In this document: positions 1 through 42,842 of the stretch, piece after piece
How the letters are laid out: each line of letters starts with the position of its first letter
Position numbering within the stretch: position 1 is the first letter of the stretch
Source: a virus
Virus genome (UHGV): UHGV-0138423
Direction: 5' to 3' (one strand)
DNA: 42,842 bases
Notes under the pieces: generated by a model
Databases searched by the model: none
What the model saw: only the letters and a program-made list of their open reading frames with translations
What the model was told of the DNA's origin: nothing
Position numbers and translations under genes: made by a program

Positions 1-49
1 TTTTATAGATGGTTTCTGGCGACCTGCACAGGAGTACGGTGATTTTTAA

Positions 50-706
50 TTATTGCAATTGCACAAGAGTCAGTTCTCCCCCAAAGACAGCACCGGTATC
101 AATATAATGCAGGTTGCCAATATCCACGCGATGGCGCAAAGGTGTATGACCAAACCAGAAATGATCAGCACCTGCAATTCCCTGCCCTTTTTGGCGTTCA
201 CCTAATCGCGAGCGGCTCCACAAGACCTGATGCAAATCGACGTCCTTTTGCCATTCATAGACATCATCTGGATAATCGGCATGAGCAATAACATGTTTGC
301 CGGTGCGACTGTGTAATTCAAGAATAAAGGGCAAATGCTGACATTTTTCCAGCGCCGTTTTCGCTTGTTTCTGTTGATTATCTGCCAGCGCAATAAACCA
401 GTCGCCGCCATTTATCAACCATAAAGACATCTGCCGGGATGCCAGCGCATCCATCGCCATCTGTTCATGATTGCCTCTTACCGCACGAACCCAATGTTGT
501 TCCAGTAACTGCAGGCAACGTAAACTTTGCGGCCCACGATCGATAACGTCTCCCACTGAGATAAGTAAATCTCGCCACGGATCAAAACGACAATGCCATA
601 ATTTGCGGCGCAACTGCTCAAGACAACCGTGTATATCGCCTGAAAGCCAGATATGTCGCCATTGATGACCCGCAATTCTCTGATAAACGGGCGCAGGCTG
701 TTTCAT
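50..706 (-). CDS. prpA: Serine/threonine protein phosphatase 1 (host chromosomal gene)
   Basis: Translation begins MKQPAPVYQRIAGHQWRHIWLSGDIHGCLEQ and carries metallophosphatase motifs (GDxxDRG, GNHE); matches E. coli PrpA as I recall it. ATG at 704-706 preferred over the TTG at 707-709 used by the ORF track. Confidence 0.85.
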   Translation of the reverse strand: MKQPAPVYQRIAGHQWRHIWLSGDIHGCLEQLRRKLWHCRFDPWRDLLISVGDVIDRGPQSLRCLQLLEQHWVRAVRGNHEQMAMDALASRQMSLWLINGGDWFIALADNQQKQAKTALEKCQHLPFILELHSRTGKHVIAHADYPDDVYEWQKDVDLHQVLWSRSRLGERQKGQGIAGADHFWFGHTPLRHRVDIGNLHYIDTGAVFGGELTLVQLQ

Positions 707-840
707 CAATATTTTCCTCCCGCGCTAAAGATCACATAATCTTAACAAGAATGTTAAAAAACGCTGGACTCAGACAGTAGAGTGTGTGTTATGGTTGACT
801 ATAAAGTCAGCGAAGGGAATGCTTCTGGCTTTTAACAGAT

Positions 841-866
841 AAAAAGAGACCGAACACGATTCCTGT
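841..866 (-). ncRNA. sdsR: Probable 3'-terminal remnant (terminator arm plus U-run) of the host sRNA SdsR/RyeB; marks the host side of the prophage junction
   Basis: Minus-strand reading ...CAGGAAUCGUGUUCGGUCUCUUUUU closely matches the 3' end of E. coli SdsR as I remember it (...ACAGGAAUCGUAUUCGGUCUCUUUUU). Sequence further 5' (plus 867 onward) shows no resemblance to SdsR. prpA is the known chromosomal neighbour of sdsR/ryeA. Confidence 0.4.
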
Positions 867-1523
867 TTTCGTCAACAAACAACAAAATCTTTTAGAATTA
901 ATGTGTTAAATAAATTTATGCTCATCTTTTAATCCCTAACACATACCATTACATATTAATACATTCAATTAGTTACCATTTTTTTCGAGTTTTTTAGAGA
1001 AATTTTCGGGAATATTTCAGATCAATCCATGCATACACAAGCAATTCCTGTATTGAATAATTCCGTAGCAATTATGTAAAATCACCTCCGGCTGATTTTC
1101 ATTCAAACTCGCGCTATCGAACGTCCATCAGCCAGCCGTGGCACGTTCTTGCATACGACGTGCTACGGTTTCATTTATCTCCGACTGGAAACTTCTTATA
1201 CAAAGTCGATACGCCAACATCATAGATGATCGCCTACTGGTGGAACTTATATATAAAGCAATAATGACCAAACTTTACAGGCGGAGAAGAGCCGCTTCTT
1301 TAAACTTTCCTCAATAACAGCATTACTTGTATAATGCATCAGTTCACAATAGAAAAATGCATACTGCTATGTTGCCCGGATCATCACGGGCATTTTTTAT
1401 CCACCCTACCACGACATATTCATACGCTGCCACACAGAACATTTCAATCCACCAGTATGTTTCCGGTGTTTCACTCTCAGCAACAAACAACAGGAGAACG
1501 CATAATCGCAGCATAAAATGCAT

Positions 1524-1554
1524 GATGTAAGGAGCTTATATCGCTCCTTACATT
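1524..1554 (-). terminator. Hairpin immediately downstream of the tail fiber gene (possible bidirectional terminator)
   Basis: Inverted repeat GTAAGGAGC-(7 nt)-GCTCCTTAC, extendable to 11-12 bp, flanked by A/T-rich sequence on both sides. Confidence 0.5.
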
Positions 1555-1562
1555 AATATTAT

Positions 1563-3986
1563 TCACTGGCCAGACAGCGATGCCAGCATGAAATAATGCA
1601 GCTCATCATTCCTTACAGACATTATTTCACCAGCCTCCCTGACCAGCTTGCGCTCTCCGGTATCGTATTCTTCCATTGTAAGGAGTCCGTCAGGACCAAG
1701 CTCCATACGAGTCCCGTAAACCACTTCATATTCTGCCGGATATTCATCACGACACAAAATACCGTAATCAAAAGCGTCCAGCCCTTCCTCAGAGAAGACC
1801 TTCTGTACGTCCTGAGCAATCACTCCTACATGCCATCTGGCTGCGTTCCCTTTGCTGGACACTGCATCCCTGAAACGGAACCGACAGATATACCCGAGCA
1901 GCTTTCTGGCAACCCTTTTTTCTGCATCCGACAGAATTGTTTCGTCCTGTTTATGAGTCCGGTCTGATGTACTGATACTTCCCGTAGCTGAATAAACCTG
2001 TGCGGGTCGCCATGAGGCATAACCGATCGAATACGTATTATCTGTATAAGGGCGGAGATTTCCTGATGAATCTATGCGCCATCTCTTTTCTCCTCCTGTG
2101 GCATTTGCATCCTGATTCGTTGCAAAATCAATCACTGTCGCTGACCTGAACACAGATGAACCACCGCCAATTACCAGCGTGTTATTCCCCTCTGATGCCT
2201 GTTGGTCAACTACCAGTATTTTATCCTGATTTTTACCTGAACCACTTTTCGAGGCAGCGATAATACGATTAAACTGATCCTCACCATCGCTCTTTTGTGC
2301 GATGGTGATAACATTGGACCAGATTGCCTCTCTTTGTCGCTGAAAACCATATTCTCCGCTGTCTGTAGTGACAGCTTTATATTTTATTCCACCTTCAGCT
2401 GACTCCTGCGTTATATAGAATGTCTGGTTATTAGCATTCTTGATGAACACATAATTGTCAGCAGGAATGTCATTTCCACTCAGATCTTTAATCGGTGTCG
2501 TGGTTGTATGCAGACAAAACCATTTCTGACTCACAGAACGCATATATGCCAGAATTTCAGACAGGGATGTGAATACCGTCCCCAACACCGGGTTTACCAA
2601 CCCCTGGGCACTACGGGGAAATGTTCCAATACTGGCATGAGACACATCAAACCCCGTGTACAACCAGGCTGCCTGACGAAAATCAATAGCATCTCTGCCA
2701 GTACTGAACTCTTTCATCAGAACAATTCCTTTCTGATAAGCCTGTGGTAACCCACGCTCCAGAAAGATATAAAGCGAATATATACTGCCGCCGTCGTCAG
2801 AAATACAAATTCCTTCGTTCTCAATGCGCGAAGGTGTAAAACCCTGCCTGGTAAGCACATCTATCATTTTTTGGGGATGAAGAATGGATTCCTGCTGCTT
2901 TACTCCATCCGGAGAAAAGACCTTAACCCCCTGAAACTGGTTAAATCCGGCTGATGCCCCGGTATTAAAATAGCCACCATAAGAACAGGCAATATAATCG
3001 TCTCCCACAGCAATTCCCTGACGTTTTGTGAAGCGTCTTGCATAGCTGTCTGTGCTTTCCGTGATATATCCGGAATCATGCAACGGTAATGTGAATGTCC
3101 CTGTCCGACGAAACTGAAAATCATACACCGCAAATACTGTGCGGGTGATCAGGCCTCCCACTTCCGGCGCTGACTGTTCAACCACCCAGCGGTTTTTACG
3201 ATAGCTGAACTGGTTGTAAACACCGACATCATGTTCATCAATTAACGGCAATACTGAACCAGAAATTGCCCCATCAAGCGAAAACTGTTTCAGTAATCCA
3301 TTTTCTCCTGACATGAACAAACGTAATCCACCGTAATCCGTTGTCACCACAAGGCCTTCGCTGACAACGCCACGACCTCCATTATCGACATAATAATATC
3401 CCTCATATTCGCCGGATGTTGTGTACTGAACTATAACGTTCCGTGTCTGCTTTGGCTCAACGGTATAACTCAGATAGATTTTTTCTCCTGTCACCACAAA
3501 TCCCTGTGGATACATATATTCCGCACCAGACTGAGCAGCCAGCACCGTATCGTAGTCCGGGAATAATAACGGCAATTCCATTAAGACACTACGGGAATGG
3601 TTAGTGTACAGATTGTTCAATGAACCAGCTTTTACATCCTGTAACCCCAGATTTTCAAGAGCGCGTTCTACCGTGCCATCCGATTTGATATCGCCAAACG
3701 GATTCTTGCGGCTCAGGTATTCAACAGCAAACCCCGATCCCAGCAATTCAACAAAACCGGGCAGATCACCATTATCAAGCACATCCCGTTGCGTTTTATC
3801 ACTTACAAACTGGGCCAGAGCTGCAGCAATAAAGCTGGCCTGCCGAATAACCTTATTGACTTGCGCACTGGATGCTTTACCTGCTGTAAATCCGGATAAA
3901 AGCGCAGGCAACGCTTCCCATTCCTCCTGCGACATAACATTGGCATTTTTACCCGTTGCGAATGCTTTAAAGTCATTTTTTGCCAT
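1563..3986 (-). CDS. Tail fiber / tailspike protein with C-terminal intramolecular chaperone (peptidase S74-like) domain
   Basis: 807 codons from the ATG at 3984-3986 (MAKNDFKAF...), overlapping the upstream stop as TGATG. C-terminal ~110 aa (..RVARKLLGYICRFRFRD...HVGVIAQDVQKVFSEEGLDAFDYGIL...) resembles the self-cleaving chaperone domain of endosialidase-type tail fibers. Last gene of the tail operon. Confidence 0.75.
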   Translation of the reverse strand: MAKNDFKAFATGKNANVMSQEEWEALPALLSGFTAGKASSAQVNKVIRQASFIAAALAQFVSDKTQRDVLDNGDLPGFVELLGSGFAVEYLSRKNPFGDIKSDGTVERALENLGLQDVKAGSLNNLYTNHSRSVLMELPLLFPDYDTVLAAQSGAEYMYPQGFVVTGEKIYLSYTVEPKQTRNVIVQYTTSGEYEGYYYVDNGGRGVVSEGLVVTTDYGGLRLFMSGENGLLKQFSLDGAISGSVLPLIDEHDVGVYNQFSYRKNRWVVEQSAPEVGGLITRTVFAVYDFQFRRTGTFTLPLHDSGYITESTDSYARRFTKRQGIAVGDDYIACSYGGYFNTGASAGFNQFQGVKVFSPDGVKQQESILHPQKMIDVLTRQGFTPSRIENEGICISDDGGSIYSLYIFLERGLPQAYQKGIVLMKEFSTGRDAIDFRQAAWLYTGFDVSHASIGTFPRSAQGLVNPVLGTVFTSLSEILAYMRSVSQKWFCLHTTTTPIKDLSGNDIPADNYVFIKNANNQTFYITQESAEGGIKYKAVTTDSGEYGFQRQREAIWSNVITIAQKSDGEDQFNRIIAASKSGSGKNQDKILVVDQQASEGNNTLVIGGGSSVFRSATVIDFATNQDANATGGEKRWRIDSSGNLRPYTDNTYSIGYASWRPAQVYSATGSISTSDRTHKQDETILSDAEKRVARKLLGYICRFRFRDAVSSKGNAARWHVGVIAQDVQKVFSEEGLDAFDYGILCRDEYPAEYEVVYGTRMELGPDGLLTMEEYDTGERKLVREAGEIMSVRNDELHYFMLASLSGQ

Positions 3987-4666
3987 CAGAGTAATACTCC
4001 CCATGCCCCTACATCAAAACCACTGATAAATTCGTTATCCATATCAAAACCAAAAAATTTTGAACCTTCCGATGGGGTTTCCACCGAAGGTGTTTCTATG
4101 CCACCCGCCCACACCCCGGCGGCTTTTACTGTGAGATATCCCTGTTTAATTACAGCAATTAACTCACGCGATACATCTGAAATATCAGTATCAGGAAAGA
4201 CCCAGACCGATATCGTCATGTCCTGGTTATCGACAATCTGCATTCGCAGCCCGGATCCTGCTGTCGCCGTGTCAAGAATTGCCGGAAGCGAATCATTCCG
4301 TCCGTCCCAGTTATTAATCGCAATCTTCGCTTTAAGGATGACACGATAAGTTTCATCGCTGAGGTACATGTATCCGGAATCAGGATCATATGGCCCCTGC
4401 CATACCCCCTGATCATATCCAAGCCCGTCGGTATCCCAGCTGAAATAGACACCTGAGATAGACTGGCTGACAACACGGCTACGTCCGATCCACAATCCCA
4501 GAATGTCAAGTTGCACACCAACCGCAGAGTCAATATCAAATGCAGTAATCAGCCCTCTGGTGGCAGCCGCAACATCAATAAGCGGCCGGGTCATCAGATC
4601 AACATGCGCAAGAAATTTAGGTTTGGTGGCGTGGTAGTTCGTGATTAGTTCGGTGTATTTGCTCAT
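3986..4666 (-). CDS. Baseplate/tail protein (gpI-like position, between baseplate J and tail fiber)
   Basis: 226-codon ORF, translationally coupled to the J-like gene; position equals P2 gpI / Mu gp48. Family assignment from synteny only. Confidence 0.5.
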   Translation of the reverse strand: MSKYTELITNYHATKPKFLAHVDLMTRPLIDVAAATRGLITAFDIDSAVGVQLDILGLWIGRSRVVSQSISGVYFSWDTDGLGYDQGVWQGPYDPDSGYMYLSDETYRVILKAKIAINNWDGRNDSLPAILDTATAGSGLRMQIVDNQDMTISVWVFPDTDISDVSRELIAVIKQGYLTVKAAGVWAGGIETPSVETPSEGSKFFGFDMDNEFISGFDVGAWGVLL

Positions 4667-5862
4667 GACTCCACCGTTATAACGATATTTTCCGGGGTAC
4701 AGGACGCAGATTCGTTATATCTGATATCAATGTTTGATGACGACAAAGCCCCCGGGGATTTCCCAATCGTCAGTTCCTGAATATCGTAATAGCGAGCATT
4801 CCCGCCACTCACCACGCCAAGATTCGCCGGTGAGTAAATGCGACTTAAAAGGACCGAATCACCAATCGTCAGACTATTGATATAGTCGGAAATAGCCTGC
4901 TGGATCTGCTGCCCTATCTGTGAGGTATAACCCGTAAAAACTTTTAATTTAATCCGGGCATAAACAGGCACATCACTGGAACGCGAGAATTTGATTACAT
5001 GGGGATTGCCGTATTTATCCGGAACCGTAACGGATGTTGTACCGTGAGTGGCTGTCCCCTGGCCTTTATTCCCTCTGATAGCCTGAGCAATATCCGTCAC
5101 ATCACCGCCATCCACAATTACAGCAACAGAGTGTGGCGGTAACCCGTTACCGTCCTCCGAACCAGTATCGTTTTCATAGAGTTTGTGGCGGGTTACACCG
5201 GTAACATTAGAAACAGCACCATCCAGTGCTTCAAATGGGGTTATTGATGGCAACGCAACACTTTGCGACTGGCGGATACGTAACTCCGCGTCAGTTTCTG
5301 CCGGAGTGCCCACGGTAGCCGCAGCAGGATTAGTTACCGAAACCCAGCCACGGGTTGGCGTATTTATTTCAGTGATAGTTCCAGCCAGCGCCGCCACTGC
5401 ACCACTGACGGAACATGTTGCAGTCACCATCACTGTACCATCCACGCCGACCACCACTGAAGCAGGCAAACGCCATATCACATTATTACTGTCTTTCACG
5501 CTGCCATTAATGATGGTTGTTCCGGCAGTTCCTGTAAGAAGCAAATCAACCGTAGAATTCGTCGCGCCTTTACGTGAAATACCATTTATTTTCACGTTAC
5601 TGGTCAGTGCAGCCCCATAGCCGGTTGCCGGTGAAAAACAGTTGTAGACAGTTATCGCCGTATTATTGGCATCATGAATCGCCAGCGCCATCAGAGCCAC
5701 CATCTGGCCGTCTTTGCTGTCCGGTTCGAGGTAGGCATCACTGCCATAAATCTGCTGAAAATAGCTAATCAGGGTGCTGAGTATCGTCTGATAATCAGGC
5801 GCACTGATCCCCTCCGCGGTTACCTTTGCAGATAAACCGAGAGAATCAAGGTTCAGAGCCAT
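4663..5862 (-). CDS. Baseplate J-like protein
   Basis: 399 aa; size, position after the W-like gene and overall character fit the baseplate J (gp47/gp6-like) family. Confidence 0.7.
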   Translation of the reverse strand: MALNLDSLGLSAKVTAEGISAPDYQTILSTLISYFQQIYGSDAYLEPDSKDGQMVALMALAIHDANNTAITVYNCFSPATGYGAALTSNVKINGISRKGATNSTVDLLLTGTAGTTIINGSVKDSNNVIWRLPASVVVGVDGTVMVTATCSVSGAVAALAGTITEINTPTRGWVSVTNPAAATVGTPAETDAELRIRQSQSVALPSITPFEALDGAVSNVTGVTRHKLYENDTGSEDGNGLPPHSVAVIVDGGDVTDIAQAIRGNKGQGTATHGTTSVTVPDKYGNPHVIKFSRSSDVPVYARIKLKVFTGYTSQIGQQIQQAISDYINSLTIGDSVLLSRIYSPANLGVVSGGNARYYDIQELTIGKSPGALSSSNIDIRYNESASCTPENIVITVES

Positions 5863-6215
5863 TACGCCTCCGATGTAACAGTCGTTATTCCATAAAGAGT
5901 GTCGATTTCAGCGGAAAACATGACACGTCGGGTCGTGGTATCCACCGTCGTATTGAAAGAGAGGATTGATTTAACGCCCCGCGTTTCGAGGATGCGCTTA
6001 CGGATCGCCAGGTTGTAGGTTTCCGGCTTCTGCTTACCGAGCACAGACTGGATCCACGGAGTCCCTTCGGTGGTGTCGAGAAACCATTGCCCATACCACA
6101 ATTCGAATCGCGTTTTTACCGCCTGCGCCACGGCCTCCGGTGAGTTAATCAGCCAGGTGTCATCACCGCTGCCAAAGGTGTAATCTCCATCGGCGTCTTC
6201 ACGTCTGTATCGCAT
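5862..6215 (-). CDS. Baseplate wedge protein W (gp25-like)
   Basis: 117 aa ORF between the V-like and J-like genes; N-terminal region typical of the GPW/gp25 family. Confidence 0.65.
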   Translation of the reverse strand: MRYRREDADGDYTFGSGDDTWLINSPEAVAQAVKTRFELWYGQWFLDTTEGTPWIQSVLGKQKPETYNLAIRKRILETRGVKSILSFNTTVDTTTRRVMFSAEIDTLYGITTVTSEA

Positions 6216-6967
6216 CAGTTTACTCCGTCGGTATTGCTTCCACCACGCTGAACACCACCATGAGTGTGCGTATCATCGATTGGCTTGCCGTTAGCCTTCA
6301 CGCTACCCAAAAACTCAACAGCACCAGTGATTTTTGAAGCCACACCAGAAACAACAGATCCCACCATGCCACCCATCCAGGTTAACAGGCCATGAATGGT
6401 TACTTTCTCAGAAAAATCAGCCAGAGGGGCAACCACATCAAGACCACCCGGAGCGACAATTTTAATTTTCCGGGTATCAGGATTAAGCTCAAAATAGGTG
6501 CTGCCGTCGTCACTACGCAACTGTGTGGCACTGGTATTAATACCGCTAATCTTCCTTGCCTGCGACTGGGGACCGACAATACAAAAAGCATCCGATAAAT
6601 CATGCATTCTGTCATCGACCGGCTCCTGTATCCCGCCACTCTGCCACCAGAAATCAATACAACGATCGGCAAAAATCACCAAACATTCATCACCGGCTTT
6701 AACTGGGAACGTTAGCGTGCATCCTCCGCCGCGCGGGAATACCACTGGCACATCCACCAGCAATGGGTAATTTTGGGTAATGCGGTTGCCGTCATTATCC
6801 TTTTCAACCGAACGGATAGCAGGCTGCACAACTGCCGTCACCGCATCTGGATCGAATGACTGAATAATGCCAGGCAAGGCGACACGGATCTGGTTCTTTG
6901 TTGTTTCCCGTTCAGATTTGAATGTTTCGGCAAGGTCGCCGCTGCGGGTCTGGTCAGATACTGCCAT
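6215..6967 (-). CDS. Baseplate central spike / assembly protein V-like
   Basis: 250 aa with an N-terminal OB-like region and a Gly/His-rich C-terminal tip (..DDTHTHGGVQRGGSNTDG..); position upstream of W and J as in Mu gp45 / P2 gpV. Confidence 0.65.
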   Translation of the reverse strand: MAVSDQTRSGDLAETFKSERETTKNQIRVALPGIIQSFDPDAVTAVVQPAIRSVEKDNDGNRITQNYPLLVDVPVVFPRGGGCTLTFPVKAGDECLVIFADRCIDFWWQSGGIQEPVDDRMHDLSDAFCIVGPQSQARKISGINTSATQLRSDDGSTYFELNPDTRKIKIVAPGGLDVVAPLADFSEKVTIHGLLTWMGGMVGSVVSGVASKITGAVEFLGSVKANGKPIDDTHTHGGVQRGGSNTDGVN

Positions 6968-6985
6968 TTAGTAGGCTCCAGAAAG

Positions 6986-7010
6986 CAAAAAACCCGCCGG
7001 GTGGCGGGTT
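6986..7010 (-). terminator. Rho-independent terminator after the secreted-protein genes
   Basis: Minus-strand RNA AACCCGCC-ACCC-GGCGGGUU followed by UUUUUUG; lies between the stop at 7034 and the V-like start at 6967. Confidence 0.6.
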
Positions 7011-7033
7011 AAATGGTGTCTGCGATAAGGTTC

Positions 7034-7399
7034 CTACATTTTCGTGCAGGTCTTATAGATGGCATCACCACGGGGGCGATCATCTGCGTCTAAAATCTGA
7101 ACTATTTGTTTAATAGTTTTTGAATCGTTAGGGAAAACAGTTGTGTAGTGGTTATGCATCCCACCATTCGCCCCCCATACATCAAATGTGATGACCACCG
7201 AATCCCCCAAGTCACCGTACGGATACTGGTCAGTGGCTGAATTTTCTGTTAGCTGATCGTTCATTATGACTGCCTGTTTACTCATTGAGGCATTCACATA
7301 CATTACAAATTTATCGTCACCGCACTTAAAGCGCAAAACAGGCGCTGCAAGCACGCTATACGACATAAAAACAAGAGATAAGAGAGCTAAGCGCTTCAT
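7034..7399 (-). CDS. Small secreted protein (moron), function unknown
   Basis: 121 aa; N-terminus MKRLALLSLVFMSYSVLA is a typical Sec signal peptide; mature part has Cys near both ends; AT-richer than the flanking tail genes; followed by its own terminator. Confidence 0.6.
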   Translation of the reverse strand: MKRLALLSLVFMSYSVLAAPVLRFKCGDDKFVMYVNASMSKQAVIMNDQLTENSATDQYPYGDLGDSVVITFDVWGANGGMHNHYTTVFPNDSKTIKQIVQILDADDRPRGDAIYKTCTKM

Positions 7400-7411
7400 T
7401 AATCCCCCCTG

Positions 7412-7756
7412 TTAATTAACTTTTTTGCATGGGAAAGACCCGATGATTCTAGGCGCGTCCATGCTGTTCTGCAGAAGCTGGACGTTCAGGAAACGCGTTT
7501 CGGTGCCCGGTCGATGGATATACTCGAACCCATAATTGTGGCCATCTTTGGCAGGCATCAGCCCCATTTTGATCTGCATGCCTGTACCGTCTTTACCCAA
7601 CATTTTTACTTTTTGGGACGTTACTGTTTCGCCATTGATTTTAAATAATGAGTCAGGGATCGCATCCATACGAAAGTTGCCGCATTGCATCGTTATGGTG
7701 TTTGCACTTACACCAACAGACACTAACGCCAGCAATGAAAATATCCATCGTTTCAT
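7412..7756 (-). CDS. Small secreted protein (moron), function unknown
   Basis: Start taken at the internal ATG (MKRWIFSLLALVSVGVSA signal peptide) preceded by GAGAGGA; the ORF-track start is an upstream GTG. Mature protein has N- and C-proximal Cys like its neighbour. Confidence 0.55.
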   Translation of the reverse strand: MKRWIFSLLALVSVGVSANTITMQCGNFRMDAIPDSLFKINGETVTSQKVKMLGKDGTGMQIKMGLMPAKDGHNYGFEYIHRPGTETRFLNVQLLQNSMDAPRIIGSFPCKKVN

Positions 7757-7758
7757 TT

Positions 7759-8829
7759 CTATAATCCTCTCTGCAAAGCAGTGCTGGATGGCATATCCTG
7801 CGCACCGCGCGCTTCGCACATCATATCCATGTACCAGGCCTGGCCCCTTGTGTCGCCAGTGTACATAATCCCGCGCACAATATAAACGCCATCAGTTGCG
7901 ATGCTGGCCGTCATTTGTTTGGACACGGGCAGGGTAACGTTAGAGTTGCCATCTATTGTTTCGTCAAAGTAACGTCCCGCTGCTTTAGCAATATCGTCAT
8001 TCGGTAAAGCTGTTTTATAGATAGAAGCCTGATCCAGTTGAATTAGCCCGTTAACCCGGATGTTCGGATTAATAAGCGCGCGGACGTTTACGCCGTTACC
8101 GATAGTCTGCTGCGGCATGCCAATAAGCCCGGTAGCGCTGTTGAGCACAATCGCTTCATGAACATATTCGTTATTCGCCACCATCTGGCGCTGACCGTCC
8201 ACGAATTGCCATGTTGCGCCACATTGCCCGGCTACGTTATCCATTAGATGCCGCGTCATGCCAAAGAGTACCCGCCCCCGGGGGAATACAGTAGCAGGCA
8301 TTTCAGGCGTCAGGCCTTCGGTCGCGCCTTTGGCTTCGAAGTCTTTCATCAGCGCACGGTTTACATCAGCGACCGTGTAACCGGCAGCCAGCGTCTGTGA
8401 GGTTATACTGGTGGCAAAAGCCAGATCAGTATCTGCTGCCTGAATCAGGACGTAGGAATCAACCGGACTGTCTTTTCCTGTGACCGAGTAGCGAATTTCA
8501 CCGCTGAAAATCAGTCCGTAGTTGCGGCCATCACTCTGACCCACGTCCGCCGCGTCAACTTCCCGCACGGTCCCGACGTCGCTTGCCGACACCTCCGGCG
8601 CGATACCGTCGTAACCGGCAATCAGACGCACTTTCGAAAACTCCTGCCCGGTGATTCGGTTCACAGTATCTGCCGAGAGGTTATAAATTTTGATAGTCCC
8701 TACCCGGGACGCGCTGCTGATGTTGAACCAGTCGATCGTAAAGGTGACTTTAAAATCACTTAGCTCAATTCCCTGACCGTTCCCGTCCACAAGCTGCAGC
8801 TCGAAATGTCTCATCCAGTTCTGTGACAT
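7759..8829 (-). CDS. Baseplate hub-like tail protein
   Basis: 356 aa ORF between the small tail proteins and the spike gene; assignment by position in a contractile-tail baseplate cluster. Confidence 0.45.
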   Translation of the reverse strand: MSQNWMRHFELQLVDGNGQGIELSDFKVTFTIDWFNISSASRVGTIKIYNLSADTVNRITGQEFSKVRLIAGYDGIAPEVSASDVGTVREVDAADVGQSDGRNYGLIFSGEIRYSVTGKDSPVDSYVLIQAADTDLAFATSITSQTLAAGYTVADVNRALMKDFEAKGATEGLTPEMPATVFPRGRVLFGMTRHLMDNVAGQCGATWQFVDGQRQMVANNEYVHEAIVLNSATGLIGMPQQTIGNGVNVRALINPNIRVNGLIQLDQASIYKTALPNDDIAKAAGRYFDETIDGNSNVTLPVSKQMTASIATDGVYIVRGIMYTGDTRGQAWYMDMMCEARGAQDMPSSTALQRGL

Positions 8830-8831
8830 GC

Positions 8832-9134
8832 TTACTCCGTTGATACCAGTAAATGGCTGCGACCGCCCAGGTCAGTTTTTGTGGGGTAATCCTGTGTGTT
8901 GTCATCACAGACCACCACCAGCTTAAAACCAAGCCCCATACAGGCGTACTGCGCCAGCAGGTCAGCACCAGTGACGAGAGGAATACCGGAGATTACCGGC
9001 TCCCCTCTGTCGTTCTGCAGGTCCATAATCCAGTATAGATCGCGCCATATGATGCTAATCCGCCAGGTGACACCACCCAGGACGATGCTGAACTGCTGGT
9101 TGTCCGCTGTCAGCGGAATTTCCTGAATTGTCAT
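8832..9134 (-). CDS. Small tail/baseplate protein
   Basis: 100 aa ORF tightly packed within the tail operon; no family recognised. Confidence 0.4.
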   Translation of the reverse strand: MTIQEIPLTADNQQFSIVLGGVTWRISIIWRDLYWIMDLQNDRGEPVISGIPLVTGADLLAQYACMGLGFKLVVVCDDNTQDYPTKTDLGGRSHLLVSTE

Positions 9135-9721
9135 TAGCCGCCCCCCAGTAATGACGCCACGTTACCCGTGATGCTTTTCAGCAGTGAAGTATCTGGAGGT
9201 TTTGTGGTTTTGTTGCCGCTGTTCTGTACCGCCGACGTGCTGGCCCCTTCCTTCATGTTGGTTTTATCCGCGACGGTAATCTGCTGTGTCCGGGAGATAA
9301 TGACCTCCCTCAGGGTGAGGACGGCGGACAGGACGTTTTCGGTTGTCTTGTCCGTCGTCACTTCCAGCGCCCGGATCAACATGTTGCTGTACAGCCGTTT
9401 ACCGGTTACCACATCGAAGGGGATACGGCTTTCCTGCAGATCCAGTAGCTCCTGATACGTCTGCTGAGGACTCAGGCCGAGCAGGCTGGTAGCCGTCAGG
9501 TTACTGGCAAAATCCAGCAATGCGCCGCCACCGGCGAAACCAACCTCCATCACCACTTCTGACGGTTTTTTATAGGCATGATCAGCGACAGCGGCCCCGA
9601 CCTCTACCGGATGCTCTGTTATTTCAAGCATATCTGTATGCTTCTCTGAAATAACAACACTGGGAACAATCATTCCTATTTTTCTGCTCTGCTGATGAAA
9701 AAGTGTAGAGAGAATATCCAC
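9134..9721 (-). CDS. Tail protein downstream of the tape measure gene
   Basis: 195 aa ORF abutting the tape measure stop; position equals PBSX XkdP / Mu gp43-type proteins. Confidence 0.4.
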   Translation of the reverse strand: MDILSTLFHQQSRKIGMIVPSVVISEKHTDMLEITEHPVEVGAAVADHAYKKPSEVVMEVGFAGGGALLDFASNLTATSLLGLSPQQTYQELLDLQESRIPFDVVTGKRLYSNMLIRALEVTTDKTTENVLSAVLTLREVIISRTQQITVADKTNMKEGASTSAVQNSGNKTTKPPDTSLLKSITGNVASLLGGG

Positions 9722-11706
9722 TAACCCACCCTCACCTGATTACTTCGCATGACCTGAGCATTTGCAGACTGTTGCCGACGTGCAACCTCATTACCGACAG
9801 CGTGCGGATCTCCGCCACCGTAAATATGGTAGGTATTTTGCTGGTTAACCTCTGTCACTTTGCCACTAATTCCCGCCACGGCAGCCTTATTAATCAGCTC
9901 TCGAGAATAGATATTTCTTCCATTCTCATGCTGGATAATGCTGCTCATCAATGCTGACATGGTTTGCGGATCGCTCATATTCAGGGCAGCCCGGGGATCC
10001 ACTCCCAGTCGTTGCGATACAGCCCTGATATACGCGGTTGTGTTGTTATTATCAGACGCAGGTGCCCAGGTAGAGATAATTTTCTCCACACTGTTTATTC
10101 CCCGTCCGGCGTACAGCATTAACTGACGAGCAAGAGCCCGTAATCCATCAAAAGCGGTTTCAAATCTGGCAAATCGCCCGCCCGGTCGTTCAAGAGAAGC
10201 CCCCGCCTGACCAGCAAAATTAAGGTTTCCCGGATTGTTATTCCGTTCTCCTCGCTTCGTAGCCTGTGCATGTTGTTCCGGCTCAGCACCTGGAATATCT
10301 GACTGAATATTTGCGCCTTTTACGGTATGAGGATTACGACCAAAATCGGTATCAATGCCAAGCCAGCGCAATGAATCTCCAATATTTTGTTTCGTGTAAT
10401 CCCAGGATGACTTCGCACTGGCACCAATATTTTCGCGATCGGAGTACAAATAAGCAGCATAAGCCATCCAGCCTTTTAACCATGGCGGTACCGGCAAACC
10501 AGATATTTTCCCGAAAGCCCCCAGAACCCTGGATACCCAGACACCCGCGATGAATGTACCGAGGATTTCCAGTGCATTTTGCCAGCCGCCAACACCATCT
10601 TTTAGTTCCAGAAGGTGATCACGAAGCCAGGTGATCGCATCCTTCGCTTTATCTATTGCCGGTTGCCATTTTTCCCAGTCGATAAGACTGTTACCGCCTT
10701 CTTTCCATGTTTTGTAGTCTTCCCACAAGAGACCGAGAGCCACGATCAGACCGGTAATCAGCCCTATAGGTGACATCCAGAAAGTAGAGTTAAGTATCCG
10801 CATGGCGACAACCAGACCGCCGATAACCTCTATCAGGGTTTTCGTTTCGGCATCCAGTTTCCCCCACCACTCGATGATATCTCCGACACCATCGACTATC
10901 CGAAATGCTACCCGCCCGACTATCTCACCCAGCCAGAGGATCCCCTTTATGACCTTTGTGATGGTGACTTCAATTTTGGGAAAATTTTCAATTATCTTTT
11001 TGCGCAGGTTATCAATCTGCCCCGCCAGTCCGTCCGCAAGATTCGATCCGATTTTGTCCCGCGCCATCCCGGCCATTTCACCGAGCGATTTCAGCGAGGT
11101 CATAAACCGGTTTGACGATAAGGCAGCCTGATCGGCATTAAATCCGATCGCTTTCACCATTTCTGAATACTGAGCGCTGAACTGCCCCACTCCGCGACGC
11201 ATAGCCATCAGGGTATTTTCGTCAATGCCCAGCATCTGCGCATACTGGTTAGCCCGGTAATACGGCATGCTGCTGAGTTTCTGCCCAACGCCCGTAAAGA
11301 TAGCAGCCATGTCACGCATGTTACCGCGGGCATCACGGGTCTGTACGCCCAGGCGATTCAGAAAGCCTTCTGCTCCGGGATTGTTACGAATAAACCGGGA
11401 GAGGCTTTCCAGAGAAGATCGCGCAGCGTCCACACTGCCGCCAACCTGCGAAACCGCATAGCCAATAGACTGAATTCCCTGGACCGTCGCGCCGGTGCGC
11501 TGTGACGCCCAGTAAAGATTATCCAGGCCGGAGGCGATCTTAGCCGTGAAGGCCACCACGGACAGCGCAGCTCCTTCAACAGCCAGCCCCATTTTGATGA
11601 CATTTGCAGTTGTACCGGCGAGGACAGAACCGAACTTTTTCGCTCCTGCATCATCCACACTGAAGCCAAGCGAGACGAGGAAATCTTTAATAGTTTCAGC
11701 GTTCAT
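9721..11706 (-). CDS. Tail tape measure protein with an extra C-terminal globular domain
   Basis: 661 aa from the ATG (MNAETIKDF...) preceded by GGAGAGAGG; Ala/Gly-rich helical N-terminal part and hydrophobic central segments typical of tape measure proteins; C-terminal region contains an NNNPGNL motif. Confidence 0.75.
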   Translation of the reverse strand: MNAETIKDFLVSLGFSVDDAGAKKFGSVLAGTTANVIKMGLAVEGAALSVVAFTAKIASGLDNLYWASQRTGATVQGIQSIGYAVSQVGGSVDAARSSLESLSRFIRNNPGAEGFLNRLGVQTRDARGNMRDMAAIFTGVGQKLSSMPYYRANQYAQMLGIDENTLMAMRRGVGQFSAQYSEMVKAIGFNADQAALSSNRFMTSLKSLGEMAGMARDKIGSNLADGLAGQIDNLRKKIIENFPKIEVTITKVIKGILWLGEIVGRVAFRIVDGVGDIIEWWGKLDAETKTLIEVIGGLVVAMRILNSTFWMSPIGLITGLIVALGLLWEDYKTWKEGGNSLIDWEKWQPAIDKAKDAITWLRDHLLELKDGVGGWQNALEILGTFIAGVWVSRVLGAFGKISGLPVPPWLKGWMAYAAYLYSDRENIGASAKSSWDYTKQNIGDSLRWLGIDTDFGRNPHTVKGANIQSDIPGAEPEQHAQATKRGERNNNPGNLNFAGQAGASLERPGGRFARFETAFDGLRALARQLMLYAGRGINSVEKIISTWAPASDNNNTTAYIRAVSQRLGVDPRAALNMSDPQTMSALMSSIIQHENGRNIYSRELINKAAVAGISGKVTEVNQQNTYHIYGGGDPHAVGNEVARRQQSANAQVMRSNQVRVG

Positions 11707-11883
11707 TATCCTCTCTCCATTTCTCAATGCGCCGCTGGTTATCCGCTTTTACCGCCAGATGGTCATTCAAGAGAGCAATGTCATACAAATCGACAGAGCC
11801 ATCTTTAAGTGCTGTATAGGGAATTAACCCGGCGTCAACCGGATTGAGAAGGTAGGACAGCCCGTCCGGCAGGCTGTTAAACG

Positions 11884-12336
11884 TCAGCCCTGTTGCAGGC
11901 TCTGTGTCGTGCTGGTAAGGGGTGTAGGCAAAAAATTTCCCAGCGAATCGGCGACCACCCGCGCCACCAGATGAAGCATGACCAGCAAGTCAATATCATC
12001 AAACATCAGTTCGCCCTGGGTAAATACCGGCACCCATCCATCCATATGACGCCGCGACACCACCGCAAGACAGGGATGAATAATCGCATCGGTGTCATCT
12101 TCGGTCAGGGAAGACAGTTCCTCAGCGATACGCGGGAGCATGGTTTCAAACACCGGTTTTAACTGCTCGAATTTCACGGTGTCGATTTTGCCGTCAGCAG
12201 GCAAACGGGAGCGAATGCTCCCGAAATCTGACATCATTCCCGCCAGTACCGGCAGAAGTTTGCGGGTCACTTTCAGCTGGTCAAAAACGCTGAGTTTTGC
12301 CACGCGATATTTCACGCCTTTAATTTCGAATTCCAT
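11884..12336 (-). CDS. Tail assembly chaperone (G-like), with probable -1 frameshift extension
   Basis: 150 aa ORF between tube and tape measure genes; in-frame slippery heptamer T_TTT_TTG near its 3' end; the -1 frame stays open ~71 codons to a TGA overlapping the tape measure start. Confidence 0.55.
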   Translation of the reverse strand: MEFEIKGVKYRVAKLSVFDQLKVTRKLLPVLAGMMSDFGSIRSRLPADGKIDTVKFEQLKPVFETMLPRIAEELSSLTEDDTDAIIHPCLAVVSRRHMDGWVPVFTQGELMFDDIDLLVMLHLVARVVADSLGNFLPTPLTSTTQSLQQG

Positions 12337-12339
12337 GCA

Positions 12340-12780
12340 TTAAAACTCCCCGAGAACCTGGTCAATCTTGCCGCAGTCAAACACCCACGGCATCGTATTA
12401 CCGGTTTTAGCGTTGGCGTTATCCGGTTGTTTCTGGAACGCAACACTGCGTGCCGTGATGATGTCGCCGCTGACCTTGTTGCGGATCACGATAACGTTAT
12501 TCCCCCATGTGGCAGAAGACTGGCTCTGTGCGTTATACGCCAGCGACAATTTTTTATTTGTCGGTGATGTCTTCAGAAGGTTAACGGTAATCGTCCCGCT
12601 TTTATCTGCATGGAGGCTGTGCATCACTTCACCATCAGCACCGATGGTCATGGTGTTTTTAGGACCGCCCATCGCAACCACAATCCCCTCTTCAGAACTT
12701 GCAGAACCGTACCCGAGGTCAATCGAACCGGTCGGGCCGGTCAGCGTCGCAGTGACATCCATAAAAGAATAGGTAGACAT
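12340..12780 (-). CDS. Tail tube protein
   Basis: 146 aa ORF immediately downstream of the sheath gene; size and position typical of a myovirus tube protein. Confidence 0.55.
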   Translation of the reverse strand: MSTYSFMDVTATLTGPTGSIDLGYGSASSEEGIVVAMGGPKNTMTIGADGEVMHSLHADKSGTITVNLLKTSPTNKKLSLAYNAQSQSSATWGNNVIVIRNKVSGDIITARSVAFQKQPDNANAKTGNTMPWVFDCGKIDQVLGEF

Positions 12781-12790
12781 TCACTTCCCC

Positions 12791-13936
12791 TTAGCGAACA
12801 ACGTTAATCTGTACGTCAGCGTAATGAACCGCGCCTGCAAGTTTTATTGCAGCCTGAATCACCGGAGCCTTACGGGCTTCACGTTCTGATTGTGCCTGTT
12901 CATCCAGCGGCTGGGCGTATACGTAATAACCTTTGGGCAGTGTGTCACCTGATGACAACTGACCAAGGTCGCCCCCGTTCCATACGCCCGGAGCAATCAG
13001 TCCATTCTGAACGGCCTGATCCAGTGATTTTTCAACATTTGATAACAGTCGGGTAATACCGGCTTCAGTCTGGGGAACTTTCGTGGTGCTGGTATAAAGC
13101 AGGTTATAGAGGTTGGTCTGCACATAATTCTGTAACCAGTCCAGGCCGTGGCGTTCATCAAAGAAATCGCCGTTAGCCATCACTCCCTGCTGGAGGATAG
13201 CTGTATCATTCTGGTAGTACACGAACACATTGCAGTTTTTTGCATCAAGTGCCGATGCCTGGCTGACTGTCAGTGTTTCATACCCGACACCCGGCTCCTG
13301 CTTAAACTTGAGCGTAATCGCGGTATTACTGCCATTGAAATTAACCGTGAATGCCCGGCCAAATGCAGATAACGCAGCGTATTTATTACCCGATGAATAC
13401 TGAATAAAACTGCGTGAATATCCGGCGGTTTTCAGTTTTGATGCCAAATCATCGCTGGATGCAGTCTGCAGGCATTTCTCATCGCTTGTCGTAATCGCCA
13501 GAATACGGCTTACAGAAGAGGATTCGATCGCCGCAGCCACTTTCAGCCAGTCTGCATCCGGAATATCTTCATCGCCTGCAATCCCCAGCCCATACCATGA
13601 AGTATAATCGAGCATGGCATTCACAGCCTGCTCCAGCGTCTCAGGCGTGGCCTGTTCGCTGTCTCCCTTCGTTTTCACCCAACGACCAACAAAAACCTCC
13701 TGAGGTTTCGGTGATTGTGAGAAAAACACCTGCGCAGCCTTATATTCTGGTGATTCCACGCCAAAATCTTTTCCAATATCTTCCGCGGCAGAATAACGAC
13801 GAATGCGCTCACTTACCGGAATGATTGTGGACGGGCCGAGAATGAGTAATGCACCAAAATTTCGCCCTGATGCTGCACGCGGCGACATGATCACATCAAC
13901 ATTAACAACGTTTGATACAGGCAAACCCTGTGCCAT
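12791..13936 (-). CDS. Tail sheath protein
   Basis: 381 aa; C-terminal segment (..[30 protein letters not shown]) resembles conserved sheath C-termini; followed by tube, chaperone, tape measure. Confidence 0.6.
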
Positions 13937-13939
13937 AGC

Positions 13940-14506
13940 TTAATCTCCGAAAAAGATGACTGGTGCTTCCACCAGCGATTTAATACCGTACTCGCGCACA
14001 ACCTTCCGGCGCAGGCGCACCGTCATATCGTAGCGGCGGACCCATTGCTGATTAATAAGTTCAGGGAAGGGAGTCAGACCTGTGTAATCGCCAAGAGACA
14101 GCCCCAGCGCATTCAGTGCTGCATTGTTCTGCGGCACAGATATACCGTCACGAAACCGGGACGCATACACCATCCCCGCCGGTCCATAAAACGAAGCCAT
14201 ACACTCAATCGTTTCATGCCGCCAGAGCTGAGAGCCATCATCGGTCTGTCTGGTGAATGCCGGACTGTCATCACCTGACCATCCGATAACCCCAAACGCA
14301 CACCAGTTCGTTTCAGCCGGTAGCAGTGGCGGCTGCTCTTTCTGCCAGCGCGGGCGAACCATCCCGGCAGACAGGCCGGAAACGTTACGCATCCACTGGC
14401 TTAACAGCCTGTCGAGCGCTTCGTCATAATCCGGATCGCCACTGGTTGGTATTAACCATCCGCGCTCTGTACTGGTGTTATTGCTCAACCGGAGTTCCCC
14501 CATCAA
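13940..14506 (-). CDS. Tail completion / head-tail joining protein
   Basis: 188 aa ORF between neck genes and sheath; assignment by position only. Confidence 0.4.
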   Translation of the reverse strand: MMGELRLSNNTSTERGWLIPTSGDPDYDEALDRLLSQWMRNVSGLSAGMVRPRWQKEQPPLLPAETNWCAFGVIGWSGDDSPAFTRQTDDGSQLWRHETIECMASFYGPAGMVYASRFRDGISVPQNNAALNALGLSLGDYTGLTPFPELINQQWVRRYDMTVRLRRKVVREYGIKSLVEAPVIFFGD

Positions 14507-14867
14507 ACGGCATCAACTCACAATGCGCCTGAACGAATCCGGCCCCATAAGCTGTATACGGGTCGACGAAGGTCACACGATAATCACGGCCCTGATACGT
14601 CACGATATCGGCATCACGGCCAGTCTGTCCCTGCGTCAGTCGCTCAGTCGTCACAATCAGAATTGCACCACTGATTACCTGCCCGGCCTGCATACGACGG
14701 TTTTCCAGAGAGCGATCAACAGTAACGACTCCGGCAAACTGCTTTTTAACTTCGCTGTCGCTGCCGATCCCGTCCTCATCCACCGTTTGTACACGGCGTG
14801 TTACCCACAAATTGAAGTCGCAAAAATCGGGGTCAAAAAGCACATCTGTTACATCAAGAGTCGGCAT
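14478..14867 (-). CDS. Head-tail connector (neck) protein
   Basis: 129 aa ORF in the head-tail joining block; no specific motif recognised. Confidence 0.4.
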   Translation of the reverse strand: MPTLDVTDVLFDPDFCDFNLWVTRRVQTVDEDGIGSDSEVKKQFAGVVTVDRSLENRRMQAGQVISGAILIVTTERLTQGQTGRDADIVTYQGRDYRVTFVDPYTAYGAGFVQAHCELMPFDGGTPVEQ

Positions 14868-15408
14868 CTTTATCCCTCACAACATGGGTAATAGCTCTGC
14901 GATATTGCCCGGTGTCAATTAATGGTTTCGCCAGATCGGTTCCGGGAGATTCGCCAGCAGCGCGCCGGGCAAGTTCCAGTGTTGCCCCCTTGCGCCCCCG
15001 ACGAGCCCGGGCTTCAACAGTGCTGTCAGCAAGCGGCGTAAAGCCGGTAATGGTCATGTAACGCCTGACGCCATTAGCGGCCAGCGTTCCGGCACGGTTG
15101 AGTGCGCGTTCTGCTCCCGCAGCATTACCATCAAGTGCAGCCTGCGCCGCGGCTTTGAGCTGCGGCACCGTCTGCTCTTCTGCCGATTTAACGCCGGGGA
15201 CCAGGTGAGGTCGTGGCGGGATGTTCTGCTCTGGTGAGCCGTATTCGTTGAGGTAACCGATGCCCGCATTACCAAACGGAACATCATCACGCCCGCTGTC
15301 TTCCGAAGGGATGCCGACCAGCACATCTTTTTTGGTTAACGACCTGAGCGCATCCAGAATGGCCTTAGCGTTATCCACCCTCGTTGTTACACCGCTTTTG
15401 AAACTCAT
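14854..15408 (-). CDS. Virion morphogenesis / head-tail joining protein
   Basis: 184 aa ORF overlapping its neighbours by a few codons; position between capsid and tail genes. Confidence 0.4.
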
Positions 15409-15812
15409 AGCTGGCGACCGCCTGCACCGAACATCGTGATCAACTGATAAAATTCAGCGCCATATCGGGTGTTATTCCAGAAGCCTGCATCAGGATTCAG
15501 CGTCGTGCTGATGTCATAACTGACACTTACCTTGTCAACGGACTTTGAGGACTGAACACCATTGGTTGAGCCGCCAGGGCCACCAGCCAGCATCGCCCTG
15601 CTGTCAGCCGCCCAGAGCGTCATGTAGTGCGCAACGAACAATCCGGCAAAGTACGGAAACAACTTTTTGCCGGTGACGTTTTCGCTCAGCAGTTCATCTG
15701 CCAGATTCAGACGAAACTGGATTTGCGCTTCGGGATATTTGGCAGGGTCAGCAAACTGCGGGAAGTCGCGGCGAAAATCACTTACCGCTGGCAGACTTTG
15801 ATTCTTTGGCAT
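15405..15812 (-). CDS. Head completion protein
   Basis: 135 aa ORF downstream of the capsid gene. Confidence 0.4.
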
Positions 15813-15999
15813 TTTTTACCTCGTTACGCGCGTCTGTGGCTTTGCCAACGGATACTTCCGCGTGCGCACGAGTGAACCAGTGCGTGGCAACGTCTTCCTC
15901 CACAGCATGACGGCCTTTAACAAACTCGCGCCGTGAACCGTCGGGAAGCGTGAGCACAAACGGGGTATGTACGTGTATTACTGCATTATTTTTTGCCAT
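15778..15999 (-). CDS. Small structural-module protein
   Basis: 73 aa ORF directly after the major capsid gene; overlaps the next gene by 35 nt. Confidence 0.3.
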
Positions 16000-16040
16000 C
16001 GGGTCATCCTTAATGGCCCCGCCAGGGGGCCATATGGCTG

Positions 16041-16982
16041 TTAAATGCCATCAACGTACGAAATGGTTTCTTTGTACACTGGCTCGACTGCACCCAGCTT
16101 GCCGTAGTAAGTGACGATCTGATACAGACCGCGATACTGCACCGGCACGCTCTGAAGCGGAACCAGCGGGTAGCGGACGTATTTTTTATCGTTGGTGTAC
16201 GCAACCATGCGATCCTTATTCCCCACACCACGGCCTTTCAGCCATTTAACCGCGCGGATATTCAGCGGAACACCGTTCTGGTGATAGCTGATGGTGTTGG
16301 TCTGAAGGTACGTCAACAGGGACTGGTTACCCGCAGATGAAACGATGATGCTGGACAACAGAGCAAACTGCTCAGGCGGGATCAGCAAATCACGCGGAAC
16401 CACAGAGTAACCGGAAGCGGCCCACGCATCAGACAGCACCTGGTTAATGCTTGCGCGGATTTCGTCCGGTGTTGAGGTTGCCCACGTTTTGGCAGCGTTG
16501 TTGACAGGCACACCGTCCAGGGTAACAAGACCTTTCAGGTTTAATGCGGAATCGCCAACATACACCTGTTCATCGTTATCCATCTGCCATTTCAGTTGCA
16601 TCCCGTCATACTTCTGCGTATCGATCGGGCGTCCGACCTGCTGAGCAGCCTGCAATTCTATGACCGTCCAGCCAAGTTCCATCCCCCACAGGTTCAGCGG
16701 GTTACCGGATTTGCCGATATCCACGTTCACGCCAGCAATAGCGGTTGAGTCTTTGCCTACCCAGTTTTTGCCATTCGGATTTGCACCAGTACCCGCAGCG
16801 GCGAAGCTGGTATTCGTCCAGCTGGAAATGTCATCTGCGATAGAGACATCTTCACGCAACTGAATATCGCGGGTCCAGGTGTACCCCACCAGTGGCAGGT
16901 TCAGCGTCTGGTCGAGTCGCTCCAGCTCCCCGATGAGAAAGGCACCAGAGCTGTCAACGGTTGCCTGATCAAAAGTAATCAT
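16041..16982 (-). CDS. Major capsid protein
   Basis: 313 aa ORF following scaffold/protease and a 168 aa protein, in the position of the major head subunit (Mu gpT-like arrangement). Confidence 0.65.
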   Translation of the reverse strand: MITFDQATVDSSGAFLIGELERLDQTLNLPLVGYTWTRDIQLREDVSIADDISSWTNTSFAAAGTGANPNGKNWVGKDSTAIAGVNVDIGKSGNPLNLWGMELGWTVIELQAAQQVGRPIDTQKYDGMQLKWQMDNDEQVYVGDSALNLKGLVTLDGVPVNNAAKTWATSTPDEIRASINQVLSDAWAASGYSVVPRDLLIPPEQFALLSSIIVSSAGNQSLLTYLQTNTISYHQNGVPLNIRAVKWLKGRGVGNKDRMVAYTNDKKYVRYPLVPLQSVPVQYRGLYQIVTYYGKLGAVEPVYKETISYVDGI

Positions 16983-16993
16983 TCGTCTGTTCC

Positions 16994-17500
16994 TTAAATC
17001 TTCCAGGAAATTTCTGCATTGCCGTCAGTATCACCGGCACCTGTGAATTCAGCGTTGGTCAGCACCACATTTTTGCCACTGACTGACGTGGACATGAATC
17101 CACCCAGCGGCACTTTGATGGATTCATCAGTGGAGACGACAACGTATACCGGGTCGCCTTTTTTGATGGTGCTGGCATCAAAATCAGAACCGAGATTAAC
17201 AGTCACGTAGCCACGCTTCATGGCGTCGCCCGGGAAGTTCTTGCCTGTTCCCACCTGGCGAACCATGTCCGGCTGCGACGTGGTCGGATAAGGACGCACG
17301 TAGATCCCCTTCACCTTGTCTGCGGTATCACCATCTGCCAGCGGCACGAAAAAACCGTCATCATCGTATTTACCAGCCAGGCCATAGGCAGCGAAGGCGT
17401 TATCGGATTTAAGGACCACCGGTTCGACGGTTAAGTCCTGCGGGCGAGAGATAGCCCCGGCAATGCCAACAGGCATCCGGTACAGAAATACATTATTCAT
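16994..17500 (-). CDS. Head structural / decoration protein
   Basis: 168 aa ORF between the scaffold-like gene and the major capsid gene. Confidence 0.4.
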   Translation of the reverse strand: MNNVFLYRMPVGIAGAISRPQDLTVEPVVLKSDNAFAAYGLAGKYDDDGFFVPLADGDTADKVKGIYVRPYPTTSQPDMVRQVGTGKNFPGDAMKRGYVTVNLGSDFDASTIKKGDPVYVVVSTDESIKVPLGGFMSTSVSGKNVVLTNAEFTGAGDTDGNAEISWKI

Positions 17501-17503
17501 TTT

Positions 17504-18724
17504 TTACCCTTTACGGTTTGCCCAGAATTCAGCGTTTTGTTTGTTCAGGGAAGCGATACTGGTCATGCCCATGTTTAGGCGCTGTGCATCGCCGGTGGTG
17601 GCGCGGGTGTTTCGCCCTTTGGCAATCTCAGACACGGCATTAAACGCCATGTCGACCGATTGTTTCGGCAATTTGCGGATATCCGCATCACCGACTATCT
17701 GGCGAACCAGCGTTTTGTCAGCAGAAGCCAGAACCTCACGTTTGAACGCGGTCGGTTTCATCTTACGGCTCAGATCAATACCCGGAACGATAACTTCGGC
17801 ACGCCAGGCTGAGTCACCAGTAATCGTGGTTTCCTCTTCATCGTCCTCGCCGTCACCGGTCGGATTATCGTCAGGCTTATTGTCGTTATCGCCCGTCGCA
17901 TTTCCTTCCAGCTTAGCCAGCAGGGCTTTCAGTAATGTTTTGAGGTCATCATCACTGTCGCCCGTTGGACCTCCGCCCATCTCTGGTGCTTTGTCCGGTA
18001 GCGGTTGCTGCGGGGACAGGTTGATGTTGAGATTAACGCCCTGCGGCAAATCCCCCTCATCTCCTGTAACCGATGCGGGAGCCGACTCCACCAGTTCGTT
18101 CATGGTGTCAGCGTCACCCGTTTTGATGGCCGTGCGCATGCGGGTCCACCAGCTTTTCTTTTGATTTGCCATTGTGTCTCTGTCTCCAATTGCACAACGA
18201 TTTCCGGCTCTGCCTTTAGGGACAAGAGCCACATGGTTTCCGGTAATATCAACCTGCTCAGCCTTACCCGGCTCAGTCTGCTTATATTCCGCGTCATAGC
18301 CACACGACACTTCGCGCAGGCCATCTTCGATCAGCTGAATGGCGTTTTCGTCTTTGACGATAAGGTCAGCCAGCATCAAATCAGACTGCATACCCGTCCC
18401 GCGCCGGACATTCTGAAGATGCCCGACCGCGAGCTCTTTCCAGTTCTCTGGATTCACCAGCCGCACATCCCCGTTTTCATCCTCGGGATGCAACACCGTG
18501 ATACTCATTCCTTCGAATGAGGCAAGCGTGGCGGGATGGAATACCTGCTCAGGAGAACGCGTGACGACTATTTCACCGAACTTATCGGGTTTCAGTTTTG
18601 GCAGGTCATCAGCACCATAGAGCTGCTTACCTGTTCGTCCTATCGGCACGTCTTTGCACAGCAACGAGCCGTCAGCCAGCTGATAGCGGGTTTCCCCCAG
18701 CCGGGTATTGAAAAAATATTTCAT
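17504..18724 (-). CDS. Putative prohead scaffold/protease
   Basis: 406 aa with a long acidic low-complexity linker (..GDSDDDLKTLL..DNDNKPDDNPTGDGEDDEEE..) flanked by helical segments, typical of scaffolding proteins; located after portal and F-like genes. Confidence 0.5.
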   Translation of the reverse strand: MKYFFNTRLGETRYQLADGSLLCKDVPIGRTGKQLYGADDLPKLKPDKFGEIVVTRSPEQVFHPATLASFEGMSITVLHPEDENGDVRLVNPENWKELAVGHLQNVRRGTGMQSDLMLADLIVKDENAIQLIEDGLREVSCGYDAEYKQTEPGKAEQVDITGNHVALVPKGRAGNRCAIGDRDTMANQKKSWWTRMRTAIKTGDADTMNELVESAPASVTGDEGDLPQGVNLNINLSPQQPLPDKAPEMGGGPTGDSDDDLKTLLKALLAKLEGNATGDNDNKPDDNPTGDGEDDEEETTITGDSAWRAEVIVPGIDLSRKMKPTAFKREVLASADKTLVRQIVGDADIRKLPKQSVDMAFNAVSEIAKGRNTRATTGDAQRLNMGMTSIASLNKQNAEFWANRKG

Positions 18725-18738
18725 GTGTTACCTGCGAT

Positions 18739-19512
18739 TCAGGCGGGATAAGAATGGGAGGTGGGAAAAACGATTTCTTTATAACAGCGACAATTCGGGA
18801 GCTCGCCAGCGTGACCGGTCATGCCATCAAGCGTTGGAGGTTTGCCCCATTCGACAAATTTACCTTCCATTTCCTGATGAGAATGCCTGACGTCACCATC
18901 TTCGGCTGTACGCCAGATATAACCATTCGAACCAATTGACAGCGCACGCGCCTGATCCAGTGCGCCGGTTGCACGTCCAAGTTCAGTACGGGCAATCAGG
19001 TCAGCTCTGGACTTTGCTATATCACCCGATGCGGCTATTTCTTTAGCAAAATATTCTGCTCTCCCACCGGTCACAACAGCTTCTATCGCCCGATTCTGGA
19101 TGTCGTACACCCTGTCAGCCGCCTCGAGGGGGAGCGATTTGATGTACTTGACCTGTTCGGCGATGATGGATTGCATCACCTGGCCCACAGGAGCGCTTTC
19201 CACAAGATTGCGGAGCTCGCGACTGATGTTCTTGCTGTGTTGCCTCCAAACTTTCTCGTTCTGCCGGGTTAGGTCCGCAGTAAAGTTTTCCGCGACCTTT
19301 GTCGCCCAGGGGGTGATGATTTTACTGTAGCGTTCCAGCGCCTCAATAATTTCCGTGATACTGTCATTTGAACCATCGTAGCGACCATTTACGATGTCTC
19401 CGACCGCCCGCGCTATCCTGCGTAGGCTGGTTCGATAGCGGATTTCCGCCTGACGGCTCCTGCGGTTCGTCATCAGGTTCGCCGATGCCGGGCGGCGCTT
19501 CATCTTCGGCAT
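18739..19512 (-). CDS. Head morphogenesis protein (Mu F-like / SPP1 gp7 family)
   Basis: 257 aa; follows the portal gene as in Mu gp29-gp30; C-terminal region with conserved His/Cys (..HSHQEMEGKFVEWG...NCRCY..). ORF-track start overlaps the portal 3' end by 149 nt; true start uncertain. Confidence 0.6.
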   Translation of the reverse strand: MPKMKRRPASANLMTNRRSRQAEIRYRTSLRRIARAVGDIVNGRYDGSNDSITEIIEALERYSKIITPWATKVAENFTADLTRQNEKVWRQHSKNISRELRNLVESAPVGQVMQSIIAEQVKYIKSLPLEAADRVYDIQNRAIEAVVTGGRAEYFAKEIAASGDIAKSRADLIARTELGRATGALDQARALSIGSNGYIWRTAEDGDVRHSHQEMEGKFVEWGKPPTLDGMTGHAGELPNCRCYKEIVFPTSHSYPA

Positions 19513-20830
19513 TCTCGATGTCCTCGTCGGTAATGGATGCCCCGATGCCGGTTACGTCAGAATTTTCGCGCAAATCAGTCATAGCGGCTTTCAGTGTCAT
19601 CAGACCATCACCCAGCGCCGTACTGATTGCGTTGGTGGTGTTTAACGCCACCGTTGAGCGATCGACATCAGACATTTGCCAGAGCGGGTTAAACTCAAAC
19701 GTGAAATCGTCCGGCAGCGGCTTGCCAAGTTCCGAGCGATGCATGATGTCCAGTATCCGCCGCACCGGAAGACGTAAACGCCTCTCCTGCAGCGAGCTTA
19801 CCCGGTCGTAATAGTTGGCAAGGTCTGCATCACCGGTAGAAAATCCTTTCGGGGACTGTCCAAACAGCCGCACCAGTGGAATACCAACAGCGCCACTAAT
19901 CTGTTCTGCAAACTGCGAAAGGATGTCATCCAGACCACTGAAACTGTACTGATGGGTTTCAAACTTATCCCGCGAGTCCATGAGCGTCATGCCTTCATTA
20001 CTCTGGAACTGTCGAATCAGGTCGATATTCTTCAGCAACGCTTCATACGCAGGACCACCAAGTGCGATAAGCTCACGTAGCTTCTCCACGCTGTAGGTAC
20101 GCAGATGCGCCTTGTAGACCAGCTGCGCCGCACCGACAGTAGCGCTGTCGAACGCGGTAAGACGATCCCAGATACGCTCTACAACCGACATTCCCCATTC
20201 GTTCTCAGTCATCTTCTGCTGAAATGGCAGCGTGACGCCATCAAAGCGAATCAGGCGACTGTGATGAATGCGCCAGGCAGGAATTCCCGTTGCTGTGGTC
20301 ACCACATCGTAAAACTCAGGTTTACCCAGGTCCGGCCCCATATCTTTAATGCGGCGGGTCAGTACCGGGTCAATCATCCAGCGGTCGAGCGGGAGAATCC
20401 CCTTAAACTTGCCTTTACCGATGGTTTCGGGTCGCAGAGGGGTCATTGGTGCCTGCCCCTCAATCATGATGAAACCCACCGCGCCGCCATAGAGGCGCGA
20501 CCATTTCAGCACGTCGTTCAGTGCATCCCAGATTTGCAACTCATCCAGTTGTGATTCGAGAATGCCGCGATCTTTTGCATCAATTTCCGAAGTGATGCGA
20601 ATGCCTTTGCGGGTCATATCATCCGGGATAGCATCGACTGCTTCGCCGATGATCCAGGACGAACGATAGGACCATTCCACCAGCATGCGGTTACGACTGG
20701 TGAAATTAGCCCGGTAGGTGGATGCTGAGTGCTGGTTAGGTGTCTGCATCCCTACGCGGGCAATAAAATTCTCATAACCATCAGCTGTGGCCTGCGCAGT
20801 TCGCCGCAGGGCTTGTTTGTTTCGTGCCAT
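19364..20830 (-). CDS. Portal protein (Mu gp29-like, DUF935 type)
   Basis: 488 aa directly downstream of the terminase large subunit; acidic C-terminal tail; size and order characteristic of portal proteins. Confidence 0.8.
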   Translation of the reverse strand: MARNKQALRRTAQATADGYENFIARVGMQTPNQHSASTYRANFTSRNRMLVEWSYRSSWIIGEAVDAIPDDMTRKGIRITSEIDAKDRGILESQLDELQIWDALNDVLKWSRLYGGAVGFIMIEGQAPMTPLRPETIGKGKFKGILPLDRWMIDPVLTRRIKDMGPDLGKPEFYDVVTTATGIPAWRIHHSRLIRFDGVTLPFQQKMTENEWGMSVVERIWDRLTAFDSATVGAAQLVYKAHLRTYSVEKLRELIALGGPAYEALLKNIDLIRQFQSNEGMTLMDSRDKFETHQYSFSGLDDILSQFAEQISGAVGIPLVRLFGQSPKGFSTGDADLANYYDRVSSLQERRLRLPVRRILDIMHRSELGKPLPDDFTFEFNPLWQMSDVDRSTVALNTTNAISTALGDGLMTLKAAMTDLRENSDVTGIGASITDEDIENAEDEAPPGIGEPDDEPQEPSGGNPLSNQPTQDSAGGRRHRKWSLRWFK

Positions 20831-22233
20831 CAGGCCTGTCTCCCCAGCTGTTCCCAGATATCCAGCGATGTATCAATTGGCGCGAAGGCCATAATGAATG
20901 CGTCAGCAACGTTTGGTGACGGTATCTCGCGTTTTGCGAGGTCTTTTTTACTTTCGACCATCACACGTCCGTTACGGTCAAAATCGCGATGAGGTGTTGT
21001 CAGTTCCAGTTTCAGCTTTTCAAGCAACGGACAACGAGAATCTATGCTGATCAGCTCATCCACAGGATACTGTTCTCCGTTGTTAATGGCGTTAAACGTA
21101 TTTCTGAAACGGTCAGCCACCAGCCACCATGCCTGAGCCTTAAGATTTGCGAAAAAGTCTTTGTTGGGGATGCCGTTGTATTCGTCATCTGGCTCATGCA
21201 CACCAGCACCGGCGTTAAACCTCTGGTAATTCACACGTCTCGCGTATGCATTCTCGCTCTTCCGGTCAGCGTTAATTTCAGAGAATTTAGCACCGGCAGA
21301 CGCACCAACACCGATAGAGTCGTAAACAATATCTGCTTCACGCTCCAGCGCCGCCTGATAAGTACGCTGGCAGCTCTTCAGTAATTCATCTTCTTTGGCC
21401 TTCCATTCGTCGGCCCAGAAAACAACGGATCCGTGACGGTAAACGTTAGCGCACTTATCTGTACCACTGTCAGCCACGTCAAAGCCAATACGCTTTCTTC
21501 CACTGGGTTCGAAATTTAACGTTTTGTGCGCATCCACTGCGGCTTCTATCCAGGACAGTTTGATGATTGCCGCATCATCATCAGACTCCGGAACGCCCTC
21601 ATACACATGTTTAAAACCATCCGGATCACGGCGTCGCGCCGCGTCGATAACCTTAAGCATGGTGTCAGACAGAAACGGATTTTCGTCATAGTTAATTTTG
21701 CGGATGAGAGTGCCTTCGGGCGGATCAACAACGAAGTTGCGCCAGACGAAATCAGTAACAAGTCCGGGGTTGAATATGAACCAGCATTCCGAACCCTCTT
21801 TACGGATCGTTGGCTCCAGAATTTTCCACTGGTATTCCGTCAGTGCGTGGGCTTCTTCCAGCCACAACACATCGATCCCCTCCAGTGACTTAATTTCTTC
21901 GATGTTGCGCCATAATCCATAAAAAACAAATTCCGAGCCAGTAACCCGGTTAATGATTTTGTTGTTCAGAATCCGGAAACGGTGCCGCAGGCCAAACCTG
22001 TCTATCTGAATTTTGAGCAGGGTATACACCGACTCTTCGATTTTATTCTGGATCTGACGGGCACAACAAAAACGCAGGGTGTATTTATTCGACAGAAATA
22101 TGGCAATGCCAGCGGCATCCCATGATTTTGACGATGACCGGCCACCATAAAGCACTTTGTTACGTGCCCGCGTAGTCCAGAAACTACGTAAAGCCGGATT
22201 AAGCGTCGGTTTGGATGTCAGAGTAGAAGTCAT
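20830..22233 (-). CDS. Terminase large subunit
   Basis: ATPase and nuclease signatures of the PBSX-type terminase family (..LYGGRSSSKSWDAAG.., ..IDVLWLEEA.., C-terminal RNaseH-like acidic residues). Start chosen at MTSTL... after GGAGAG; the ORF track extends 36 codons further upstream. Confidence 0.85.
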   Translation of the reverse strand: MTSTLTSKPTLNPALRSFWTTRARNKVLYGGRSSSKSWDAAGIAIFLSNKYTLRFCCARQIQNKIEESVYTLLKIQIDRFGLRHRFRILNNKIINRVTGSEFVFYGLWRNIEEIKSLEGIDVLWLEEAHALTEYQWKILEPTIRKEGSECWFIFNPGLVTDFVWRNFVVDPPEGTLIRKINYDENPFLSDTMLKVIDAARRRDPDGFKHVYEGVPESDDDAAIIKLSWIEAAVDAHKTLNFEPSGRKRIGFDVADSGTDKCANVYRHGSVVFWADEWKAKEDELLKSCQRTYQAALEREADIVYDSIGVGASAGAKFSEINADRKSENAYARRVNYQRFNAGAGVHEPDDEYNGIPNKDFFANLKAQAWWLVADRFRNTFNAINNGEQYPVDELISIDSRCPLLEKLKLELTTPHRDFDRNGRVMVESKKDLAKREIPSPNVADAFIMAFAPIDTSLDIWEQLGRQA

Positions 22234-22948
22234 TGAGGTCACGCTCTCCATTGCCATCATCAATACCTGCATCACGGCGAAGACGATCAGCCTCCAGAGA
22301 CACCTTATCAGTGGCGGCCTTGCGGTAGGCTGTATCAGCAAATATTTTTCCTACCGTCGCAAGCGTGCCAACGATGGACTCAATACGAACTGTATTGCGC
22401 ATCATTGCTTTCTCGGCGGCGCTGATATTTTCCATCAGCATCTTCCTTTCCTGGTCCCCACTAGCATCTTCCAGCGACACCAGCCACCGACCAATATTCT
22501 CTGCAGCGACAAGGTTGTTAGCACGAAGGCGAAATAATTCGTCCTCGAGCGTCAACGCTTTAGCGTCCTCTATCACCTCATCTTTGAGCAGAAGGCGACG
22601 GGCATAACCACCGTGTTTTAATGCCTGCTGGTTACCGGGTTGGAATGGGTTAGTCGGGGGATCGGTACGCATTCCGCGTATCGGTTTCGTATCCGGTGTA
22701 GGTTCTGTTTTTGGTTGCGTACCTTTTTGTGTAAGGCCAGTAATGGCAGGCTTTCTGCTGGTACGCACTTTTCTTTTTTGCGTACCATTTTTGCAAACCT
22801 GCGTACCGCCACTGCGTACCCAACCAAGCTTTTTAGCCCTCTTCCTGATAGCCCCTTCTGTTACGCCGTATTTCTCGCCTATATCACGGAGGCTAAGGAC
22901 TCCGGCCCGGTATGCCGATTCGATGGCCTCCCAGTCCGGTTTTGCCAT
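22199..22948 (-). CDS. Terminase small subunit
   Basis: 249 aa with N-terminal helix-turn-helix (..LSLRDIGEKYGVTEGAIRKRAKKLGW..), immediately upstream of and overlapping the large subunit. Confidence 0.6.
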   Translation of the reverse strand: MAKPDWEAIESAYRAGVLSLRDIGEKYGVTEGAIRKRAKKLGWVRSGGTQVCKNGTQKRKVRTSRKPAITGLTQKGTQPKTEPTPDTKPIRGMRTDPPTNPFQPGNQQALKHGGYARRLLLKDEVIEDAKALTLEDELFRLRANNLVAAENIGRWLVSLEDASGDQERKMLMENISAAEKAMMRNTVRIESIVGTLATVGKIFADTAYRKAATDKVSLEADRLRRDAGIDDGNGERDLNDFYSDIQTDA

Positions 22949-23005
22949 GAATTTTTCCTCTTAGTGACATTATCGAAGCCCCTTATCAAAGGAGCTTCTG
23001 TAATG

Positions 23006-23218
23006 TCAGTCCCGAACGAACGTAACCTTCGTGTTTGTCGCTCGCCGTACAAGGCGCGCCGCTTCGCGTTGCATTTCATCGATAACTTTTGGCGTCATCG
23101 GCTGATGCGCATATTTACGTTCAATCTCTGCAAAAATCCCGTTCATCGTTTCGCTGTCTGGTGGGATAACTTCAACGTTTAATCGTGCCATTAGTTTGTG
23201 CTGCCCTGTTTTTCTCAA
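23006..23218 (-). CDS. Hypothetical small protein between lysis cassette and terminase
   Basis: 70-codon ORF (possible start at the internal MARLNVEV); no family recognised. Confidence 0.3.
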   Translation of the reverse strand: MRKTGQHKLMARLNVEVIPPDSETMNGIFAEIERKYAHQPMTPKVIDEMQREAARLVRRATNTKVTFVRD

Positions 23219-23447
23219 AAGTCCTGATATCAGCCTTATCCCTGTTGCACTGTGCTAACGCTGACAACAACGCAACATTCAGGTTAAGGCTAGCTCCCCA
23301 CGTAAACGGGTCGGGTAAATCTGGCTGGGGTGTTTCATCCGTCAGACTGGCTGGTAACGGAACGACCGGCACCGACACGTATACCGTTCGCGTATTCGTG
23401 CAACCGCTTAACTGCGCCAGAAGGAACGATACGAACAGCGCAATCAT
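23172..23447 (-). CDS. Outer-membrane spanin Rz1-like lipoprotein
   Basis: Reading frame overlapping the 3' part of the Rz gene; signal peptide with lipobox (..LLAQLSGC) followed by a Pro-rich segment. Start taken at the internal ATG (MIALFVSF...). Confidence 0.55.
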   Translation of the reverse strand: MIALFVSFLLAQLSGCTNTRTVYVSVPVVPLPASLTDETPQPDLPDPFTWGASLNLNVALLSALAQCNRDKADIRTFEKNRAAQTNGTIKR

Positions 23448-23727
23448 CACCCGCAACAGCCACTTTGATATCTTCCTGGGTTCTCTGTGACTCCAGTGCG
23501 ATCTGCTGTTTTGCATGCTGGTTAGCCTCTATAACTGTATTGATGATTTGCAGAGATTGCAGGACGTTACTGGTAATGGCTGTTGCAGATTCAGCGTTTC
23601 GTACAGCCTCATCAGCACGCTCCTTTTCGTGCTGATATTTGCTGTAGTAATGCCCGGCAGACCAGATAAAAGAACCGATGACGGTAACAAAGAAGGCAAC
23701 AATAACCAGCTTATATCTCAGCTTCAT
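23335..23727 (-). CDS. Inner-membrane spanin Rz-like
   Basis: 130 aa; N-terminal transmembrane segment (LVIVAFFVTVIGSFIW) followed by a charged helical periplasmic domain; immediately downstream of the endolysin. Confidence 0.6.
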   Translation of the reverse strand: MKLRYKLVIVAFFVTVIGSFIWSAGHYYSKYQHEKERADEAVRNAESATAITSNVLQSLQIINTVIEANQHAKQQIALESQRTQEDIKVAVAGDDCAVRIVPSGAVKRLHEYANGIRVGAGRSVTSQSDG

Positions 23728-24187
23728 TTACCACCCCACCAGCTTCTTTAAATCGGGAAATCAGGTCACCGATTCTATGTTCATACTGACCGTAACCTGC
23801 ACCAGGTAACGACGCCCAGATATTGCTGCAACGGTCGATTGCCTGACGAATATCGCCGCGGTCAATCATCGGTAAAGCGCCACGCTCTTTAATCTGCTGC
23901 AGCGCTACAGCATCCTGGCTTTCTGGAGAAAAATCTTTCAGACCAAGTTGCTTGCGGTAGGCATCCCACCAGCGTGAAAGAAGCTGGTAACGTCCGGCGG
24001 CTGTTGATTTGAGTTTCGGATTTAGCGTGACAAGTTTGCGGGGGTGATCGGAGTAATCAGTGAACAGTTCGCCACCGACAATAACATCATAACCGTGATT
24101 TCTGGTTTTCTGCCGTCCGTTATCTGTTCCTTCTGACCATGCCACCATATCAAGGAAAGCTTTACGCTGGGAATTAAGTGTCTGCAT
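23711..24187 (-). CDS. R: Endolysin, lambda R-type lytic transglycosylase
   Basis: 158 aa; ..NQRKAFLDMVAWSEGTDNGRQKTRNHGYDVIVGGELFTDYSDHPRKLVTLNPKLKSTAAGRYQLL.. is near-identical to lambda R as I recall it. Confidence 0.85.
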   Translation of the reverse strand: MQTLNSQRKAFLDMVAWSEGTDNGRQKTRNHGYDVIVGGELFTDYSDHPRKLVTLNPKLKSTAAGRYQLLSRWWDAYRKQLGLKDFSPESQDAVALQQIKERGALPMIDRGDIRQAIDRCSNIWASLPGAGYGQYEHRIGDLISRFKEAGGVVNEAEI

Positions 24188-24190
24188 TAA

Positions 24191-24550
24191 TTACTCCTTA
24201 TGCGCACCGAACTTGTTACCGATGACCCTCATTGCCGCACCACGAATAGCATCAACACCAATCAGCCCCACCCCACCACCAATGGCAACAGAAAGTGATT
24301 TAGGCCATCCGACATACTCAAGCGCGGATGCAAAGGTCAGCGTCAGGGCGCCACAAAGCAAAATCTCAAGAGTTTTTCGTTTCCAGCCCCCACCACCGCC
24401 AAAATAGGCGATGCGCAAACCAGCCATAACGATCGACATAATCACTGCGCCCAGCGGAGTGTCTCCACGCCACCAGCTCTGAAACAACTCCAGCCAGTCC
24501 GGCCAGGTATTTGGGTTATGAGGCATTTCATCATCTCTCACCTCGCACAT
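24191..24550 (-). CDS. Putative holin
   Basis: Small protein with 2-3 hydrophobic transmembrane segments and a charged C-terminus, directly upstream of the endolysin; two candidate starts (M1 and M9), possibly a dual-start holin/antiholin arrangement. Confidence 0.5.
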   Translation of the reverse strand: MCEVRDDEMPHNPNTWPDWLELFQSWWRGDTPLGAVIMSIVMAGLRIAYFGGGGGWKRKTLEILLCGALTLTFASALEYVGWPKSLSVAIGGGVGLIGVDAIRGAAMRVIGNKFGAHKE

Positions 24551-24571
24551 ATCGCGGGTGCAAATTGAGGG

Positions 24572-24611
24572 AATAAAAAATCCCCGAATATTCCAGGAGC
24601 GGAAACGGGGA
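24572..24611 (-). terminator. Intrinsic terminator just upstream of the holin gene
   Basis: Minus-strand RNA UCCCCG-(19 nt loop)-CGGGGA followed by UUUUUUAUU. Confidence 0.45.
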
Positions 24612-24650
24612 AAGGCGTTGCACTAAATGGGCCTGTCTGCGGCCTTAAAT

Positions 24651-24674
24651 AAAAAACCCCGGCAAATGCCGAGG
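24651..24674 (-). terminator. Intrinsic terminator in the ORF6N-lysis intergenic region
   Basis: Minus-strand RNA CCUCGGC-AUUU-GCCGGGG followed by UUUUUUA. Confidence 0.45.
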
Positions 24675-24895
24675 TCAGTTAATCGTTGCCGCTGTGAGTG
24701 CCGCGGCGCACTATCTCTTTATCAGGCCACTTACGCGTTAAACCGGGTGCCAACCGTAACTCAGTGATGCTTTACGCTTCCTCTCCCTCACTACGTCGCC
24801 ATGGGAGCCCGACCAGATTAACGCTGTCGTCACGTTGCCAATATATGGCATCCAATGCATTCTTTTTATTTAGCTATTTCATTTTTTCTATCCGT

Positions 24896-24927
24896 CAGAA
24901 ACAACAAAACCCGCTCAATGGCGGGTT
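24896..24927 (-). terminator. Intrinsic terminator after the ORF6N-domain gene
   Basis: Minus-strand RNA AACCCGC-CAUUGA-GCGGGUU followed by UUGUUGUUU. Confidence 0.6.
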
Positions 24928-25022
24928 CTGGTAAAGTTCATGCGCTTGGTTCGCCTCGCGATACAGCTTTGCGAAGCGTACCGGAATTGAAGCAGTTTAT
25001 GGCTAAAATTGCAAGAACTTTT

Positions 25023-25604
25023 TTAAAGCTGCATCAGCCTTTCCACCAGTTTATCTCTGCGAACAACAAACCAACCATTGGCTCTCGCCAGTTCCAGCCA
25101 TGACTCAAGGGAAATAACAATATCATCATCCCGCAACTGAATTGTGGAAACAGTGACACCGCCTCGCTGATAACAGAGAACTCGCGTGTCGTAACTTTTC
25201 TGGCATGAAACTGACGCTGACGGATCCTTTTGTCTGAAATAGCAGTCTTCCAGCTTTTCGAACACATCCCACGCCTGATCAGTTTCGAGCATTTTGGCAT
25301 GGCGGGCTGCTCCGCGTTCTGTCCAGAGGATGAGGGAGCGGGCTTTCGGGGAAATTTGTAACCCTCTTAAAGATGGTTGCAAATTTTGTGAGTAGTTTAA
25401 AGCTACCCGCAAATTTTTCAGGGCATCACCAGCCACTTTGAAAAAATGCTTTCCTTCAATAAAGCGCTCAGCATTTCTGGCGTAGTTATTTTGAATGTTC
25501 TTAACTTCAGCACCGTACAACTGCGCCAAAAGTTCGGTGGTAATAACAGGAATCTGGTTATGGGTGATCGGAGAGAGAGTTTCAACAGAAATTTGAGTTG
25601 TCAT
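25023..25604 (-). CDS. KilA-N/ORF6N-domain protein (antirepressor-like), late-region moron
   Basis: 193 aa; N-terminal half (..ITTELLAQLYGAEVKNIQNNYARNAERFIEGKHFFKVAG...LWTERGAARHAKMLETDQAW..) matches the ORF6N DNA-binding domain signature; C-terminal ~80 aa unassigned; has its own downstream terminator. Confidence 0.65.
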   Translation of the reverse strand: MTTQISVETLSPITHNQIPVITTELLAQLYGAEVKNIQNNYARNAERFIEGKHFFKVAGDALKNLRVALNYSQNLQPSLRGLQISPKARSLILWTERGAARHAKMLETDQAWDVFEKLEDCYFRQKDPSASVSCQKSYDTRVLCYQRGGVTVSTIQLRDDDIVISLESWLELARANGWFVVRRDKLVERLMQL

Positions 25605-25764
25605 AATGACGCCCTCTGGTGGTTTCTAAACCATCACCACCGTCAGGTTCCTAATCATCGGGTGGTGAGACGTACAGGGTTAGGAACTACCGGGAAACCA
25701 ACCGGCGAGCTTTTCAGCTCCCCCATACGCCCCACCATAATTCAGATGTGCGCGTGCATACGAC

Positions 25765-25789
25765 AATAAAAAACACGCTCGCGGCGTGT
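25765..25789 (-). terminator. tR'-like intrinsic terminator downstream of the late promoter
   Basis: Minus-strand RNA ACACGC-CGCGA-GCGUGU followed by UUUUUUAUU, about 60-80 nt downstream of the predicted pR' start. Confidence 0.55.
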
Positions 25790-25851
25790 GTCTGTCGCGG
25801 TCTCTATCCGGGGTTCCTAATCCCGACGCCAGATTTTGCTGGCGCGTGAGG

Positions 25852-25881
25852 AATATAGCCCCGAATAACAGATTGAGTCAA
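25852..25881 (-). promoter_or_regulatory. pR'-like late promoter overlapping the Q stop codon
   Basis: Minus strand: -35 TTGACT (plus 25876-25881), 18 nt spacer, -10 TATATT (plus 25852-25857); same position relative to Q as lambda pR'. Confidence 0.45.
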
Positions 25882-26432
25882 CAGACGGTTTTTGAATCCC
25901 CGGAAGAGAATGCATCACGCATCGGCAGATAGAGCATAAACTCTGCCATTTTCAACCACGCATCTATGCGATTACGGCACGTGGCGTAACACCACTCAGG
26001 GTGTGAATCATTCAGCAATTCAGCCATTTTTCGCTTAGTCATCCCCCTCCCTTCATATCGTTGCCGGAGGATACAAATCAATCCTGGGTGTTCTGCCAGC
26101 ACTTCACTAATCACACGATCAATGCATAACGCCTCTGCATCAGTACAATGCACCAGCCAGCTTTTTTGCTTGCCGTTGATCATATCCCGTAAAAAAGCCT
26201 CAAGTTCAGGTTTGTCCAGACCTGCTTTTTTCATCCTCCGGAGCGCCTCGTTAATTGCCGTTTTTGTCAGCTTTTTAGAGGTCAGCAACTGGTTAAACAT
26301 ATTTCCCGTCTTACCGCCGCCAATATACGACCAGCGCCCCCACATGCGCAGTTTTCCCTGAATCCAGACACTTTCCAGCGTGGTGAGACGAAGGTGTTCC
26401 CCGCTTTTGCCTGTATTTGTTGGGTAAATCAT
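25878..26432 (-). CDS. Late-gene antitermination protein Q
   Basis: 184 aa from the ATG overlapping the upstream stop (ATGA); position between nin-like genes and the pR'/tR' unit; Cys/His-containing C-terminal part consistent with Q-family proteins. Confidence 0.6.
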   Translation of the reverse strand: MIYPTNTGKSGEHLRLTTLESVWIQGKLRMWGRWSYIGGGKTGNMFNQLLTSKKLTKTAINEALRRMKKAGLDKPELEAFLRDMINGKQKSWLVHCTDAEALCIDRVISEVLAEHPGLICILRQRYEGRGMTKRKMAELLNDSHPEWCYATCRNRIDAWLKMAEFMLYLPMRDAFSSGDSKTVC

Positions 26433-26719
26433 AAATAACCTTCCTTTCTCCAGATTTCTTGTGTGCGAAAAACACCTTCTGCATGCATCAGGCGTAATTC
26501 TTCTTTGGTGTAATCGCTGGTTTTTACCCGCCCGTCGATTAAATCGTGGCATGAGCTACAGGCAATCGCTGCCTGCATATCGTGTGGTTTTGTCGCTGTT
26601 CCGCACGTCCCCGCCAGCCTGTAATGCGCCAGCACAGAAGTTTCGGGATTGTGGTTGCAGTAGCCAGGAATTCTGACGGTGCACATCTGCCCCCGCGCCG
26701 CTTTACGTAAATCCACCAT
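26429..26719 (-). CDS. nin-region protein, DUF1364 (YbcO-like)
   Basis: 96 aa with paired Cys motifs (..CTVRIPGYCNH...CSSCHDLID..); typical gene immediately upstream of Q in lambdoid prophages. Confidence 0.6.
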   Translation of the reverse strand: MVDLRKAARGQMCTVRIPGYCNHNPETSVLAHYRLAGTCGTATKPHDMQAAIACSSCHDLIDGRVKTSDYTKEELRLMHAEGVFRTQEIWRKEGYL

Positions 26720-27318
26720 TACGCAAACTCCAGTAACTGCGCGGCCACATTTTCGACTTCCTCCGGAGAGGAAAATTTACGGAACAGGATCCAGTTCCAC
26801 AGTACATTCAGTACAGATTTATAAACCTGCTGAAACTCGGTTTCGTCCATATTCGCAAAAGCGATGGATTTCGCCCGACGCCCACGGCTACCGTCCGGAT
26901 AAAAATGCTCGGTGTAAAATCCGGCCTGAATGGTTACCCACTCGCGGAAAGCCTCAAACGACTTTAGCAATGCCATATCCCGGGTTCTGCGTGTCGCAAC
27001 TGTATTCAGATATTGCTCTGCGGCTTCGCTCAGAGCTGGCGTATGTTCCCGGCCTACAGATTCACACAGGTAATCAACGAATCCTGAAACCAGTTTTCGT
27101 TCGCGAGGCGTGATCGCCCCACCGTTCGGAGTCCAGTAATCGAATCCCAGTTGCAGGAGTTTGAAAAAACGCTTGTGGAATGCGTAGTTACGAACGCGTT
27201 TAAAATCAGCGTGTATCCACTCGCCTATTTTGATTTGATGCAGAAAATCGCAACTCTCCGGCGTCGCCGGGAGAAGTAATCCGGAAGAGGTTTGTTTGAC
27301 CAGTTGTATATGCGCCAT
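26719..27318 (-). CDS. nin-region protein, DUF1367 (YbcN-like)
   Basis: 199 aa ORF translationally coupled to the DUF1364 gene; position and size as in DLP12 ybcN. Confidence 0.6.
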   Translation of the reverse strand: MAHIQLVKQTSSGLLLPATPESCDFLHQIKIGEWIHADFKRVRNYAFHKRFFKLLQLGFDYWTPNGGAITPRERKLVSGFVDYLCESVGREHTPALSEAAEQYLNTVATRRTRDMALLKSFEAFREWVTIQAGFYTEHFYPDGSRGRRAKSIAFANMDETEFQQVYKSVLNVLWNWILFRKFSSPEEVENVAAQLLEFA

Positions 27319-27389
27319 CGTAGTTCTCCGCTGGCGCAGTAGAATGGGTGTTCAGCCCGTTATGTAGTATAACAGAATTAATGCCAATA

Positions 27390-27641
27390 CTAACAGGATG
27401 CTCTGACTCGTAATTCATCCAGCAGTTTATCATTTCCCATAATGTCACTTACCCTCATCGGTAAAAAAATTGCCTTTCGACCATTACGATACATCATTGA
27501 TTTTGGGTTTTCAGGGAAGTAATCCATTTCGACTATAACTGACAGGTCATCACGACGTATGACTGCGTATTTGCAACTAAATAGTTTCTTTATTTTTTCC
27601 ACGATGCCTCCGAGTTTATAAGTACAAACGGTTATATCCAC
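27390..27641 (-). CDS. Hypothetical small protein
   Basis: 83-codon ORF starting with GTG in the track; an internal GTG preceded by GGAGG (..GGAGGCATCGTGGAAAAA..) is a more likely start (~70 aa). Confidence 0.35.
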   Translation of the reverse strand: MDITVCTYKLGGIVEKIKKLFSCKYAVIRRDDLSVIVEMDYFPENPKSMMYRNGRKAIFLPMRVSDIMGNDKLLDELRVRASC

Positions 27642-27785
27642 ATAGAGACAAAAATATTAATCTGAAAAATATTTATTTCACGCCGTATATTTGATTATTT
27701 AATGTGCAGGTGCAATGACTTTTATTTTTTGTTGTGTATATAATCAAATATATGGTTATTTTTCACCCTGCGTATTCGGCGCGCA

Positions 27786-27809
27786 ACAAAAAACCCGCCG
27801 AAGCGGGTT
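27786..27809 (-). terminator. Intrinsic terminator downstream of hok
   Basis: Minus-strand RNA AACCCGC-UUCG-GCGGGUU followed by UUUUUUG, about 70 nt past the hok stop. Confidence 0.55.
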
Positions 27810-27877
27810 AAGTGCGGGTGCGTTGAGGATGCCTGACACATCAGAGGTGGCGAGGGATTTCTCCCCCGCCAGGTCTC

Positions 27878-28033
27878 TTACTCCTCAGGTTCGTAAGCTG
27901 TGAAGACAGCGACCTCCGTCTGGCCGGTTCGGAGTCGTACCTCGCAGAGGTCTTTCCTCGTTACCAGTGCCGTCACTATGACGGTTAAACAGATGACGAT
28001 CAGGGCGATTAACATCGCCTTTTGCTGCTTCAT
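27878..28033 (-). CDS. hok: Hok/Gef-family type I toxin
   Basis: 51 aa from the internal ATG: MKQQKAMLIALIVICLTVIVTALVTRKDLCEVRLRTGQTEVAVFTAYEPEE, essentially identical to E. coli HokD/RelF as I recall it. Confidence 0.8.
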   Translation of the reverse strand: MKQQKAMLIALIVICLTVIVTALVTRKDLCEVRLRTGQTEVAVFTAYEPEE

Positions 28034-28292
28034 AGCCTGCTTCTCCTTGCCTTTCGGCACGTAAGAGGCTAACCTACGTGTGTAGAGCATAGATATGGCC
28101 TCAGATTAATGTTAAGCGTCTTGCCGGACGCGTAATGTTAACTGGGGCTTTTCTCTATCTGCCTTTTGGTGTTCATGCCTGAGACAGATAGCCTCAAGCA
28201 CCCGCAGTTATTCTACTTAACTAAGATTTCCCCGCAAACCGTTTTTGTCCGGCACAGTAAATATCCAACTAAACCAATGGCGTTCGCTGTAT

Positions 28293-28472
28293 TTACCGCC
28301 AGTATTCAATGCACATGACCGCCATGAACACCCCTAAAAAAAGGGCATTTATATGTCCAAACATTAATATCAAAACATCAATTTTTTCCATATACCTTGC
28401 TGTGAAGATGATGGGCATACATGATGCGAACAACCAGAACGCAACAAACAAAAACTGCAATGCGTTTTTCAT
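28293..28472 (-). CDS. Small hydrophobic membrane protein
   Basis: 59 aa from ATG after GGGGGA; two predicted transmembrane helices (..LQFLFVAFWLFASCMPIIF.. and ..ALFLGVFMAVMCI..); very AT-rich. Confidence 0.35.
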   Translation of the reverse strand: MKNALQFLFVAFWLFASCMPIIFTARYMEKIDVLILMFGHINALFLGVFMAVMCIEYWR

Positions 28473-28592
28473 TATTCCCCCTACAATCAATGTGCAATAA
28501 CATTTAAACACACCTCAATTTGGCCGGACATATAAATATCTAAACCAGAAAAAATCACTTACATAGCGTTACAAACTCTTTAGTCTAAATAT

Positions 28593-29108
28593 TCATCGTA
28601 AAACATCCTCCACGCTTATCAGTCCATTTCGTTTCAGGTAATCCATCGCCTTCTCCGGTAATTTGCAGTCCGGCTGAGCTTTTTTCAGTTGACTGACCAG
28701 TCGTTTAACCCACATTGTTAATTCGCTAACCTGATTGCCGGATGCTGGTGGATTGTCGGCTTTACCCAGAATGGCAGCGCAGCAGGCCTCTCTGAGCACC
28801 CAGTCAACAGCATCCTTCCATGCTCCTGTTTCGACTGGCGGATTCTCACGCTTTACCTGTTCATAAAAGCGCACGGCTTTAACCAGTCCTTCTGATGTCA
28901 CCGGGACTGGCGGGCCGATGAATAAGGCCTGAATTTCATAGTTCGGCCTGTCGTTACAATCCTCTTTTGTCGGTACATATTTCCAGTCACCAGCCCACGG
29001 CTTCCCCTGAAAGTCTGTAACGTCTTTTTTCACGTAGCGATATCGCCATGCAACTGGTTTTGCCTGCCCTGCCGTTTCATGCCCTTCCTGATAATTAATC
29101 TCGCTCAT
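28593..29108 (-). CDS. Hypothetical protein
   Basis: 171 aa ORF, translationally coupled (ATGA) to the upstream acidic ORF; no family recognised. Confidence 0.5.
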   Translation of the reverse strand: MSEINYQEGHETAGQAKPVAWRYRYVKKDVTDFQGKPWAGDWKYVPTKEDCNDRPNYEIQALFIGPPVPVTSEGLVKAVRFYEQVKRENPPVETGAWKDAVDWVLREACCAAILGKADNPPASGNQVSELTMWVKRLVSQLKKAQPDCKLPEKAMDYLKRNGLISVEDVLR

Positions 29109-29281
29109 TCATCGCCCCACTCATCACAATATGCTTCGACCGGAGTTTTTCCTGCTTCATAATCATCACGCCATGCTTCAGCATCAGCAGCACTGCCACC
29201 ACGTAACTCTGCATAGTCCATTAACAGTTCATGCCATTCTTCAAAACTGGCGTTATATTTAGTTGAACCAAAATCAGCCAT
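29105..29281 (-). CDS. Small acidic protein
   Basis: 58 aa (MADFGSTKYNASFEEWHELLMDYAELRGG...YCDEWGDE), rich in Asp/Glu; start overlaps the stop of the upstream acidic ORF; below the ORF-track size cut-off. Confidence 0.4.
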   Translation of the reverse strand: MADFGSTKYNASFEEWHELLMDYAELRGGSAADAEAWRDDYEAGKTPVEAYCDEWGDE

Positions 29282-29456
29282 TTTGTTCTTCCTCTTCGTC
29301 TTTTATTTCGTGGTATGAGTAATTGCAGTAGTTAAAGAAAATATCTTTAGCTTCATCCTGTATTTCATCTGGTGTTGCATCATCATCCACTTCGAATTCA
29401 TCCTCGAAATCTCCACCGGCTATTCCCGTTTCAATAATTATTTTGAATTTTCGCAT
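29274..29456 (-). CDS. Small highly acidic protein
   Basis: 60 aa, about one third Asp/Glu (..DFEDEFEVDDDATPDEIQDEAKD...KDEEEEQNG); AT-rich. Confidence 0.4.
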   Translation of the reverse strand: MRKFKIIIETGIAGGDFEDEFEVDDDATPDEIQDEAKDIFFNYCNYSYHEIKDEEEEQNG

Positions 29457-29549
29457 TTCACTACCGCCCTTTCGGACGGCCTCCTGATGTTCTGAGGGTG
29501 CAGAAATCCATCCGGTTAAGGATTAAATTTTTAACAGAGCTAAATTTAA

Positions 29550-29906
29550 TTATTCAGTTCTGGATTTTGTCGCCCTGCGTATCCGCGCTTTCGCGTTACG
29601 CTCAATCTGAATTAGCTTTTCTATATTTTTTCGCCTTTCCCGCTCCTCCTGACGCAAGAGCCTTACATCATCTGCCAGTCTGGTTTCTCTTTTCGCCACA
29701 GAGAGCATCCAGTCAAATGGCTCCACAACTGCACCGCAGATTTTACAGCGGACCTGACGCTCTTTTTCGTCAACCCGGACAGAGGCGTGATGACAATATG
29801 GTCTTTCCGATGGCTCATAAAGAAAATTAACCTGATTACGAGGGTCATCCTCTTTTACCGGAAATAAAACGATATTGCTTAACTCATCCTCTGGTTTTAT
29901 TTCCAT
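29550..29906 (-). CDS. Zinc-ribbon-containing hypothetical protein
   Basis: 118 aa with CHH...CKIC metal-binding arrangement and a basic C-terminal helix. Confidence 0.45.
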   Translation of the reverse strand: MEIKPEDELSNIVLFPVKEDDPRNQVNFLYEPSERPYCHHASVRVDEKERQVRCKICGAVVEPFDWMLSVAKRETRLADDVRLLRQEERERRKNIEKLIQIERNAKARIRRATKSRTE

Positions 29907-30345
29907 GCTCCTCTCCTTTGATGCGAATGCCAGCGACGCGTAATGCGTGTTCTAGGTCAATCAGGTAAAGCCAACTGCCATTTTCTTTAGGTATCATGAC
30001 ATGTCGCTCATCTGCATTTATCGGGTGTCCATATCGAAGGTCGTAGCGAGTCGGTAATTGAACTTCCCGCGCTTCCAGTTCAGCAATACGCTTGCTCCCA
30101 TCAGAGATAACGCCTTCGTAATACTCACGCTGCTCGTTGAGTTGTGATTTTGCTTCTTCCAGTCCATCCAGCAAATCAGCGATAATATCCGCTTCCCGAT
30201 GACGGATGTGACGCTTAAACGCAGCAAGAGCCGCATCACAATCCCGTTCAGCATTTGGGCTGTCCGGGATAGCCTGATACCACGCCAGCGTCGACTGATA
30301 GTTTTGTGCTGCCTCACGAAGCGCCTCATAGTTAACCTCTCTCAT
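29884..30345 (-). CDS. Hypothetical protein
   Basis: 153 aa ORF overlapping neighbours by a few codons; no family recognised. Confidence 0.45.
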   Translation of the reverse strand: MREVNYEALREAAQNYQSTLAWYQAIPDSPNAERDCDAALAAFKRHIRHREADIIADLLDGLEEAKSQLNEQREYYEGVISDGSKRIAELEAREVQLPTRYDLRYGHPINADERHVMIPKENGSWLYLIDLEHALRVAGIRIKGEEHGNKTRG

Positions 30346-30638
30346 TGAGCCACCTCCTGATAAATCACTGCATGCCCCAGTTTCTCCGCCAGTGCCAGCT
30401 CTGCCTTAGCGCCCGCTGACCGCTGCCAGCCATTCAGCATGTAAATCGCATCCACACAACGAATCATTGCCATGCAAATATCCATGTAGTGCGGCTGTGT
30501 CAGCCCGTCCGGAAGTACTGCCGGGTTTAAGACGGTATGCCCTTCCCGTTTCAGTTCCTCTTCCGCCTTGTGAAACGCCTCACGGTTGAAATTTTCATAT
30601 CCCGTCATTGGACCGGCAATATAAACTCTGACCCTCAC
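30342..30638 (-). CDS. DUF4406 / nucleoside 2-deoxyribosyltransferase-like protein
   Basis: Core ..VYIAGPMTGYENFN..AF...L...GHTVLNPA...........CM.MI..CDAIYMLNGWQRSAGAKAE..LA..LG fits the DUF4406 signature; probable GTG start at 30638 overlapping the upstream stop (GTGA). Confidence 0.55.
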   Translation of the reverse strand: MRVRVYIAGPMTGYENFNREAFHKAEEELKREGHTVLNPAVLPDGLTQPHYMDICMAMIRCVDAIYMLNGWQRSAGAKAELALAEKLGHAVIYQEVAQ

Positions 30639-31042
30639 TCCATCACCTCCTGAAAGTTTCCCCGATAGAACGCCAGCACACGCTGCATAACTTCGCTCTG
30701 GCGGCACTCACGACAAATTATGTTCTGCCGTCTGTTGTAACGACGTATTTCTCCGTCAGGTAACTTTCGAATCAGTGTCGGGTCAGCAGCCTTCTCCGGT
30801 GTCTTACGCCATACGCGATACGCCTGCTCTGATGGAAATACCCCGCAACCAGAGAGCCAGACATCACCACTGGCCGCAAGCGCACCAGATAAACGACGAA
30901 TAGCGGTCTTACTGACACCCGTTTTATCTGCCAGTTGTCGAAAAGTTTCTCGTCCGCTCAGGCGCACGAATTCCACAATACGCGCCTTCACTTCTTCCCG
31001 CTCTTCTGGTGTAAATACTTTTGCCATAAGCGCCTCCGGCAA
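30635..31042 (-). CDS. Hypothetical protein with HTH and CxxC motifs
   Basis: 135 aa; ..TFRQLADKTGVSKTAIRRLSG.. HTH-like segment and ..CRECRQ.. Confidence 0.45.
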   Translation of the reverse strand: MPEALMAKVFTPEEREEVKARIVEFVRLSGRETFRQLADKTGVSKTAIRRLSGALAASGDVWLSGCGVFPSEQAYRVWRKTPEKAADPTLIRKLPDGEIRRYNRRQNIICRECRQSEVMQRVLAFYRGNFQEVME

Positions 31043-31855
31043 TCACTTTTCCGATACAACACGGCGGGAAGAATCAGTAATCTGTCGAACAATATCCCGG
31101 TGCTTGTTCAGCTCCCGCAGCGCGGCGCAGACTCGCTCCCACTTCTGAACATCACTTTTCGCCCTGCGCAGCGCCAGGTTTGCCCTGCGAAGGGACGGAA
31201 AAATCAGCTCATCTGCTTGCGTTTCGGTAAACGATGGCAACGGCTGCACAATGTCCGCCACAGTTTCTGTTTTAATTTCTTCCTGTGTTGCGGCTTCCCG
31301 GACTGGTAACGCAGCACCTGCTGGCTGAGGAAAGGCCTTACCATCACTTTCCGTTACCAGCGCGGCTTTCGGCTCTGCTGGTAAATTATCGCCCGGCATG
31401 CAGTAACGAAATTTACCGTTCTGATTAACGCGTGCCAGCCGCCCCTTGCTGATTGCCATTGCCAGCGTTGAAGCTACTTTGCGTGATGTGGTACCGAACA
31501 ACGCAGCCAGCTCATCCGCCGTTTGTGGTCCGCGTTGTTCAATCGTCGCGGTTAAATCGCACTCTGAGATTTTCGCTACTGTTGCCGTGGTAGTTTCTTC
31601 CGGCTGTTCTTCCGGCGCTGGCTGTTCCTGCTGAACGTTGTTATCAGCCACACGCCAGGTGTACGCGCTTTTATCAACGAAACCAGCTTTTTTCAGTTCC
31701 CATAGTTCGTTCAGCACTTCTTCACGACTGATATCAAGTCGCGCAGCAAGTTCTATGGATGTGGCTTTTCCCATTGCTTTCAGTGCGTCAAAAACAGTCT
31801 CCATTAAATTTTTCTCCCGGTAAAAATTACTTCGCAATTCCTGGCTGGACGACAT
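31043..31855 (-). CDS. Hypothetical protein with two winged-helix-like segments (YdaW position)
   Basis: 270 aa with acidic Pro/Glu-rich linker; occupies the position following the DnaC-like gene as in Rac; likely true start at the internal METVFDAL. Confidence 0.45.
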
Positions 31856-32573
31856 TCGTACGCCAGCTCTCCCAGTTAAAATTCACCCAGCGTCCGCCGT
31901 TCATGGTCATGCGATCCATAATCCGCTCGCCGAGCAATGTTTTCATGGCCTCATAGTTCAGGTTTGTCAGCATTCCCACGCTGCGCATCGACGCTGTCCG
32001 GCGATCAACAATCTGGTGCAGTACCACCTGCTCGTTTTTCGTCTCGCGCTGAATGCCAATTTCATCAAGAACCAGCAGATCCACTTCGCACAGTTCCCGC
32101 AAAAATTTTTCGCCTGACTGCCCGTCGTCATAGCTGGCATGCAGGACACTCATAACATCAGCCACGGTAACCACAATCACTGTCTGACCGTCTTTCAGCA
32201 GGCGATTCCCGATAGCTGCCGCTAAATGGTTCTTCCCGGTACCAGGTTTTCCGCTGAACGCAAAATTTGTACACCCGGTCATCAGTTCATCGGCGATGGA
32301 TTTCGCCTGGCTTAACGCGTATCGCTGGCCGTCGTTCTGCACCTGGTAATTCGCAAATGAACATTTGCGGTGCAACGGCTGGATGCCAGAGCGATTCAGG
32401 ATTTTTTTCACCCGCAACTGACGATTCAGGCGGTTGATCTCCTCGCAACGTTTCTGGCCTTCAGCAAGTTGCCACTCGCGCCACTCCGCAACCGTTCTGA
32501 ATGGGGCGGTTACATGTGGTGGGGTCAGTCTGCGGATACGCTCCAGAACGCCTCCTGTCGCAATATTTTTCAT
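31827..32573 (-). CDS. DnaC-like helicase loader (replication protein)
   Basis: 248 aa with Walker A (..[17 protein letters not shown]..) and Walker B (..DLLVLDEIG..) of the DnaC/IstB ATPase family. Confidence 0.8.
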
Positions 32574-32579
32574 GGTCTG

Positions 32580-33362
32580 TTACCCCCTGAAGCCTGGCGG
32601 GATCGCACTGTCCGGCAACGAGACGGTGTTAACCTGTCGGAGCAACGTCTCAGGCCGAACACCTTTCGGCGCGAACAGGCCCTGGTATTCATTGGCGATG
32701 CTGTGTCGAATCACCTGCTCAGGTGTAAACCCCTGCTGACGGAATTTTTCCAGTTCCCGTATCGCCCCGTTAGCGCCCTGCTCCGTTCGAATCGGTTTTC
32801 GCAATGCCTGTCTGAACCGGACCCACTCATGCCAGAGTGTTTCCGGCAACCAATCGGGCAGCTCAATAGCCTCCGGCTCGAACTTTTTAGACGCTCGTTT
32901 TTGCCGAGGGGGATTTAGGGGGAGATCAGTATTTATATCTTCCTCTTCCTCTGGTAACGCTTTTTGATCCGTTTGTGTAACGCTGTCAGCGTTACCTTTT
33001 CGTTTCAGTTCGCGTATTTTTGTTACTCGCTCGTTTGTAACCGCCCGTTTTTTAGAGCTTTTTCCGTTATGACGTTCAAAGTTAGGTAGAGAAAGCCCAC
33101 CGTCATTTTCGACCAGCCATCCAACCTGAATTAACGCATCAGCAAAACCAGCCATAAAAGTAATGCGATCTATTGCACTTTTTGTAACGCCGCGAGCGTT
33201 ACAATCTGCGTTACCGTCTATCATTTGTTGATCCGCCCATGCCCAGAAGCGAATAACCTTCCCTAATGCGGCATCTGGATCAATATTCAGAATCTCAGCA
33301 AGCCTGAATATTTCCGGCTTATCCGGCGTAATAACCTCGAGCTTTATCCAGTTTGAAGCCAT
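32580..33362 (-). CDS. Replication initiation protein (O-like / YdaU-like)
   Basis: 260 aa gene immediately upstream of the DnaC-like gene in the replication module. Confidence 0.5.
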   Translation of the reverse strand: MASNWIKLEVITPDKPEIFRLAEILNIDPDAALGKVIRFWAWADQQMIDGNADCNARGVTKSAIDRITFMAGFADALIQVGWLVENDGGLSLPNFERHNGKSSKKRAVTNERVTKIRELKRKGNADSVTQTDQKALPEEEEDINTDLPLNPPRQKRASKKFEPEAIELPDWLPETLWHEWVRFRQALRKPIRTEQGANGAIRELEKFRQQGFTPEQVIRHSIANEYQGLFAPKGVRPETLLRQVNTVSLPDSAIPPGFRG

Positions 33363-33439
33363 TTGTTTTCACCTTGTAACGCTCGCAGCGTTACATTTAA
33401 CTGATACCGAACAAAACAGTCCGGCACGATTAATTTCAA

Positions 33440-33862
33440 TCAATGCACTACGACAGAATCGCCGGGCGATCCTCCGCCGCTGAAATGTGCTTTCCGGTAA
33501 ACGGCCTGGACTGCATCATCATGCGCATCAATTGCCGTACTCAACGCTTCCTGCGCCGCCAGTAATGCACGGCGTTCCAGGGTATCGAAGATGCAGAGTC
33601 GGTGACGCAGCTCGCGCGGAAGAATTGCCAGAACCGCAGGGATCAGTTTCTGAATTTTTTCCCTTTGCGCTTTCGTTTCACCTTTCAACCAACGGTGATA
33701 GATATTCTGCTGATTGTTCCAGTCCTTGCCTGGTACCAGGGGCAATTCGCCGCCCCCCTGGCGCAGATATTCTTCAGTAATTGCGTTAGCGACCCACGCC
33801 TGCCCTTTTTCGGCTGCCAGGGCTAACAACACTGATTCGATGTGCTCATGCCTGATTTTCAT
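33440..33862 (-). CDS. ydaT: YdaT-like protein (cII-position, Rac toxin-module homolog)
   Basis: 140 aa translationally coupled to the Cro-like ydaS homolog; synteny racR / ydaS-ydaT as in Rac. Confidence 0.6.
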   Translation of the reverse strand: MKIRHEHIESVLLALAAEKGQAWVANAITEEYLRQGGGELPLVPGKDWNNQQNIYHRWLKGETKAQREKIQKLIPAVLAILPRELRHRLCIFDTLERRALLAAQEALSTAIDAHDDAVQAVYRKAHFSGGGSPGDSVVVH

Positions 33863-34101
33863 GAATCAACCGCTCCTATGCTGTTTTCGCTATGCTTACC
33901 GTCTGGGGGGAATACATCGTCAAGTCCACAATGAGCGCCAAGCCGATTAAGGGTAGAAACAATTTTTCTGCACTCCTCTAGCCCAGGGGTACGAAAATTT
34001 GCTTCGTAATTTGCCAGTCGGCTTTGTATCCACCCTAACTGAACAGCAAGTTGTCTTTGAGACAGCCCAAGCTGTTTTCGATATGTTGAAATTTTGTTCA
34101 T
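33859..34101 (-). CDS. ydaS: Cro-like HTH regulator (YdaS-like)
   Basis: 80 aa with XRE-type HTH (..LGLSQRQLAVQLGWIQSRLANYE..), divergent from the repressor gene. Confidence 0.7.
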   Translation of the reverse strand: MNKISTYRKQLGLSQRQLAVQLGWIQSRLANYEANFRTPGLEECRKIVSTLNRLGAHCGLDDVFPPDGKHSENSIGAVDS

Positions 34102-34125
34102 TGAAAACCTCCGATGACAATTTTA

Positions 34126-34186
34126 AACACATCTTGTGTTATATGGTCAAGCTGTTTTGTGTTTTATGTAAATCACGATTCGTGAT
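34126..34186. promoter_or_regulatory. Divergent promoter/operator region between ydaS-like and racR-like genes
   Basis: Palindromes AACAC-ATCTT-GTGTT (34126-34140) and ATCACGA-T-TCGTGAT (34172-34186) within the 96 bp intergenic region. Confidence 0.45.
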
Positions 34187-34197
34187 ACAAGGATGCA

Positions 34198-34617
34198 ATG
34201 GAAAAAGAAAACGAAAAAATTGCCGCTAGTAGGCTCAATGACAAAATTGCAATGCGTCTTAAAGAGCGCAGGCAGAAGCTTGGTTTATCTCAAGGAAAAC
34301 TTGCTGAAATCTGCGGATGGACGCAATCGCGTATAGGTAACTATGAGGCGGGCAGCAGAAATGTTGGAGTGCATGACGCTGTCGTATTGGGAAAGGCACT
34401 TGGCATATCTCCTCCTGAGCTCCTCTTTGGAGAACAGGAATCTTCTGAATTGTGGTTAAATGAATCCCAACGAAAACTTCTTGAGTTGTTTAACCAGCTA
34501 CCGGGCTCAGAACAACAACGAATGATTGAGCTATTTGAAGTCCGGCTAAAAGAAATCGATGAGTATGTAGAAAAATATTTGAGAGGCAGGCTTAAAGATA
34601 ATCCCCCACCGGAGTAA
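34198..34617 (+). CDS. racR: Prophage repressor (RacR-like, cI-position)
   Basis: 139 aa with N-terminal XRE-type HTH (..LGLSQGKLAEICGWTQSRIGNYE..) and a C-terminal helical domain; divergent from the Cro-like gene. Confidence 0.75.
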   Translation: MEKENEKIAASRLNDKIAMRLKERRQKLGLSQGKLAEICGWTQSRIGNYEAGSRNVGVHDAVVLGKALGISPPELLFGEQESSELWLNESQRKLLELFNQLPGSEQQRMIELFEVRLKEIDEYVEKYLRGRLKDNPPPE

Positions 34618-34647
34618 TGATCTTGCTATCACAGTAATATGCCAATC

Positions 34648-34671
34648 AGCCCGCTATCAGCGGGCTTTTTT
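34648..34671 (+). terminator. Intrinsic terminator after the repressor gene
   Basis: AGCCCGC-TATCA-GCGGGCT followed by TTTTTTG. Confidence 0.6.
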
Positions 34672-34700
34672 GTACCATCATGATATGACACCCACCACAA

Positions 34701-34742
34701 AACACATTTCGTGTTGACATAAGAAAACGCATTGTGTTTAAT
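34701..34742 (+). promoter_or_regulatory. pL-like early-left promoter with operator-like repeats
   Basis: -35 TTGACA (34714-34719), 17 nt spacer, -10 TTTAAT (34737-34742); overlapped by AACAC-ATTTC-GTGTT (34701-34715), same architecture as the operator at 34126-34140. Confidence 0.5.
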
Positions 34743-34922
34743 AAGCATATCCAAACAACGCCCCACCAGAGAACGGCAGGACAATACCTCGAGTTATCCA
34801 GCCACTGAACAGGGCTAAGTAGCCAGCCTGAGGCATACGAACATGACGGCAGTTGTTGATTGATACAAAGCGCAGTAGATAAAACGTTCCGCCACCCGGC
34901 GTTAAGGGGAAATGAGGTCAAC

Positions 34923-35075
34923 ATGGATACTATCGATCTTGGCAACAACGAATCTCTGGTATGTGGCGTGTTTCCCAATCAGGACGGCACGTTTACCGCG
35001 ATGACGTATACCAGAAGCAAAACGTTTCAAACTGAAGCTGGCGCGCGTCGCTGGTTAACCAGAAACACTGACTGA
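34923..35075 (+). CDS. ydaF: YdaF-like small protein (DUF1391)
   Basis: 50 aa from ATG with GAGG RBS: MDTIDLGNNESLVCGVFPNQDGTFTAMTYTRSKTFQTEAGARRWLTRNTD; matches Rac YdaF as I recall it; first gene after the pL-like promoter. Confidence 0.6.
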   Translation: MDTIDLGNNESLVCGVFPNQDGTFTAMTYTRSKTFQTEAGARRWLTRNTD

Positions 35076-35086
35076 TGAGGTTGACG

Positions 35087-35461
35087 ATGGAATTTAAAGA
35101 TTTACCAGTACCATTCCAGGAAATGGCATCGAATGTGGTTCGCTCTCAACTGGCGACTCTTGACCTGAGTACCGTAGAAAAAGAAACCATCGATACTATA
35201 TCCGGTAACGTGCGTCGTGCCTTTATCGGTCTGTACGAAGAGAAGCAGCTCTCTGATAACCAGGATTTACATGAAAAATACTTCCTGGAATTAATGGACA
35301 TCCTTAATAAAGGATTTGGCTTGTTAATGAAAAAGAAAGGGATTCGAATAGCTCCCCTTGAAAATCATTTTACAGCAAGCAGTATTAATTCCTGTGATTT
35401 AAAGCATCACACATCCGATGGGAAAGTTGAATCAAACAACAAAATATCAATTAATCATTAA
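35087..35461 (+). CDS. Hypothetical protein occupying the sieB position
   Basis: 124 aa from ATG with GAGG RBS (MEFKDLPVPFQEM...); soluble-looking, no family recognised. Confidence 0.5.
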   Translation: MEFKDLPVPFQEMASNVVRSQLATLDLSTVEKETIDTISGNVRRAFIGLYEEKQLSDNQDLHEKYFLELMDILNKGFGLLMKKKGIRIAPLENHFTASSINSCDLKHHTSDGKVESNNKISINH

Positions 35462-35763
35462 TTTATTCACAGGTGAGGTAGAGTGCGTGCGCCGGACACG
35501 GATAAGAATCCGGCACTGACAGTTTACTGAAAAGGATATATCCCTGAAAAGTCAGGGCATAACGCGAAAGCGCACGGCGAAGTTCGTCTCTCTGTAGGTA
35601 GTCGTTAAATTTAATTCGACCGTGCGCTTCCGGTTGTGGCAATCCGCGAAATGGCGCGGCGGTAAGTATGGCGGGGTTATTCCTTCCCCGCTGAGGACAC
35701 CGGGTTGTCAGGTTGACCATACGCTTAAGTGACAACCCCGCTGCAACGCCCTCTGTTATCACT

Positions 35764-35802
35764 TTTCTGGTGATTCGGCGGAAACGGATATCCGCCCTTT
35801 TT
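35764..35802 (+). ncRNA. dicF: Candidate DicF-family sRNA (ends at an intrinsic terminator)
   Basis: Begins UUUCUGGUGA and ends GGCGGA-AACGGAUA-UCCGCC CUUUUU; same 5' seed and 3' terminator context as E. coli DicF as I recall it, with a shorter middle. Sits upstream of the kilR-like gene inside a stop-rich, hairpin-dense segment. Confidence 0.5.
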
Positions 35803-35985
35803 AAAGTGAATTTTGTGATGCGGTGAATGCGGCTATGCGCACGCGGAACAGTTAAAGCAGTAAGGCGGTATTTTACGGGCGTAACGAGCATCAACTAATC
35901 CGGCGTTAATTGTTAACTGGTTAACGTCACCTGGAGGCACCAGGCACCGCATCGACAAAATTCATTTGTAAAAATGGAGATAATT

Positions 35986-36207
35986 ATGATTGCTCATCAC
36001 TTCGGAACTGATGAAATACCACGTCAGTGTGTGACCCCTGGTGATTATGTTCTTCATGAAGGTCGGACATATATCGCCTCGGCAAACAATATTAAAAAGC
36101 GGAAACTTTATATTCGTAGCCTGACTACAAAAACATGCATTTCTGACTGCATGATTAAAGTCTTCCTCGGTCGTGATGGTTTACCTGTAAAGGCGGAGTC
36201 ATGGTAA
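35986..36207 (+). CDS. kilR: KilR-like cell-division inhibitor
   Basis: 73 aa from ATG after GGAGA ([31 protein letters not shown]...); size and position (between sieB-position and ydaE) as Rac kilR. Confidence 0.55.
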
Positions 36208-36377
36208 TGACTAAGAAAATAAAATGTGATTATCACCTTTGCAATAAAGAAATTGAAGAAAGCAAAATCATTACAAGACCACTTCATTTCATGCGTGGAG
36301 TTATACCAACGACGGAAATGAAAAAATATTGTAGTGAAATCTGTGCCGAAAAAGACCAGATGGCACACGAACTTTAA
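36207..36377 (+). CDS. ydaE: YdaE-like small metal-binding protein
   Basis: 56 aa ([18 protein letters not shown]...KYCSEICAEKDQMAHEL) with two Cys pairs; start overlaps the kilR-like stop (TAATG); below the ORF-track size cut-off. Confidence 0.55.
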   Translation: MTKKIKCDYHLCNKEIEESKIITRPLHFMRGVIPTTEMKKYCSEICAEKDQMAHEL

Positions 36378-36451
36378 TTAACTGACTATTCGAAACTGAA
36401 TTTATGCCAGCAATGGTAGGGATTCTTTCAACCTTAAAAAAGGAAACAGAA

Positions 36452-36748
36452 ATGAGCATTATTGAATGTGAAATTGAACTTAATGTCATTAACGATTCTC
36501 TCGCCGAATTCAAATGTGGGAATACATTACATGGTTTTATTCAGGTTTCCCAAAAAGAAAACGTTACGGTAATTATTGATGGCGGTTACGTTCTGGGAAC
36601 ATTTGATTGTTATGTGTGTGCCATTAAAGAAGTCGCATTACTCGCAGCTCGTATTGAAGAGGCTGACAAGAAATACGGCATCAGTTATCAACGGCAGAAA
36701 GAACTCTCAGGCATCGCATCATCAGTTCATTTCTTTTATGCAATCTGA
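36452..36748 (+). CDS. Hypothetical protein (RacC position)
   Basis: 98 aa from ATG after AGGAAACAGAA; immediately upstream of the RecE-like gene. Confidence 0.4.
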   Translation: MSIIECEIELNVINDSLAEFKCGNTLHGFIQVSQKENVTVIIDGGYVLGTFDCYVCAIKEVALLAARIEEADKKYGISYQRQKELSGIASSVHFFYAI

Positions 36749-36772
36749 ATATGAGTTGAGGTTAAAAAAACA

Positions 36773-39700
36773 ATGAGCACCGATAAACAAGTTTACCCAC
36801 TGTATTACGAAGCAAAAAATGACAAAGTAAGAAAACGTCTCGGTATTAAAGGCGGTTTCTACTGGGCTGAAGCGAAAAAATTATCCATTGCCATCTCCCG
36901 TGGTGCTGTTGCGATTGACGATGCTGGCTACGATGAAGATGACTTTAAAAAACCTGTTCGCGTCAATTTGCCCGTTGTTGATGACCTTCCACCAGAAGGC
37001 GTATTTGATACGGAATTTTGCAACCGTTACGAAAAAGGCGGGGAAGATGGCATCACAATGGTATTTATCGCGCCCTCATCCTCTGCGCAGGACAAAACAG
37101 CCAGCACTGACAATACCAATGTTAATGGCGAAGACATGACTGAGATTGAGGAGAATATGCTACTCCCGATTTCTGGCCAAGAGCTGCCCATCCGCTGGCT
37201 TGCTCAACACGGCAGCGAAAAACCGGTAACGCACGTTTCACGCGACGAACTCCAGGTATTACATATTGCACGGGCTGAAGAACTACCAGCTGTTACTGCC
37301 CTGGCTGTTTCCCACAAAACCAGCCTGCTCGACCCGCTGGAGATTCGCGATCTTCACAGACTGGTTCGTGATACTGACAAAGTTTTCCCTAATCCTGGCA
37401 ATTCAAGTCTGGGGCTGATGACTGCTTTTTTCGAAGCATACCTGGACGCAGACTACACCGATCGCGGTCTGCTGACAAAAGAGTGGATGAAAGGAAATCG
37501 TGTTTCACGCATCACGCGCACGGCTTCCGGCGCTAATGCTGGCGGCGGGAACCTCACCGATCGCGGCGAAGATTTCGTTCACGATCTGACGTCACTGGCG
37601 CGCGACGTAGCCACTGGCGTACTGGCTCGTTCAATGGACGTGGACATTTATAACCTTCATCCGGCACACGCTAAACGTGTCGAGGAAATTATCGCTGAAA
37701 ATAAACCGCCCTTTTCTGTTTTCCGCGACAAATTCATCGCCATGCCTGGTGGGCTGGATTATTCCCGTGCCATCGTGGTTGCGGCCGTGAAAGAAGCACC
37801 AATTGGTATCGAGGTCATCACTGCGCATGTCACTGAATATCTGAACAAGGTACTTATTGAAACCGATCATGCCAACCCTGATCCAGAAATCGTGGATATT
37901 GCCTGCGGTCGCTCCTCTGCCCCGATGCCGCAGCGTGTAACAGAAGAAGAAAAACAGGATGACGAAGAAAAACCGCAACCATCTGGCGCAATGGCATATG
38001 AACAGGCAACGGCTGAAACAGTGGAACCGGATGCAACTGAACATCATCAGGACACGCAGCCGCTGGATGCTCAGTCACAGGTAAATTCTGTTGATGCGAA
38101 ATATCTGAAACTGCGGGCAGAACTCCATGAAGCCCGGAAAAACATTCCGCCAAAAAATCCTGTCGATGCAGACAAATTACTGGCTGCCTCTCGCGGAGAA
38201 TTTGTTGAAGGGATTAGCGACCCGAATGATCCGAAATGGGTTAATGGGATCCAGACCCGCGATTCTGTGTACCAGAATCAGCCAGAAACGAAACAGCCTG
38301 AGCCAGTAGTGCAACAACAGGAAACGGAGAAAGTTTGCACCGCCTGCGGTCAGGCTGGCGGCGGCAACTGTCCTGACTGTGGCGCGGTGATGGGCGACGC
38401 AACGTATCAGAAAACCTTTAATGAAGAAAATCAGAATGAATATCAGGAAAAAGGTCTGGAGGAAATGGAAGGTGCTGAACATCCGCACAAGGAGAACGCT
38501 GGCAACCATTCGCATCATGATTGCAGTGATGAAACTGGTGAAGCGTCAGTTCCTGTAGCAACTGAAATCATGTGGCCGTCATATTTCGAGCCTGGACGTT
38601 ATGAAAACCTCCCGAACGAGGTTTATCACTCCGCCAACGGAATAAGCAGCACGATGCTGAAGGATGCCCGTATCAGCCTGATGTATTACCACGGGCGGCA
38701 CATTGCCGGAACTATTCCGGGCGAGGAAAGTGATGCATTGCTGCGTGGGCGGATTATTCACAGCTATGTTCTGGAAACGGATAAATTCGCTGATGAGTAT
38801 GCCATTCCGGTACCGGTTCCTGAATATGTGGTTACTACTTCTAACGAACTGATCGCCATCATTAAAAAACACAATGCCAGTCTGCCAGCACCGATGACAC
38901 CAGAGCAGATGAAAGAGTGGATCGAAAGCTACAACAGCACTCTTATACAGCCACTGTCGGTAAGTGCCGGGGCCGAAGAAACAGGCATCCTTTACGGTTC
39001 GCTTCCGGAGGAATTCCGGCGTATTCCTGAGAGGGAAAAACACACAGCATCAGCAATGAAAGCCTGTATTAAAGAATACAACGCAAACCTCCCTCCTCTG
39101 TTGAAAACCAGTGGATCACGGGAGCAACTTCTGGAGCAAATTGAAACTGTAAATCCAGAACTGGCAAAAAAAGAACGTGCTAAATCTTTGCCTTACAACA
39201 TCAGTGGCACAAAAGAGCAATTAACCGAAATCGCACGGAAAATTCGCCCGGAACTGGTGACTCTGGAAGACTGGCAAAAACGCCAGCAAGAAGAAAACGC
39301 CGGGAAAACGTTTATCAGTCCGGATATGTATGAACAGGCAAAAAATATTCACGCTGCACTGCAAAACAATACCGATGCAGCAAGGCTACTCAACCACCCG
39401 GATCGCAAATCTGAAATCAGCTATTTCGGGTTTGATGAAGAAACCGGGCTGGAAATCAGGGTCCGTCCTGATATCGAAATCCGGCTGCCATACGAAAGCA
39501 TTTGCGCCGACGTGAAGTCAGTCAGCCTCGGTTATGTGCGACAGGAACGACTGAAAGATCGGCTGCACCGTGAAATTATTGAGCGTGATTATCACCTCAG
39601 CGCAGCAATGTACTGCGATGTGGCAAACCTGGACAAATTTTTCTGGATCTTCGTCAACAAAGATGCTGGCTATCACTGGGTGGCCGTCGTGGAAGCCTCG

Positions 39701-39859
39701 CAGGAACTCCTGGAACTTGGTCGACAGGAATATCGCCGGACGCTACGACAGATAAATGAAGCTCTGGAGACAAACAACTGGCCAGCACCGATTACCGAAA
39801 GTTATACCGACGAATTAAACGACTTTGATCTTCGTCGTCTTGAAGCACTGAGCATCTGA
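36773..39859 (+). CDS. recE: Exodeoxyribonuclease VIII (RecE-like) with divergent C-terminal nuclease domain
   Basis: 1028 aa; long central stretch (..[45 protein letters not shown]...[25 protein letters not shown]..) near-identical to Rac RecE as I recall it; the C-terminal nuclease region differs and is longer. Confidence 0.8.
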
Positions 39860-39870
39860 GGAAGGACACA

Positions 39871-40923
39871 ATGAACGAATTAACTCAACAAGAAAATATT
39901 AACTCTAATGTTGCGGTTTTCAGCCCTCAGTCCCTGGCTGCAATTCAGACATTTTCCCAGGTAATGGCTTCCGGCATGGCTACTGTACCGGAACACCTCC
40001 GGGGAAATCCATCAGACTGCATGGCCATCACCATGCAGGCGATGCAGTGGCAAATGAACCCTTACGCAGTAGCTCAGAAAACTTTCGTTGTGAATGGTGT
40101 GCTCGGATATGAAGCGCAACTTGTTAATGCCGTAATCAGTACTCGTGGGCCGCTAACCGGGCGTATTGAATATGACTGGTTCGGGCCGTGGGAAAAAATT
40201 ATCGGGAAATTTGAAATCAGGAAGAACGACAAGGGGAAAGAATATCGTGTACCTGGCTGGAAGCTGGCCGATGAAAACGGGATCGGTGTTCGCGTCCAGG
40301 CAACACTACGCGGAGAGAGCAAGCCACGCGTACTGGAGTTACTTCTGGCGCAGGCCAGAACACGTAACTCAACGTTATGGGCCGATGATCCTCGCCAGCA
40401 GCTTGCCTATCTGGCTCTGAAACGCTGGGCGCGCCTTTATTGCCCTGAAGTGATTCTTGGAGTGTACACCCGGGACGAACTGGACGAACCACAGGAAAAA
40501 ATCATTAATCCGGTTCAGGAACATAAAAACACATCCGCCTGCCGTGCGGAACGTGAAACAACAATTATTGAGCAAGATGCCGGGGAAAACTGGATCAGTG
40601 CTTTCCGTGAACGTATTGAGCAGGCACAAAGCACCGGAGAAACAACAGCACTTCGCCAGGAAGTGGAAGATCATAAAAATACACTTGGCGCTCTCTACAC
40701 AGAACTTAAAGGAAAAGTGGTTCAGCGTCATCACCGTCTCAATGCTATTGCCCGTATTGAGAAGATGATAAATGACCTGCCTTCATCAGGTGATCCAGAA
40801 GCAGAACAAAAATTTATTGCTCTGGAAAATACGCTGAATGCTGCACGACCACATCTGGGAGAATTATATGAGGCGTATAAAACGACACTGACAGATATGA
40901 AACCAGAATATATCGGCTCCTGA
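39871..40923 (+). CDS. Single-strand annealing protein (RecT/Redbeta superfamily), partner of the RecE-like exonuclease
   Basis: 350 aa directly downstream of recE-like gene; central region (..MNPYAVAQKTFVVNGVLGYEAQL...WADDPRQQLAYLALKRWARLY..) follows the pattern of Bet/RecT-type proteins; does not match my recollection of Rac RecT. Confidence 0.55.
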   Translation: MNELTQQENINSNVAVFSPQSLAAIQTFSQVMASGMATVPEHLRGNPSDCMAITMQAMQWQMNPYAVAQKTFVVNGVLGYEAQLVNAVISTRGPLTGRIEYDWFGPWEKIIGKFEIRKNDKGKEYRVPGWKLADENGIGVRVQATLRGESKPRVLELLLAQARTRNSTLWADDPRQQLAYLALKRWARLYCPEVILGVYTRDELDEPQEKIINPVQEHKNTSACRAERETTIIEQDAGENWISAFRERIEQAQSTGETTALRQEVEDHKNTLGALYTELKGKVVQRHHRLNAIARIEKMINDLPSSGDPEAEQKFIALENTLNAARPHLGELYEAYKTTLTDMKPEYIGS

Positions 40924-40930
40924 TATTTAC

Positions 40931-40956
40931 TATGGCGGTGTAGCCTCACCGCCATA
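40931..40956 (+). terminator. Hairpin after the annealing-protein gene (possible terminator)
   Basis: TATGGCGGTG-TAGCCT-CACCGCCATA, 10 bp stem, followed by moderately T-rich sequence. Confidence 0.4.
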
Positions 40957-40986
40957 ACAAAACTTTATTTTATGAGAGAAAAGACA

Positions 40987-41181
40987 ATGCGGTATGAAAA
41001 AGTCAAACCATGTCCGTTTTGTGGTTGTCCATCAGTAACGGTGAAAGCCATTTCAGGATATTACCGCGCAAAGTGTAACGGATGCGAATCCCGAACTGGC
41101 TATAGTGGAAGTGAAAAAGAAGCACTCGAAAGATGGAATAAACGAACTACTGGAAATAATAATGGAGGTGTTCATGTATAA
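40987..41181 (+). CDS. ralR: Restriction alleviation protein (Lar/RalR family)
   Basis: 64 aa: MRYEKVKPCPFCGCPSVTVKAISGYYRAKCNGCESRTGYSGSEKEALERWNKRTTGNNNGGVHV; Cys4 zinc-ribbon; matches Rac RalR as I recall it. Confidence 0.8.
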   Translation: MRYEKVKPCPFCGCPSVTVKAISGYYRAKCNGCESRTGYSGSEKEALERWNKRTTGNNNGGVHV

Positions 41182-41362
41182 AATTACTGCCACTATTGAA
41201 AAGGAAGGTGGCACTCCTACTAACTGGACAAGGTACTCAAAAACAAAATTAACCAAATCAGAATGCGAAAAAATGCTCTCAGGTAAAAAAGAAGCAGGCG
41301 TTTCCAGAGAGCAGAAAGTAAAGCTGATAAATTTTAATTGCGAGAAGCTTCTGTCCTCGTGA
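41174..41362 (+). CDS. ydaC: YdaC-like small protein (DUF1187)
   Basis: 62 aa from ATG after GGAGG (MYKITATIEKEGGTPTNWTRYSK...); position between ralR and xis as in Rac. Confidence 0.5.
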   Translation: MYKITATIEKEGGTPTNWTRYSKTKLTKSECEKMLSGKKEAGVSREQKVKLINFNCEKLLSS

Positions 41363-41462
41363 GTTGCATTATATACAAATTAGAACTTCATAGCTGATTA
41401 TTAAAAATCAACCACACCCGCCAGTATTCTGTATATTTACTGGCGGTCATATCGTAAGAGGT

Positions 41463-41750
41463 ATGGCAATGAATCTTGTGACACTAAAAACGTGGGGAAA
41501 ACTCAGATATCCAGATAACCCACCATCAATATCAACGCTGAGACGATGGGCAAGGAATGGAAACATTTATCCTGCACCTGAACTACACGGGAGGAGTTAC
41601 AGGGTGGTTCCGGAGGCTTTCTATATCAACCCAAATAAGGTTGATACCGATATAACACACCATCAACCTAATGGGCGACAAGGGAGAGACAGTCCGTTAC
41701 TGGAGAAGTTAAAACATGCAGCGGAAAAAATACGATCCCAATTTGCCTAA
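41463..41750 (+). CDS. xis: Excisionase-like DNA-binding protein
   Basis: 95 aa ORF immediately upstream of and overlapping the integrase gene. Confidence 0.5.
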   Translation: MAMNLVTLKTWGKLRYPDNPPSISTLRRWARNGNIYPAPELHGRSYRVVPEAFYINPNKVDTDITHHQPNGRQGRDSPLLEKLKHAAEKIRSQFA

Positions 41751-42792
41751 AAACTTAACATATCGAAGGAGGGACAAAGCATATTACTGGCGCAACCCTC
41801 TGACGAAAGAAGAATTTACACTAGGTAAAATTTCAAGGAGAGATGCAGTAGCGCAGGCAATTGAAGCAAATCATTATATATACAAAAACTACTCTCCTGC
41901 TGCCTTAATTGAAAAGCTTAAAGGGTTCGACTCATTTACTATGGCAGACTGGATTGAACGTTACAAAACGATTCTTATAAGGAGAAAAGTGTCCAGAAAT
42001 ACTTATAAAATTCGGGTAAATCAACTGGAGACAATAAAAGAAAAATTGGGAGAGATTTTACTGACAGAAATAACCACTCGCCATATTGCCGAGTTTCTTG
42101 ATTTGTGGATTGAAGGAGGGAAAAACACAATGGCAGGATCAATGCGTTCTGTGTTGTCTGATATGTTTCGCGAGGCCATTGTTGAAGGACGTATATCTCA
42201 AAATCCAGTAACGCCAACAAGAGCACCGAAAATAGTAGTTACAAGAGAACGACTGAAACTAAAGACATACAACTGCATCAGGGAGGCAGCAGATCAACTT
42301 CCGGCATGGTTCCCATTAGCTATGGATTTAGCCCTTGTAACAGGACAACGTCGCGAAGACATAACGAATATGCGGTTCAGTGATATTTATGATGATCGTC
42401 TCCACATCAGGCAAATTAAGACAGGAATGATGATTGCTATCCCCCTGTCACTCAGCCTTCCTGTCGCTGGTCTACGGCTTGGTACAGTAGTTGAACGGTG
42501 CCGCCTGGTAAGCCGGGGAGATTATCTAATCAGTGCCGGAATTAGAAAAAACAGCCCTGACGGCAGCATTCACCCGGATGGCCTGACAAAAAAATTTGTC
42601 GCAGCCAGAAAATTAACAGGTATCCAGTTCAGTGAAAACCCACCAACTTTTCACGAGATCAGAAGTCTGGCTGGACGATTGTACAAAGAAACATGTGGAG
42701 AAGAATTTGCTCAGCGTCTACTTGGCCACACATCGGAGAAGACAACAAAAATGTATCTTGATGAGAGAGAAAAAACGTACTTACTGCTCTGA
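41716..42792 (+). CDS. int: Tyrosine integrase (lambda Int family)
   Basis: 358 aa; N-terminal arm-binding-like region (..NLTYRRRDKAYYWRNPLTKEEFTLG..) and C-terminal catalytic motifs (..LVTGQRREDI.., ..HEIRSLAGRLY.., ..LLGHTSEKTTKMYLDER..) with the conserved R, H-x-x-R and Y. Confidence 0.9.
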   Translation: MQRKKYDPNLPKNLTYRRRDKAYYWRNPLTKEEFTLGKISRRDAVAQAIEANHYIYKNYSPAALIEKLKGFDSFTMADWIERYKTILIRRKVSRNTYKIRVNQLETIKEKLGEILLTEITTRHIAEFLDLWIEGGKNTMAGSMRSVLSDMFREAIVEGRISQNPVTPTRAPKIVVTRERLKLKTYNCIREAADQLPAWFPLAMDLALVTGQRREDITNMRFSDIYDDRLHIRQIKTGMMIAIPLSLSLPVAGLRLGTVVERCRLVSRGDYLISAGIRKNSPDGSIHPDGLTKKFVAARKLTGIQFSENPPTFHEIRSLAGRLYKETCGEEFAQRLLGHTSEKTTKMYLDEREKTYLLL

Positions 42793-42842
42793 TTTTAACG
42801 TAAATGGATTGTTAAATGTATTTTGGTTGTGATATAACCAAA

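Follow-up and report, generated by a model that had tools for sequence, protein, structure and literature searches.

The window, a 42,842-nt stretch of DNA recorded as UHGV virus genome UHGV-0138423, opens with an intact host gene and the last nucleotides of a second one, and continues as phage DNA to its right end, where an excisionase gene overlaps an integrase gene. These features, with strain C25 (NZ_CP127314.1) as a near-identical reference, are:

50–706, minus strand: pphA (prpA), intact host serine/threonine phosphatase gene (ORF 50–709; Pfam Metallophos, E = 1.3e-14).
841–866, minus strand: displaced, host-derived 3′ fragment of sdsR (ryeB), comprising U-run, terminator 3′ arm and loop (26/26 identity to K-12).
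872–42842, no strand assigned: prophage body, about 42.1 kb from core to core (ORF list, C25 annotation, Rfam RNA genes).
41463–41750, plus strand: xis, excisionase gene (Pfam PF07825 Exc, E = 6.5e-14; annotated as excisionase in C25).
41716–42792, plus strand: int, lambda-family tyrosine integrase gene (Pfam PF00589, PF22022, PF09003).

Positions 1–871, which hold pphA and the intergenic region, were matched by all 5426 complete E. coli genomes searched, 55 of them extending further, and pphA is annotated at the equivalent position in K-12 and C25. BLAST similarity to uninterrupted E. coli chromosomes ends at 871. Past 866, one mismatch (T at 867, A in the uninterrupted site) is followed by TTCG and then by unrelated AT-rich DNA, in which no ORF longer than 67 aa occurs between the junction and the tail-fibre gene (1563–4004). 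Downstream of the pphA upstream region, the plus strand of the window reads cttttaacagatAAAAAGAGACCGAACACGATTCCTGTtttcgtcaacaaac, and the K-12 counterpart (L001 2329–2380) reads cttttaacagatAAAAAGAGACCGAACACGATTCCTGTattcggtccaggg.

The minus strand of 841–866 is identical at 26 of 26 positions to the 3′ end of E. coli K-12 sdsR (L001 2341–2366). Its plus-strand letters are AAAAAGAGACCGAACACGATTCCTGT, and it takes in the U-run together with the terminator's 3′ arm, all 7 nt of the loop, and 2 nt belonging to the 5′ arm. The original prediction had rightly recognized the end of sdsR here, at the position expected after prpA/pphA; the one mismatch it reported does not exist relative to K-12, whose form at the variable site is GUGUUCGG, whereas GUAUUCGG, the form assumed in that prediction, is that of the Rfam consensus and of the phage. 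The pattern occurs once in the window, with 0 matches expected from 100 shuffles.

A full SdsR_RyeB gene is an RNA of about 100 nt that scores above 38 bits and possesses a 5′ hairpin, a seed region and a terminator. In K-12 it scores 114 bits (L001 2341–2440, minus strand), with SraC_RyeA starting at the same place. Nowhere in the window do SdsR or RyeA reach the Rfam gathering score: a permissive search returned a sub-threshold SdsR match (RF00111) at 841–919 on the minus strand (20.4 bits against a cut-off of 38), in which only the terminal ~30 nt are aligned, and a sub-threshold partial RyeA match at 837–925 (24.8 bits against 37). Such partial scores are expected from a 3′ fragment, and by the full-length standard 841–866 is thus a fragment and not a gene. 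Its identity is settled by genomic context, with pphA directly to the left, K-12 collinearity up to 871, and yebY following the second junction in C25. Folding of the remnant itself (841–866) gave no stable hairpin, at −5.3 kcal/mol no better than shuffled sequence (z = 0.29), and the idea that it serves as a terminator shielding pphA from prophage transcription was dropped on this result. The fold of the phage attachment site is likewise no better than shuffled sequence (z = 0.37). The window contains no tRNA or tmRNA gene, and a tRNA-type site was rejected for this reason.

Where the upstream part of the small RNA had been claimed to be replaced by a prophage, a complete-looking prophage does follow, with xis and int at 41463–42792. 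Its genes run in the order tail fibre, baseplate/tail, head, terminase, lysis, late and early regulation, replication, recET, ralR/RalA, xis and int, and we regard it as a temperate, lambda-like phage of mosaic lambdoid/Rac-like composition. The early region is shared with the Rac prophage of K-12 (recE, recT, ralR/RalA, kilR and regulators of the ydaS/ydaT type), whereas the two have different integrases, att sites and structural genes; Rac lies at ttcA in K-12.

Several further features of the prophage body deserve mention. The tail-fibre gene (1563–4004, minus strand) is one 813-aa ORF with a C-terminal Peptidase_S74 chaperone domain; in the C25 annotation the same region (L002 21564–23987) is divided into a shorter gene and a pseudogene fragment, which could be an annotation artefact or the effect of a few indels. 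The ORF-poor region 872–1560 contains terminator-like hairpins at 1373–1398 (plus strand) and 1523–1555 (both strands), the latter bidirectional and directly past the tail-fibre stop codon. Among phage records, the left phage end has no close match except a 65-nt element common to Stx phages: 1099–1163 matches, at 91% identity over 65 nt, non-coding DNA lying close to the ends of 41 records of Stx-converting and related phages. This shared element (1099–1193) overlaps a sub-threshold CssrB-like terminal hairpin (1137–1193, minus strand, 31.8 bits against a cut-off of 76), and may be a module boundary or a small RNA. At 25658–25858 on the minus strand, Rfam matches a C4 antisense RNA (67 bits) together with the a1/b1 target of that RNA (47.8 bits), as well as an Hfq-binding RNA resembling IsrK (69.4 bits), just upstream of an antirepressor-like ORF with an ORF6N domain (25023–25604, minus strand); the cluster resembles the c4-ant immunity module of P1/P7 and the isrK-anrP module of Gifsy-1. 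Two type I toxin-antitoxin RNA loci are also present, both on the minus strand: RalA (41180–41358, 212 bits), antisense to ralR, and Sok (28028–28203, 117 bits), adjoining a hokD-type gene.

At the right end, xis overlaps int from upstream, and the window stops 50 nt after the int stop codon. The Int catalytic domain (PF00589, E = 9.3e-17) marks the protein as a tyrosine recombinase, a central domain is present too, the arm-binding domain (PF09003) scores 28.1 bits against a cut-off of 22, and the alignment to lambda Int structures extends along the whole protein (E = 1.5e-72). Six catalytic residues are kept (equivalents of R212, K235, H308, R311, H333 and Y342, by comparison with 5j0n_E). 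Protein identity is about 41% to HK022 Int, 74% to the Int of Salmonella phage ZC-S1_prp and 98% to that encoded by phage record PP818812.1. In PP818812.1, an uninterrupted attP lies directly downstream of int and reads tacaattAAAAAAAGACCGAATACGATTCCTGTtttcgtcaacaaaca; ZC-S1_prp has the same core, AAAAAGAGACCGAATACGATTCCTGT. A P-arm block, TGTGATATAACC-AAAAAGACCGGAATACAGAAATTCGAG-AAATTTCG-GGAATTTCG-GG in ZC-S1_prp, is conserved in both phages, strongly so in ZC-S1_prp while the adjacent DNA has diverged.

With PP818812.1 providing attP, K-12 providing attB, the window attL and strain C25 attR, all four sites of an integration reaction can be compared, and the attachment features of the window are assigned as:

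841–871, no strand assigned: common region of attL, in which attP resembles attB at 28 of 31 positions (four-way comparison; end of BLAST similarity).
856–866, no strand assigned: crossover interval ACGATTCCTGT, the same in all four att sites and bounded by C/T at 855 and A/T at 867.
867–1163, plus strand: phage P′ arm of attL (840–1163 is 86% identical to the attP flank of PP818812.1, with similarity ending at 1163).
42793–42842, plus strand: start of the phage P arm (the window tail corresponds to L003 4384–4443, with the attR core at L003 4540).

The second junction was located in C25, which aligned to the whole window in one piece at 99.946% identity (42,850 columns, 15 mismatches, 3 gaps). 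Beyond the window end by 97 nt, C25 reads tacaattAAAAAAAGACCGAATACGATTCCTGTattcggtccaggg, followed by a complete sdsR/ryeA locus and then yebY-copD-yobA. The copy at attR is full length, with Rfam scores of 118 bits for SdsR and 180 bits for RyeA, and strain CFS3292 gave the same attR result (SdsR 118 bits). The proposed check for an intact sdsR rebuilt at the other end is positive in C25, as is that for a second junction beyond the integrase with a direct repeat: the core repeat of attL and C25 attR is 26 nt long with 2 differences and contains an identical 11-bp block. An intact sdsR elsewhere in the genome had also been named as evidence against the integration, a condition that needs rewording; such a copy exists, namely at attR, but it is what integration of this kind is expected to produce and refutes nothing.

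Within the window, a search allowing up to 3 mismatches found no second core copy, which places attR beyond the window end. Judged by the near-identical genomes and not by the source genome, the attR core would lie outside the window, 97 nt after 42842. The right flank past 42842 is accordingly expected to read ...AAAGACCGGAATACAGAAATTCGAG...TACAATTAAAAAAAGACCGAATACGATTCCTGTATTCGGTCCAGGG, then the sdsR body and yebY, and the comparison predicts a right prophage boundary 97–107 nt past the window end; the left boundary is fixed at 866/867.

The four-way comparison displays a reciprocal swap, in which attL combines the bacterial left with the phage right and attR the phage left with the bacterial right, as read from diagnostic positions 846, 855, 867 and 872. 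In attL, G846 and C855 on the left are host-type, and T867 and T872 on the right are phage-type; in attR, the left carries phage-type A and T, and the right host-type A and G. The exchange therefore took place between 855 and 867. The earlier placement of the att core at about 860–870 proved essentially right, with the crossover at 856–866 and similarity to attB ending at 871.

This interval takes in the SdsR terminator loop and 2 bp more to either side of it. That terminator folds into an 11-bp stem with a 7-nt loop, AGGAAUC, which on the plus strand is GATTCCT at 858–864, flanked by the inverted stem arms CGAA(C/T)AC and GT(A/T)TTCG. Lambda Int acts on a 7-bp overlap between inverted core-type sites. 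By analogy, the terminator loop GATTCCT (858–864) is probably the 7-bp overlap region, and the stem arms CGAA(C/T)AC and GT(A/T)TTCG are probably the core-type Int sites. Since a 7-bp overlap is narrower than this 11-bp interval, the cleavage points can be placed only to within 856–866. Counted from the SdsR 3′ end (841), the crossover lies at a distance of 16–26 nt; in RyeA it occupies about +54 to +65. It thus falls at the insertion hot spot as defined in PMC7380047, with an att site in the last ~23 bp of ryeB, inside ryeA.

At attR, the restored sdsR differs from the host gene by two base changes in its last 26 nt, turning a U·G pair of the stem into U-A and the tail UCUUUUU into UUUUUUU. 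The predicted folds of the hybrid and wild-type terminators both have −15.8 kcal/mol, and by its sequence sdsR would be kept in the lysogen, not lost. Two deviating copies were encountered. The attR of E. coli ECMA0423 (L009 5985–6015) has a host-type C at the equivalent of 855 plus an extra A, reflecting either a polymorphic attP or assembly errors, and the Shigella flexneri copy (L008 5205–5260) carries several indels in the sdsR terminator and body; together these variants point to polymorphic attP, sdsR decay in Shigella, or assembly errors.

The phage arms can be delimited by the same comparisons. Another E. coli prophage also matches the P′ arm only up to 1163. PP818812.1 resembles the window only in int-xis-recET, in some of the early genes and in the att arms (840–1163), while the structural genes differ; the integration module therefore moves among mosaic phages, and its P′ boundary lies near 1163. 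Candidate arm-type Int sites in the P′ arm are TTTCGAG at 983–989 and ATTTTCGGG at 1002–1010, accompanied by a conserved block, ATTCAATTAGTTA; the conserved P′ blocks were seen in alignment to the Salmonella attP. The motif A(A/T)TT(T)CG(A/G)G, chosen post hoc, occurs three times in the P arm and one to two times in the P′ arm, all in one orientation. Counted with the same post hoc caveat, it takes up four distinct places of attP within about 230 nt, as against nine in 85.7 kb (both strands), and it is partly conserved in Salmonella; its copies are candidates for arm-type Int sites.

Between the int stop codon and the core (42821–42842 to L003 4466) lies an inverted repeat, TTTTGGTT-gtgatat-AACCAAAA, running into AAAAAGACCGGAATACAGAAATTCG, which resembles the att core AAAAAGACCGAATACGATTCCTGTATTCG in degenerate form. 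This block is kept in the Salmonella relative despite an Int identity of 74%, and could be a binding site or a relic of an older core. A separate observation concerns PP818812.1, which is named 'Actinobacillus phage vB_Apl-pPE4' and carries the host label Actinobacillus pleuropneumoniae. Its attP matches the sdsR terminator of E. coli and Salmonella, and its Rac-like genes (recET, kil, dicA, ydaT) are 95–97% identical to those of the E. coli prophage in the window; the label looks doubtful, and the record may stem from an induced E. coli prophage or a contaminant.

Occupancy of the site was estimated from the 5426 complete E. coli genomes. The pphA-sdsR-yebY arrangement is uninterrupted, leaving attB intact, in 5189 and split in 237 (4.4%), and uninterrupted attP sites are present in PP818812.1 and OK490361.1. 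The integrase was found in 233 of the 5426 genomes, including O55:H7 and O111 strains, and 227 carry a contiguous int 3′ end, P arm, attR and sdsR. These counts show that nearly all of the occupancy stems from one integrase family, which essentially always sits here. A scan of one genome per species with the P-arm block yielded two loci, in E. coli and Shigella flexneri, both adjoining sdsR; the query was an exact 22-mer, too strict for other genera.

Taken together, we hold with high confidence that 841–871 is the attL of a lambda-like prophage of about 42.1 kb that was integrated by its Int into the Rho-independent terminator of sdsR. The phage attP carries a near-copy of the last ~30 bp of sdsR, and exchange occurred within 856–866, most probably across the loop GATTCCT, with the stem arms acting as inverted core-type Int sites, a logic shared with phage integration into tRNA stem-loops. 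The original host sdsR 3′ end has been left behind as a 26-nt orphan beside pphA, while the sdsR body, to judge by C25, acquires the phage-supplied 3′ end at attR, just past int and 97 nt beyond the window end. The same insertion point also lies inside the antisense gene ryeA (sraC).

Other readings of the locus fare less well. Were the 26-nt match a chance resemblance, or a generic terminator unrelated to sdsR, the SdsR score below the gathering threshold (20.4 against 38 bits) would find a ready explanation; yet the match is exact over 26 nt with 0 expected by chance, the 840 nt next to it, with pphA and the intergenic region, are collinear in every E. coli genome, and the similarity stops inside the sdsR terminator. 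Collinearity with K-12 up to 871 had already refuted this reading, to which we give practically no credence. Scarcely more credible is an illegitimate insertion-deletion or rearrangement that destroyed sdsR, leaving the 26 nt as a scar in a strain without functional sdsR. The window, with its 3′ fragment and no second core copy, looks as such an event would, but 97 nt beyond the window, a 99.946%-identical genome carries sdsR/ryeA intact, along with yebY, the same int-sdsR junction recurs in 227 genomes, and a phage record contains the matching attP.

A further reading accepts the attL and holds that the prophage has lost excision and become a fixed, defective island. Many prophages in enterobacteria are defective, and the tail-fibre region of C25 is annotated as split or pseudogene, but we consider this reading unlikely. 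Neither int nor xis is truncated and the catalytic residues are conserved, all of the usual modules are there (terminase to tail fibre, lysis, replication and repressor regions), the tail-fibre ORF of the window forms one 813-aa frame, the two att sites show no damage, and a phage with the same integration module has been deposited as a phage genome. From its sequence, this prophage can probably still excise.

Integration at this type of site has precedents. In PMC7380047, phage PhiW104 is described as using the last 23 bp of ryeB for its integration in Salmonella, with altered levels of ryeA and ryeB as a result, and the same paper cites Balbontin, Figueroa-Bossi, Casadesus and Bossi (2008, J Bacteriol 190:4075) for ryeA/ryeB as an insertion hot spot in Salmonella enterica. 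The original prediction's mention of an sdsR/ryeA hot spot agrees with that work, as relayed in PMC7380047 and PMC3603311. Fröhlich et al. noted that the gene flanking the sdsR 3′ end varies among enterobacteria whereas yebY is constant (PMC3333887). Moreover, a 2025 study described a Yersinia prophage, with an att site of 27 bp, that is flanked by an integrase gene and a gene of the YebY family (PMC12653942) and may use the same sdsR target. To judge from the description of PhiW104, the two systems share a target in the last ~23–26 bp of ryeB inside ryeA, a phage-supplied 3′ end and an altered 5′ part of ryeA; they differ in host, E. coli in the present case, and in the phage, here a mosaic whose early region is Rac-like and whose structural module is of the contractile-tail type, the comparison to PhiW104 being one by description (PMC7380047).

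Phages that integrate into the 3′ ends of tRNA and tmRNA genes (P4, P22 and Sp prophages; Williams 2002, as cited in PMC3603311) likewise use a symmetric stem-loop as core. There too attP duplicates the 3′ end of the gene so that it is restored, and int lies beside the restored gene; the target here is instead the terminator of a regulatory small RNA and not a tRNA arm. Integration into the ryeB 3′ end is already known from Salmonella, and it is a tRNA-type strategy applied to a small RNA terminator.

Lambda and HK022 share with the present system a three-domain Int with its catalytic residues, an xis overlapping int, an attP directly downstream of int and repeated motifs on both arms, here candidate arm-type sites. 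The differences are a protein identity of about 41% and another core, and the arm sites, overlap and host-factor sites are here predicted ones. Furthermore, lambda attB lies between gal and bio, whereas the target here is a small RNA terminator. The present analysis adds a base-resolution map of four att sites for the E. coli version and an occupancy estimate of 4.4% of complete E. coli genomes, nearly all owing to one integrase family, and it predicts explicitly that in lysogens neither ryeA nor pphA is still connected to its promoter.

This last prediction follows from the layout of the locus. RyeA is encoded on the opposite strand, so restoring sdsR would still cut RyeA from its promoter. 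The window retains two pieces of the ryeA locus:

790–795, plus strand: sigma-70 −10 hexamer TATGGT of the ryeA promoter, replaced by primer RyeA-p3 (PMC6610125).
802–866, plus strand: 5′ fragment of RyeA/SraC, about its first 64 nt (5′ end ±2 nt, by primer 3RACE_RyeAF).

Primer RyeA-p3, TGTGTGT-CTCGAG-TGACTATAAAG, swaps exactly the ryeA −10 hexamer and thereby creates a promoter mutant (PMC6610125), and primer 3RACE_RyeAF, AAAGTCAGCGAAGG..., from the same study places the RyeA 5′ end at about 802–803 of the window (AAAGTCAGCG...). From this arrangement, the ryeA promoter and the first ~64 nt would stay at attL, aimed into the prophage, while the remainder of RyeA at attR would be preceded by phage DNA. 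The plus-strand hairpins at 1373–1398 and 1523–1555 would end transcripts from the orphan ryeA promoter. In the P arm, just upstream of the RyeA remainder, one promoter-like site was found (TTTGCA-16-TACAAT, L003 4496–4523) against a shuffled mean of 1.0; with the count at chance level, the P arm as source of a RyeA promoter was set aside and kept as a hypothesis only. On the other side of the junction, pphA mRNA derives from read-through of the sdsR promoter, which requires sigma-S, across the sdsR terminator (PMC6610125), and the 42-kb prophage would cut pphA off from this read-through promoter, PsdsR. In Salmonella, lysogeny by PhiW104 at the equivalent site was accompanied by lower ryeA and higher ryeB expression, according to PMC7380047.

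We tentatively propose that in about 4% of E. coli genomes, O55:H7 and O111 lineages among them, a node of host regulation is rewired by lysogeny through the sdsR-site integrase family, which would act jointly on RyeA, pphA, PsdsR and the terminator, a possibility that we consider somewhat doubtful as a whole. If it holds, RyeA, the antagonist of SdsR, would lose its sigma-70 promoter and 5′ end, the orphan ryeA promoter would drive a chimeric transcript into the prophage, and pphA would be deprived of read-through from the sigma-S sdsR promoter. Read-through from PsdsR would in turn run antisense into int and xis, coupling prophage stability to stationary phase. Under the same condition, the phage terminator, whose stem is perfect and whose tail has 7 U, may be tuned so as to limit read-through, and could alter the 3′ end and the Hfq properties of SdsR. 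The predicted disconnection of ryeA and pphA from their promoters in lysogens could matter for work on SdsR/RyeA or PphA in strains other than K-12.

Follow-up and report, generated by a model that had tools for sequence, protein, structure and literature searches.

The early region of Shigella phage SfV is lambda-like, and its annotation describes a mosaic phage, with a contractile, Mu-type tail module and a non-Mu head module. The Salmonella phage SEN34 (genus Brunovirus) has a lambda-like genome and regulatory region and a tail that is contractile by electron microscopy, and is an inducible, plaque-forming temperate phage (PMC5261728). A lambdoid genome with a myovirus particle has already been shown experimentally for SEN34, and the arrangement is known and fairly common. 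The urinary coliphage 923 was induced, isolated and found to be a myovirus by TEM; in GenBank, vB_EcoM-683R1 is its nearest match (PMC12945033). For Salmonella phage PhiW104, the integration site is the final 23 bp of ryeB (sdsR), within ryeA (PMC7380047), and in the Gifsy-1 locus antQ-isrK-anrP, isrK and an antirepressor gene come after a Q-like gene (PMC4825925).

We analyzed a 42,842-nucleotide stretch of DNA (the window; virus genome UHGV-0138423) that corresponds, with 23 differences in all, to the minus strand of Escherichia coli C25 (NZ_CP127314.1) at positions ~2618797-2661646. From position ~867 to its end, the window is one prophage, the same or almost the same as one in strain C25, with a size of ~42.1 kb and inserted between pphA and yebY. 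We consider it very probable that this is a single, complete-looking temperate prophage, lambdoid with Rac-type early segments and a SEN34-type contractile-tail virion module, and a variant of a recombining family. The element has a single integrase, excisionase and att pair, which together bracket all 42 kb. All 61 CDS annotated by PGAP were free of stops when translated from the window, and none of the virion genes was truncated with respect to the viable phage SEN34; intact reading frames are in themselves no proof that the element can be induced. The genes follow the lambda order (int-xis-recombination-repressor-cro-cII-replication-nin-Q-lysis-virion). At the protein level, matches to lambda itself were limited to the endolysin, Int (identities below) and Ea22 (39%); the remaining window proteins gave none. 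No N-like antiterminator gene was annotated or PHROG-labelled in the element, no cos or pac site was identified in it, and ten ORFs without known role gave no PADLOC and no NCBIfam matches.

The host/phage junction and the adjoining phage arm comprise the following features.

803..871 (+): attR host/phage junction, with ~54-64 nt from the 5' end of ryeA, plus a copy of the sdsR terminator (its final ~31 nt)
872..1562 (strand not assigned): phage right arm without recognisable gene; small ORFs without PHROG match

A lambda-family integrase has evidently inserted the element at the 3' end of sdsR (ryeB), a host sRNA gene, within its terminator, and ryeA is split by the insertion. The att repeat was found by alignment to the empty K-12 site, using the K-12 coordinates of sdsR and ryeA; a repeat search with a 14-nt seed missed it because the core is imperfect. 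The K-12 pphA-yebY intergenic region aligns to window positions 1-871 and to L001 4022-4717, with an overlap of ~32 bp. The att identity block spans 845-871, with the crossover block ACGATTCCTGT at 856-866, and the block common to both junctions is AGACCGAA(C/T)ACGATTCCTGT(A/T)TTCG. At the int-side junction sdsR is full-length, the 3' half of its terminator being supplied by the phage. The sequence-only reading, which delimited the prophage to 866-42842, was essentially exact at the left end; at the right end, the prophage continues ~100 bp beyond the window, with the int-side att copy at L001 4691-4701 and the end of the window at L001 4798. The attP of 'Actinobacillus' phage vB_Apl-pPE4 (pPE4) is the exact recombinant of both prophage junctions, and window positions 840-1163 correspond to an attP arm, with 86% identity (blastn) to pPE4 45978-46301, there beside the int gene. 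Judged by its described position, the PhiW104 site resembles the one here (last ~31 nt of sdsR), in another phage and another host. A tRNA integration site was ruled out, as the window contains zero tRNAs. The small ORFs of the right arm (872-1562) gave no Pfam or PHROG matches, and a hairpin followed by a T-run is located at ~1526-1552, after the tailspike stop. The location of the att site inside a regulatory sRNA pair may have consequences at the level of the host.

The early genes are arranged in two divergent operons around an immunity region.

41716-42792 (+): lambda-family tyrosine integrase (Pfam PF00589, Arm-DNA-bind_1; 38% aa identity to lambda Int)
41469-41750 (+): excisionase (Pfam PF07825)
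34920..41362 (+): leftward early operon, mostly Rac-type (tblastn against K-12 Rac)
41174-41362 (+): rcbA-like DUF1187 (97% aa to K-12 Rac)
41180-41358 (-): RalA RNA, antisense (Rfam, 212 bits)
40987-41181 (+): ralR (95% aa to K-12 Rac)
39871-40923 (+): RecT (PF03837)
36773-39859 (+): recE (67% aa over 72% of the protein to K-12 Rac)
35986-36207 (+): kilR (95% aa to K-12 Rac)
34102..34740 (+): immunity region (HTH repressor and flanking palindromes)
34198-34617 (+): HTH_3 repressor, 139 aa (Pfam; 100% identical to the repressor of the DEC5A prophage)
30635..34101 (-): rightward early operon (PHROGs; K-12 Rac matches)
33859-34101 (-): cro-like HTH (PHROGs)
33440-33862 (-): YdaT/CII-like (95% aa to K-12 Rac ydaT)
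32580-33362 (-): O-like initiator (C-terminal half of ydaU, 81% aa)
31827-32573 (-): DnaC-like YdaV (95% aa to K-12 Rac ydaV)
31043-31804 (-): YdaW (93% aa over 60% of the protein to K-12 Rac ydaW)
30635-31027 (-): Ren-like DUF977 (PHROGs)

The leftward operon also holds a ydaF-like gene (84%) and ydaE (71% aa to K-12 Rac), along with a 124-aa and a 98-aa gene without assigned role. Neither a 110-aa ORF (34646-34978) nor a 143-aa ORF (35463-35894), the latter at the place of sieB in Rac, gave a Pfam or PHROG match. According to Pfam, the repressor lacks an S24 peptidase domain. Palindromes of the AACAC-N-GTGTT type flank its gene, at 34126-34141 on one side and at 34700-34739 on the other, and are candidate operators. 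SOS control via LexA boxes was rejected: the sole CTGT-N8-ACAG match lies inside the tailspike gene, at chance level, and none was found in the regulatory regions.

Between the early genes and the virion module are the nin-like region, the late-control unit and the lysis cassette.

26429..30638 (-): nin-like/accessory region, including ead/Ea22, DUF4406 and several small genes without assigned role
27878-28090 (-): hok/mok toxin, with sok RNA at 28028-28203
26719-27318 (-): NinB-like DUF1367
26429-26719 (-): DUF1364/HNH-like
25023..26432 (-): late-control unit (PHROGs, Pfam, Rfam, promoter/terminator scan)
25878-26432 (-): Q-like antiterminator (DUF1133; PHROG 753 at 1e-81; PF06576/PF06530)
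25881-25852 (-): sigma-70-like promoter at the stop of the Q-like gene (consensus match only)
25768-25858 (-): isrK / c4-a1b1 RNA elements (Rfam isrK 69 bits, c4-a1b1 47.8 bits)
25789-25773 (-): terminator in the isrK region (consensus match only)
25658-25742 (-): C4 antisense RNA (Rfam C4, 67 bits)
25023-25604 (-): anti-repressor gene
23006..24526 (-): lysis cassette
24191-24526 (-): holin, lambda S family (PF05106)
23711-24187 (-): endolysin (88% aa to lambda R)
23335-23727 (-): Rz (spanin phrog_214 / phrog_456)
23172-23516 (-): Rz1 (spanin phrog_214 / phrog_456)
23006-23191 (-): small gene without assigned role

The PF06530 score of the Q-like protein (27.5 bits) is barely above the 26-bit cutoff, and the Rfam scores of isrK, C4 and c4-a1b1 all exceed the gathering thresholds. 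Downstream of the Q-like gene we noted a Gifsy-1-like unit of Q, isrK/C4 and antirepressor: the order in window 25023-26432 is that described for antQ-isrK-anrP, which belongs to another phage and host. The early and lysis genes had been claimed to be lambdoid/Rac-like, and Int/Xis, recE/RecT, repressor/cro, the O-like, DnaC-like and Q-like proteins, holin, endolysin and Rz/Rz1 were indeed all found.

The virion module occupies the remainder of the element.

20830..22948 (-): terminase module
22199-22948 (-): TerS
20830-22233 (-): TerL, PBSX/Terminase_3 type (PF04466 at 4.5e-38; phrog_370 at 7e-95)
13940..20830 (-): neck and head (69-96% aa to SEN34; 93-100% to vB_EcoM-611R5)
19364-20830 (-): portal (PF06381, Phage_portal_3, formerly DUF1073; E=6.7e-106)
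18739-19473 (-): Mu-F-domain head morphogenesis protein
17504-18724 (-): DUF2213
16994-17500 (-): cement protein
16041-16982 (-): major capsid protein (PF09950)
13940-15999 (-): neck terminator and head-tail connector genes
9721..13936 (-): tail (63-91% aa to SEN34)
12791-13936 (-): sheath (DUF3383)
12340-12780 (-): tube (DUF3277)
11696-11860 and 11884-12336 (-): chaperone pair
9721-11706 (-): tape measure
3986..9721 (-): baseplate cluster (Pfam, PHROGs, NCBIfam; 61-92% aa to SEN34, same order)
9134-9721 (-): Dit-like protein
8832-9134 (-): Pam3-gp18-type plug
7759-8829 (-): hub
7412-7756 (-): phrog_3443 protein
7034-7399 (-): 121-aa gene without assigned role, variable hub-spike slot
6215-6967 (-): spike
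5862-6215 (-): wedge
4663-5862 (-): Baseplate_J
3986-4666 (-): DUF2612
1563..3986 (-): receptor-binding protein, 807 aa, one continuous ORF without stops

This module is predicted to make an icosahedral head and a contractile tail whose baseplate is of a type known from phages Pam3 and E217 as well. The contractile tail is assigned by homology alone: the DUF3383 sheath resembles solved sheath proteins (7kh1 at 7e-41; Pam3 8hdr at 1.5e-23), tube, hub, spike and Baseplate_J are present, and the tail Pfam scores include DUF3383 at 1e-100 and KPP10_Orf10 at 9e-61. From the portal to DUF2612 the module is colinear with that of SEN34 (61-96% aa), and, counted from the portal up to the tail-fibre anchor, 25 of 26 genes have a SEN34 match in the same order, the exception being the 121-aa hub-spike gene. 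Most matches are full-length; shorter ones concern the tape measure (75%), STY1053 (70%) and the fibre (11%, N-terminal anchor only). Both phages are temperate, with a lambdoid order of early and late genes, but differ in integrase, att site, immunity, replication genes and tail fibre, and the recombination genes are of the lambda Exo/Bet type in SEN34 and RecE/RecT here. The DNA alignable to SEN34 amounts to 15,485 bp at 74-85% nucleotide identity, which by our own computation gives an intergenomic similarity of ~29%, below the genus threshold of 70% nucleotide similarity over the genome (PMC12945033).

The terminase of SEN34 is of another type. The terminase module is swapped relative to SEN34, 611R5 and DEC5A; TerL has only 36% aa identity over ~55% of its length to theirs, and its gene is ~79% identical at the nucleotide level to TerL genes of Klebsiella prophages. 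Among the 20 top matches listed, all name a PBSX-type TerL and 19 also a DUF1073 portal; the recurrence of this pairing suggests that the terminase is compatible with this portal.

The claim of a mosaic stands for a single, intact-looking prophage with a partly Rac-type lambdoid early half and a contractile-tail virion half, including the Mu-F-domain protein, sheath, tube, spike (weakly P2-V-like), wedge and Baseplate_J. It fails for the proposed DUF935 portal, since the only Pfam match is PF06381, and for an affinity to Mu or SfV. In a tblastn comparison with Mu 9000-36717 and SfV 1-20000, portal, capsid, sheath, tube and hub showed no detectable similarity to either phage, and matches were confined to baseplate J with Mu (26%) and a stretch of 79 aa of the fibre with SfV; the module is SEN34-like.

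The N-terminal ~115 aa of the receptor-binding protein form the baseplate anchor of the family, 96% identical to 611R5/683R1 over aa 1-115 only. Residues 124-802 correspond to a podovirus (Kayfunavirus)-type tailspike, with 46% identity to Kayfunavirus tailspikes over 84% of the protein. Its C-terminal Peptidase_S74 intramolecular chaperone (PF13884, aa 680-742) matches chaperone domains in the PDB, namely those of an endo-N-acetylneuraminidase and of the L-shaped tail fibre of T5. There is no separate tail-fibre assembly gene after the tailspike gene, and PGAP divided the latter into a 'pseudogene' and a CDS, which is a mis-call.

The closest relatives of the element differ from it by entire modules. 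The prophage of E. coli O55:H7 DEC5A shares the yebY-pphA att site and the Rac-type early genes; its integrase, repressor and cro are 100% identical, and for most virion genes the identity is 97-100% aa. It differs from the element in its terminase, which is of the SEN34 type, in a tape measure-to-hub segment that has diverged (48-74% aa), in a Phd/Doc pair that fills the hub-spike slot, and in its invertible fibres with pinE; its ydaT and ydaW are frameshifted. The virion module is shared at ~97% nucleotide identity by vB_EcoM-611R5, 606R2, 683R1 and 689R2 (the 683R1 record, nearest to coliphage 923, thus carries it), whereas the early region of 611R5 is unrelated and encodes a DNA polymerase and a helicase. 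These records were rejected as evidence of viability. The 611R5 record ends in host genes, and a study on phages found within the genomes of clinical isolates mentions its sibling record vB_EcoS-666R9; the vB_Eco 'phages' in GenBank apparently derive from prophage regions of genome assemblies and not from isolated virions, and add no functional evidence.

Conversely, pPE4 shares the integrase (98%), RecT (99%), excisionase and attP, and both pPE4 and Escherichia phage Rac-SA53 have Rac-type early genes and a nin/Q region in common with the element (hok, 96-100%; DUF1367, 93-97%; DUF1364, 90-100%; Q-like, 72-93% aa). Their virion module, of the Rac-SA53 type, is different, with baseplate J as the only tblastn match (27-28%). 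This integrase and early region occur in combination with either of two unrelated virion modules; the present virion module, in turn, is found beside two terminases and at least three distinct early regions. Among 5426 complete E. coli genomes, the sheath gene was present in 327 and the integrase in 228. Besides DEC5A, at least 20 complete genomes carry a prophage of this family at the same site, and recE, RecT, integrase and DUF1073 portal were contiguous in all 20 records listed. The unrelated strains that harbour the family come from cattle, humans, dogs, chickens, pigs, mice, a pangolin, a rabbit farm and a river. These genome comparisons show the element as one variant of a recombining family that swaps terminase, hub-spike slot, tail fibres and even the whole virion module.

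It had also been proposed that the element may show what an intact Rac-like phage looks like, and an intact representative of the Rac lineage would display the virion that K-12 Rac has lost. Ten early proteins are homologous to those of K-12 Rac at 67-97% aa (rcbA, ralR, recE, kilR, ydaE, ydaF and ydaT-U-V-W), and RalA RNA is present. The leftward genes kilR, ydaE, recE, ralR/RalA and rcbA are of the Rac type, except for RecT, which belongs to a different lineage and matches only Rac-SA53 (63%) and pPE4/DEC5A (99%) and not K-12 RecT; the replication segment ydaT-ydaU-ydaV-ydaW, labelled CII-like, initiator and DnaC-like by PHROGs, is Rac-type as well. Part of the early half can thus be called Rac-like. 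However, int, xis, RecT, repressor and cro gave no tblastn match to K-12 Rac (E<=1e-4). K-12 Rac is located at ttcA with IntR/XisR, while the element is in sdsR between pphA and yebY, and the repressor and cro-like protein match neither RacR nor YdaS, which confer Rac immunity. Only 4.86 kb of window DNA can be aligned to K-12 Rac. The late remnants of K-12 Rac are lambda-type (38-95% aa to lambda overall; stfR 81%, tfaR 94%, rzoR 95%, with ynaA similar to lambda H and lomR to lom), and none of these five has a match anywhere in the window. Because the Rac late genes are those of a lambda-type siphovirus, the element is no guide to the appearance of intact Rac. In addition, a complete prophage at ttcA with IntR, Rac-SA53, is on record, and its virion is unlike the present one save for the 27% baseplate-J match. 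Descent as an intact Rac is thus highly improbable. A search of the accessible literature provided no useful account of 'Rac-like' myoviruses, Rac-SA53 or pPE4. Even less credible, to the point of being almost negligible, is the idea that two elements lie side by side, namely a defective Rac-like prophage and a distinct myovirus or tailocin-like element with its own integration system, despite the different nearest relatives of the halves in the phage collection and the unequal GC content of the segments. A single integrase, excisionase and att pair surround the full 42 kb, the virion half, with its genes for terminase, portal and capsid, is no tailocin, the order lysis-terminase-head-tail extends the presumably Q-dependent late operon on one strand, and at least 20 genomes have the two halves joined in this way.

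A more serious alternative, although still an unlikely one, is that the element is cryptic in spite of its intact frames, is kept for its cargo (RalR/RalA, hok/sok, KilR, recET) and neither responds to induction nor forms infectious particles. With no peptidase domain in the repressor and no regulatory LexA box, a connection to the SOS response is not recognisable; the ydaT and ydaW frameshifts of DEC5A indicate that family members do decay, and terminase and tailspike are recent swaps that may be incompatible. Against this, 0 of 61 genes are disrupted, the attP arms are conserved with the free-phage record pPE4, and the family is found across unrelated strains from many hosts and sources, which implies recent horizontal transfer; furthermore, SEN34 is inducible and forms plaques, and coliphage 923 was induced, isolated and imaged as a myovirus. 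For the preferred reading, a complete-looking temperate prophage, the HTH repressor would keep the divergent early promoters closed, and upon induction the early operons would provide excision, recombination and replication functions. The Q-like protein would then allow RNA polymerase starting at the promoter beside its stop codon to read through the isrK terminator, and transcription would continue into the C4/antirepressor unit and subsequently into the lysis and virion genes. The DNA would be packaged by the PBSX-type terminase, and the particle would adsorb via the enzymatic-looking tailspike.

Beyond this, we tentatively suggest, as a combined idea that we regard as possible and nonetheless doubtful, that the phage family with this integrase is a frequent natural modifier of the SdsR/RyeA toxin-antitoxin sRNA pair and that the element is an active myovirus adsorbing by a podovirus-type enzymatic tailspike, not by fibres. 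In every lysogen, the ryeA promoter and first ~54-64 nt lie 42 kb apart from the rest of ryeA, and sdsR has a terminator completed by the phage; this rearrangement could alter physiology in stationary phase and under stress, an effect reported for PhiW104 in Salmonella. As such mosaics are already described and fairly common, the element is an ordinary one that offers no view of an 'intact Rac'; its significance is small, namely that of a clean example of module exchange among enterobacterial temperate phages. The SEN34-type module is nevertheless present in ~6% of complete E. coli genomes, yet is mostly annotated as 'hypothetical' or 'DUF'.

The window corresponds, with 23 differences, to the minus strand of the bovine Escherichia coli C25 genome (NZ_CP127314.1, ~2,618,797-2,661,646), in which pphA and yebY flank the prophage region according to the PGAP annotation. 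Alignment of the empty K-12 pphA-yebY interval revealed a 42-kb insert with ends overlapping by ~32 bp, and the data supported its interpretation as a mosaic and intact-looking prophage, as had been proposed from the sequence alone. All 61 PGAP coding sequences (CDS) in the window translate without stop codons, the virion genes match those of the viable Salmonella phage SEN34, most of them over their full length, and by homology the functions expected for the virion, for lysis and for packaging are all present. Neither of the findings named at the outset as standing against this interpretation, inactivated virion genes or a separate element with its own integrase, was observed; the PGAP annotation of the prophage contains one integrase and no transposase. 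The main features are as follows, L001 being a C25 stretch that reaches past the window end on the integrase side.

803-871 (L001 4686-4717; K-12 NC_000913.3 1923066-1923337): att/sRNA locus, with the prophage in the sdsR 3' terminator
856-866: 11-bp crossover segment, with a second copy at L001 4691-4701, ~100 bp past the window end
1563-22948, minus strand: virion half (Pfam, PHROG, NCBIfam)
1563-3986, minus strand: receptor-binding protein (tailspike), one continuous 807-aa open reading frame (ORF)
23006-42792: early half in lambdoid order (Pfam, PHROG, comparison with lambda)

The att block common to both ends is imperfect (AGACCGAA(C/T)ACGATTCCTGT(A/T)TTCG), and its core falls, in K-12, within the terminal ~31 nt of sdsR (ryeB), an sRNA gene that itself lies within the antisense gene ryeA. 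At the integrase-side junction sdsR is full-length, the 3' half of its terminator being supplied by the phage; at the pphA-side junction the ryeA promoter and only the first ~54-64 nt of ryeA are left. The sdsR/ryeA locus has been recognized as a hot spot for insertion: in Salmonella, phage PhiW104 integrates within the final 23 bp of ryeB and thereby alters RyeA/RyeB levels (PMC7380047; PMC3333887). The attP of phage vB_Apl-pPE4 (PP818812.1) is the exact recombinant predicted from the two prophage junctions and its arm corresponds to window 840-1163, so that the start at position 866 given by the sequence-only reading was accurate. At the other end, the prophage runs slightly beyond 42842. 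Among the 23 differences from C25, 12 are substitutions grouped in 240 bp (window 29238-29476, DUF7167 and 58-aa genes), a pattern more suggestive of a short recombined segment than of random drift, and another is a 6-bp indel at window 32952, in the O-like initiator gene.

Pfam and PHROG assignments in the virion half comprised the small terminase subunit (TerS), a PBSX-type large subunit (TerL, PF04466), a portal, a Mu-F-domain protein, DUF2213, a cement protein, a PF09950 capsid protein and connector proteins, followed by a DUF3383 sheath, a DUF3277/KPP10_Orf10 tube, chaperones and a tape measure; the baseplate genes (Pfam, PHROG, NCBIfam) encode a Dit-like protein, a Pam3-gp18 plug, hub, spike, wedge, Baseplate_J and DUF2612. 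These sheath, tube and baseplate assignments, along with matches of the sheath to solved sheath proteins (7kh1 at 7e-41; Pam3 8hdr at 1.5e-23), bore out the proposed contractile-tail module. The portal, however, belongs to PF06381 (formerly DUF1073) and not to the DUF935 type. An affinity to Mu and SfV, likewise suggested earlier, was not seen either; detectable similarity of the virion module to these phages was confined to baseplate J (26%) and a short stretch of fibre. Instead, its gene order is colinear with that of SEN34 (61-96% amino acid identity), and it is ~97% identical at the nucleotide level to the GenBank entries vB_EcoM-611R5, 606R2, 683R1 and 689R2.

The terminase pair (window 20830-22948, minus strand), a PBSX-type TerL with a phrog_370 TerS, is swapped with respect to the closest virion relatives: the TerL of SEN34, 611R5 and a prophage of strain O55:H7 DEC5A (L009) has 540 aa and is only 36% identical to that of the window. 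The nearest DNA matches of the pair were Klebsiella prophages (~79%). Between the hub and spike genes lies a variable slot (window 7034-7756, minus strand; L009 38031-38851), which harbors here a 121-aa protein that had no Pfam, PHROG, NCBIfam or PADLOC match, adjoined by a phrog_3443 protein, whereas it holds a Phd/Doc toxin-antitoxin pair in DEC5A and other small genes in SEN34 and 611R5.

The tailspike ORF, which PGAP splits into a truncated pseudogene and a separate CDS, is a chimera of a SEN34-family anchor (N-terminal ~115 aa) and a Kayfunavirus-type tailspike (aa 124-802, 46% identical to Kayfunavirus tailspikes). Toward its C terminus the latter region includes an intramolecular chaperone of the Peptidase_S74 type, which plausibly explains the absence of a separate assembly gene after the tailspike.

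The early half begins with lambda-family Xis and Int, the latter sharing 38% identity with lambda Int, and a leftward operon. Next come an HTH_3 repressor/cro-like pair with palindromic candidate operators, YdaT, which is CII-like, replication genes of the O-like and DnaC-like types, and a nin-like region. A Q-like DUF1133 protein precedes the lysis genes, which encode a holin of the lambda S family, an endolysin sharing 88% identity with lambda R, and Rz/Rz1. Rfam revealed the RNAs RalA, sok, isrK, c4-a1b1 and C4. In the place of lambda pR'-tR' there is a putative late-control unit (window 25023-26432, minus strand), in which the Q-like gene is followed directly by isrK, c4-a1b1 and C4 antisense-RNA elements and then an anti-repressor gene. 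A promoter-like site coincides with the stop codon of Q, and isrK contains a predicted terminator. The unit resembles P1 immI and Gifsy-1 isrK-anrP, the same order (antQ-isrK-anrP) being described for Gifsy-1 (PMC4825925). The prophage also encodes two toxin-antitoxin systems of type I: hok/mok, paired with sok RNA (window 27878-28203, minus strand), and ralR, paired with RalA RNA (40987-41358); their RNA matches all exceed the Rfam gathering scores. Between kilR and a 124-aa gene, on the opposite strand, lies an unannotated 143-aa ORF with a TTG start (window 35463-35894, minus strand), where K-12 Rac carries sieB; since it had no Pfam, PHROG or PADLOC match, it may not be a gene.

The description of the early half as lambdoid or Rac-like held for its lambdoid order and for ten proteins homologous to those of Rac, the cryptic K-12 prophage, namely, rcbA (97% amino acid identity), ralR, kilR, ydaT and ydaV (95% each), ydaW (93%), ydaF (84%), the C-terminal half of ydaU (81%), ydaE (71%) and recE (67%). 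It did not extend to Int, Xis, RecT, the repressor and cro, for which no K-12 Rac match was found, and only 4.86 kb aligned to Rac at the DNA level. The suggestion that the element shows what an intact Rac looks like was not supported. The late genes that survive in K-12 Rac are of the lambda type (stfR 81%, tfaR 94% and rzoR 95% identical; ynaA resembles lambda H and lomR resembles lom) and had no match in the window, and the two prophages also differ in att site, in integrase and in their immunity genes. A complete prophage with intR, Rac-SA53, is already recorded at the ttcA site of Rac; apart from a 27% baseplate-J match, no similarity could be detected between its virion module and that of the window. 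The first observation is real in outline, with several details wrong.

Integration in the sdsR terminator, the lambdoid gene order and the module identities were demonstrated at the level of sequence comparison. In the proposed cycle, the HTH_3 repressor and its operators would control the early genes, and Q would allow transcription that starts at the promoter next to its stop codon to pass the isrK terminator and enter first the C4/antirepressor unit, then the late operon. DNA would then be packaged by the PBSX-type terminase, and adsorption would occur through the putatively enzymatic tailspike. Pfam revealed no peptidase domain in the repressor, and no LexA box was found in the regulatory regions of the prophage.

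The prophage is one more combination of known modules and not the first of its kind. SEN34 is mitomycin C-induced and plaque-forming, has a contractile tail by electron microscopy, and was described by its authors as lambda-like in genome and a myovirus in morphology (PMC5261728); an induced urinary coliphage with 683R1 as closest GenBank match is a myovirus by TEM (PMC12945033). The DEC5A prophage belongs to the same family and occupies the same site; its Int, repressor and cro are 100% identical to those of the window, but it has a SEN34-type terminase, the Phd/Doc pair, fibres that can be inverted, and frameshifts in two early genes. The genes for recE, RecT, the integrase of the prophage and the DUF1073 portal were contiguous in all 20 records listed, and of 5,426 complete E. 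coli genomes, 327 carried the sheath gene and 228 the integrase. In pPE4, the same type of integrase and early region is joined to a Rac-SA53-type virion module, and in 611R5 the virion module of the window is joined to a DNA-polymerase-type early region; the element is thus one combination from a well-populated, recombining pool. The 611R5 entry (ON470588.1) is labeled a complete phage genome, yet its end is made up of host genes (a yfhH-like regulator, phosphatidylglycerophosphatase C and tRNA adenosine deaminase), and it seems to represent a predicted prophage region and not DNA from a virion. Its sibling entry vB_EcoS-666R9 is named in work on phages found within the genomes of clinical isolates. 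Records of this type should not count as evidence of viability. For pPE4, entered as an Actinobacillus phage, most of the shared early proteins (int, xis, RecT, kilR, cro, hok, nin region, Q-like) are 92-100% identical to those of E. coli prophages, and its attP matches E. coli sdsR, so that its stated host looks doubtful.

Follow-up and report, generated by a model that had tools for sequence, protein, structure and literature searches.

A prophage tail-fibre gene of E. coli with a predicted five-bladed propeller head and a Peptidase_S74 intramolecular chaperone

The last gene of an E. coli prophage, contained in a window of 42,842 nucleotides (the whole stretch of DNA analysed, UHGV virus genome UHGV-0138423), encodes what is most probably a distal tail fibre or short spike of a contractile-tailed phage that carries a propeller head and an S74 chaperone. 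We assign this reading a probability of roughly 80%. The C-terminal 134 residues (S680-Q813) are a true Peptidase_S74 intramolecular chaperone, with sequence similarity well above chance, and the head is modelled as a five-bladed propeller whose nearest relatives are the receptor-binding heads of Staphylococcus and Brochothrix phages. Judged from sequence, a mobile host-range cassette comprises the distal part of the protein (aa ~97-813) and the ~430 bp that follow the gene. The gene as a whole is of an ordinary kind, with a head domain that is poorly characterised.

The fibre would set the range of E. coli strains open to infection by this prophage and by other prophages with the cassette. 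In several phage records the head is mislabelled 'endo-N-acetylneuraminidase', and in RefSeq it is unannotated for strain C25; correct labels would make host-range prediction and the mining of depolymerases more reliable. A catalytic role of the head's invariant pocket would add a new enzyme family; sugar binding by it would show that coliphages, too, use a receptor head of the Gram-positive type. Owing to its self-chaperoning design, the module should be easy to transplant in phage engineering.

Results

Gene model and genomic setting

An uninterrupted minus-strand reading frame occupies 1563..4004 (813 aa in the ORF listing). The better gene model is 1563-3986 (807 aa), because the ATG at 3986 forms a TGATG overlap with the stop of the upstream DUF2612 gene and because the same start is chosen by PGAP and is used in the related phage 611R5. 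Residue numbers are counted from the upstream ATG at 4004, and the ATG at 3986 is Met7 in this scheme. The gene, its domains and its sites are as follows.

1563..3986, minus strand: tail-fibre (receptor-binding protein) gene, 807 codons plus stop, from the ORF listing, the TGATG overlap, PHROG matches and the start in related records
3630..3986, minus strand: N-terminal baseplate-anchor domain, aa 7-125, matched by phrog_11303/1396 and mostly helical in a low-confidence model
3643..3713, minus strand: recombination junction, aa ~97-120, where the stretch homologous to the 611R5-type anchor and the one homologous to the mobile distal module overlap
2670..3596, minus strand: predicted five-bladed beta-propeller receptor-binding head, aa 137-445, carrying the invariant residues E216, R288, K327, Q329, E395 and E397
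2340..2669, minus strand: second small alpha/beta domain, aa 446-555, modelled with pLDDT 80-97
1968..2339, minus strand: stalk before the cleavage site, aa 556-679, presumed trimeric beta-structure holding the 'folding-sensor' residues D655 and R666
1965..1970, minus strand: predicted autoproteolytic site T679-S680, from alignment to T1263-S1264 of T5 pb1 and to the initial residue of the phi29 gp12 chaperone chain
1566..1967, minus strand: Peptidase_S74 intramolecular chaperone, aa 680-813, 15.3 kDa, with predicted nucleophile S680 and predicted base K685

The identification of the gene as a tail fibre, made in the initial annotation, is upheld by matches to PHROG tail fibre/spike families with E values down to 8e-126. 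The upstream neighbours encode DUF2612, Baseplate_J and spike proteins, the integrase is located at the opposite end of the window, and on its other side the fibre gene adjoins pphA (709). Our search of the literature found no published experimental data on this fibre or on any Gram-negative member of the propeller family.

The C-terminal chaperone and the stalk

Pfam PF13884 (Peptidase_S74) matches aa 680-742 over profile positions 1-58 of 58, with an E value of 7e-10 and a score of 39.5 bits against a cut-off of 22. Sequence matches in the PDB include T5 pb1 (4uw8, 1e-16), the phi29 gp12 chaperone (3gud, 2e-14) and the endoNF chaperone (3gw6, 1e-13), and a profile of homologues matches the endoNF, phi29 and T5 chaperone structures with E values of 1e-22 to 1e-39. 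The AF2 model places helices first, then a beta-hairpin, then a C-terminal helix, and the BFVD matches of this region are S74 proteins. An endosialidase-type chaperone had been proposed for the C-terminus, with an S74-like match as the check, and the Pfam score above the cut-off, the PDB matches and the retention of every mechanism residue bear the proposal out; the proposed length of ~110 aa is replaced by 134 aa.

The mechanism residues D655, R666, T679, S680 and K685 align with T5 residues D1239, R1250, T1263, S1264 and K1269, respectively (5/5), S1264 of T5 being Ala in the crystallised mutant used in the alignment. The domain has a Ser-x4-Lys arrangement, with the nucleophile at its start and the Lys five residues on, and each of the 16 sequences in alignment A1 that bear the chaperone, this fibre among them, retains both the pair and the motif S-D-x3-K. 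In T5 pb1, the stalk Asp/Arg pair forms the oxyanion hole only in the folded trimer (PMC4690869). By alignment, this pair and the Thr before the scissile bond are present here as D655, R666 and T679. Cleavage between T679 and S680 is predicted to divide the 89.1-kDa protein into parts of 73.8 and 15.3 kDa.

Homology extends upstream of the cleavage site, where aa ~604-679 are related in sequence to the pre-chaperone regions of T5 pb1, endoNF, 9vvr, 7y5s and 6eu4. When modelled by AF2 as a monomer, the stalk has low pLDDT. Pfam's End_tail_spike family gives a weak match with an E value of 0.091, confined to the final 37 residues of the stalk model.

The region downstream of the fibre gene

The absence of a separate assembly gene after the fibre had also been noted initially, and the ORF listing together with Pfam and PHROG scans of 709-1563 confirms it. 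Between the fibre stop (1563) and pphA (709) there is no tail-fibre-assembly gene, the ORFs present being of 67 aa or fewer, and neither Pfam nor PHROG matches the sole minus-strand ORF that reaches 50 aa. The Stf/Tfa-type arrangement of Mu, P2 and lambda-like phages, with an assembly gene directly downstream, is not found, nor does a Pfam-recognisable assembly gene adjoin the homologues P0003 and P0006. Three features were recorded in this region.

1523..1555, no strand assigned: terminator-like hairpin with a 13-bp stem, beginning 8 nt past the fibre stop
1130..1562, no strand assigned: non-coding-looking segment travelling with the fibre module between prophages, from blastn against strain S6
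1344-1523, minus strand: putative 59-aa hydrophobic ORF inside 1130..1562, identical over its whole length in S6

The segment 1130..1562 is identical in an unrelated Mu-like prophage of strain S6 save for a cluster of three differences at the far end of the segment (1186, 1193 and 1212). An Rfam scan of the prophage end returned no match.

Fold of the head and of the adjoining domain

The AF2 model of the propeller has 20 strands, a pLDDT of 94.3 and a pTM of 0.92, and two AF2 models of the region give a five-bladed propeller at pLDDT 90-94. A five-bladed propeller of ~300 aa serving as a central platform, the arrangement typical of phi11 Gp45, is thereby recovered in the predicted structure. 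The top nine Foldseek matches are the receptor-binding proteins (RBPs) of NF5, 80alpha, phi11 and P68, and the top BFVD match is a Staphylococcus phage tail fibre (E 4e-35). The Foldseek alignments to the RBPs of phi11, 80alpha, P68 and NF5 are ~480 columns long, exceeding the length of the propeller, and the family homologues of the head usually match through aa ~534. From the models, the domain at aa 446-555 may correspond to the first 'tower' domain in the RBPs of Staphylococcus phages.

The central region between the anchor and the chaperone (aa 126-679) comprises 554 aa, of which Gly, Ser and Thr make up 27.1% and Phe, Tyr and Trp 12.1%, as compared to means of 21.5% and 7.2% in 15 other ORFs of the prophage. 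It had been described at the outset as ~550 aa long and rich in Gly, Ser, Thr and aromatic residues, like beta-helical receptor-binding or polysaccharide-degrading domains. The length and the composition stand, but the beta-helix does not, as AF2 gives a propeller plus a small domain; such a composition is not diagnostic of a beta-helix. A pectate-lyase fold was sought as a check, and no pectate-lyase Pfam match was obtained. Searches of Pfam, NCBIfam and PDB sequences with the central domain returned no match beyond the S74/stalk region.

Conserved residues of the propeller family

The propeller belongs to a family of 279 clusters for which there is no Pfam model. Kayfunavirus phages have homologues at 46% identity. 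Among 145 family representatives, Q329 and E395 are conserved in 100%, K327 and E397 in 99%, and E216 in 94%. The invariance of K327, Q329, E395 and E397 suggests a sugar pocket, a metal site or a putative active centre, and the conserved residues would lie on inner strands, as read solely from the secondary-structure string of the model. For a site that served host-specific binding only, charged residues so strictly invariant in phages of very different hosts would be unusual, and a catalytic or metal site would fit at least as well. Q167 and Q329 lie in Q-G motifs numbered like those of Gln165 and Gln330 in the proposed GlcNAc cavity of phi11, but the motifs are look-alikes only; since the link to Gp45 is at the level of the fold, a correspondence of the two pockets is at most suggestive.

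The PHROG family phrog_22693, which matches the propeller through profile positions 445-856 of 968, is named after glycerophosphodiesterase. In the Staphylococcus phage proteins of this family, the glycerophosphodiesterase domain presumably sits outside the propeller, which would suggest that the propeller binds and does not catalyse. A scan of genome contigs gave only two loci, in Atlantibacter and Paenibacillus. The literature searched on tailspike modularity and on K1 phages does not cover the family. Dpo52, described in a paper linked to phage ST1UNAM, is an unrelated P22-type beta-helix spike.

Exchange of the distal module between prophages

The anchor shares 96% identity with the N-terminal part of the vB_EcoM-683R1/611R5 side tail fibre and ~70% with Salmonella prophage fibres. 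By blastn, positions 7010-3643 of the window match phage 611R5 at 96.6% identity, and positions 3713-1049 match the Mu-like prophage of strain S6 at 98.95% identity. The distal module occurs at an identity of at least 99% in different prophages of 58 of the 5,426 E. coli genomes, 57 genomes containing at least 80% of the module at this identity; the carriers are complete genomes, many from human isolates. Across the family, the anchors joined to the module are of the T7-tail, BppU_N, Tail_spike_N, P22 head-binding and collagen types. A role of this region in host range had been proposed, and its exchange between prophages as a cassette, seen in the 58 genomes and in the blastn match to S6, agrees with that role. 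Here the cassette has replaced the usual cassette of the lineage, which consists of a short fibre, an assembly protein and an invertase.

Discussion

Proposed assembly and host recognition

In the assembly that we propose, the anchor (aa 7-125) would plug into the phage baseplate and be followed in order by the propeller (aa 137-445), the 'tower'-like domain (446-555), a trimeric beta stalk (556-679) and the S74 chaperone (680-813). The chaperone domains would align three chains in register and so drive folding of the stalk. In the folded stalk, R666 of a neighbouring chain and D655 would complete the oxyanion hole, K685 would activate S680, and the T679-S680 bond would be cut, freeing the 15-kDa chaperone and leaving a 74-kDa mature subunit. 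The intramolecular chaperone would account for the absence of a separate assembly gene. We infer that the three propellers recognise the host through a central pocket lined by Q167, E216, R288, K327, Q329, E395 and E397. By analogy with the proposal for phi11 Gp45, we lean towards a pocket that binds a surface sugar in a lectin-like manner; that it instead cleaves such a sugar is the less likely use, and our best estimate ranks binding above cleavage.

Alternative readings of the gene and its product

A propeller that degrades polysaccharide would make the fibre an enzymatic tailspike, with E216, E395 and E397 plus K327 and R288 as the catalytic centre in the central cavity. We regard this depolymerase as possible but doubtful. 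The near-absolute conservation of the E/K/Q/E/E set in 145 diverse representatives argues for it, the succession of propeller, stalk and S74 chaperone copies that of the endosialidases, and propeller RBPs are ranked in the field as putative depolymerases from their fold. Five-bladed GH43/GH32/GH62 glycosidases, or the active site of glutaminyl cyclases, can be cited as tentative parallels. However, no Pfam, NCBIfam or CAZy-type family matched this fibre or the 75 other family members scanned, and the five-bladed GH43/GH32/GH62/GH68 signature, with its Asp/Glu inner-strand catalytic set, was not found. The nearest solved structures, the RBPs of phi11, 80alpha, P68 and NF5, are described as sugar binders without known activity, and the match to phrog_22693, with the glycerophosphodiesterase domain presumably lying elsewhere, would also point to binding. 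An extended form of the enzymatic reading, which we find unlikely, holds that the propeller is an unrecognised family of phage carbohydrate-active enzymes with a Glu/Lys/Gln/Glu-x-Glu centre, common to phages of Gram-negative and Gram-positive bacteria and here depolymerising a surface polysaccharide of E. coli. The 'binding' heads of the Staphylococcus phages might then be inactive or overlooked relatives of these enzymes.

Three further readings have very little probability. Composition (27% Gly/Ser/Thr, 12% aromatic) is the argument for a right-handed beta-helix depolymerase of the pectate-lyase type, a reading that the two confident five-bladed models, the absence of a parallel beta-helix and the lack of a pectate-lyase Pfam match render extremely improbable. 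Hardly any more credible is an endosialidase (endo-N-acetylneuraminidase), the label that GenBank gives to homologues in phages ST1UNAM, ZCEC02/08, PBM-2 and U8. The chaperone is indeed of the endosialidase type, and we attribute these labels to the shared S74 domain. The Pfam families of the endosialidase propeller and beta-barrel did not match, the sole related match being the weak one to End_tail_spike, no PDB sequence match reached the catalytic part of endoNF, and the six-bladed sialidase propeller with nested beta-barrel (End_beta_propeller / End_beta_barrel) that marks GH58 is absent. The RefSeq annotation of strain C25, in which PGAP gives two fragments (a C-terminal CDS and an N-terminal 'incomplete' fragment), would imply a decayed or fragmented pseudogene. 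This is highly unlikely, as 813/813 codons are open, the C25 sequence is identical within the gene (over window positions 1-8000 the two differ only by a 1-bp indel at 850, which falls outside the gene), 57 genomes hold the module nearly unchanged, and the domains fold confidently with their catalytic residues all intact.

Comparison with known systems

In our preferred reading, a fibre with a propeller head and its own chaperone, the protein resembles in layout the endosialidase tailspikes of coliphages K1F/K1E (endoNF; PDB 3GW6 covers stalk and chaperone). Both proteins run from a phage-specific anchor to a propeller, a beta stalk and an S74 chaperone, which is cut off at a Ser in endoNF and predicted to be cut likewise in the fibre, their chaperones and stalk ends are homologous in sequence, and neither has a separate assembly chaperone. 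The endosialidase head, in contrast, consists of a sialidase propeller of six blades into which a beta-barrel is inserted (GH58), whereas the fibre head has five blades and is without sequence or Pfam relation to it. T5 pb1 (PDB 4UW8), the best PDB sequence match, has the Thr-Ser site, the Lys base and the Asp/Arg folding-sensor pair in common with the fibre, and its chaperone is likewise of 134 aa (residues 1263-1396). T5 pb1 is, however, a long fibre of 1396 aa, and in place of a propeller its receptor-binding tip has a bullet-shaped, oligomannose-binding beta domain.

The heads closest in fold, those of phi11 Gp45 (5EFV), the 80alpha RBP (6V8I), the P68 tail fibre (6IAB) and NF5 Gp17 (9M7X), have no significant sequence similarity to the fibre. 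For phi11 Gp45, a profile search of the PDB gave no match, hhalign gave a probability of 6.8%, the family HMM found nothing in the phi11 tail genes, and pairwise alignment with a shuffle control gave a z of 0.18; the similarity to Gp45 is therefore of fold only. These RBPs of Gram-positive phages end in tower domains, without a stalk or S74 domain, whereas the fibre runs on into both. Their N-terminal stems, a coiled coil in the Gp45 type, dock on the baseplates of Gram-positive siphophages or podophages, where the fibre has a coliphage anchor, and their ligand is wall teichoic acid, which is absent from E. coli. Five-bladed propellers also occur in bacterial glutaminyl cyclases and in E. coli YjiK / SdiA-regulated proteins (3MBR, 3NOL, 3QQZ), which have no significant sequence relation to the fibre and, as monomeric enzymes or periplasmic proteins, do not form part of a virion.

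The closest genomic relatives are phages vB_EcoM-611R5/683R1, whose side tail fibre is 96% identical over the first ~120 aa and whose upstream baseplate genes are 96.6% identical in DNA. Downstream of its 264-aa fibre, 611R5 carries two oppositely oriented assembly genes as well as an alternative fibre end and a DNA invertase, whereas here a single self-chaperoning protein of 807 aa takes the place of this whole cassette.

Gene model and prophage setting

The fibre gene is the last prophage gene at the left end of the window and lies within an uninterrupted minus-strand reading frame that runs from 4004 to 1563 in the ORF listing (813 aa). The start at 3986, the seventh codon of this frame, shares a TGATG with the stop codon of the DUF2612 baseplate gene lying upstream, has GGAG ten bases upstream, and is also used in RefSeq for the same gene and for the homologous fibre of Escherichia phage vB_EcoM-611R5 (611R5), a sister phage of the same lineage. 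We therefore accept the initial annotation's gene of 807 aa at 1563-3986, and its observation of a tail-fibre gene there is confirmed. Residues are numbered here from the ATG at 4004. The window contains nearly all of a prophage integrated next to pphA; between pphA and the integrase, genes for a contractile tail and baseplate (Baseplate_J, DUF2612, membrane-puncturing spike, baseplate hub) all lie on the minus strand.

Features of the window
50-709: pphA, left flank of the prophage
1344-1523, minus strand: hydrophobic 59-aa ORF, MHFMLRLCVLLLFVAES..., no family match
1523-1555: hairpin with a 13-bp stem, just after the fibre stop
1563-3986, minus strand: fibre gene
1563-2543: PGAP "tail fiber domain-containing protein", 326 aa, in strain C25
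3638-3986: PGAP N-terminal "incomplete" pseudogene, in strain C25
7034-7399, minus strand: small ORF of 121 aa, baseplate block
7412-7819, minus strand: small ORF of 135 aa, baseplate block
41716-42792: integrase, opposite end of the window

Over positions 1-8000, the sole difference from E. coli strain C25 is a 1-bp indel at 850, which is intergenic and outside the fibre gene. RefSeq/PGAP breaks the intact fibre ORF of that strain (NZ_CP127314.1, our locus L001) into two annotations and leaves the propeller-coding middle without any. The two small ORFs amid the baseplate genes have signal-peptide-like N-termini; one of them matches solely a PHROG of unknown function, and 611R5, which is otherwise 96.6% identical, lacks segment 7010-7419. 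Both look like moron-type inserts.

The earlier statement that no separate tail-fibre-assembly gene follows the fibre also stands. None occurs from the hairpin to pphA, where no ORF exceeds 67 aa and the one minus-strand ORF that reaches 50 aa, the 59-aa frame, has no family match. Nor is a recognisable assembly gene found downstream of two homologues, P0003 (HP1/P2-like prophage) and P0006 (P22-like prophage). The 59-aa ORF may encode a small membrane protein, or its segment (1130-1562) may be mere spacer.

The C-terminal chaperone

Pfam Peptidase_S74 matched residues 680-742 over the full model length, with E 7e-10 and a score of 39.5 bits where the cut-off is 22. A phmmer search of PDB sequences gave three relevant chains: T5 pb1 with its chaperone (4UW8, 1e-16), the phi29 gp12 chaperone (3GUD, 2e-14), and the endoNF stalk plus chaperone (3GW6, 1e-13). 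These matches improved to 1e-22 to 1e-39 with a profile of homologues. In T5 pb1, Lys1269 activates Ser1264 and the Thr1263-Ser1264 bond is cut, the oxyanion hole being formed by Arg1250 of the neighbouring chain and Asp1239 solely upon correct folding of the triple beta-structure (PMC4690869). All five residues are conserved in the HMMER alignment with T5, where S1264, K1269, T1263, R1250 and D1239 correspond to S680, K685, T679, R666 and D655, and S-D-x3-K is present in 16/16 chaperone-bearing sequences of our alignment of homologues, this fibre included. The endosialidase-type intramolecular chaperone that the initial annotation had placed at the C-terminus, with an S74 search as its check, is thus fully supported at the sequence level. 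Cleavage is predicted to convert an 89.1-kDa precursor into a 73.8-kDa mature fibre and a 15.3-kDa chaperone of 134 aa.

Fold of the central region

The central region is, as had been noted, rich in Gly, Ser and Thr (27.1%, versus 21.5% in 15 other prophage ORFs) and in aromatic residues (12.1% versus 7.2%), a composition that does not identify the fold. AlphaFold2 was run on the whole protein with 22 sequences and on residues 130-560 with 80. The first run gave a pLDDT of about 90 for residues 137-445 and 80-89 for residues 460-555, with low confidence in the stalk, as expected when a trimer is modelled as a monomer; the second gave a mean pLDDT of 94.3 and a pTM of 0.92. The 20 strands of the first domain form five four-stranded blades in the model. 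In a Foldseek search of the PDB with the domain model, the receptor-binding proteins of NF5, 80alpha, phi11 and P68 took the first nine places, and because the alignments span about 480 columns the small second domain of the model seems to match the first "tower" domain of these proteins as well. The Foldseek search of the viral library, led by a Staphylococcus phage tail fibre (E 4e-35), agrees with this.

The PDB matches included neither a solved beta-helix depolymerase nor the catalytic domain of an endosialidase; by sequence, the sole trace of an endosialidase was a weak match (E 0.091) to the final 37 residues in the stalk model. The beta-helical middle proposed initially is refuted by these predictions, and replaced by a five-bladed propeller head.

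Conserved site and function of the head

Over 145 representatives, conservation was 100% at Q329, G343, G359 and E395, 99% at K327 and E397, 94% at E216, 93% at P166 and 87% at R288. The conserved residues fall at the start of predicted inner strands, in the repeated motifs PQGF, SEGL, KRQGI and ENEGI. In the phi11 paper, the Gp45 propeller comprises residues 142-439, and a GlcNAc-sized cavity is proposed at Gln165, Thr211 and Gln330, with Met164 and Met329; this cavity superposes on the active site of glutaminyl cyclase, and enzymatic activity is not reported. The Gp45 sequence has M164-Q165, M329-Q330-G and E385-A-E387-G at numbers near-equal to those of P166-Q167-G, R328-Q329-G and E395-N-E397-G in the fibre, a correspondence that is suggestive and carries no statistical support. 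The head is predicted to fold, and probably works, like a Gp45-type platform. We do not place it in the Gp45 sequence family, because 5EFV was not retrieved by a profile search of the PDB, hhalign of the fibre family with Gp45 gave a probability of 6.8%, the family HMM had no match in the phi11 tail genes, and global alignment with Gp45 was no better than shuffles (z 0.18).

Our reading is that each propeller recognises the receptor through its central pocket. Lectin-like sugar binding by this pocket is favoured over catalysis, with a probability of about 55%. Two points were counted for binding: the closest relatives of known structure are described as carbohydrate-binding modules, and the PHROG family matching the propeller takes its name from a glycerophosphodiesterase, an enzyme domain that presumably lies apart from the propeller in the Staphylococcus phage proteins concerned. 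A catalytic pocket is rather unlikely. Two points speak for catalysis or a metal site: the charged residues are invariant across phages of unrelated hosts, unlike a purely host-specific site, and glycosidases are common among five-bladed propellers with acidic centres.

Distribution and annotation of the propeller family

In tblastn searches of phage genomes, full-length relatives covered residues ~130-808.

Relatives found by tblastn
Kayfunavirus isolates: full length, 46% identity
~39-48-kb and ~72-75-kb coliphages, and Salmonella phages: full length, 37%
Erwinia phage: full length, 32%
Staphylococcus phages: propeller only, 23-30%

Several of the 37%-identity homologues bear the label "endo-N-acetylneuraminidase", five-bladed heads so labelled being found in OQ469755, PV833354, PP213477, PV029541 and MT862763. 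The labels probably come from the shared S74 domain alone, and are likely a systematic mis-annotation.

When 1.84 billion cluster representatives were searched exhaustively with phmmer, 279 clusters were returned at E<=1e-3 (104 of them at <=1e-30), with residues ~137-534 as the common core. A scan of 76 family members, this fibre among them, gave no significant Pfam model over the propeller. S74 is carried by 16 members of a 66-member set; in the others the propeller is joined to BppU_N, T7-tail, Tail_spike_N, collagen, gp53-like or other anchors, and is thus a mobile receptor-binding module. Three family members from outside the window (P0126, P0127 and P0149; 330-344 aa) are the propeller alone and keep the K-x-Q-G and E-N-E-G motifs. 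P0126 and P0127 have signal-peptide-like N-termini and resemble secreted bacterial proteins. P0149 has a sub-threshold SdiA-regulated/YjiK Pfam match (E 0.022), a hint that the fold may have arisen in cells.

Mobility of the cassette and comparison with 611R5

Of 5,426 complete E. coli genomes, 58 carry the DNA for residues ~122-813 at >=99% identity, in every case on the chromosome, and only four have it in the window's prophage context. In strain S6 it lies in a Mu-like prophage next to zinT, joined to a StfP-type N-terminus and again as the terminal gene. The S6 homology tract corresponds to window 3713-1049 (98.95%) and is near-perfect from ~1130 upward, with seven differences. This stretch takes in ~430 bp 3' of the fibre stop with an identical 59-aa ORF (1130-1562 differs at three positions, within 1186-1212), and these ~430 bp travel with the cassette between unrelated prophages. 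The 611R5 and S6 tracts overlap at 3643-3713 (residues ~97-120), which marks the recombination junction.

The fibre is of an ordinary kind: a modular phage receptor-binding protein that carries its own chaperone. Less ordinary is its head, from a sizeable family that no model covers; all of the family's nearest solved structures belong to phages of Gram-positive bacteria, and its public annotation is wrong ("endo-N-acetylneuraminidase") or fragmented (RefSeq C25). The sister phage 611R5 shares 96.6% DNA identity with the window from the baseplate genes to fibre residue ~120, but at the fibre position has an invertible-type host-range cassette (locus L002, 5019-7560) consisting of a 264-aa fibre, two opposed assembly genes, an alternative fibre end and a DNA invertase. 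In the window, one self-chaperoning gene has taken the place of such a cassette, so that two quite distinct strategies for host range are in use within the lineage.

Follow-up and report, generated by a model that had tools for sequence, protein, structure and literature searches.

A conserved gene for a predicted exported protein and a terminator-bounded cargo slot between the baseplate hub and spike of enterobacterial prophages

We analysed the junction between the baseplate hub and central spike genes in a 42,842-nucleotide virus genome (the window, meaning this whole stretch) and compared it with related phages and prophages. With high confidence, the layout of this junction is fixed in an enterobacterial lineage: hub, ORF B, optional cargo with a terminator, spike. 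ORF B is very probably a backbone gene of the whole lineage and not an insertion, and the neighbouring ORF A is, with similar confidence, cargo of a hypervariable hotspot slot. The initial annotation had treated the two genes as one inserted unit, a reading that the comparison did not support, with ORF B belonging to the lineage-wide backbone and ORF A to rare cargo. Prophage hotspots, like morons and exclusion proteins, have been described before; new here are an uncharacterised family of exported proteins, barrels in the predicted models, hard-wired to the hub across Enterobacterales, a terminator-delimited cargo hotspot inside a baseplate operon, and cassette arrays of the barrel gene.

The window is an Escherichia coli prophage, lambda-regulated, contractile-tailed and SEN34/Brunovirus-like. 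A 3-kb stretch (6000-9000) shows 100% identity to the E. coli C25 chromosome, and a search of 5426 complete E. coli genomes found related sequence in 351, each time on the chromosome. The nearest sequenced phage at the hub-spike junction is Salmonella phage SEN34 (Brunovirus), matching in the flanks only, a myovirus reported to be regulated in a lambda-like way (PMC5261728); further relatives include vB_EcoM-606R2-type coliphages and Klebsiella phages such as Mulock. Regulatory genes in the window comprise a Q-antiterminator homolog, CI/Cro-like HTH proteins and an integrase, and a complete lysis cassette (S-type holin, lambda-R-like endolysin at 23711-24187, Rz/Rz1) lies away from ORF A and ORF B. 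Every gene of the region under study is on the minus strand, transcribed in the order tape measure, Dit-like, plug, hub, ORF B, ORF A, hairpin with T-run, and spike, followed by sheath initiator, J-like protein, wedge and fibre. Two small ORFs between hub (phrog_196) and spike (PF18352) had been annotated initially, and both are present at the stated coordinates, on the minus strand:

9721..11727, minus strand: tape measure protein; C-terminal part (~residues 490-625) is an endolysin-like domain
9134-9721, minus strand: Dit-like protein
8832-9134, minus strand: plug
7759..8829, minus strand: baseplate hub gene (phrog_196, E 1.4e-89); its conserved 3' half is the left flank of the slot
7412..7756, minus strand: ORF B, 114 aa, predicted to be Sec-exported, PHROG 3443; very probably a conserved backbone gene
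7034..7399, minus strand: ORF A, 121 aa, predicted to be Sec-exported; very probably a rare accessory gene in the cargo slot
6985..7010, minus strand: intrinsic terminator, very probably the right boundary of the cargo slot
6215..6967, minus strand: central spike gene with the Apex motif and, N-terminally, the PF18352 domain (E 9e-45); the right flank of the slot is the conserved 5' part of this gene
25878..26552, minus strand: Q-type antiterminator homolog (PF06530/DUF1133)

ORF B is tied closely to the hub gene. Its ATG lies 2 nt past the hub stop, with its Shine-Dalgarno sequence inside the hub gene; a longer, GTG-initiated version (to 7819) would overlap the hub gene, and the homologs all begin at the methionine of MKR. 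The homolog directly follows the hub in phages 606R2, Mulock and ST11-OXA48phi15.1 and is the gene right behind the hub in eight of eight E. coli prophages; SEN34 carries a truncated homolog 110 nt past the hub. Across 37 loci from 32 species, the ORF B start falls a few nucleotides from the hub stop and often overlaps it, a count that refers to the loci with the hub end on the contig (30-odd of the 37). Five species (loci L027, L030, L031, L032 and L043) have a gap of just 0-1 nt between ORF B and spike, with neither cargo nor terminator. Among E. coli genomes, ORF B was found in 279 compared with 351 that carry the backbone, and where blastn fails to find it the slot is occupied by more divergent B2-type genes. 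Known carriers include E. coli (~5% of complete genomes), Klebsiella, Salmonella, Yersinia, Serratia and Photorhabdus. The C-terminal two-thirds of ORF B show a mean pairwise identity of 0.74, against 0.70-0.74 for the hub, and track the tail-module phylogeny.

Outside this lineage the picture differs. Acinetobacter phage AbTJ and Edwardsiella phage ZHS have the same hub, plug and spike set with no ORF B, their hub adjoining the spike, and Burkholderia phage BgManors32 lacks ORF B and has an unrelated reverse-strand gene at the hub-spike junction. Because phages outside the lineage with the hub-plug-spike set lack ORF B, the gene was apparently added once and then fixed in the enterobacterial branch. 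The absence from relatives expected of a moron applies to ORF A; ORF B, always found in the lineage, shows it only against distant relatives. Likewise, comparison with related prophages lacking the insertion, which had been proposed as a check, returned distant relatives whose hub adjoins the spike, but the related enterobacterial prophages examined all keep ORF B. Universal homologs at this position, as conserved virion components, had been named as grounds for abandoning the original reading; ORF B homologs are indeed universal at the position in the lineage, but not as a virion component. A signal-peptide gene within a structural operon is therefore not necessarily a recent moron, a point that bears on annotation generally.

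ORF A, which starts 12 nt past ORF B, has a very different distribution. Its DNA occurs in 5 of 5426 E. coli genomes, and its protein family comprises 15 clusters from Citrobacter, Yersinia, Serratia, E. coli and a Symbiopectobacterium. DNA conservation by blastn over the 37 species loci drops accordingly across the junction, from 22-28 loci for the hub 3' half and 11-19 for ORF B to 0 for ORF A, with up to 33 loci (<=33) for the 5' part of the spike gene. In all seven contexts found for ORF A, it sits 3-13 nt behind another gene for an exported protein. This is a B1- or B2-type gene in the window, in two Yersinia loci (L004 and L042) and in L054 and L055; a lipoprotein of 296 aa that ends in a B2 domain and has the lipobox LLVSGC in two E. 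coli loci (L052 and L053); and an unrelated 113-aa signal-peptide protein (phrog_13007) in Serratia fonticola, where ORF A and a terminator lie at another junction, from plug to hub.

Other prophages fill the slot with different genes, including a YafO-toxin-like pair (Pfam E 4e-17), HEPN-like two-gene modules, DUF2335 and DUF4282 membrane proteins and other transmembrane proteins, some of them preceded by AT-rich spacers of 60-330 nt with sigma-70-like sites. PADLOC assigned this cargo of other prophages to no known defence system and returned a single weak PycTM-like match. Conserved flanks, unrelated cargo and the same site in related elements, the features that define a hotspot, are all present. 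The P2/P4 hotspots (PMC9122126) are alike in that conserved flanks bracket unrelated accessory or defence cargo, and differ in phage lineage and in site, the present one being inside the baseplate operon. The hub-spike junction is thus a well-delimited hotspot for new accessory and defence genes, whose flanks and terminator make it easy to locate.

The terminator consists of AACCCGCC-ACCC-GGCGGGTT followed by T6, forming an 8-bp stem (6 G-C pairs) with a 4-nt loop at minus-strand positions 7010-6991. Folded over 56 nt, it reaches -20.7 kcal/mol (z = -3.5), and the window holds no second such site. Together with the ribosome-binding region of the spike gene (ACCCGCCACCCGGCGGGTTTTTTGCTTTCTGGAGCCTACTAAATG), the hairpin is near-identical among E. 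coli prophages with wholly different cargo. Across the species loci, a hairpin-T terminator precedes the spike in most loci with cargo and is absent from those without. A similar terminator is kept after ORF A in Yersinia, in E. coli L052/L053, in L055 and in Serratia fonticola, and L054 has none, its spike gene beginning 6 nt past ORF A. Since the same hairpin stands behind unrelated cargo and is missing behind ORF A in L054, the terminator very probably belongs to the slot and not to ORF A. The initial annotation had given the two genes a terminator of their own; the strong hairpin behind ORF A is real, but it is very probably the slot's, shared with other cargo.

These observations bear on the moron reading with which the locus had first been described, in which ORF B, ORF A and the terminator form one insert, here taken to have its own promoter, that is expressed from the lysogen as a fitness or exclusion factor. 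Morons are defined as extra DNA relative to related phages, with a different GC content, their own promoter and terminator, and expression from a repressed prophage (PMC3594210). Compared with its relatives, ORF A counts as "more DNA" in that sense (PMC3594210). ORF A and ORF B also deviate in GC content (0.434 and 0.449, against 0.529 for the hub, 0.501 for the spike and 0.489 for the window); this lower GC, remarked on from the start, is genuine but modest, and the fibre (0.460) and wedge (0.477) genes of the tail are low as well. Further in favour of a moron are the terminator behind ORF A, the distant relatives without any gene at the junction, and the appearance of ORF A plus terminator at the plug-hub junction of Serratia fonticola. 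We nevertheless consider an autonomous moron quite unlikely, since ORF B is conserved at the site lineage-wide as opposed to the handful of E. coli genomes with ORF A, the terminator is common to unrelated cargo and absent from an ORF A-bearing locus, and the transcriptional signals, described below, do not fit.

A consensus scan of the coding strand from 5500 to 9500, which covers canonical and not weak or atypical promoters, found no sigma-70-like site. The hub 3' end showed no excess synonymous-site conservation, third-position values being 0.56-0.62 over the last 50 codons compared with 0.48-0.59 elsewhere. A promoter embedded in the hub 3' end was rejected on both counts, and the gaps of 2 and 12 nt are too small to hold one. 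ORF A and ORF B thus very likely have no promoter of their own, and the autonomous expression from the lysogen originally claimed for them found no support: with gaps this short and no detectable promoter, both are probably late-operon genes, and with no promoter seen, expression in the lysogen is unsupported. ORF B and ORF A would be transcribed with the late tail operon, Q antitermination presumably carrying late transcription through the terminator at 6985-7010. In lysogens, that terminator would probably serve to keep transcription from cargo promoters out of the spike gene and the tail genes beyond it.

Small envelope-targeted proteins have been found in tail operons before. T5 Llp and Cor-type lipoproteins are prophage superinfection-exclusion genes in tail operons and resemble ORF A and ORF B in being small, targeted to the envelope and encoded among tail genes. 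HK97 gene 15, the first described moron, is a superinfection-exclusion gene inside the tail operon (PMC3594210), so the location between baseplate genes, initially thought unusual, has a precedent (PMC3594210). Its product gp15 is likewise a small envelope-targeted protein encoded within a tail gene block, but it sits in the inner membrane, and its gene has a promoter and terminator of its own and is expressed from the prophage, whereas ORF A and ORF B are predicted to be soluble and exported, have no detectable promoter and, in the case of ORF B, are fixed in the lineage.

Both N-termini read as Sec signal peptides, in agreement with the initial annotation. That of ORF B would span approximately residues 1-18 (MKR, hydrophobic core, predicted cleavage site VSA|NT) and leave a mature protein of ~95 residues; that of ORF A would span approximately residues 1-19 (MKR, hydrophobic core, predicted site VLA|AP), and neither contains a lipobox. 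By a heuristic call, the signal-peptide pattern is retained in 71 of 74 ORF B homologs and in 11 of 11 full-length ORF A homologs, although the N-terminal sequence itself varies. The cysteines noted near both ends of the mature parts were confirmed and proved conserved: each protein has exactly two in the mature part (C25 and C110 in ORF B, C26 and C118 in ORF A), and they are invariant or nearly so family-wide. ORF A additionally has the invariant motifs WGANGGMHNHYTT and RPRGD and an invariant His-rich GGMHNH motif.

ORF B matches PHROG 3443 end to end (E 7.9e-51, residues 1-114 on a 115-position profile), a family annotated as function unknown, and B2-type paralogs and the lipoprotein fusion match it likewise. 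Membership provides no mechanistic clue; NCBIfam has no match for ORF B, and ORF A stands outside PHROG 3443, with no significant match among the PHROG profiles. Homologs of ORF B form 332 clusters, restricted to Enterobacterales, and not one cluster carries a Pfam domain or an informative label; RefSeq names one E. coli homolog "STY1065/STY2022 family phage-derived protein". The family is small and clade-restricted, given that a profile search of 1.84 billion representative proteins returned just 44 matches. Three long repeat proteins in that search (P0137, P0172 and P0176) were set aside as spurious, their matches being due to repeats or low complexity. Neither protein had a meaningful match in Pfam, NCBIfam, PADLOC or PDB sequences, where GMPPB_C, MTase_II, SRP54 and hydroxynitrile lyase came up as noise, and the literature searched on SEN34, STY1065 and related entries gave no functional or proteomic data on these genes.

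AF2 models predict an eight-stranded up-and-down beta-barrel for ORF A and for ORF B (pLDDT 83.8 and 79.2, respectively). In the models, the cysteines fall on the terminal strands, C25 in E21-25 and C110 in E103-113 for ORF B, and C26 in E21-26 and C118 in E114-120 for ORF A. Structure prediction, also proposed initially, thus produced barrels for both proteins, but a BFVD Foldseek search with the ORF A model found nothing at E<=1e-3 and did not recover ORF B-family proteins. The two proteins have in common their size, an export signal, a cysteine near each mature end and eight strands in the same order. Their sequences do not align beyond chance in BLASTP (E 5.0). With signal peptides included, hhalign gave 83% probability; with mature parts only it gave 0.3% (E 0.19), and 0.2% against a widened ORF B profile. 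We rejected paralogy of ORF A and ORF B, the higher value being a signal-peptide artefact. Sequence homology between the two is not demonstrable, and modelled fold class and cysteine placement alone are common to them.

The predicted architecture resembles that of known lysozyme inhibitors. Neither ORF A nor ORF B, nor the consensus of either family, contains the MliC/PliC motifs SxSGAxY and YxxxTKG, and neither protein has a Pfam MliC match at E<=1 (PF09864). Members of the MliC/PliC/ACP group share an eight-stranded barrel in which a conserved disulfide joins beta1 and beta8, and Neisseria ACP inhibits lysozyme without SxSGAxY and YxxxTKG (PMC5507604). ORF A and ORF B are like this group in predicted export, modelled eight-stranded barrel and terminal-strand cysteines, the bond itself being a prediction, and PliC-like in having a Sec-type N-terminus with no lipobox by our heuristic call. 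They resemble MliC/PliC/ACP in architecture and are non-members by sequence criteria.

One could accordingly read the two proteins as strict inhibitors of muramidases or lytic transglycosylases, as MliC, PliC, ACP and PhiA are, with a benefit in envelope protection; candidate targets would be c-type lysozyme of animals, effectors of T6SS or tailocins, and the tail lysin of a phage. Export, a length of ~100 residues and the predicted barrel with a first- and last-strand cysteine pair all suit this reading, the family motifs are dispensable for inhibition according to the ACP work (PMC5507604), and the tape measure protein carries an endolysin-like domain, its C-terminus matching PDB 9vvp_L (E 1.2e-20) and 7q47_A (E 1e-13). 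We regard it as unlikely, given the missing motifs, the lack of a Pfam MliC match even at that permissive threshold, and no covariation with the tape measure lysin type.

The endolysin-like tape measure C-terminus made a Spackle-like self-inhibitor attractive at first. T4 Spackle is a small periplasmic disulfide-bonded inhibitor of the tail lysozyme that folds as an alpha-helical bundle (PMC7677548). It is alike in being small and phage-encoded, with a periplasmic signal and a cysteine pair (the disulfide known for Spackle and predicted for ORF A and ORF B), and all three would act on the tail penetration apparatus in lytic infection. It differs in being alpha-helical and the product of an early gene, whereas ORF A and ORF B are modelled as beta-barrels and encoded in the late baseplate operon, with no link to a tail lysin found. 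ORF B as an inhibitor of its own tape measure lysin was rated low, the NNPGN-type domain being present or absent regardless of ORF B subtype and the Mantel correlations of the variable segment of ORF B being null for the tape measure C-terminal part (r = 0.06) and the spike C-terminal part (r = -0.11); Serratia fonticola has the same tape measure lysin type without ORF B.

In some genomes ORF B has multiplied. Serratia aquatilis carries six full paralogs and one truncated paralog between hub and spike, and Pseudescherichia vulneris carries four, with three copies of the last 65-75 hub codons between them. Repeated hub 3'-end fragments flank ORF B paralogs at locus L020. The pattern of hub fragments and paralogs in Pseudescherichia vulneris points to repeated recombination at the conserved hub 3' end, stacking cassettes from different phages. 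A build-up of divergent paralogs suggests specificity-bearing binding proteins, as in immunity or exclusion, of which it would be expected, and not a stoichiometric structural part. Sequence diversity points the same way: the first ~30 residues of mature ORF B, with a mean identity of 0.60, come in several types, and their divergence, only weakly correlated with that of the adjacent hub (r = 0.23-0.31) and uncorrelated with the spike and tape measure C-terminal parts, is independent of the tail module.

The arrays weigh directly on the possibility that ORF B serves the baseplate as a structural part or chaperone and that its hydrophobic N-terminus stays uncleaved. Its strict adjacency to and tight packing with the hub gene, its conservation on a par with structural proteins and a C-terminal part that follows the tail-module phylogeny would all be natural for a virion or assembly factor. 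We judge this highly improbable, however, as signal-peptide features are kept despite sequence variation in nearly all members (71 of the 74), the conserved cysteine pair suits an oxidising compartment, ORF B is missing from relatives whose hub, plug and spike genes are of the same set, a version fused to a lipoprotein exists with the lipobox LLVSGC, and multi-copy arrays are unexpected for a stoichiometric structural protein.

It is also very unlikely, in our assessment, that the barrels bind a small ligand (a peptidoglycan fragment, lipid or nucleotide signal) and tune the timing of late lysis or signalling, in the manner of avidin-, lipocalin- or Cap15-type proteins. Likely late co-expression with the tail genes and the invariant His-rich GGMHNH of ORF A agree with such a role. 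Against it, neither protein has a sequence relation to any ligand-binding family, the window has a complete lysis cassette elsewhere, and paralog arrays are better suited to specificity for protein targets.

Known roles of periplasmic phage-encoded proteins comprise spanins, antiholins, receptor blockers and entry-apparatus inhibitors. Weighing the analogies above, we tentatively propose, at somewhat less than even chances, that ORF A and ORF B act in the periplasm as binding proteins and hinder incoming phages in penetrating the envelope, a form of superinfection exclusion. Predicted export and a likely disulfide place both in the periplasm, so that the proteins would be secreted there and oxidised to a beta1-beta8 disulfide. 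They would then act as binding or inhibitor proteins against envelope penetration by incoming contractile-tail phages, in a manner akin to beta-barrel peptidoglycan-hydrolase inhibitors (PliC/MliC/ACP/PhiA) and T4 Spackle. Exclusion would operate during lytic growth and possibly also from the prophage. Different paralogs would have different specificities, which would account for the tandem arrays in two species.

Also counted for exclusion were a tail with a peptidoglycan hydrolase domain on the tape measure, and the Q homolog. Counted against it were the failure to find a characterised homolog in Pfam, NCBIfam, PADLOC, PDB sequences or BFVD, the missing MliC/PliC motifs, an ORF B subtype that does not covary with the tape measure lysin type or with the spike and tape measure C-terminal parts, the lack of a promoter for expression in the lysogen, the usual setting of exclusion, and the strict conservation of a late-expressed periplasmic protein, which is puzzling. 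If ORF B-type proteins did block entry from the periplasm, they would constitute a widespread undescribed exclusion mechanism, with consequences for host range in phage therapy and for the way prophages compete.

A broader and rather improbable extension of the exclusion proposal is that the ORF B family, joined by ORF A as an analogous addition, forms a new periplasmic immunity-like class directed against contractile-injection penetration machinery (phage tails, tailocins and possibly T6SS effectors), hard-wired beside the hub and diversifying by cassette accumulation at the hub 3' end. Such a class could be likened to the orphan immunity genes that pile up beside polymorphic toxin loci.

The C-terminal part of the tape measure protein carries an endolysin-like domain.

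Window 9721-10350: C-terminal 209 residues of the tape measure, with the homology match at approximately residues 490-625 of the protein

The segment was homologous to Gp29 (PDB 9vvp_L, E 1.2e-20) and to an endolysin (PDB 7q47_A, E 1e-13), and contains the motif RNNNPGN. Pfam did not detect an endolysin-like domain in it. In some relatives, an SLT-type domain replaces this endolysin-like domain.

The exported protein ORF B occurs in other species as arrays of paralogs, and in other relatives as a form annotated as short or as a fusion.

Variant forms of ORF B in compared loci
L020, Pseudescherichia vulneris NZ_BBMZ01000043.1, 15-2849: array of ORF B paralogs
L049, Serratia aquatilis NZ_CP173186.1, 4458-9346: array of ORF B paralogs
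L001, Salmonella phage SEN34, 6548-6781: ORF B homolog SEN34_20
L052/L053, E. coli metagenomic contigs, 3107-3997: fusion protein of 296 aa

In P. vulneris, four paralogs lie downstream of the hub gene, and three repeats of the hub's final 65-75 codons are found between them. The array is a stack of cassettes, each joining a hub 3' end to a copy of ORF B, reminiscent of orphan toxin-immunity arrays. The hub-spike interval of S. aquatilis holds six full paralogs and a truncated one, 31-44% identical to the window's ORF B, with a 402-aa ORF on the minus strand embedded among them. As annotated, SEN34_20 has 77 aa, with neither the signal peptide nor the first strands, and a gap of 110 nt separates it from the hub; either the gene is truncated or its start was mis-called. 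On the E. coli contigs, the ORF B slot is taken by a lipobox protein (LLVSGC) combining an N-terminal unknown domain (190 aa) with a C-terminal barrel of the more divergent B2 type, and its gene is followed by an ORF A homolog. Two further proteins, P0158 and P0174, are similar fusions.

Two motifs are invariant across the ORF A family, the His-rich WGANGGMHNHYTT and DADxRPRGD, which includes RGD.

Window 7034-7399: ORF A motif stretches, residues 75-87 and 104-112

Further insertions were found near the spike gene.

L001 5088-5225 and L052 5161-5392: second small insertion site, between spike and sheath initiator
L056, E. coli NZ_CP182371.1, 630-3293: IS insertion in the hub-spike slot

In SEN34 and one E. 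coli relative, the spike-sheath initiator site is occupied by a transmembrane ORF (about 45 aa), which in L052 is immediately preceded by a hairpin-T terminator. The window has no insertion at this junction; its spike and initiator genes overlap at 6215. In L056, the hub-spike slot carries an inserted IS4 transposase of the ISVsa5 family, which has truncated the spike gene.

Window positions 50-1200, at the prophage end, are probably another accessory region.

50-709, minus strand: calcineurin-like phosphoesterase ORF

The tail fibre gene is upstream of both this ORF and a low-GC stretch (751-1200, 0.32-0.36).

What the first reader, a model, noticed from the sequence alone, without database searches (positions are those of the whole stretch)
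11704..11960. Programmed -1 ribosomal frameshift site in the tail assembly chaperone gene
Near the 3' end of the 150 aa chaperone ORF the zero-frame sequence is GGA AAT TTT TTG, giving the canonical slippery heptamer T_TTT_TTG. After a -1 slip the reading frame stays open for ~71 codons and stops at a TGA that overlaps the tape measure start codon. This is the conserved G/GT arrangement of tailed phages and supports the tail-chaperone assignment.
Basis: seen in the sequence. Interest (0 to 1): 0.4.

Follow-up and report, generated by a model that had tools for sequence, protein, structure and literature searches.

The report
Tail chaperone -1 frameshift site
This E. coli prophage very probably makes a short and a long form of its tail assembly chaperone by letting a small share of ribosomes slip back one base on a run of A's and T's; this is a well-known phage trick, so the finding is correct but ordinary.

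Summary
On the minus strand, the 150-aa gene between the tail tube and tape measure genes (12336..11884) reads CTG GGA AAT TTT TTG near its 3' end. The -1 frame is open from there to a TGA at 11698-11696, 11 nt into the tape measure gene. That is 77-79 codons, not ~71, and the stop lies 8 nt past the ATG rather than on it.

The zero-frame part is Pfam Phage_TAC_15. The -1 part is Pfam DUF6889 and has no conserved start codon.

In 59 distinct Enterobacterales alleles the slip-site codons are frozen at synonymous positions, and the -1 region varies with codon periodicity. All 40 phage records with a match, down to 29% identity, keep the two-frame layout. Their heptamers differ but sit within the same few codons.

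The tract holds three overlapping in-frame heptamers: G_GGA_AAT, A_AAT_TTT and T_TTT_TTG. A_AAT_TTT fits E. coli efficiency rules better.

No conserved downstream RNA structure was found. GenBank already annotates the frameshift in two homologues (phages Mulock and Magia), whereas RefSeq calls a separate "DUF6889" gene.

Verdict: a real -1 programmed frameshift, a new member of a known kind, of low interest. No experimental evidence exists.

The parts
11884..12336 (-). Zero-frame tail assembly chaperone gene ('G', 150 aa; ATG 12336-12334, stop TGA 11886-11884)
   Evidence: ORF list and translation. Pfam Phage_TAC_15 at 6.2e-31, 108 bits against a cut-off of 22. phrog_1688 'tail assembly chaperone' at 5.6e-65.
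11929..11941 (-). Slippery tract GGGAAATTTTTTG, made of three overlapping in-frame heptamers: G_GGA_AAT (11941-11935), A_AAT_TTT (11938-11932) and T_TTT_TTG (11935-11929)
   Evidence: Coordinates and frame. The identical 13-mer occurs in 50 of 59 distinct alleles. Site counts are 52, 55 and 58 of 59 respectively. Synonymous codons are frozen: GGA 56/59, AAT 56/56, TTT 58/58, TTG 57/58.
11696..11929 (-). -1 frame extension ('T' part, 77 codons after a slip on T_TTT_TTG; stop TGA 11698-11696). The fusion product is 213 aa: join(12336..11929, 11929..11696)
   Evidence: Translation. The length is 77 codons in 51 of 59 alleles. Entropy by codon position in the -1 frame is 0.71/0.63/1.35.
11705..11821 (-). 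DUF6889 domain encoded in the -1 frame (C-terminal ~39 residues of the fusion)
   Evidence: Pfam PF21829 at 9e-20 on the fusion and 1.2e-20 on the T part alone, residues 38-76 of the 78-aa query. phrog_4364 at 1.9e-23.
11954..11960 (-). Shine-Dalgarno-like GGGUGGU upstream of the tract; a candidate stimulator, not established
   Evidence: Predicted duplex with the 16S 3' tail of about -7 kcal/mol, present in 88% of 59 alleles. It lies 14, 17 and 20 nt upstream of the three heptamers. It encodes the conserved R-V-V residues, so protein constraint cannot be separated from an RNA role.
11704..11718 (-). Tape measure ribosome-binding site GGAGAGAGG (11718-11710) and start ATG (11706-11704), both lying inside the end of the T reading frame
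   Evidence: Sequence. RefSeq places the start at this ATG. The same layout is seen in 59 alleles.
9721..11706 (-). Tape measure protein gene (661 aa from ATG 11706); context
   Evidence: phrog_2276 'tail length tape measure protein' at 5e-265. Weak Pfam PhageMin_Tail match, 21 bits, below its 33.2-bit cut-off.
12340..12780 (-). Tail tube gene (146 aa); context
   Evidence: Pfam PF11681 KPP10_Orf10/DUF3277 at 8.8e-61.
12791..13936 (-). Tail sheath gene (381 aa); context, shows that the tail is contractile
   Evidence: Pfam DUF3383 at 1.2e-100. phrog_205 'tail sheath' at 1.8e-135.

Best explanation
The gene between the tail tube and tape measure genes is a tail assembly chaperone that is decoded in two ways.

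Most ribosomes read the zero frame and make the 150-aa protein. A minority slip back one base while the P- and A-site tRNAs sit on the tract G_GGA_AAT_TTT_TTG. They then continue in the -1 frame for 77-79 codons and make a 213-aa fusion. Its N-terminal ~135 residues are the chaperone and its C-terminal part is the DUF6889 domain.

The slip is tandem tRNA re-pairing on one or more of three overlapping heptamers:
- A_AAU_UUU belongs to the efficient H_HH.U_UU.Y class in E. coli and is the site shared with distant relatives.
- U_UUU_UUG is the most conserved among enterobacterial alleles and is the site of phage P2 E/E+E'.
- G_GGA_AAU is the only heptamer left in one Salmonella allele and in a mitomycin-induced Bordetella phage.

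No downstream RNA structure seems to be involved, so the frequency is probably a few percent. That fixes a high short:long ratio.

The frameshifted ORF ends 11 nt inside the tape measure gene, just past that gene's ribosome-binding site.

By analogy with lambda G/GT, and not shown here, both forms coat the tape measure protein through the shared N-terminal part, and the extra domain recruits the tube protein. Neither form ends up in the virion.

Shown: the sequence layout, domain content and evolutionary constraints. Inferred: the slip itself, its frequency, which heptamer is used, and the protein functions.
For: 1. Layout. The 150-aa ORF, the tract and the open -1 frame ending at TGA 11698-11696 are all present.
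2. Identity. Phage_TAC_15 in frame 0 and DUF6889 in frame -1. The flanking genes are tube, sheath and tape measure.
3. Nucleotide-level selection in 59 distinct alleles from Enterobacterales genomes and phages. G133 is GGA in 56/59, N134 is AAT in 56/56, F135 is TTT in 58/58 and L136 is TTG in 57/58. Other Phe columns of the same gene split about 50:50 between TTT and TTC. Mean synonymous pair difference is 0.24 at codons 127-136 against 0.46-0.55 in the other gene segments.
4. The -1 region is coding. Entropy by -1-frame codon position is 0.71/0.63/1.35. This includes the ~25 codons upstream of any plausible start. The other two frames carry on average 4-6 stops.
5. There is no conserved initiation codon. 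The most conserved start-like codon is an internal Met at T codon 54 (39 of 51 alleles), which would cut the domain. Gene callers pick inconsistent starts, giving products of 43-78 aa, and RefSeq's own start here is a CTG at 11860.
6. The T-part length is fixed at 77 codons in 51 of 59 alleles. The -1 stop always falls just after the tape measure ATG.
7. All 40 phage records matched by tblastn show two pieces in two frames covering at least 90% of the fusion, down to 29% identity. Distant members carry different heptamers within the same few codons: C_CCT_TTT (Burkholderia Magia, BgManors32, WC36-2), A_AAT_TTT (Acinetobacter), G_GGA_AAT (Bordetella), T_TTT_TTT (Providencia), G_GGT_TTT/T_TTT_TTC (Ralstonia).
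8. GenBank records of the homologues in Klebsiella phage Mulock and Burkholderia phage Magia carry a joined 'frameshift product' CDS.
9. Precedent. P2 E/E+E' shifts on GGT TTT TTG in the same tube-chaperone-tape measure layout, with the same short overlap into the tape measure gene.
10. E. coli heptamer rules (PMC4066793).
11. In the AlphaFold2 model of the short form, the last helix ends at residue 132 and residues 135-150 are low-confidence. The slip therefore sits at a domain boundary.
Against: - There is no experimental evidence for this family: no fusion peptide and no reporter assay.
- No conserved downstream stem-loop or pseudoknot was found (RNAalifold energy about 0, mean z about 0; nothing relevant in Rfam), so efficiency may be very low.
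- U_UUU_UUG ends in a poor A-site codon by E. coli rules. The U_UUG tetramer is only 1.8-3.6-fold above background.
- Part of the nucleotide conservation just after the tract is explained by dual coding rather than slipperiness.
- One relative, Edwardsiella phage ZHS, has no canonical in-frame heptamer, only the tetramer T_TTT.
- Heptamers with long -1 extensions are not rare in this window taken on their own.
Confidence: 0.9

Rival explanations
1. The DUF6889 reading frame is a separate small gene with its own, non-canonical start codon, as RefSeq annotates it (54 aa from CTG at 11860). No frameshift is involved.
For: PGAP and many other pipelines call a stand-alone 43-78 aa 'DUF6889 family protein' or 'NTP pyrophosphohydrolase' here. 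phrog_4364 is a 54-residue family.
Against: - The window has no ATG, GTG or TTG in the -1 frame that would give even 40 aa.
- The called starts differ from record to record and are mostly CTG.
- Codon 24 of the T part, PGAP's start, is Glu in most lineages.
- The ~23 codons between the slip site and that start are stop-free in nearly every allele examined (58 of 59 full-length genome loci; all 59 alleles), show codon periodicity and have conserved residues (ARTPxQRD..LP.G).
- There is no good Shine-Dalgarno sequence before the CTG.
Confidence: 0.03
2. The long form arises by transcriptional slippage. RNA polymerase adds one extra U while copying the T6 run, and standard translation of that minority of mRNAs gives the fusion.
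For: There is a homopolymer run of six T's preceded by three A's. A DNA-level T7 variant that fuses the frames exists in one public assembly (P0001/L159), so the run is indel-prone in sequencing or replication.
Against: - Efficient bacterial RNA polymerase slippage was shown on runs of 9 A or T, in keeping with an RNA-DNA hybrid of 9-10 bp (PMC5009743). Six is short.
- Relatives keep the two-frame layout with heteropolymeric heptamers that have only 3-4 identical bases (C_CCT_TTT, G_GGA_AAT). These fit tandem tRNA re-pairing and not polymerase slippage.
- All the candidate heptamers are in the correct codon phase, which only matters for ribosomes.
Confidence: 0.05
3. The layout is an evolutionary relic or a chance ORF overlap. 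Only the 150-aa protein is made, and the -1 frame is not expressed in this prophage.
For: Heptamers occur at about the chance rate, and 9 of 76 in this window have long -1 extensions. Many prophages are defective.
Against: - The purifying-selection signature in the -1 frame and the invariant slip-site codons hold across 59 alleles and distant phages.
- The element is present in 346 of 5,426 complete E. coli genomes at mostly 95-100% identity.
- Four sequenced Escherichia phage records (vB_EcoM-606R2, -689R2, -611R5, -683R1) match at 98.3% nucleotide identity.
Confidence: 0.02

Closest known systems
Phage P2 gpE / gpE+E' (-1 frameshift in the FETUD tail operon; Christie et al. 2002, cited in PMC3091744)
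   Same: - Contractile tail, with gene order sheath, tube, chaperone, -1 extension, tape measure.
- The slip is on ..GGT TTT TTG.., the same T_TTT_TTG heptamer, about 6-15 codons before the zero-frame stop.
- The extension has no start of its own and ends a few nucleotides inside the tape measure gene: 8 nt in P2, 11 nt here.
- No downstream structure was reported for P2 and none was found here.
   Different: - No detectable sequence relationship. P2 E is Pfam Phage_TAC_7 and E' is Phage_P2_GpE, whereas here the parts are Phage_TAC_15 and DUF6889. BLASTP gives E = 0.4 and hhalign a probability of 0.4%.
- The proteins here are larger (150/213 aa against 91/142 aa).
- The T-run here is preceded by AAA and GGG, which adds two more heptamers.
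- The P2 frameshift is experimentally proven. Its roughly 10% frequency is my recollection of Christie et al.; that paper was not held.
Phage lambda gpG / gpGT (Levin et al. 1993; Xu, Hendrix and Duda 2004, 2013, 2014)
   Same: - The same logic: a chaperone gene just upstream of the tape measure gene, a -1 slip near its 3' end, and a fixed short:long ratio (30:1 in lambda, PMC5009743).
- The first heptamer here, G_GGA_AAT, differs by one base from lambda's G_GGA_AAG (the lambda site is from my own knowledge).
   Different: - Lambda has a non-contractile tail.
- No Pfam family other than Phage_TAC_15 and DUF6889 matched the fusion protein, so no lambda-type family was detected.
- AAU is a much poorer A-site shifter than AAG in E. 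coli.
- The functions assigned to the G and T parts are demonstrated for lambda only.
Homologous genes in Klebsiella phage Mulock (MN098327) and Burkholderia phage Magia (MT701587)
   Same: - True homologues: 58% and 29% identity over the whole 213-aa fusion, each in two frames.
- Both are annotated in GenBank as 'tape measure chaperone' plus a joined 'frameshift product'.
- Mulock has the identical GGGAAATTTTTTG tract.
   Different: - Magia uses C_CCT_TTT at the corresponding position.
- The annotation is a curator's prediction. The Mulock paper does not mention it and no experiment exists.
- RefSeq annotation of the E. coli prophage, and all the other phage records examined, lack the join.
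TAC-N / TAC-NC of Pseudomonas phage Adele and other Vandenendeviridae and Andersonviridae (PMC12846349)
   Same: - Myophages with a proposed conserved -1 frameshift on a poly-T motif (GTTTTT) at the 3' end of the chaperone gene.
- Argued in the same way: the -1 frame is open in all alleles, and the downstream 'hypothetical protein' is really the C-terminal domain.
   Different: - They were not found as sequence relatives of this chaperone in the phage collection (one search lists no Pseudomonas phages).
- The motif is described only as GTTTTT.
- Those are large lytic phages.
E. coli dnaX (tau/gamma) -1 frameshift
   Same: A bacterial -1 slip on a heptamer by tandem re-pairing. An internal Shine-Dalgarno-like element upstream could play the same role as the one in dnaX.
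   Different: - dnaX has A_AAA_AAG, a strong downstream hairpin and about 50% efficiency, and it yields a shorter product.
- Here there is no hairpin.
- The SD-like element here is 14-20 nt away and unproven.

Membership tests
G/GT-type programmed frameshift of tail assembly chaperones (Xu, Hendrix and Duda 2004) | Two overlapping ORFs located between the major tail/tube gene and the tape measure gene | tested here: met
   Tube gene 12340-12780, chaperone 11884-12336, -1 ORF ending at 11696, tape measure gene from 11706.
G/GT-type programmed frameshift of tail assembly chaperones (Xu, Hendrix and Duda 2004) | The second ORF is in the -1 frame, overlaps the 3' end of the first and lacks its own initiation signals | tested here: met
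   The -1 frame is open from 11989 to 11696. The window has no start giving 40 aa or more. There is no conserved start codon in 51 alleles. Called starts are inconsistent or CTG.
G/GT-type programmed frameshift of tail assembly chaperones (Xu, Hendrix and Duda 2004) | A slippery sequence in the correct phase inside the overlap, conserved among relatives | tested here: met
   Three in-phase heptamers. They are present in 52, 55 and 58 of 59 alleles. Synonymous sites are frozen. Equivalent heptamers occur within the same few codons in distant phages.
G/GT-type programmed frameshift of tail assembly chaperones (Xu, Hendrix and Duda 2004) | The -1 frame is under protein-coding selection | tested here: met
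   Codon-position entropy of 0.71/0.63/1.35. Pfam DUF6889 at 9e-20.
G/GT-type programmed frameshift of tail assembly chaperones (Xu, Hendrix and Duda 2004) | A fusion protein is made at a low fixed ratio and is required for tail assembly | not testable with these tools
   This needs mass spectrometry, western blot, a reporter assay and genetics.
Pfam PF21822 Phage_TAC_15 | Whole-protein score above the curated gathering threshold | tested here: met
   108 bits against a cut-off of 22, residues 6-136 covering profile positions 1-120 of 127.
Pfam PF21829 DUF6889 | Whole-protein score above the curated gathering threshold | tested here: met
   70.6-73.4 bits against a cut-off of 23.9, profile positions 2-40 of 40, in the -1 frame translation.
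P2 gpE / E+E' protein families (Pfam Phage_TAC_7 and Phage_P2_GpE) | Sequence membership of the chaperone and of the extension | tested here: not met
   Neither family matched our proteins, although both matched the P2 proteins. BLASTP gave E = 0.4. hhalign gave a probability of 0.4%, with only a 4-residue 'WRE' match. The element works like P2 E/E+E' but is not a sequence member.
Stimulated -1 frameshift signals (dnaX / IS3 type) | A conserved downstream hairpin or pseudoknot 5-9 nt after the heptamer | tested here: not met
   RNAalifold on 51 alleles gave a consensus energy of 0 to -1.7 with no helix near the site. Mean z of single-sequence folds was +0.2 to -0.5. Rfam gave nothing relevant.
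Stimulated -1 frameshift signals (dnaX / IS3 type) | An upstream Shine-Dalgarno-like stimulator 6-17 nt before the heptamer | tested here: inconclusive
   GGGUGGU at 11960-11954 has a duplex energy of about -7 kcal/mol, is present in 88% of alleles and lies 14, 17 and 20 nt upstream. It encodes the conserved R-V-V residues. Codon V127 is GTG in 55/59 and R126 is CGG in 48/58.
Tail assembly chaperone fold (solved structures) | Structural similarity of the predicted model to a solved chaperone | tested here: inconclusive
   The AlphaFold2 model is only moderate (pLDDT 64, pTM 0.53). Foldseek against the PDB gave no hit with E below 1. A profile search of PDB sequences gave nothing.

The most novel reading that the evidence does not exclude
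The 13-nt tract may work as a 'triple-chance' slippery site. Ribosomes would get three successive in-phase opportunities to slip (G_GGA_AAU, A_AAU_UUU, U_UUU_UUG), with no RNA structure but perhaps helped by the upstream GGGUGGU. The short:long ratio would then be set by the sum of three weak sites. The long form would be a mixture of two junction variants (..GNFF-AYTP.. and ..GNFL-AYTP..). Lineages could tune the ratio by losing or gaining individual heptamers, as seen in the Erwinia, Salmonella, Bordetella, Acinetobacter and Burkholderia relatives. The same conserved tract also appears to serve as the left recombination edge for swapping the DUF6889 cassette.
Probability: 0.3. Interest if true: 0.35.

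Novelty: new member of a known kind. Interest (0 to 1): 0.2.

Why it matters
The main value is for annotation.

This prophage family is common: 346 of 5,426 complete E. coli genomes carry it. RefSeq splits its chaperone into a 'phage tail assembly chaperone' and a stand-alone 'DUF6889 family protein' with a CTG start. Older records even call the fragment 'NTP pyrophosphohydrolase'.

The evidence here indicates that DUF6889 is the frameshift-encoded C-terminal domain of the Phage_TAC_15 chaperones. That gives the DUF a likely role and a rule for annotating the joined CDS.

Biologically it is one more example of the textbook G/GT strategy, here in a contractile-tail lineage. Its slightly unusual features are the three overlapping heptamers and the lack of a stimulatory structure.

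Tried and rejected
1. Downstream stimulatory structure. I ran RNAalifold and single-sequence folding on 51 alleles over +7..+67, +7..+97 and +7..+127, plus the upstream and spanning segments. No conserved helix appeared and z-scores were about 0. The window's own hairpins at about +45..+65 are not conserved.
2. Rfam scan of 11500-12400. The only match was a sub-threshold chance hit to a microRNA.
3. Structure route to confirm a chaperone fold. The AlphaFold2 model was mediocre (pLDDT 64), and neither Foldseek against the PDB nor a PDB sequence-profile search found anything. An attempt to build one alignment of the fusion with G-only and T-only homologues misaligned and was not used.
4. Homology between the T part and P2 E'. 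Only a 4-residue WRE coincidence was found.
5. Literature. 'DUF6889' occurs in no paper. The Mulock genome announcement does not mention the frameshift. Christie et al. 2002 is not held. The SEN34 search was unproductive. The genome-wide screen of Sharma et al. did not include A_AAU_UUU, U_UUU_UUG or G_GGA_AAU among its 21 patterns, so it could not have found this site.
6. Other heptamers with long -1 extensions in the window (30662, 9146, 3966, 40501). They run into the next overlapping gene or lie in antisense ORFs. They were rejected as recoding candidates without further work.
7. The +1 frame. It closes after 17 codons (P0003-type product), so the shift is not +1.
Full report
**What is in the sequence.**

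The feature is on the minus strand. Reading that strand, the genes run in this order:
- tail sheath, 13936..12791 (Pfam DUF3383, phrog 'tail sheath');
- tail tube, 12780..12340 (Pfam KPP10_Orf10/DUF3277);
- a 150-aa ORF, 12336..11884;
- the tape measure gene, from ATG 11706 down to 9721 (phrog_2276, 5e-265).

The 13-nt tract GGGAAATTTTTTG (11941-11929) contains three overlapping X_XXY_YYZ heptamers, all in the zero-frame phase: G_GGA_AAT (11941-11935), A_AAT_TTT (11938-11932) and T_TTT_TTG (11935-11929).

The -1 frame is open from 11989 to a TGA at 11698-11696. That is 77-79 codons after the slip, depending on the heptamer, and gives a 213-aa fusion protein.

The stop is not on the tape measure ATG (11706-11704) but 8 nt beyond it, so the two ORFs overlap by 11 nt. 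The tape measure ribosome-binding site GGAGAGAGG (11718-11710) lies inside the end of the -1 ORF.

**Is it more than chance?**

Taken alone, no. In all ORFs of at least 100 aa in the six frames of the window there are 76 in-phase heptamers against about 64 expected. Nine of them have a -1 extension of more than 50 codons beyond the zero-frame stop. Most of those simply run into an overlapping downstream gene or lie in antisense ORFs. The case rests on what the two frames encode and on comparison with relatives.

**What the frames encode.**

- The zero-frame product is Pfam Phage_TAC_15 (6e-31, 108 bits against a cut-off of 22) and phrog_1688 'tail assembly chaperone'.
- The -1 frame translation is Pfam DUF6889 (9e-20) and phrog_4364 (2e-23).

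A conserved protein domain is therefore encoded in the -1 frame, downstream of a chaperone gene, with no ATG, GTG or TTG that could give even 40 aa.

**Where the window comes from and how it is annotated.**

The region is 100% identical to a prophage of E. coli strain C25. It is found in 346 of 5,426 complete E. coli genomes, always on the chromosome, and in four Escherichia phage records (vB_EcoM-606R2, -689R2, -611R5, -683R1) at 98.3% identity.

RefSeq annotates 'phage tail assembly chaperone' plus a separate 54-aa 'DUF6889 family protein'. The start of that second gene corresponds to a CTG at window 11860.

In the large protein collection the DUF6889 fragments are 43-78 aa long with inconsistent starts. 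Many are labelled 'NTP pyrophosphohydrolase'.

Two GenBank records of homologues carry a joined CDS noted as 'tape measure chaperone frameshift product': Klebsiella phage Mulock and Burkholderia phage Magia.

**Comparative evidence among close and moderately distant relatives.**

I assembled 59 distinct alleles from species-representative genomes of Enterobacterales and from phages. Chaperone identity to the window ranged from 52% to 85%. Median pairwise nucleotide identity around the site was 0.68 upstream and 0.57 downstream.

The exact 13-mer is present in 50 of the 59. G_GGA_AAT is present in 52, A_AAT_TTT in 55 and T_TTT_TTN in 58.

Synonymous positions are frozen at the tract:

| Codon | Observed |
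|---|---|
| Gly133 | GGA in 56/59 |
| Asn134 | AAT in 56/56 |
| Phe135 | TTT in 58/58 |
| Leu136 | TTG in 57/58 |

Other Phe columns of the same gene are 24:24 and 33:26 TTT:TTC, and other Leu columns are mostly CTG. Mean synonymous pair difference is 0.24 for codons 127-136 against 0.46-0.55 in the other segments of the gene.

Downstream, the -1 ORF is 77 codons long in 51 of the 59 alleles. It always ends just after the tape measure ATG.

In the part beyond the zero-frame stop, nucleotide entropy by -1-frame codon position is 0.71/0.63/1.35. The same pattern (0.67/0.60/1.37) holds for the ten codons that lie upstream of RefSeq's CTG start. The other two frames contain on average 4-6 stops.

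No start-like codon is conserved, except an internal Met at T codon 54 that would remove most of the domain.

These observations show that the -1 frame is translated from the slip tract onward. They also show that it cannot be reached by independent initiation.

**Distant relatives.**

A tblastn search of the 213-aa fusion against 50,697 phage records found 40 records. In every one the match consists of two pieces in two frames covering at least 90% of the query, down to 29% identity.

In eight that I read, the -1 frame is again open from the end of the chaperone to the tape measure start. The heptamer differs but falls within the same few codons, around the motif NLG[NPD]F:

| Phage | Slippery sequence |
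|---|---|
| Burkholderia Magia, BgManors32, WC36-2 | C_CCT_TTT |
| Acinetobacter AbTJ | G_GGA_AAT + A_AAT_TTT |
| Bordetella vB_BaM-IFTN9 (a mitomycin-induced phage) | G_GGA_AAT only |
| Providencia PSTCR3 | T_TTT_TTT |
| Ralstonia PY059YO380 | G_GGT_TTT + T_TTT_TTC |
| Edwardsiella ZHS | only the tetramer T_TTT |

Replacing one heptamer by another within the same few codons is what a ribosomal tandem-slippage site would do. It is not what a polymerase-slippage run would do.

**Which heptamer?**

- It is the most conserved site among the enterobacterial alleles, and the only one left in three Erwinia/Kalamiella alleles.
- It is the site used by P2 E/E+E' (..GGT TTT TTG..).
- By the systematic E. 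coli measurements of Sharma et al. 2014, however, heptamers ending in a heterogeneous ZZN codon such as UUG are poorer. The class H_HH.U_UU.Y, which includes A_AAU_UUU, is among the most efficient.

X_XXU_UUU is also the form shared with the Burkholderia, Acinetobacter, Ralstonia and Providencia relatives.

G_GGA_AAT is the only heptamer in one Salmonella allele (L021) and in the Bordetella phage.

I conclude that the tract offers two or three consecutive chances to slip and that the site actually used is not settled. A slip on either of the first two heptamers gives ..GNFFAYTP... A slip on the third gives ..GNFLAYTP... The junction peptide would therefore decide.

**Stimulators.**

No conserved downstream structure was found. 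RNAalifold consensus energies were 0 to -1.7 kcal/mol with no helix near the site. Mean z-scores of single-sequence folds were +0.2 to -0.5. Rfam gave nothing relevant. This matches what is reported for P2 and its relatives.

Upstream, GGGUGGU (11960-11954) can pair with the 16S 3' tail at about -7 kcal/mol. It is present in 88% of alleles, 14, 17 and 20 nt before the three heptamers. It encodes the conserved Arg-Val-Val, so I cannot separate an RNA role from protein constraint. I list it only as a candidate.

**Mechanism and function.**

The best-supported explanation is a programmed -1 ribosomal frameshift by tandem tRNA re-pairing on the tract. It would be unstimulated or weakly stimulated, and so probably in the percent range. 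It would yield a major 150-aa and a minor 213-aa chaperone.

The AlphaFold2 model of the short form is only moderate (pLDDT 64). It places the last helix at residues 117-132 and leaves 135-150 at low confidence. The slip therefore sits at a domain boundary, and the zero-frame tail is a short, probably disordered peptide.

The roles of the two parts are inferred from lambda G/GT (PMC5009743). By that analogy the N-terminal part coats the tape measure protein, the extra domain recruits the tube protein, and neither is present in virions. None of this was tested here.

**Rivals.**

1. Independent initiation of DUF6889, as in RefSeq. This is contradicted by the lack of a conserved start and by coding constraint upstream of every called start.
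2. Transcriptional slippage on T6. Efficient bacterial polymerase slippage was shown on runs of 9 A/T with a 9-10 bp hybrid. Relatives also use heteropolymeric, codon-phased heptamers.
3. A non-expressed relic. This is contradicted by the purifying selection in the -1 frame.
4. A +1 shift. This is excluded because that frame closes after 17 codons.

**Comparison with known systems and novelty.**

Functionally this is the conserved tail-chaperone frameshift of Xu, Hendrix and Duda (2004).
- Its nearest analogue is P2 E/E+E': a contractile tail, the same heptamer, the same short overlap into the tape measure gene and no structure.
- It is not a sequence member of the P2 families. P2 is Phage_TAC_7 plus Phage_P2_GpE, whereas this element is Phage_TAC_15 plus DUF6889. 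BLASTP gave E = 0.4 and hhalign a probability of 0.4%.
- A 2025 paper makes the same kind of argument for a poly-T site in Pakpunavirus chaperones.
- True homologues are already annotated with the join in two GenBank records.

It is therefore a new member of a known kind. The practical gain is that DUF6889 can be read as the frameshift-encoded C-terminal domain of Phage_TAC_15 chaperones, and that the RefSeq split annotation, together with the 'NTP pyrophosphohydrolase' label, is very probably wrong.

**What led nowhere.**

- Fold and PDB searches.
- A combined alignment of the fusion with G-only and T-only homologues.
- Homology of the T part to P2 E'.
- Several literature look-ups.

**Verdict.**

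The exact heptamer and the efficiency remain open. Interest is low (0.2).

Noticed in passing
window 11696-11860 (minus strand); L001 2041-2205: RefSeq/PGAP annotates the -1 frame as a stand-alone 54-aa 'DUF6889 family protein' starting at a CTG. In other records the same fragment is 43-78 aa long with varying starts, and is often named 'NTP pyrophosphohydrolase'. That looks like a propagated misnomer.
   Followed up: partly
L159 1870-1960 (Logan assembly SRR23924998); protein P0001: One public assembly has seven T's instead of six in the tract (GGGAAATTTTTTTG). This fuses chaperone and DUF6889 in frame into a 213-aa ORF identical in layout to the predicted frameshift product. P0003 is the opposite case, a T5-type allele that runs into the +1 frame. 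These are either homopolymer sequencing errors or real indel variants.
   Followed up: partly
L147 and L148 (IMG/VR), about 200 nt after the slip site; L146 from the slip site onward: These loci are 97-100% identical to the window through the chaperone gene up to the slippery tract. They then drop to 48-58% identity across the DUF6889 part only, and return to 100% in the tape measure gene. The -1 domain is thus exchanged as a cassette bounded by the slip tract and the tape measure ribosome-binding region, while the stretch just upstream of the chaperone gene (the 3' end of the tube gene) stays 97% identical.
   Followed up: partly
window 11954-11960 (minus strand): A Shine-Dalgarno-like GGGUGGU lies 14-20 nt upstream of the heptamers. 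It is conserved in 88% of alleles, and the codons encoding it are unusually invariant (V127 GTG 55/59). P2 has GGUGGUCGG immediately before its T-run. It is a possible frameshift stimulator but is confounded by the conserved Arg-Val-Val residues.
   Followed up: partly
window 11704-11727 (minus strand): The mechanical ORF list starts the tape measure ORF at a TTG at 11727. The conserved start, with the GGAGAGAGG ribosome-binding site, is the ATG at 11706, giving 661 aa. Residues ~407-650 of the tape measure protein match endolysin and transglycosylase PHROGs, and PGAP names it 'lytic transglycosylase' in many genomes.
   Followed up: no
window 11707-11730 (minus strand) versus L158 2300-2358 (phage P2): The C-terminal ends of the two otherwise unrelated frameshift extensions share a Trp-Arg-Glu motif (..IEKWREDNER here..LITWREKALRR in P2 E'). 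The match covers only 4 aligned columns and is not significant.
   Followed up: yes
window 30662, 9146, 40501, 40474 (minus strand) and 3966, 32727 (plus strand): Other in-phase heptamers have -1 frames open for more than 50 codons past the zero-frame stop. The two whose ORF maps I read do not look like recoding: 30662 runs into the next overlapping gene and 3966 lies in an antisense ORF inside a large minus-strand gene. 9146 lies two codons before the stop of the 9134-9721 ORF, which abuts the next gene (8832-9134). The sites at 40501, 40474 and 32727 were not examined.
   Followed up: partly
L021 (Salmonella enterica s1), L150 (Bordetella phage vB_BaM-IFTN9) and L155 (Edwardsiella phage ZHS): Two relatives keep only G_GGA_AAT (GGA AAT ATT TTG and GGA AAT ACT TTC). 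One has no canonical heptamer at all (GGG GAT TTT ATG, only the tetramer T_TTT). All three still keep the open, conserved -1 frame. How the Edwardsiella phage shifts is unexplained.
   Followed up: no

Follow-up and report, generated by a model that had tools for sequence, protein, structure and literature searches.

The ant gene of the window, by which we mean the whole 42,842-nucleotide stretch of virus genome UHGV-0138423, belongs to a known kind of prophage switch in which an antirepressor is held off by a small antisense RNA. The locus is probably a self-contained, mobile cassette resembling immI of P1 (25881-25023; this and all features below lie on the minus strand unless noted), placed between the antiterminator gene Q and Q's late promoter, and corresponds in E. 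coli to the isrK-anrP locus of Gifsy-1. We identified the parts of the cassette and their homologues, and observed three-way covariation among its RNA contacts and the patterns in which the cassette and its neighbours are linked to Q.

The gene itself is an ATG-initiated open reading frame of 193 amino acids (25023-25604) encoding a homologue of AnrP. As the original prediction had proposed, its product is an ORF6N/KilA-N domain protein: Pfam ORF6N (PF10543) matched residues 12-105 (25571-25290) with an E-value of 3.4e-20 and 72.6 bits against a cut-off of 27.8. PHROG 2379, annotated 'anti-repressor', matched over the full length (E 2.6e-91), and all 12 named PHROG matches were to anti-repressor or transcription-regulation families, anti-repressor being the strongest, with three more of unknown function. 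BLASTP aligned Ant with Gifsy-1 AnrP over the full length at 54% identity (193 aligned columns, 12 gaps, E 4e-68). Behind a near-invariant linker, LILWTERGAARHAKMLETDQAW.VFEKLEDCYF, lies a C-terminal domain (approximately residues 138-193, 25193-25026) for which AlphaFold2 predicted a fold with confidence (pLDDT >90) and no match was obtained in Pfam, PDB or BFVD, in agreement with the earlier statement that this part of the protein could not be assigned. When the C-terminal 81 residues were used as query, a word-indexed protein search recovered only fragments of the same protein; an exhaustive search returned 81 clusters, among which the domain is also seen on its own and following Rha or Bro-N domains. 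Identical or near-identical copies of ant were present on well over a thousand contigs at the least, from E. coli, Shigella and Salmonella, and given this wide occurrence ant is an ordinary gene. Its close relatives are named 'KilA-N DNA-binding domain-containing protein' in the sources, and at some related loci an IS element sits inside ant or only a remnant of Q is left.

The gene immediately upstream of the cassette is Q, as had been thought. It encodes 184 amino acids counted from MIYPTNTG (25878-26432) and belongs to the DUF1133 family (Pfam E 6e-108; Phage_antitermQ weak, E 3e-6), with a match to PHROG 753, 'anti-termination protein Q-like'. The TGA stop codon of Q falls inside the -35 hexamer of the cassette promoter, PisrK (25852-25881), which a consensus scan placed at TTGACT (25881-25876) and, after 18 bp, TATATT (25857-25852). 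These hexamers had been described as a pR'-like promoter; they are present, but the promoter is that of the gene for the small RNA IsrK. The promoter match by itself is uninformative, since shuffled sequence yields 1.7 ± 1.2 such sites compared to one observed, and the call draws its weight solely from conservation: the promoter is kept in 17 of 17 leader alleles, Gifsy-1 included, with an invariant -10 and a -35 of TTGAC followed by T, G or A. In Gifsy-1 the isrK promoter has been studied experimentally and shown to drive anrP transcription (PMC4825925). Terminator-like sites numbered six compared to 2.0 ± 1.6 in shuffles, an excess of only ~2.5 standard deviations.

The leader between this promoter and ant encodes two RNAs of known families. 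IsrK, of 78 nt (25768-25845), was recognized by Rfam isrK (RF01394) at 69.4 bits (gathering score, GA, 50), and the hairpin previously read as a tR'-like terminator (25789-25773) is part of the intrinsic terminator of IsrK (25789-25768). Overlapping it is a c4-a1b1 motif (25858-25805; RF03163), marginal at 47.8 bits against a GA of 46.7, about 1 bit over threshold. The target copies are b1, UUAGGAAC (25820-25813), in the loop of IsrK hairpin 2, and a1, GAGACCG (25804-25798), also within IsrK. Downstream lies an 85-nt C4-type antisense RNA (25658-25742; Rfam C4 RF01695, 67.0 bits, GA 45) that folds at -42.9 kcal/mol into a 17-bp outer stem and two inner hairpins. The structured 5' UTR that had been noted for ant therefore exists, but it is this antisense RNA and not mere UTR structure. 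C4 carries the recognition loop a', UGGUUUC (25700-25694), and a single-stranded b', GUUCCUAA (25687-25680). Second target copies occupy the translation-initiation region of ant (25605-25657): b2, UUAGGAAC (25654-25647), and a2, GAAACCA (25626-25620), the latter ending 3 nt before the Shine-Dalgarno sequence GAGGG (25616-25612). Two segments of C4 are thus complementary both to sites in IsrK and to sites adjoining the ant ribosome-binding site. The order isrK, c4-a1b1, C4, all above their Rfam gathering scores and upstream of ant, is as expected, and the same trio precedes anrP in Gifsy-1 and ant in the Stx phage VT2-Sakai.

The RNA contacts covary among natural alleles. We compared 10 leader alleles, assessing significance with 500 shuffles and with slid controls, and found 451 of 451 cells paired and 13 pairs changed on both sides. 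Within the C4 stems all 27 pairs were kept, nine of them with compensatory changes. The b1:b' contact was 100% paired with compensatory changes at 4 of 8 pairs; the same figures held for b':b2, whose covariation score was reached by 0 of 500 shuffles, and slid controls were 35-47% paired. The a' loop forms 6-8 bp with its cognate a1 and a2 compared to 3-5 bp with most non-cognate partners, and falls into four classes. Across the 10 alleles all three copies of each recognition site, a and b, change in concert, and four b types and four a types have been reassorted into eight self-consistent combinations; in one type of allele (L035) the Shine-Dalgarno sequence is itself contained in a2. This three-way compensatory variation argues for continuing selection on the RNA contacts. 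The coupling frame of the leader, by comparison, is unconserved: it has 27 codons in the window, lies inside C4 and stops 50 nt before ant, and it ranges from 27 to 36 codons across alleles. Duplex energies of the short segments were -10 to -17 kcal/mol, values that are indicative only. When C4 was folded together with either the ant leader or IsrK, RNAcofold returned only trivial end contacts and did not reproduce the loop-loop contacts, because such pairing is a pseudoknot and lies outside its model. Duplexfold of the whole molecules unfolded everything and was uninformative.

The closest described system is the isrK-orf45(STnc1160)-anrP-isrJ locus of Gifsy-1 in Salmonella Typhimurium (Hershko-Shalev et al. 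2016, PMC4825925). There, as in the window, the isrK gene lies directly downstream of Q with its -35 overlapping the Q stop, and is followed by a C4-type RNA and a gene for an AnrP-type ORF6N protein; the gap from Q to ant is 272-273 bp. A processed species of ~80 nt, STnc1160, has been reported at the position of C4. Gifsy-1 mutations G28/G31 and C159/C162 map exactly onto b1 and b', so that the helix proven by those mutations (G28:C162 and G31:C159; PMC4825925) corresponds to the b1:b' contact of the window. The two loci differ in that Q is of the DUF1133 family in the window and of the 82 type in Gifsy-1, and in their recognition sequences (b, UUAGGAAC vs UUGGCGU; a, GAAACCA vs AUCACCG). 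The C-terminal domain of Ant is only weakly similar to that of AnrP. The position of isrJ, for which an Rfam search of the window gave no match, is taken in the window by an element that we call seg129. A 45-codon orf45 ending in an ATGA overlap with anrP occurs only in the Gifsy-1 allele; since orf45, which Gifsy-1 needs for translational coupling, is unconserved and the corresponding frame here has 27 codons, the published activation route of Gifsy-1 cannot apply unchanged.

The same architecture links the cassette to immI of P1 and P7, which comprises the c4 antisense RNA, icd and ant1/ant2 (Citron and Schuster 1990, as summarized in PMC8198154). As far as that summary describes immI, both systems place under one promoter an upstream target copy (a1/b1), a C4 RNA with a' and b', and a downstream target copy (a2/b2) located at the ribosome-binding site that precedes an antirepressor gene, and in both, differing recognition sequences stand for differing specificities. 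The window's C4 has the sequence and fold of the family, its upstream a1/b1 copy is complementary to C4 by the b1:b' covariation and by the marginal RF03163 match, and a2/b2 lie at the ribosome-binding site of the regulated frame. Unlike in immI, no icd-like frame intervenes between C4 and ant, the 27-codon frame being inside C4, and the target abuts the ribosome-binding site of ant itself; neither the icd coupling nor the Rho that P1 is described as using has a counterpart in the window. The upstream copy is moreover a separate, terminated small RNA, IsrK, and the window is a lambdoid prophage whereas P1 and P7 are plasmid prophages.

Linkage to Q sets the cassette apart from seg129, a 129-bp element (24896-25024) that is the best candidate for pR', a ~80-nt leader RNA and tR'. 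It was found in 80 of 80 loci with a DUF1133 Q: 49 have it immediately behind Q and 31 behind ant. Its core motif recovered 117 loci, and in nearly all of these Q or ant is the upstream neighbour (Q directly in 63, ant in most others). The IsrK unit is absent at 49 of the 80 loci and so lacks the constant linkage expected of pR'/tR'. The element comprises a putative promoter (-35 TTGCAA, 25014-25009; 17 bp; -10 TTCAAT, 24991-24986), a nearly invariant core (25001-24952), a leader hairpin (24978-24952; leader fold z = -2.6) and a terminator (24930-24899) whose stems vary with compensatory changes. Its hexamers are weak, matching 8 of 12 consensus positions with no A at position 2 of the -10, and the consensus scan made no call; a full-text literature search found no mention of the core sequence. 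Like the lambda pR'-6S RNA-tR' and StxS leaders (PMC7547250), seg129 directly follows Q, has promoter-like hexamers, a predicted ~80-nt RNA and an intrinsic terminator, and is separated by a variable slot from the lysis genes, but it has no sequence similarity to them. It is likelier than the IsrK unit to be pR'/tR', and ant would then precede the late promoter. An independent replicate of this pattern comes from 80 loci with the Gifsy-type Q: 45 lack the cassette and have isrJ beginning 43-53 bp downstream of Q, and in the 35 with it the distance is mostly ~840-880 bp (greater in two, with isrJ undetected in three).

These patterns bear on an alternative that we consider unlikely, in which the promoter after Q is a Q-dependent pR', IsrK a terminated leader like 6S RNA, and ant the first late gene, or a moron, reached after antitermination. 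A promoter, a short RNA and a terminator immediately after Q do recall lambda pR'/6S/tR', Sy et al. describe IsrK as the product of an antitermination-regulated promoter (PMC7547250), and read-through of the IsrK terminator yields the ant message in Gifsy-1. The likeness of the IsrK unit to lambda-type late leaders is superficial, however, as the unit is not tied to one Q family. It follows two unrelated families of Q, and Q proteins are specific for their own promoters. Each family instead has a conserved element of its own, seg129 or isrJ, found right next to Q at loci that lack the cassette, and the 49 cassette-less loci would be left without a late promoter if the IsrK unit served as one. 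The same promoter and IsrK also occur in VT2-Sakai and many other Stx phages, where they lie in the nin region, far from an unrelated Q. In VT2-Sakai (orf34/ant/roi) the cassette lies between ninE-like and roi/ninG-like genes, ~2.5 kb upstream of Q; its promoter, IsrK, C4 and N-terminal ORF6N part are homologous to those of the window, with homology beginning at the -35, promoter and IsrK ~85-90% identical from there on, leader DNA ~85% identical and 80% protein identity over residues 1-125, but its Ant has 244 residues with another C-terminal domain and its b allele is UUGGCGU (a allele, GAAACC). Because Stx phages carry the unit in their nin region and Gifsy-1 carries it after an unrelated Q, we regard the cassette as mobile and not as the promoter of Q. 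Finally, the homologous promoter transcribes anrP in uninduced Gifsy-1 lysogens without induced Q, control being exerted at translation (PMC4825925, Table 1A). The original view that ant is made only late, after Q antitermination, is unsupported, and it is contradicted for this homologue, whose transcription in the lysogen is not Q-dependent.

A different doubt concerns what Ant does. Domains of the KilA-N group, ORF6N among them, are predicted to bind DNA, and Ant might accordingly act on DNA instead of on a repressor, as a KilA/Bro/Rha-type regulator or host-killing protein directed at phage or host promoters and controlled by the same RNA switch. The names given to its relatives and weak matches of its fold to the winged-helix-like Ski/Dachshund domain point this way, and the Gifsy-1 paper reports raised antQ-operon transcription and induction only, not binding of AnrP to the repressor. 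We think this improbable, as the PHROG matches favour an anti-repressor, the C4-controlled gene of P1 is described in PMC8198154 as an antirepressor that binds C1, and expression of AnrP, an antirepressor-like inducer, alone induces Gifsy-1 (PMC4825925). The resident repressor candidate, moreover, has no cleavage domain and would therefore need an inactivator. This protein of 139 amino acids (34198-34617, plus strand; Pfam HTH_3, E 5e-13) consists of a helix-turn-helix only, with no Pfam match to an S24 peptidase and hence no autocleavage domain; its gene is divergent from a cro-like helix-turn-helix gene, and at its C-terminus it has a motif similar to the one in the Gifsy-1 repressor. It is 62% identical to the repressor of phage pPE4, which has the same Ant C-terminal domain, an observation that fits recognition of the repressor by this domain but is no test of it. 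Least probable is that the cassette is a decaying, now inactive remnant in a defective prophage. The IS insertions and Q remnants among relatives and a coupling frame that is broken relative to Gifsy-1 would fit decay, but the ant frame is intact and its copies are numerous, selection on the RNA contacts appears to continue, and the window's set of integrase, recombination, replication, lysis and packaging genes is complete.

For the antirepressor cassette we propose the following sequence of events, in which promoter activity, read-through, the block on translation, activation by IsrK and induction of the prophage are taken over from experiments on Gifsy-1 and P1. The cassette promoter would fire without Q, and most transcripts would end at the first terminator as the 78-nt IsrK with a1 and b1, while those that read through, by analogy with Gifsy-1, would contain C4 and then the ant message. 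C4 is probably cut from the transcript of its own target, as in P1 (according to PMC8198154) and as the ~80-nt STnc1160 of Gifsy-1 suggests, and would pair through a' and b' with a2 and b2. Pairing beside the Shine-Dalgarno sequence would block translation of Ant in the lysogen, possibly by direct occlusion of the ribosome-binding site. IsrK, which carries the same target sequences, may compete for C4 or refold the leader, and we propose that more IsrK would therefore release translation of Ant. Ant would then inactivate the short, non-cleavable repressor, presumably by binding it as the P1 antirepressor is described as binding the primary repressor (PMC8198154), and would induce the prophage in the manner of AnrP. 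The early operon and Q would be expressed, and Q, acting at seg129, the putative pR', would let transcription pass the terminator there and continue through the lysis and morphogenesis genes.

Finding a promoter, a short RNA and a terminator immediately behind Q is thus not enough to call them pR'/tR'; here they probably form an independent antirepressor RNA switch, which changes the likely timing and role of Ant from late-stage cargo to trigger of induction. The comparison joins two separate literatures, on IsrK of Gifsy-1 and on c4/ant immunity of P1, and indicates that the mutationally defined helix of Gifsy-1 is the b1:b' contact, which has diversified into several specificities. It also provides a testable candidate late promoter for the uncharacterized DUF1133 family of Q, suggests a simple origin for the small RNA IsrJ, and bears on predicting SOS-independent induction and cross-talk among prophages, Stx phages included. 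More tentatively, RNA-gated antirepressor cassettes may dock preferentially where Q meets its late promoter, and may do so in two or more unrelated families of Q, and co-resident prophages with matching alleles might cross-induce or cross-silence one another through IsrK-type decoys and C4 RNAs. As a corollary, IsrJ might be the 6S-like leader of the Gifsy-1 late promoter, and IsrK the a1/b1 decoy of a C4 system and no product of a late promoter; our literature search found no paper that ties IsrJ to a late promoter.

The remaining claims about the locus concerned the region between ant and the lysis genes. The terminator ascribed to ant itself is a hairpin (24930-24905) that belongs to the Q-linked seg129. 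A position of ant between tR' and the lysis genes, in the slot equivalent to that of stx, is unsupported because the promoter and terminators on which it was based belong to the IsrK gene and seg129; ant lies upstream of the Q-linked terminator element, and the variable slot, from the candidate tR' to the holin, is 24895-24551. We found no recognizable gene and no Rfam match in this slot, and a tRNA search of the window found none. Its sequence is common to only a few related loci, the slot elsewhere holding tRNAs, STnc100, AgvB or open reading frames. Relatives without the cassette, such as vB_EcoS-666R9, were considered as products of deletion in which Q had been truncated. This idea was dropped, since they encode a full-length Q, 85% identical and diverging at the C-terminus, and since the cassette-less arrangement recurs in 49 of 80 loci. 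The slot does contain the two further terminators that had been reported before the holin (24676-24655 and 24598-24582), and the first gene of the lysis cassette, a lambda-family holin (24191-24550; Pfam Phage_holin_3_1, E 3e-27; PHROG 126), starts after both, probably at the ATG at 24526.

The ORF6N-domain gene that the original prediction placed downstream of Q is real. On the minus strand, ant (25604-25023, ATG start) encodes a 193-aa protein matching Pfam ORF6N at residues 12-105 (E 3.4e-20) and PHROG 2379 'anti-repressor' across its entire length (E 2.6e-91), and it shares 54% full-length identity with AnrP of Gifsy-1. Genes on this strand are ordered NinB, YbcO, a DUF1133 Q-like antiterminator (26432-25878), ant, a lambda-family holin (24550-24191), lysozyme, Rz and terminase. 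A prophage in E. coli strain C25 is 100% identical to the window; the whole 2.1-kb arrangement occurs in 26 of 5426 complete E. coli genomes and parts of it in 2414. 'Actinobacillus phage vB_Apl-pPE4' (PP818812.1), whose host attribution looks doubtful, is ~92% identical to the window prophage over NinB-Q-cassette-ant. In two loci (L154 and L177) an IS transposase interrupts ant, parting the ORF6N domain from the remaining protein.

The hexamers TTGACT-18-TATATT (25881-25852, minus) and four terminator-like hairpins were confirmed at their predicted positions. Promoter-like matches showed no excess over shuffled sequence (1 vs 1.7 +/- 1.2) and terminator-like sites an excess of only ~2.5 sd (6 vs 2.0 +/- 1.6). 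An Rfam scan over 23500-27500, repeated over the whole window and counting matches above gathering scores, returned three matches in the former interval, all on the ant strand: isrK (25845-25768, 69.4 bits), the c4-a1b1 motif (25858-25805, 47.8 bits) and C4 antisense RNA (25742-25658, 67.0 bits). Thus, the promoter and terminator following Q are present but were mislabelled as pR' and tR', being those of the IsrK sRNA gene, and the structured 5' UTR of ant is indeed structured, as a C4-type antisense RNA. Rfam places the same trio upstream of Gifsy-1 anrP and VT2-Sakai ant.

This layout is that of the phage P1 immI operon and of the Salmonella prophage Gifsy-1 locus isrK-orf45-anrP-isrJ (PMC4825925). 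In P1, as summarised in PMC8198154, C4 RNA and the antirepressor message share one transcript, and C4 blocks antirepressor expression by pairing with short targets. The leader comparison drew on the window, 31 IMG/VR loci, phage pPE4, VT2-Sakai and Gifsy-1, which yielded 17 distinct sequences. C4 carries an 8-nt single-stranded site, b', and a hairpin loop, a', with complements in IsrK (b1, a1) and again shortly before ant (b2, a2). In the window, b' GUUCCUAA pairs with UUAGGAAC at b1 (25820-25813) and b2 (25654-25647), and a' UGGUUUC pairs with a1 GAGACCG (25804-25798) and a2 GAAACCA (25626-25620), all on the minus strand. Other alleles have UUGGCGU, UUAGCAC or UUGGAAC as b and GUACGGA, UCGAAAC or AUCACCG as a, and eight a/b combinations were seen. 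The three site copies are concordant in all alleles except one, L016 (3552-4050), an apparent recombinant departing from the three-way agreement: within its 492-nt leader, b2 UUGGAAC is mismatched to b1/b' UUAGCAC. An Rfam sRNA-Xcc1 match lies between its C4 and a different downstream gene.

Covariation was computed on a 10-allele alignment, with 500 shuffles and partners slid by 1-3 columns as controls. All 451 of 451 cells in the proposed pairs were standard pairs, and 13 pairs showed two-sided changes, including 4 of 8 in b1:b' and 4 of 8 in b':b2. None of the 500 shuffles scored as high for covariation, and with slid partners pairing fell to 35-47% (whole structure) or 23-47% (b':b2 alone). 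Cognate a-loops and targets formed 6-8 contiguous base pairs, compared to 3-5 in most non-cognate combinations. The alignment indicates that these RNA contacts are under selection. When the Gifsy-1 transcript is numbered from its A start, the mutations defining its regulatory helix b-I (PMC4825925), G28A/G31A and C162U/C159U, fall in b1 and b', so this helix is one and the same as the P1-style contact. The C4 position also coincides with that of STnc1160, a ~80-nt processed RNA observed in Salmonella (PMC4825925).

This switch type is known and has been studied experimentally; the locus adds a new allele, which differs from the Gifsy-1, Stx-phage and other compared alleles in its recognition sequences and has no coupling ORF. 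In Gifsy-1 a 45-codon ORF, beginning within C4 and overlapping the anrP start, has to be translated (PMC4825925); in the window, a 1-nt difference in b' shortens this frame to 27 codons, so that it ends 50 nt short of ant, and the corresponding frame in other alleles has 27-36 codons. P1 icd likewise has no counterpart in the window. Since a2 abuts the ant Shine-Dalgarno (GAGGG, 3 nt from the end of a2 in the window) and contains it in some alleles, the simplest reading is direct occlusion, and we infer that Ant translation would be blocked at its ribosome-binding site.

To see where the cassette (promoter-IsrK-C4-ant) sits, we fetched 80 IMG/VR loci encoding this DUF1133 Q (86-100% identity). 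In 31, Q is followed by the cassette and then by a 129-bp segment (25024-24896, minus); in the other 49 the cassette is absent and the segment begins 2 bp past the Q match. Deletion artefacts were ruled out for these 49, whose Q is full length, 85% identical to the window Q and divergent at its C-terminus. The segment is invariably linked to DUF1133 Q genes. Its core, CTTG..TTTT...CATAAACTGCTTCAAT-N8-GCTTCGCAAAGCTGTATCGCGAGGCGA, is nearly invariant; a variable stretch follows, and then an intrinsic terminator with four or five alternative stem versions, each internally complementary through compensatory variation. Beyond it similarity stops, and the loci continue with tRNAs, STnc100, AgvB or ORFs. 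The core motif by itself recovered 117 loci from IMG/VR: Q ends 21-24 bp upstream in 63, Q and ant precede it in 41 (ant ending 24 bp upstream), and the remainder comprise contigs that are cut short, ant genes carrying IS insertions, or a Q remnant. The segment is therefore a candidate for the cognate late promoter, leader and tR' of the uncharacterised DUF1133 Q family, albeit with weak hexamers (TTGCAA-17-TTCAAT, 25014-24986, minus).

An independent comparison with Gifsy-1-type Q gave a similar picture. Among 80 such loci, 45 lack the cassette and have the isrJ start 43-53 bp after Q; in 35 the cassette begins at the Q stop and isrJ mostly lies ~840-880 bp downstream, past anrP (further in two, undetected in three). 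In Gifsy-1, a good promoter, TTGCAA-17-TATATT, directly follows the anrP stop and precedes isrJ. IsrJ (33406-33480 in Gifsy-1; also L238-L282) is probably a 6S-like leader of the Gifsy-1 late promoter, a role for which we found no paper. In both Q families, which are unrelated, Q lies on one side of the cassette and a Q-linked promoter/short-RNA/terminator unit on the other, an order that would put ant upstream of the late promoter. This Q-to-pR' docking site, the DUF1133 late-promoter candidate and IsrJ as leader are by-products that a specialist might test.

The gene and its sequence signals are real, but its slot and timing were misread. The linkage data argue against a place for ant in the slot between tR' and the lysis genes, and the terminator at 24930-24905, taken for ant's own, is instead the tR' candidate. 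The variable slot proper would then span 24895-24551 (minus), which holds two terminator-like hairpins and gave no gene or RNA-family match; the window's version is common to only a handful of related loci. Exclusively late expression is contradicted for the Gifsy-1 homologue, where anrP is transcribed from the isrK promoter even without induction, while its translation is blocked (PMC4825925). Sy et al. (PMC7547250) mention IsrK as expressed from an antitermination-regulated promoter, against which the linkage data speak. In VT2-Sakai, homology to the window begins precisely at the -35 hexamer. The unit there belongs to the nin region, flanked by a ninE-like gene and by roi; the Sakai Q, which is unrelated and has a tRNA-stx region of its own downstream, comes ~2.5 kb later. 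In Gifsy-1 the unit follows an 82-type Q. The promoter-IsrK unit therefore moves with ant, not with Q. At three different junctions (window 25876-25881, L084 ~3538-3543, Gifsy-1 ~33508-33516) the upstream gene, Q or ant, ends with a stop codon that falls within, or directly abuts, the following -35 hexamer: TGA is part of TTGACT and of TTGATT, and in Gifsy-1 it shares a single base with TTGCAA. Such junctions may be points of module exchange.

An AlphaFold2 model of Ant (27-sequence alignment, mean pLDDT 79) shows an ORF6N fold, a long conserved helical linker, nearly invariant across the family (LILWTERGAARHAKMLETDQAW.VFEKLEDCYF), and a separate C-terminal unit. In a prediction restricted to the C-terminal 70 residues, pLDDT exceeds 90 across ~50 residues, with a beta-hairpin and then two helices. 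Among DUF1133-Q loci this part is 97-100% conserved, compared to 72-100% for the N-terminal part and leader, which fits the suggestion of a modular partner-recognition domain attached via the linker. The candidate prophage repressor (34198-34617, 139 aa) combines an HTH domain with a C-terminal motif that also occurs in the Gifsy-1 repressor; an S24 peptidase domain was not found in it. Induction of phages with such repressors depends on an antirepressor, as documented for the Gifsy phages in work that PMC4825925 cites.

Elsewhere in the window, a hok/sok-type toxin-antitoxin pair lies at 28028-28203 and 27878-28090 (minus; Rfam sok, 117 bits, and a Hok-like ORF of 70 aa). RalA antitoxin sRNA (41180-41358, minus; Rfam 212 bits) adjoins the integrase; this RNA, RecE/RecT-like genes and a YdaT-like gene in the position of cII identify the prophage as Rac-like.
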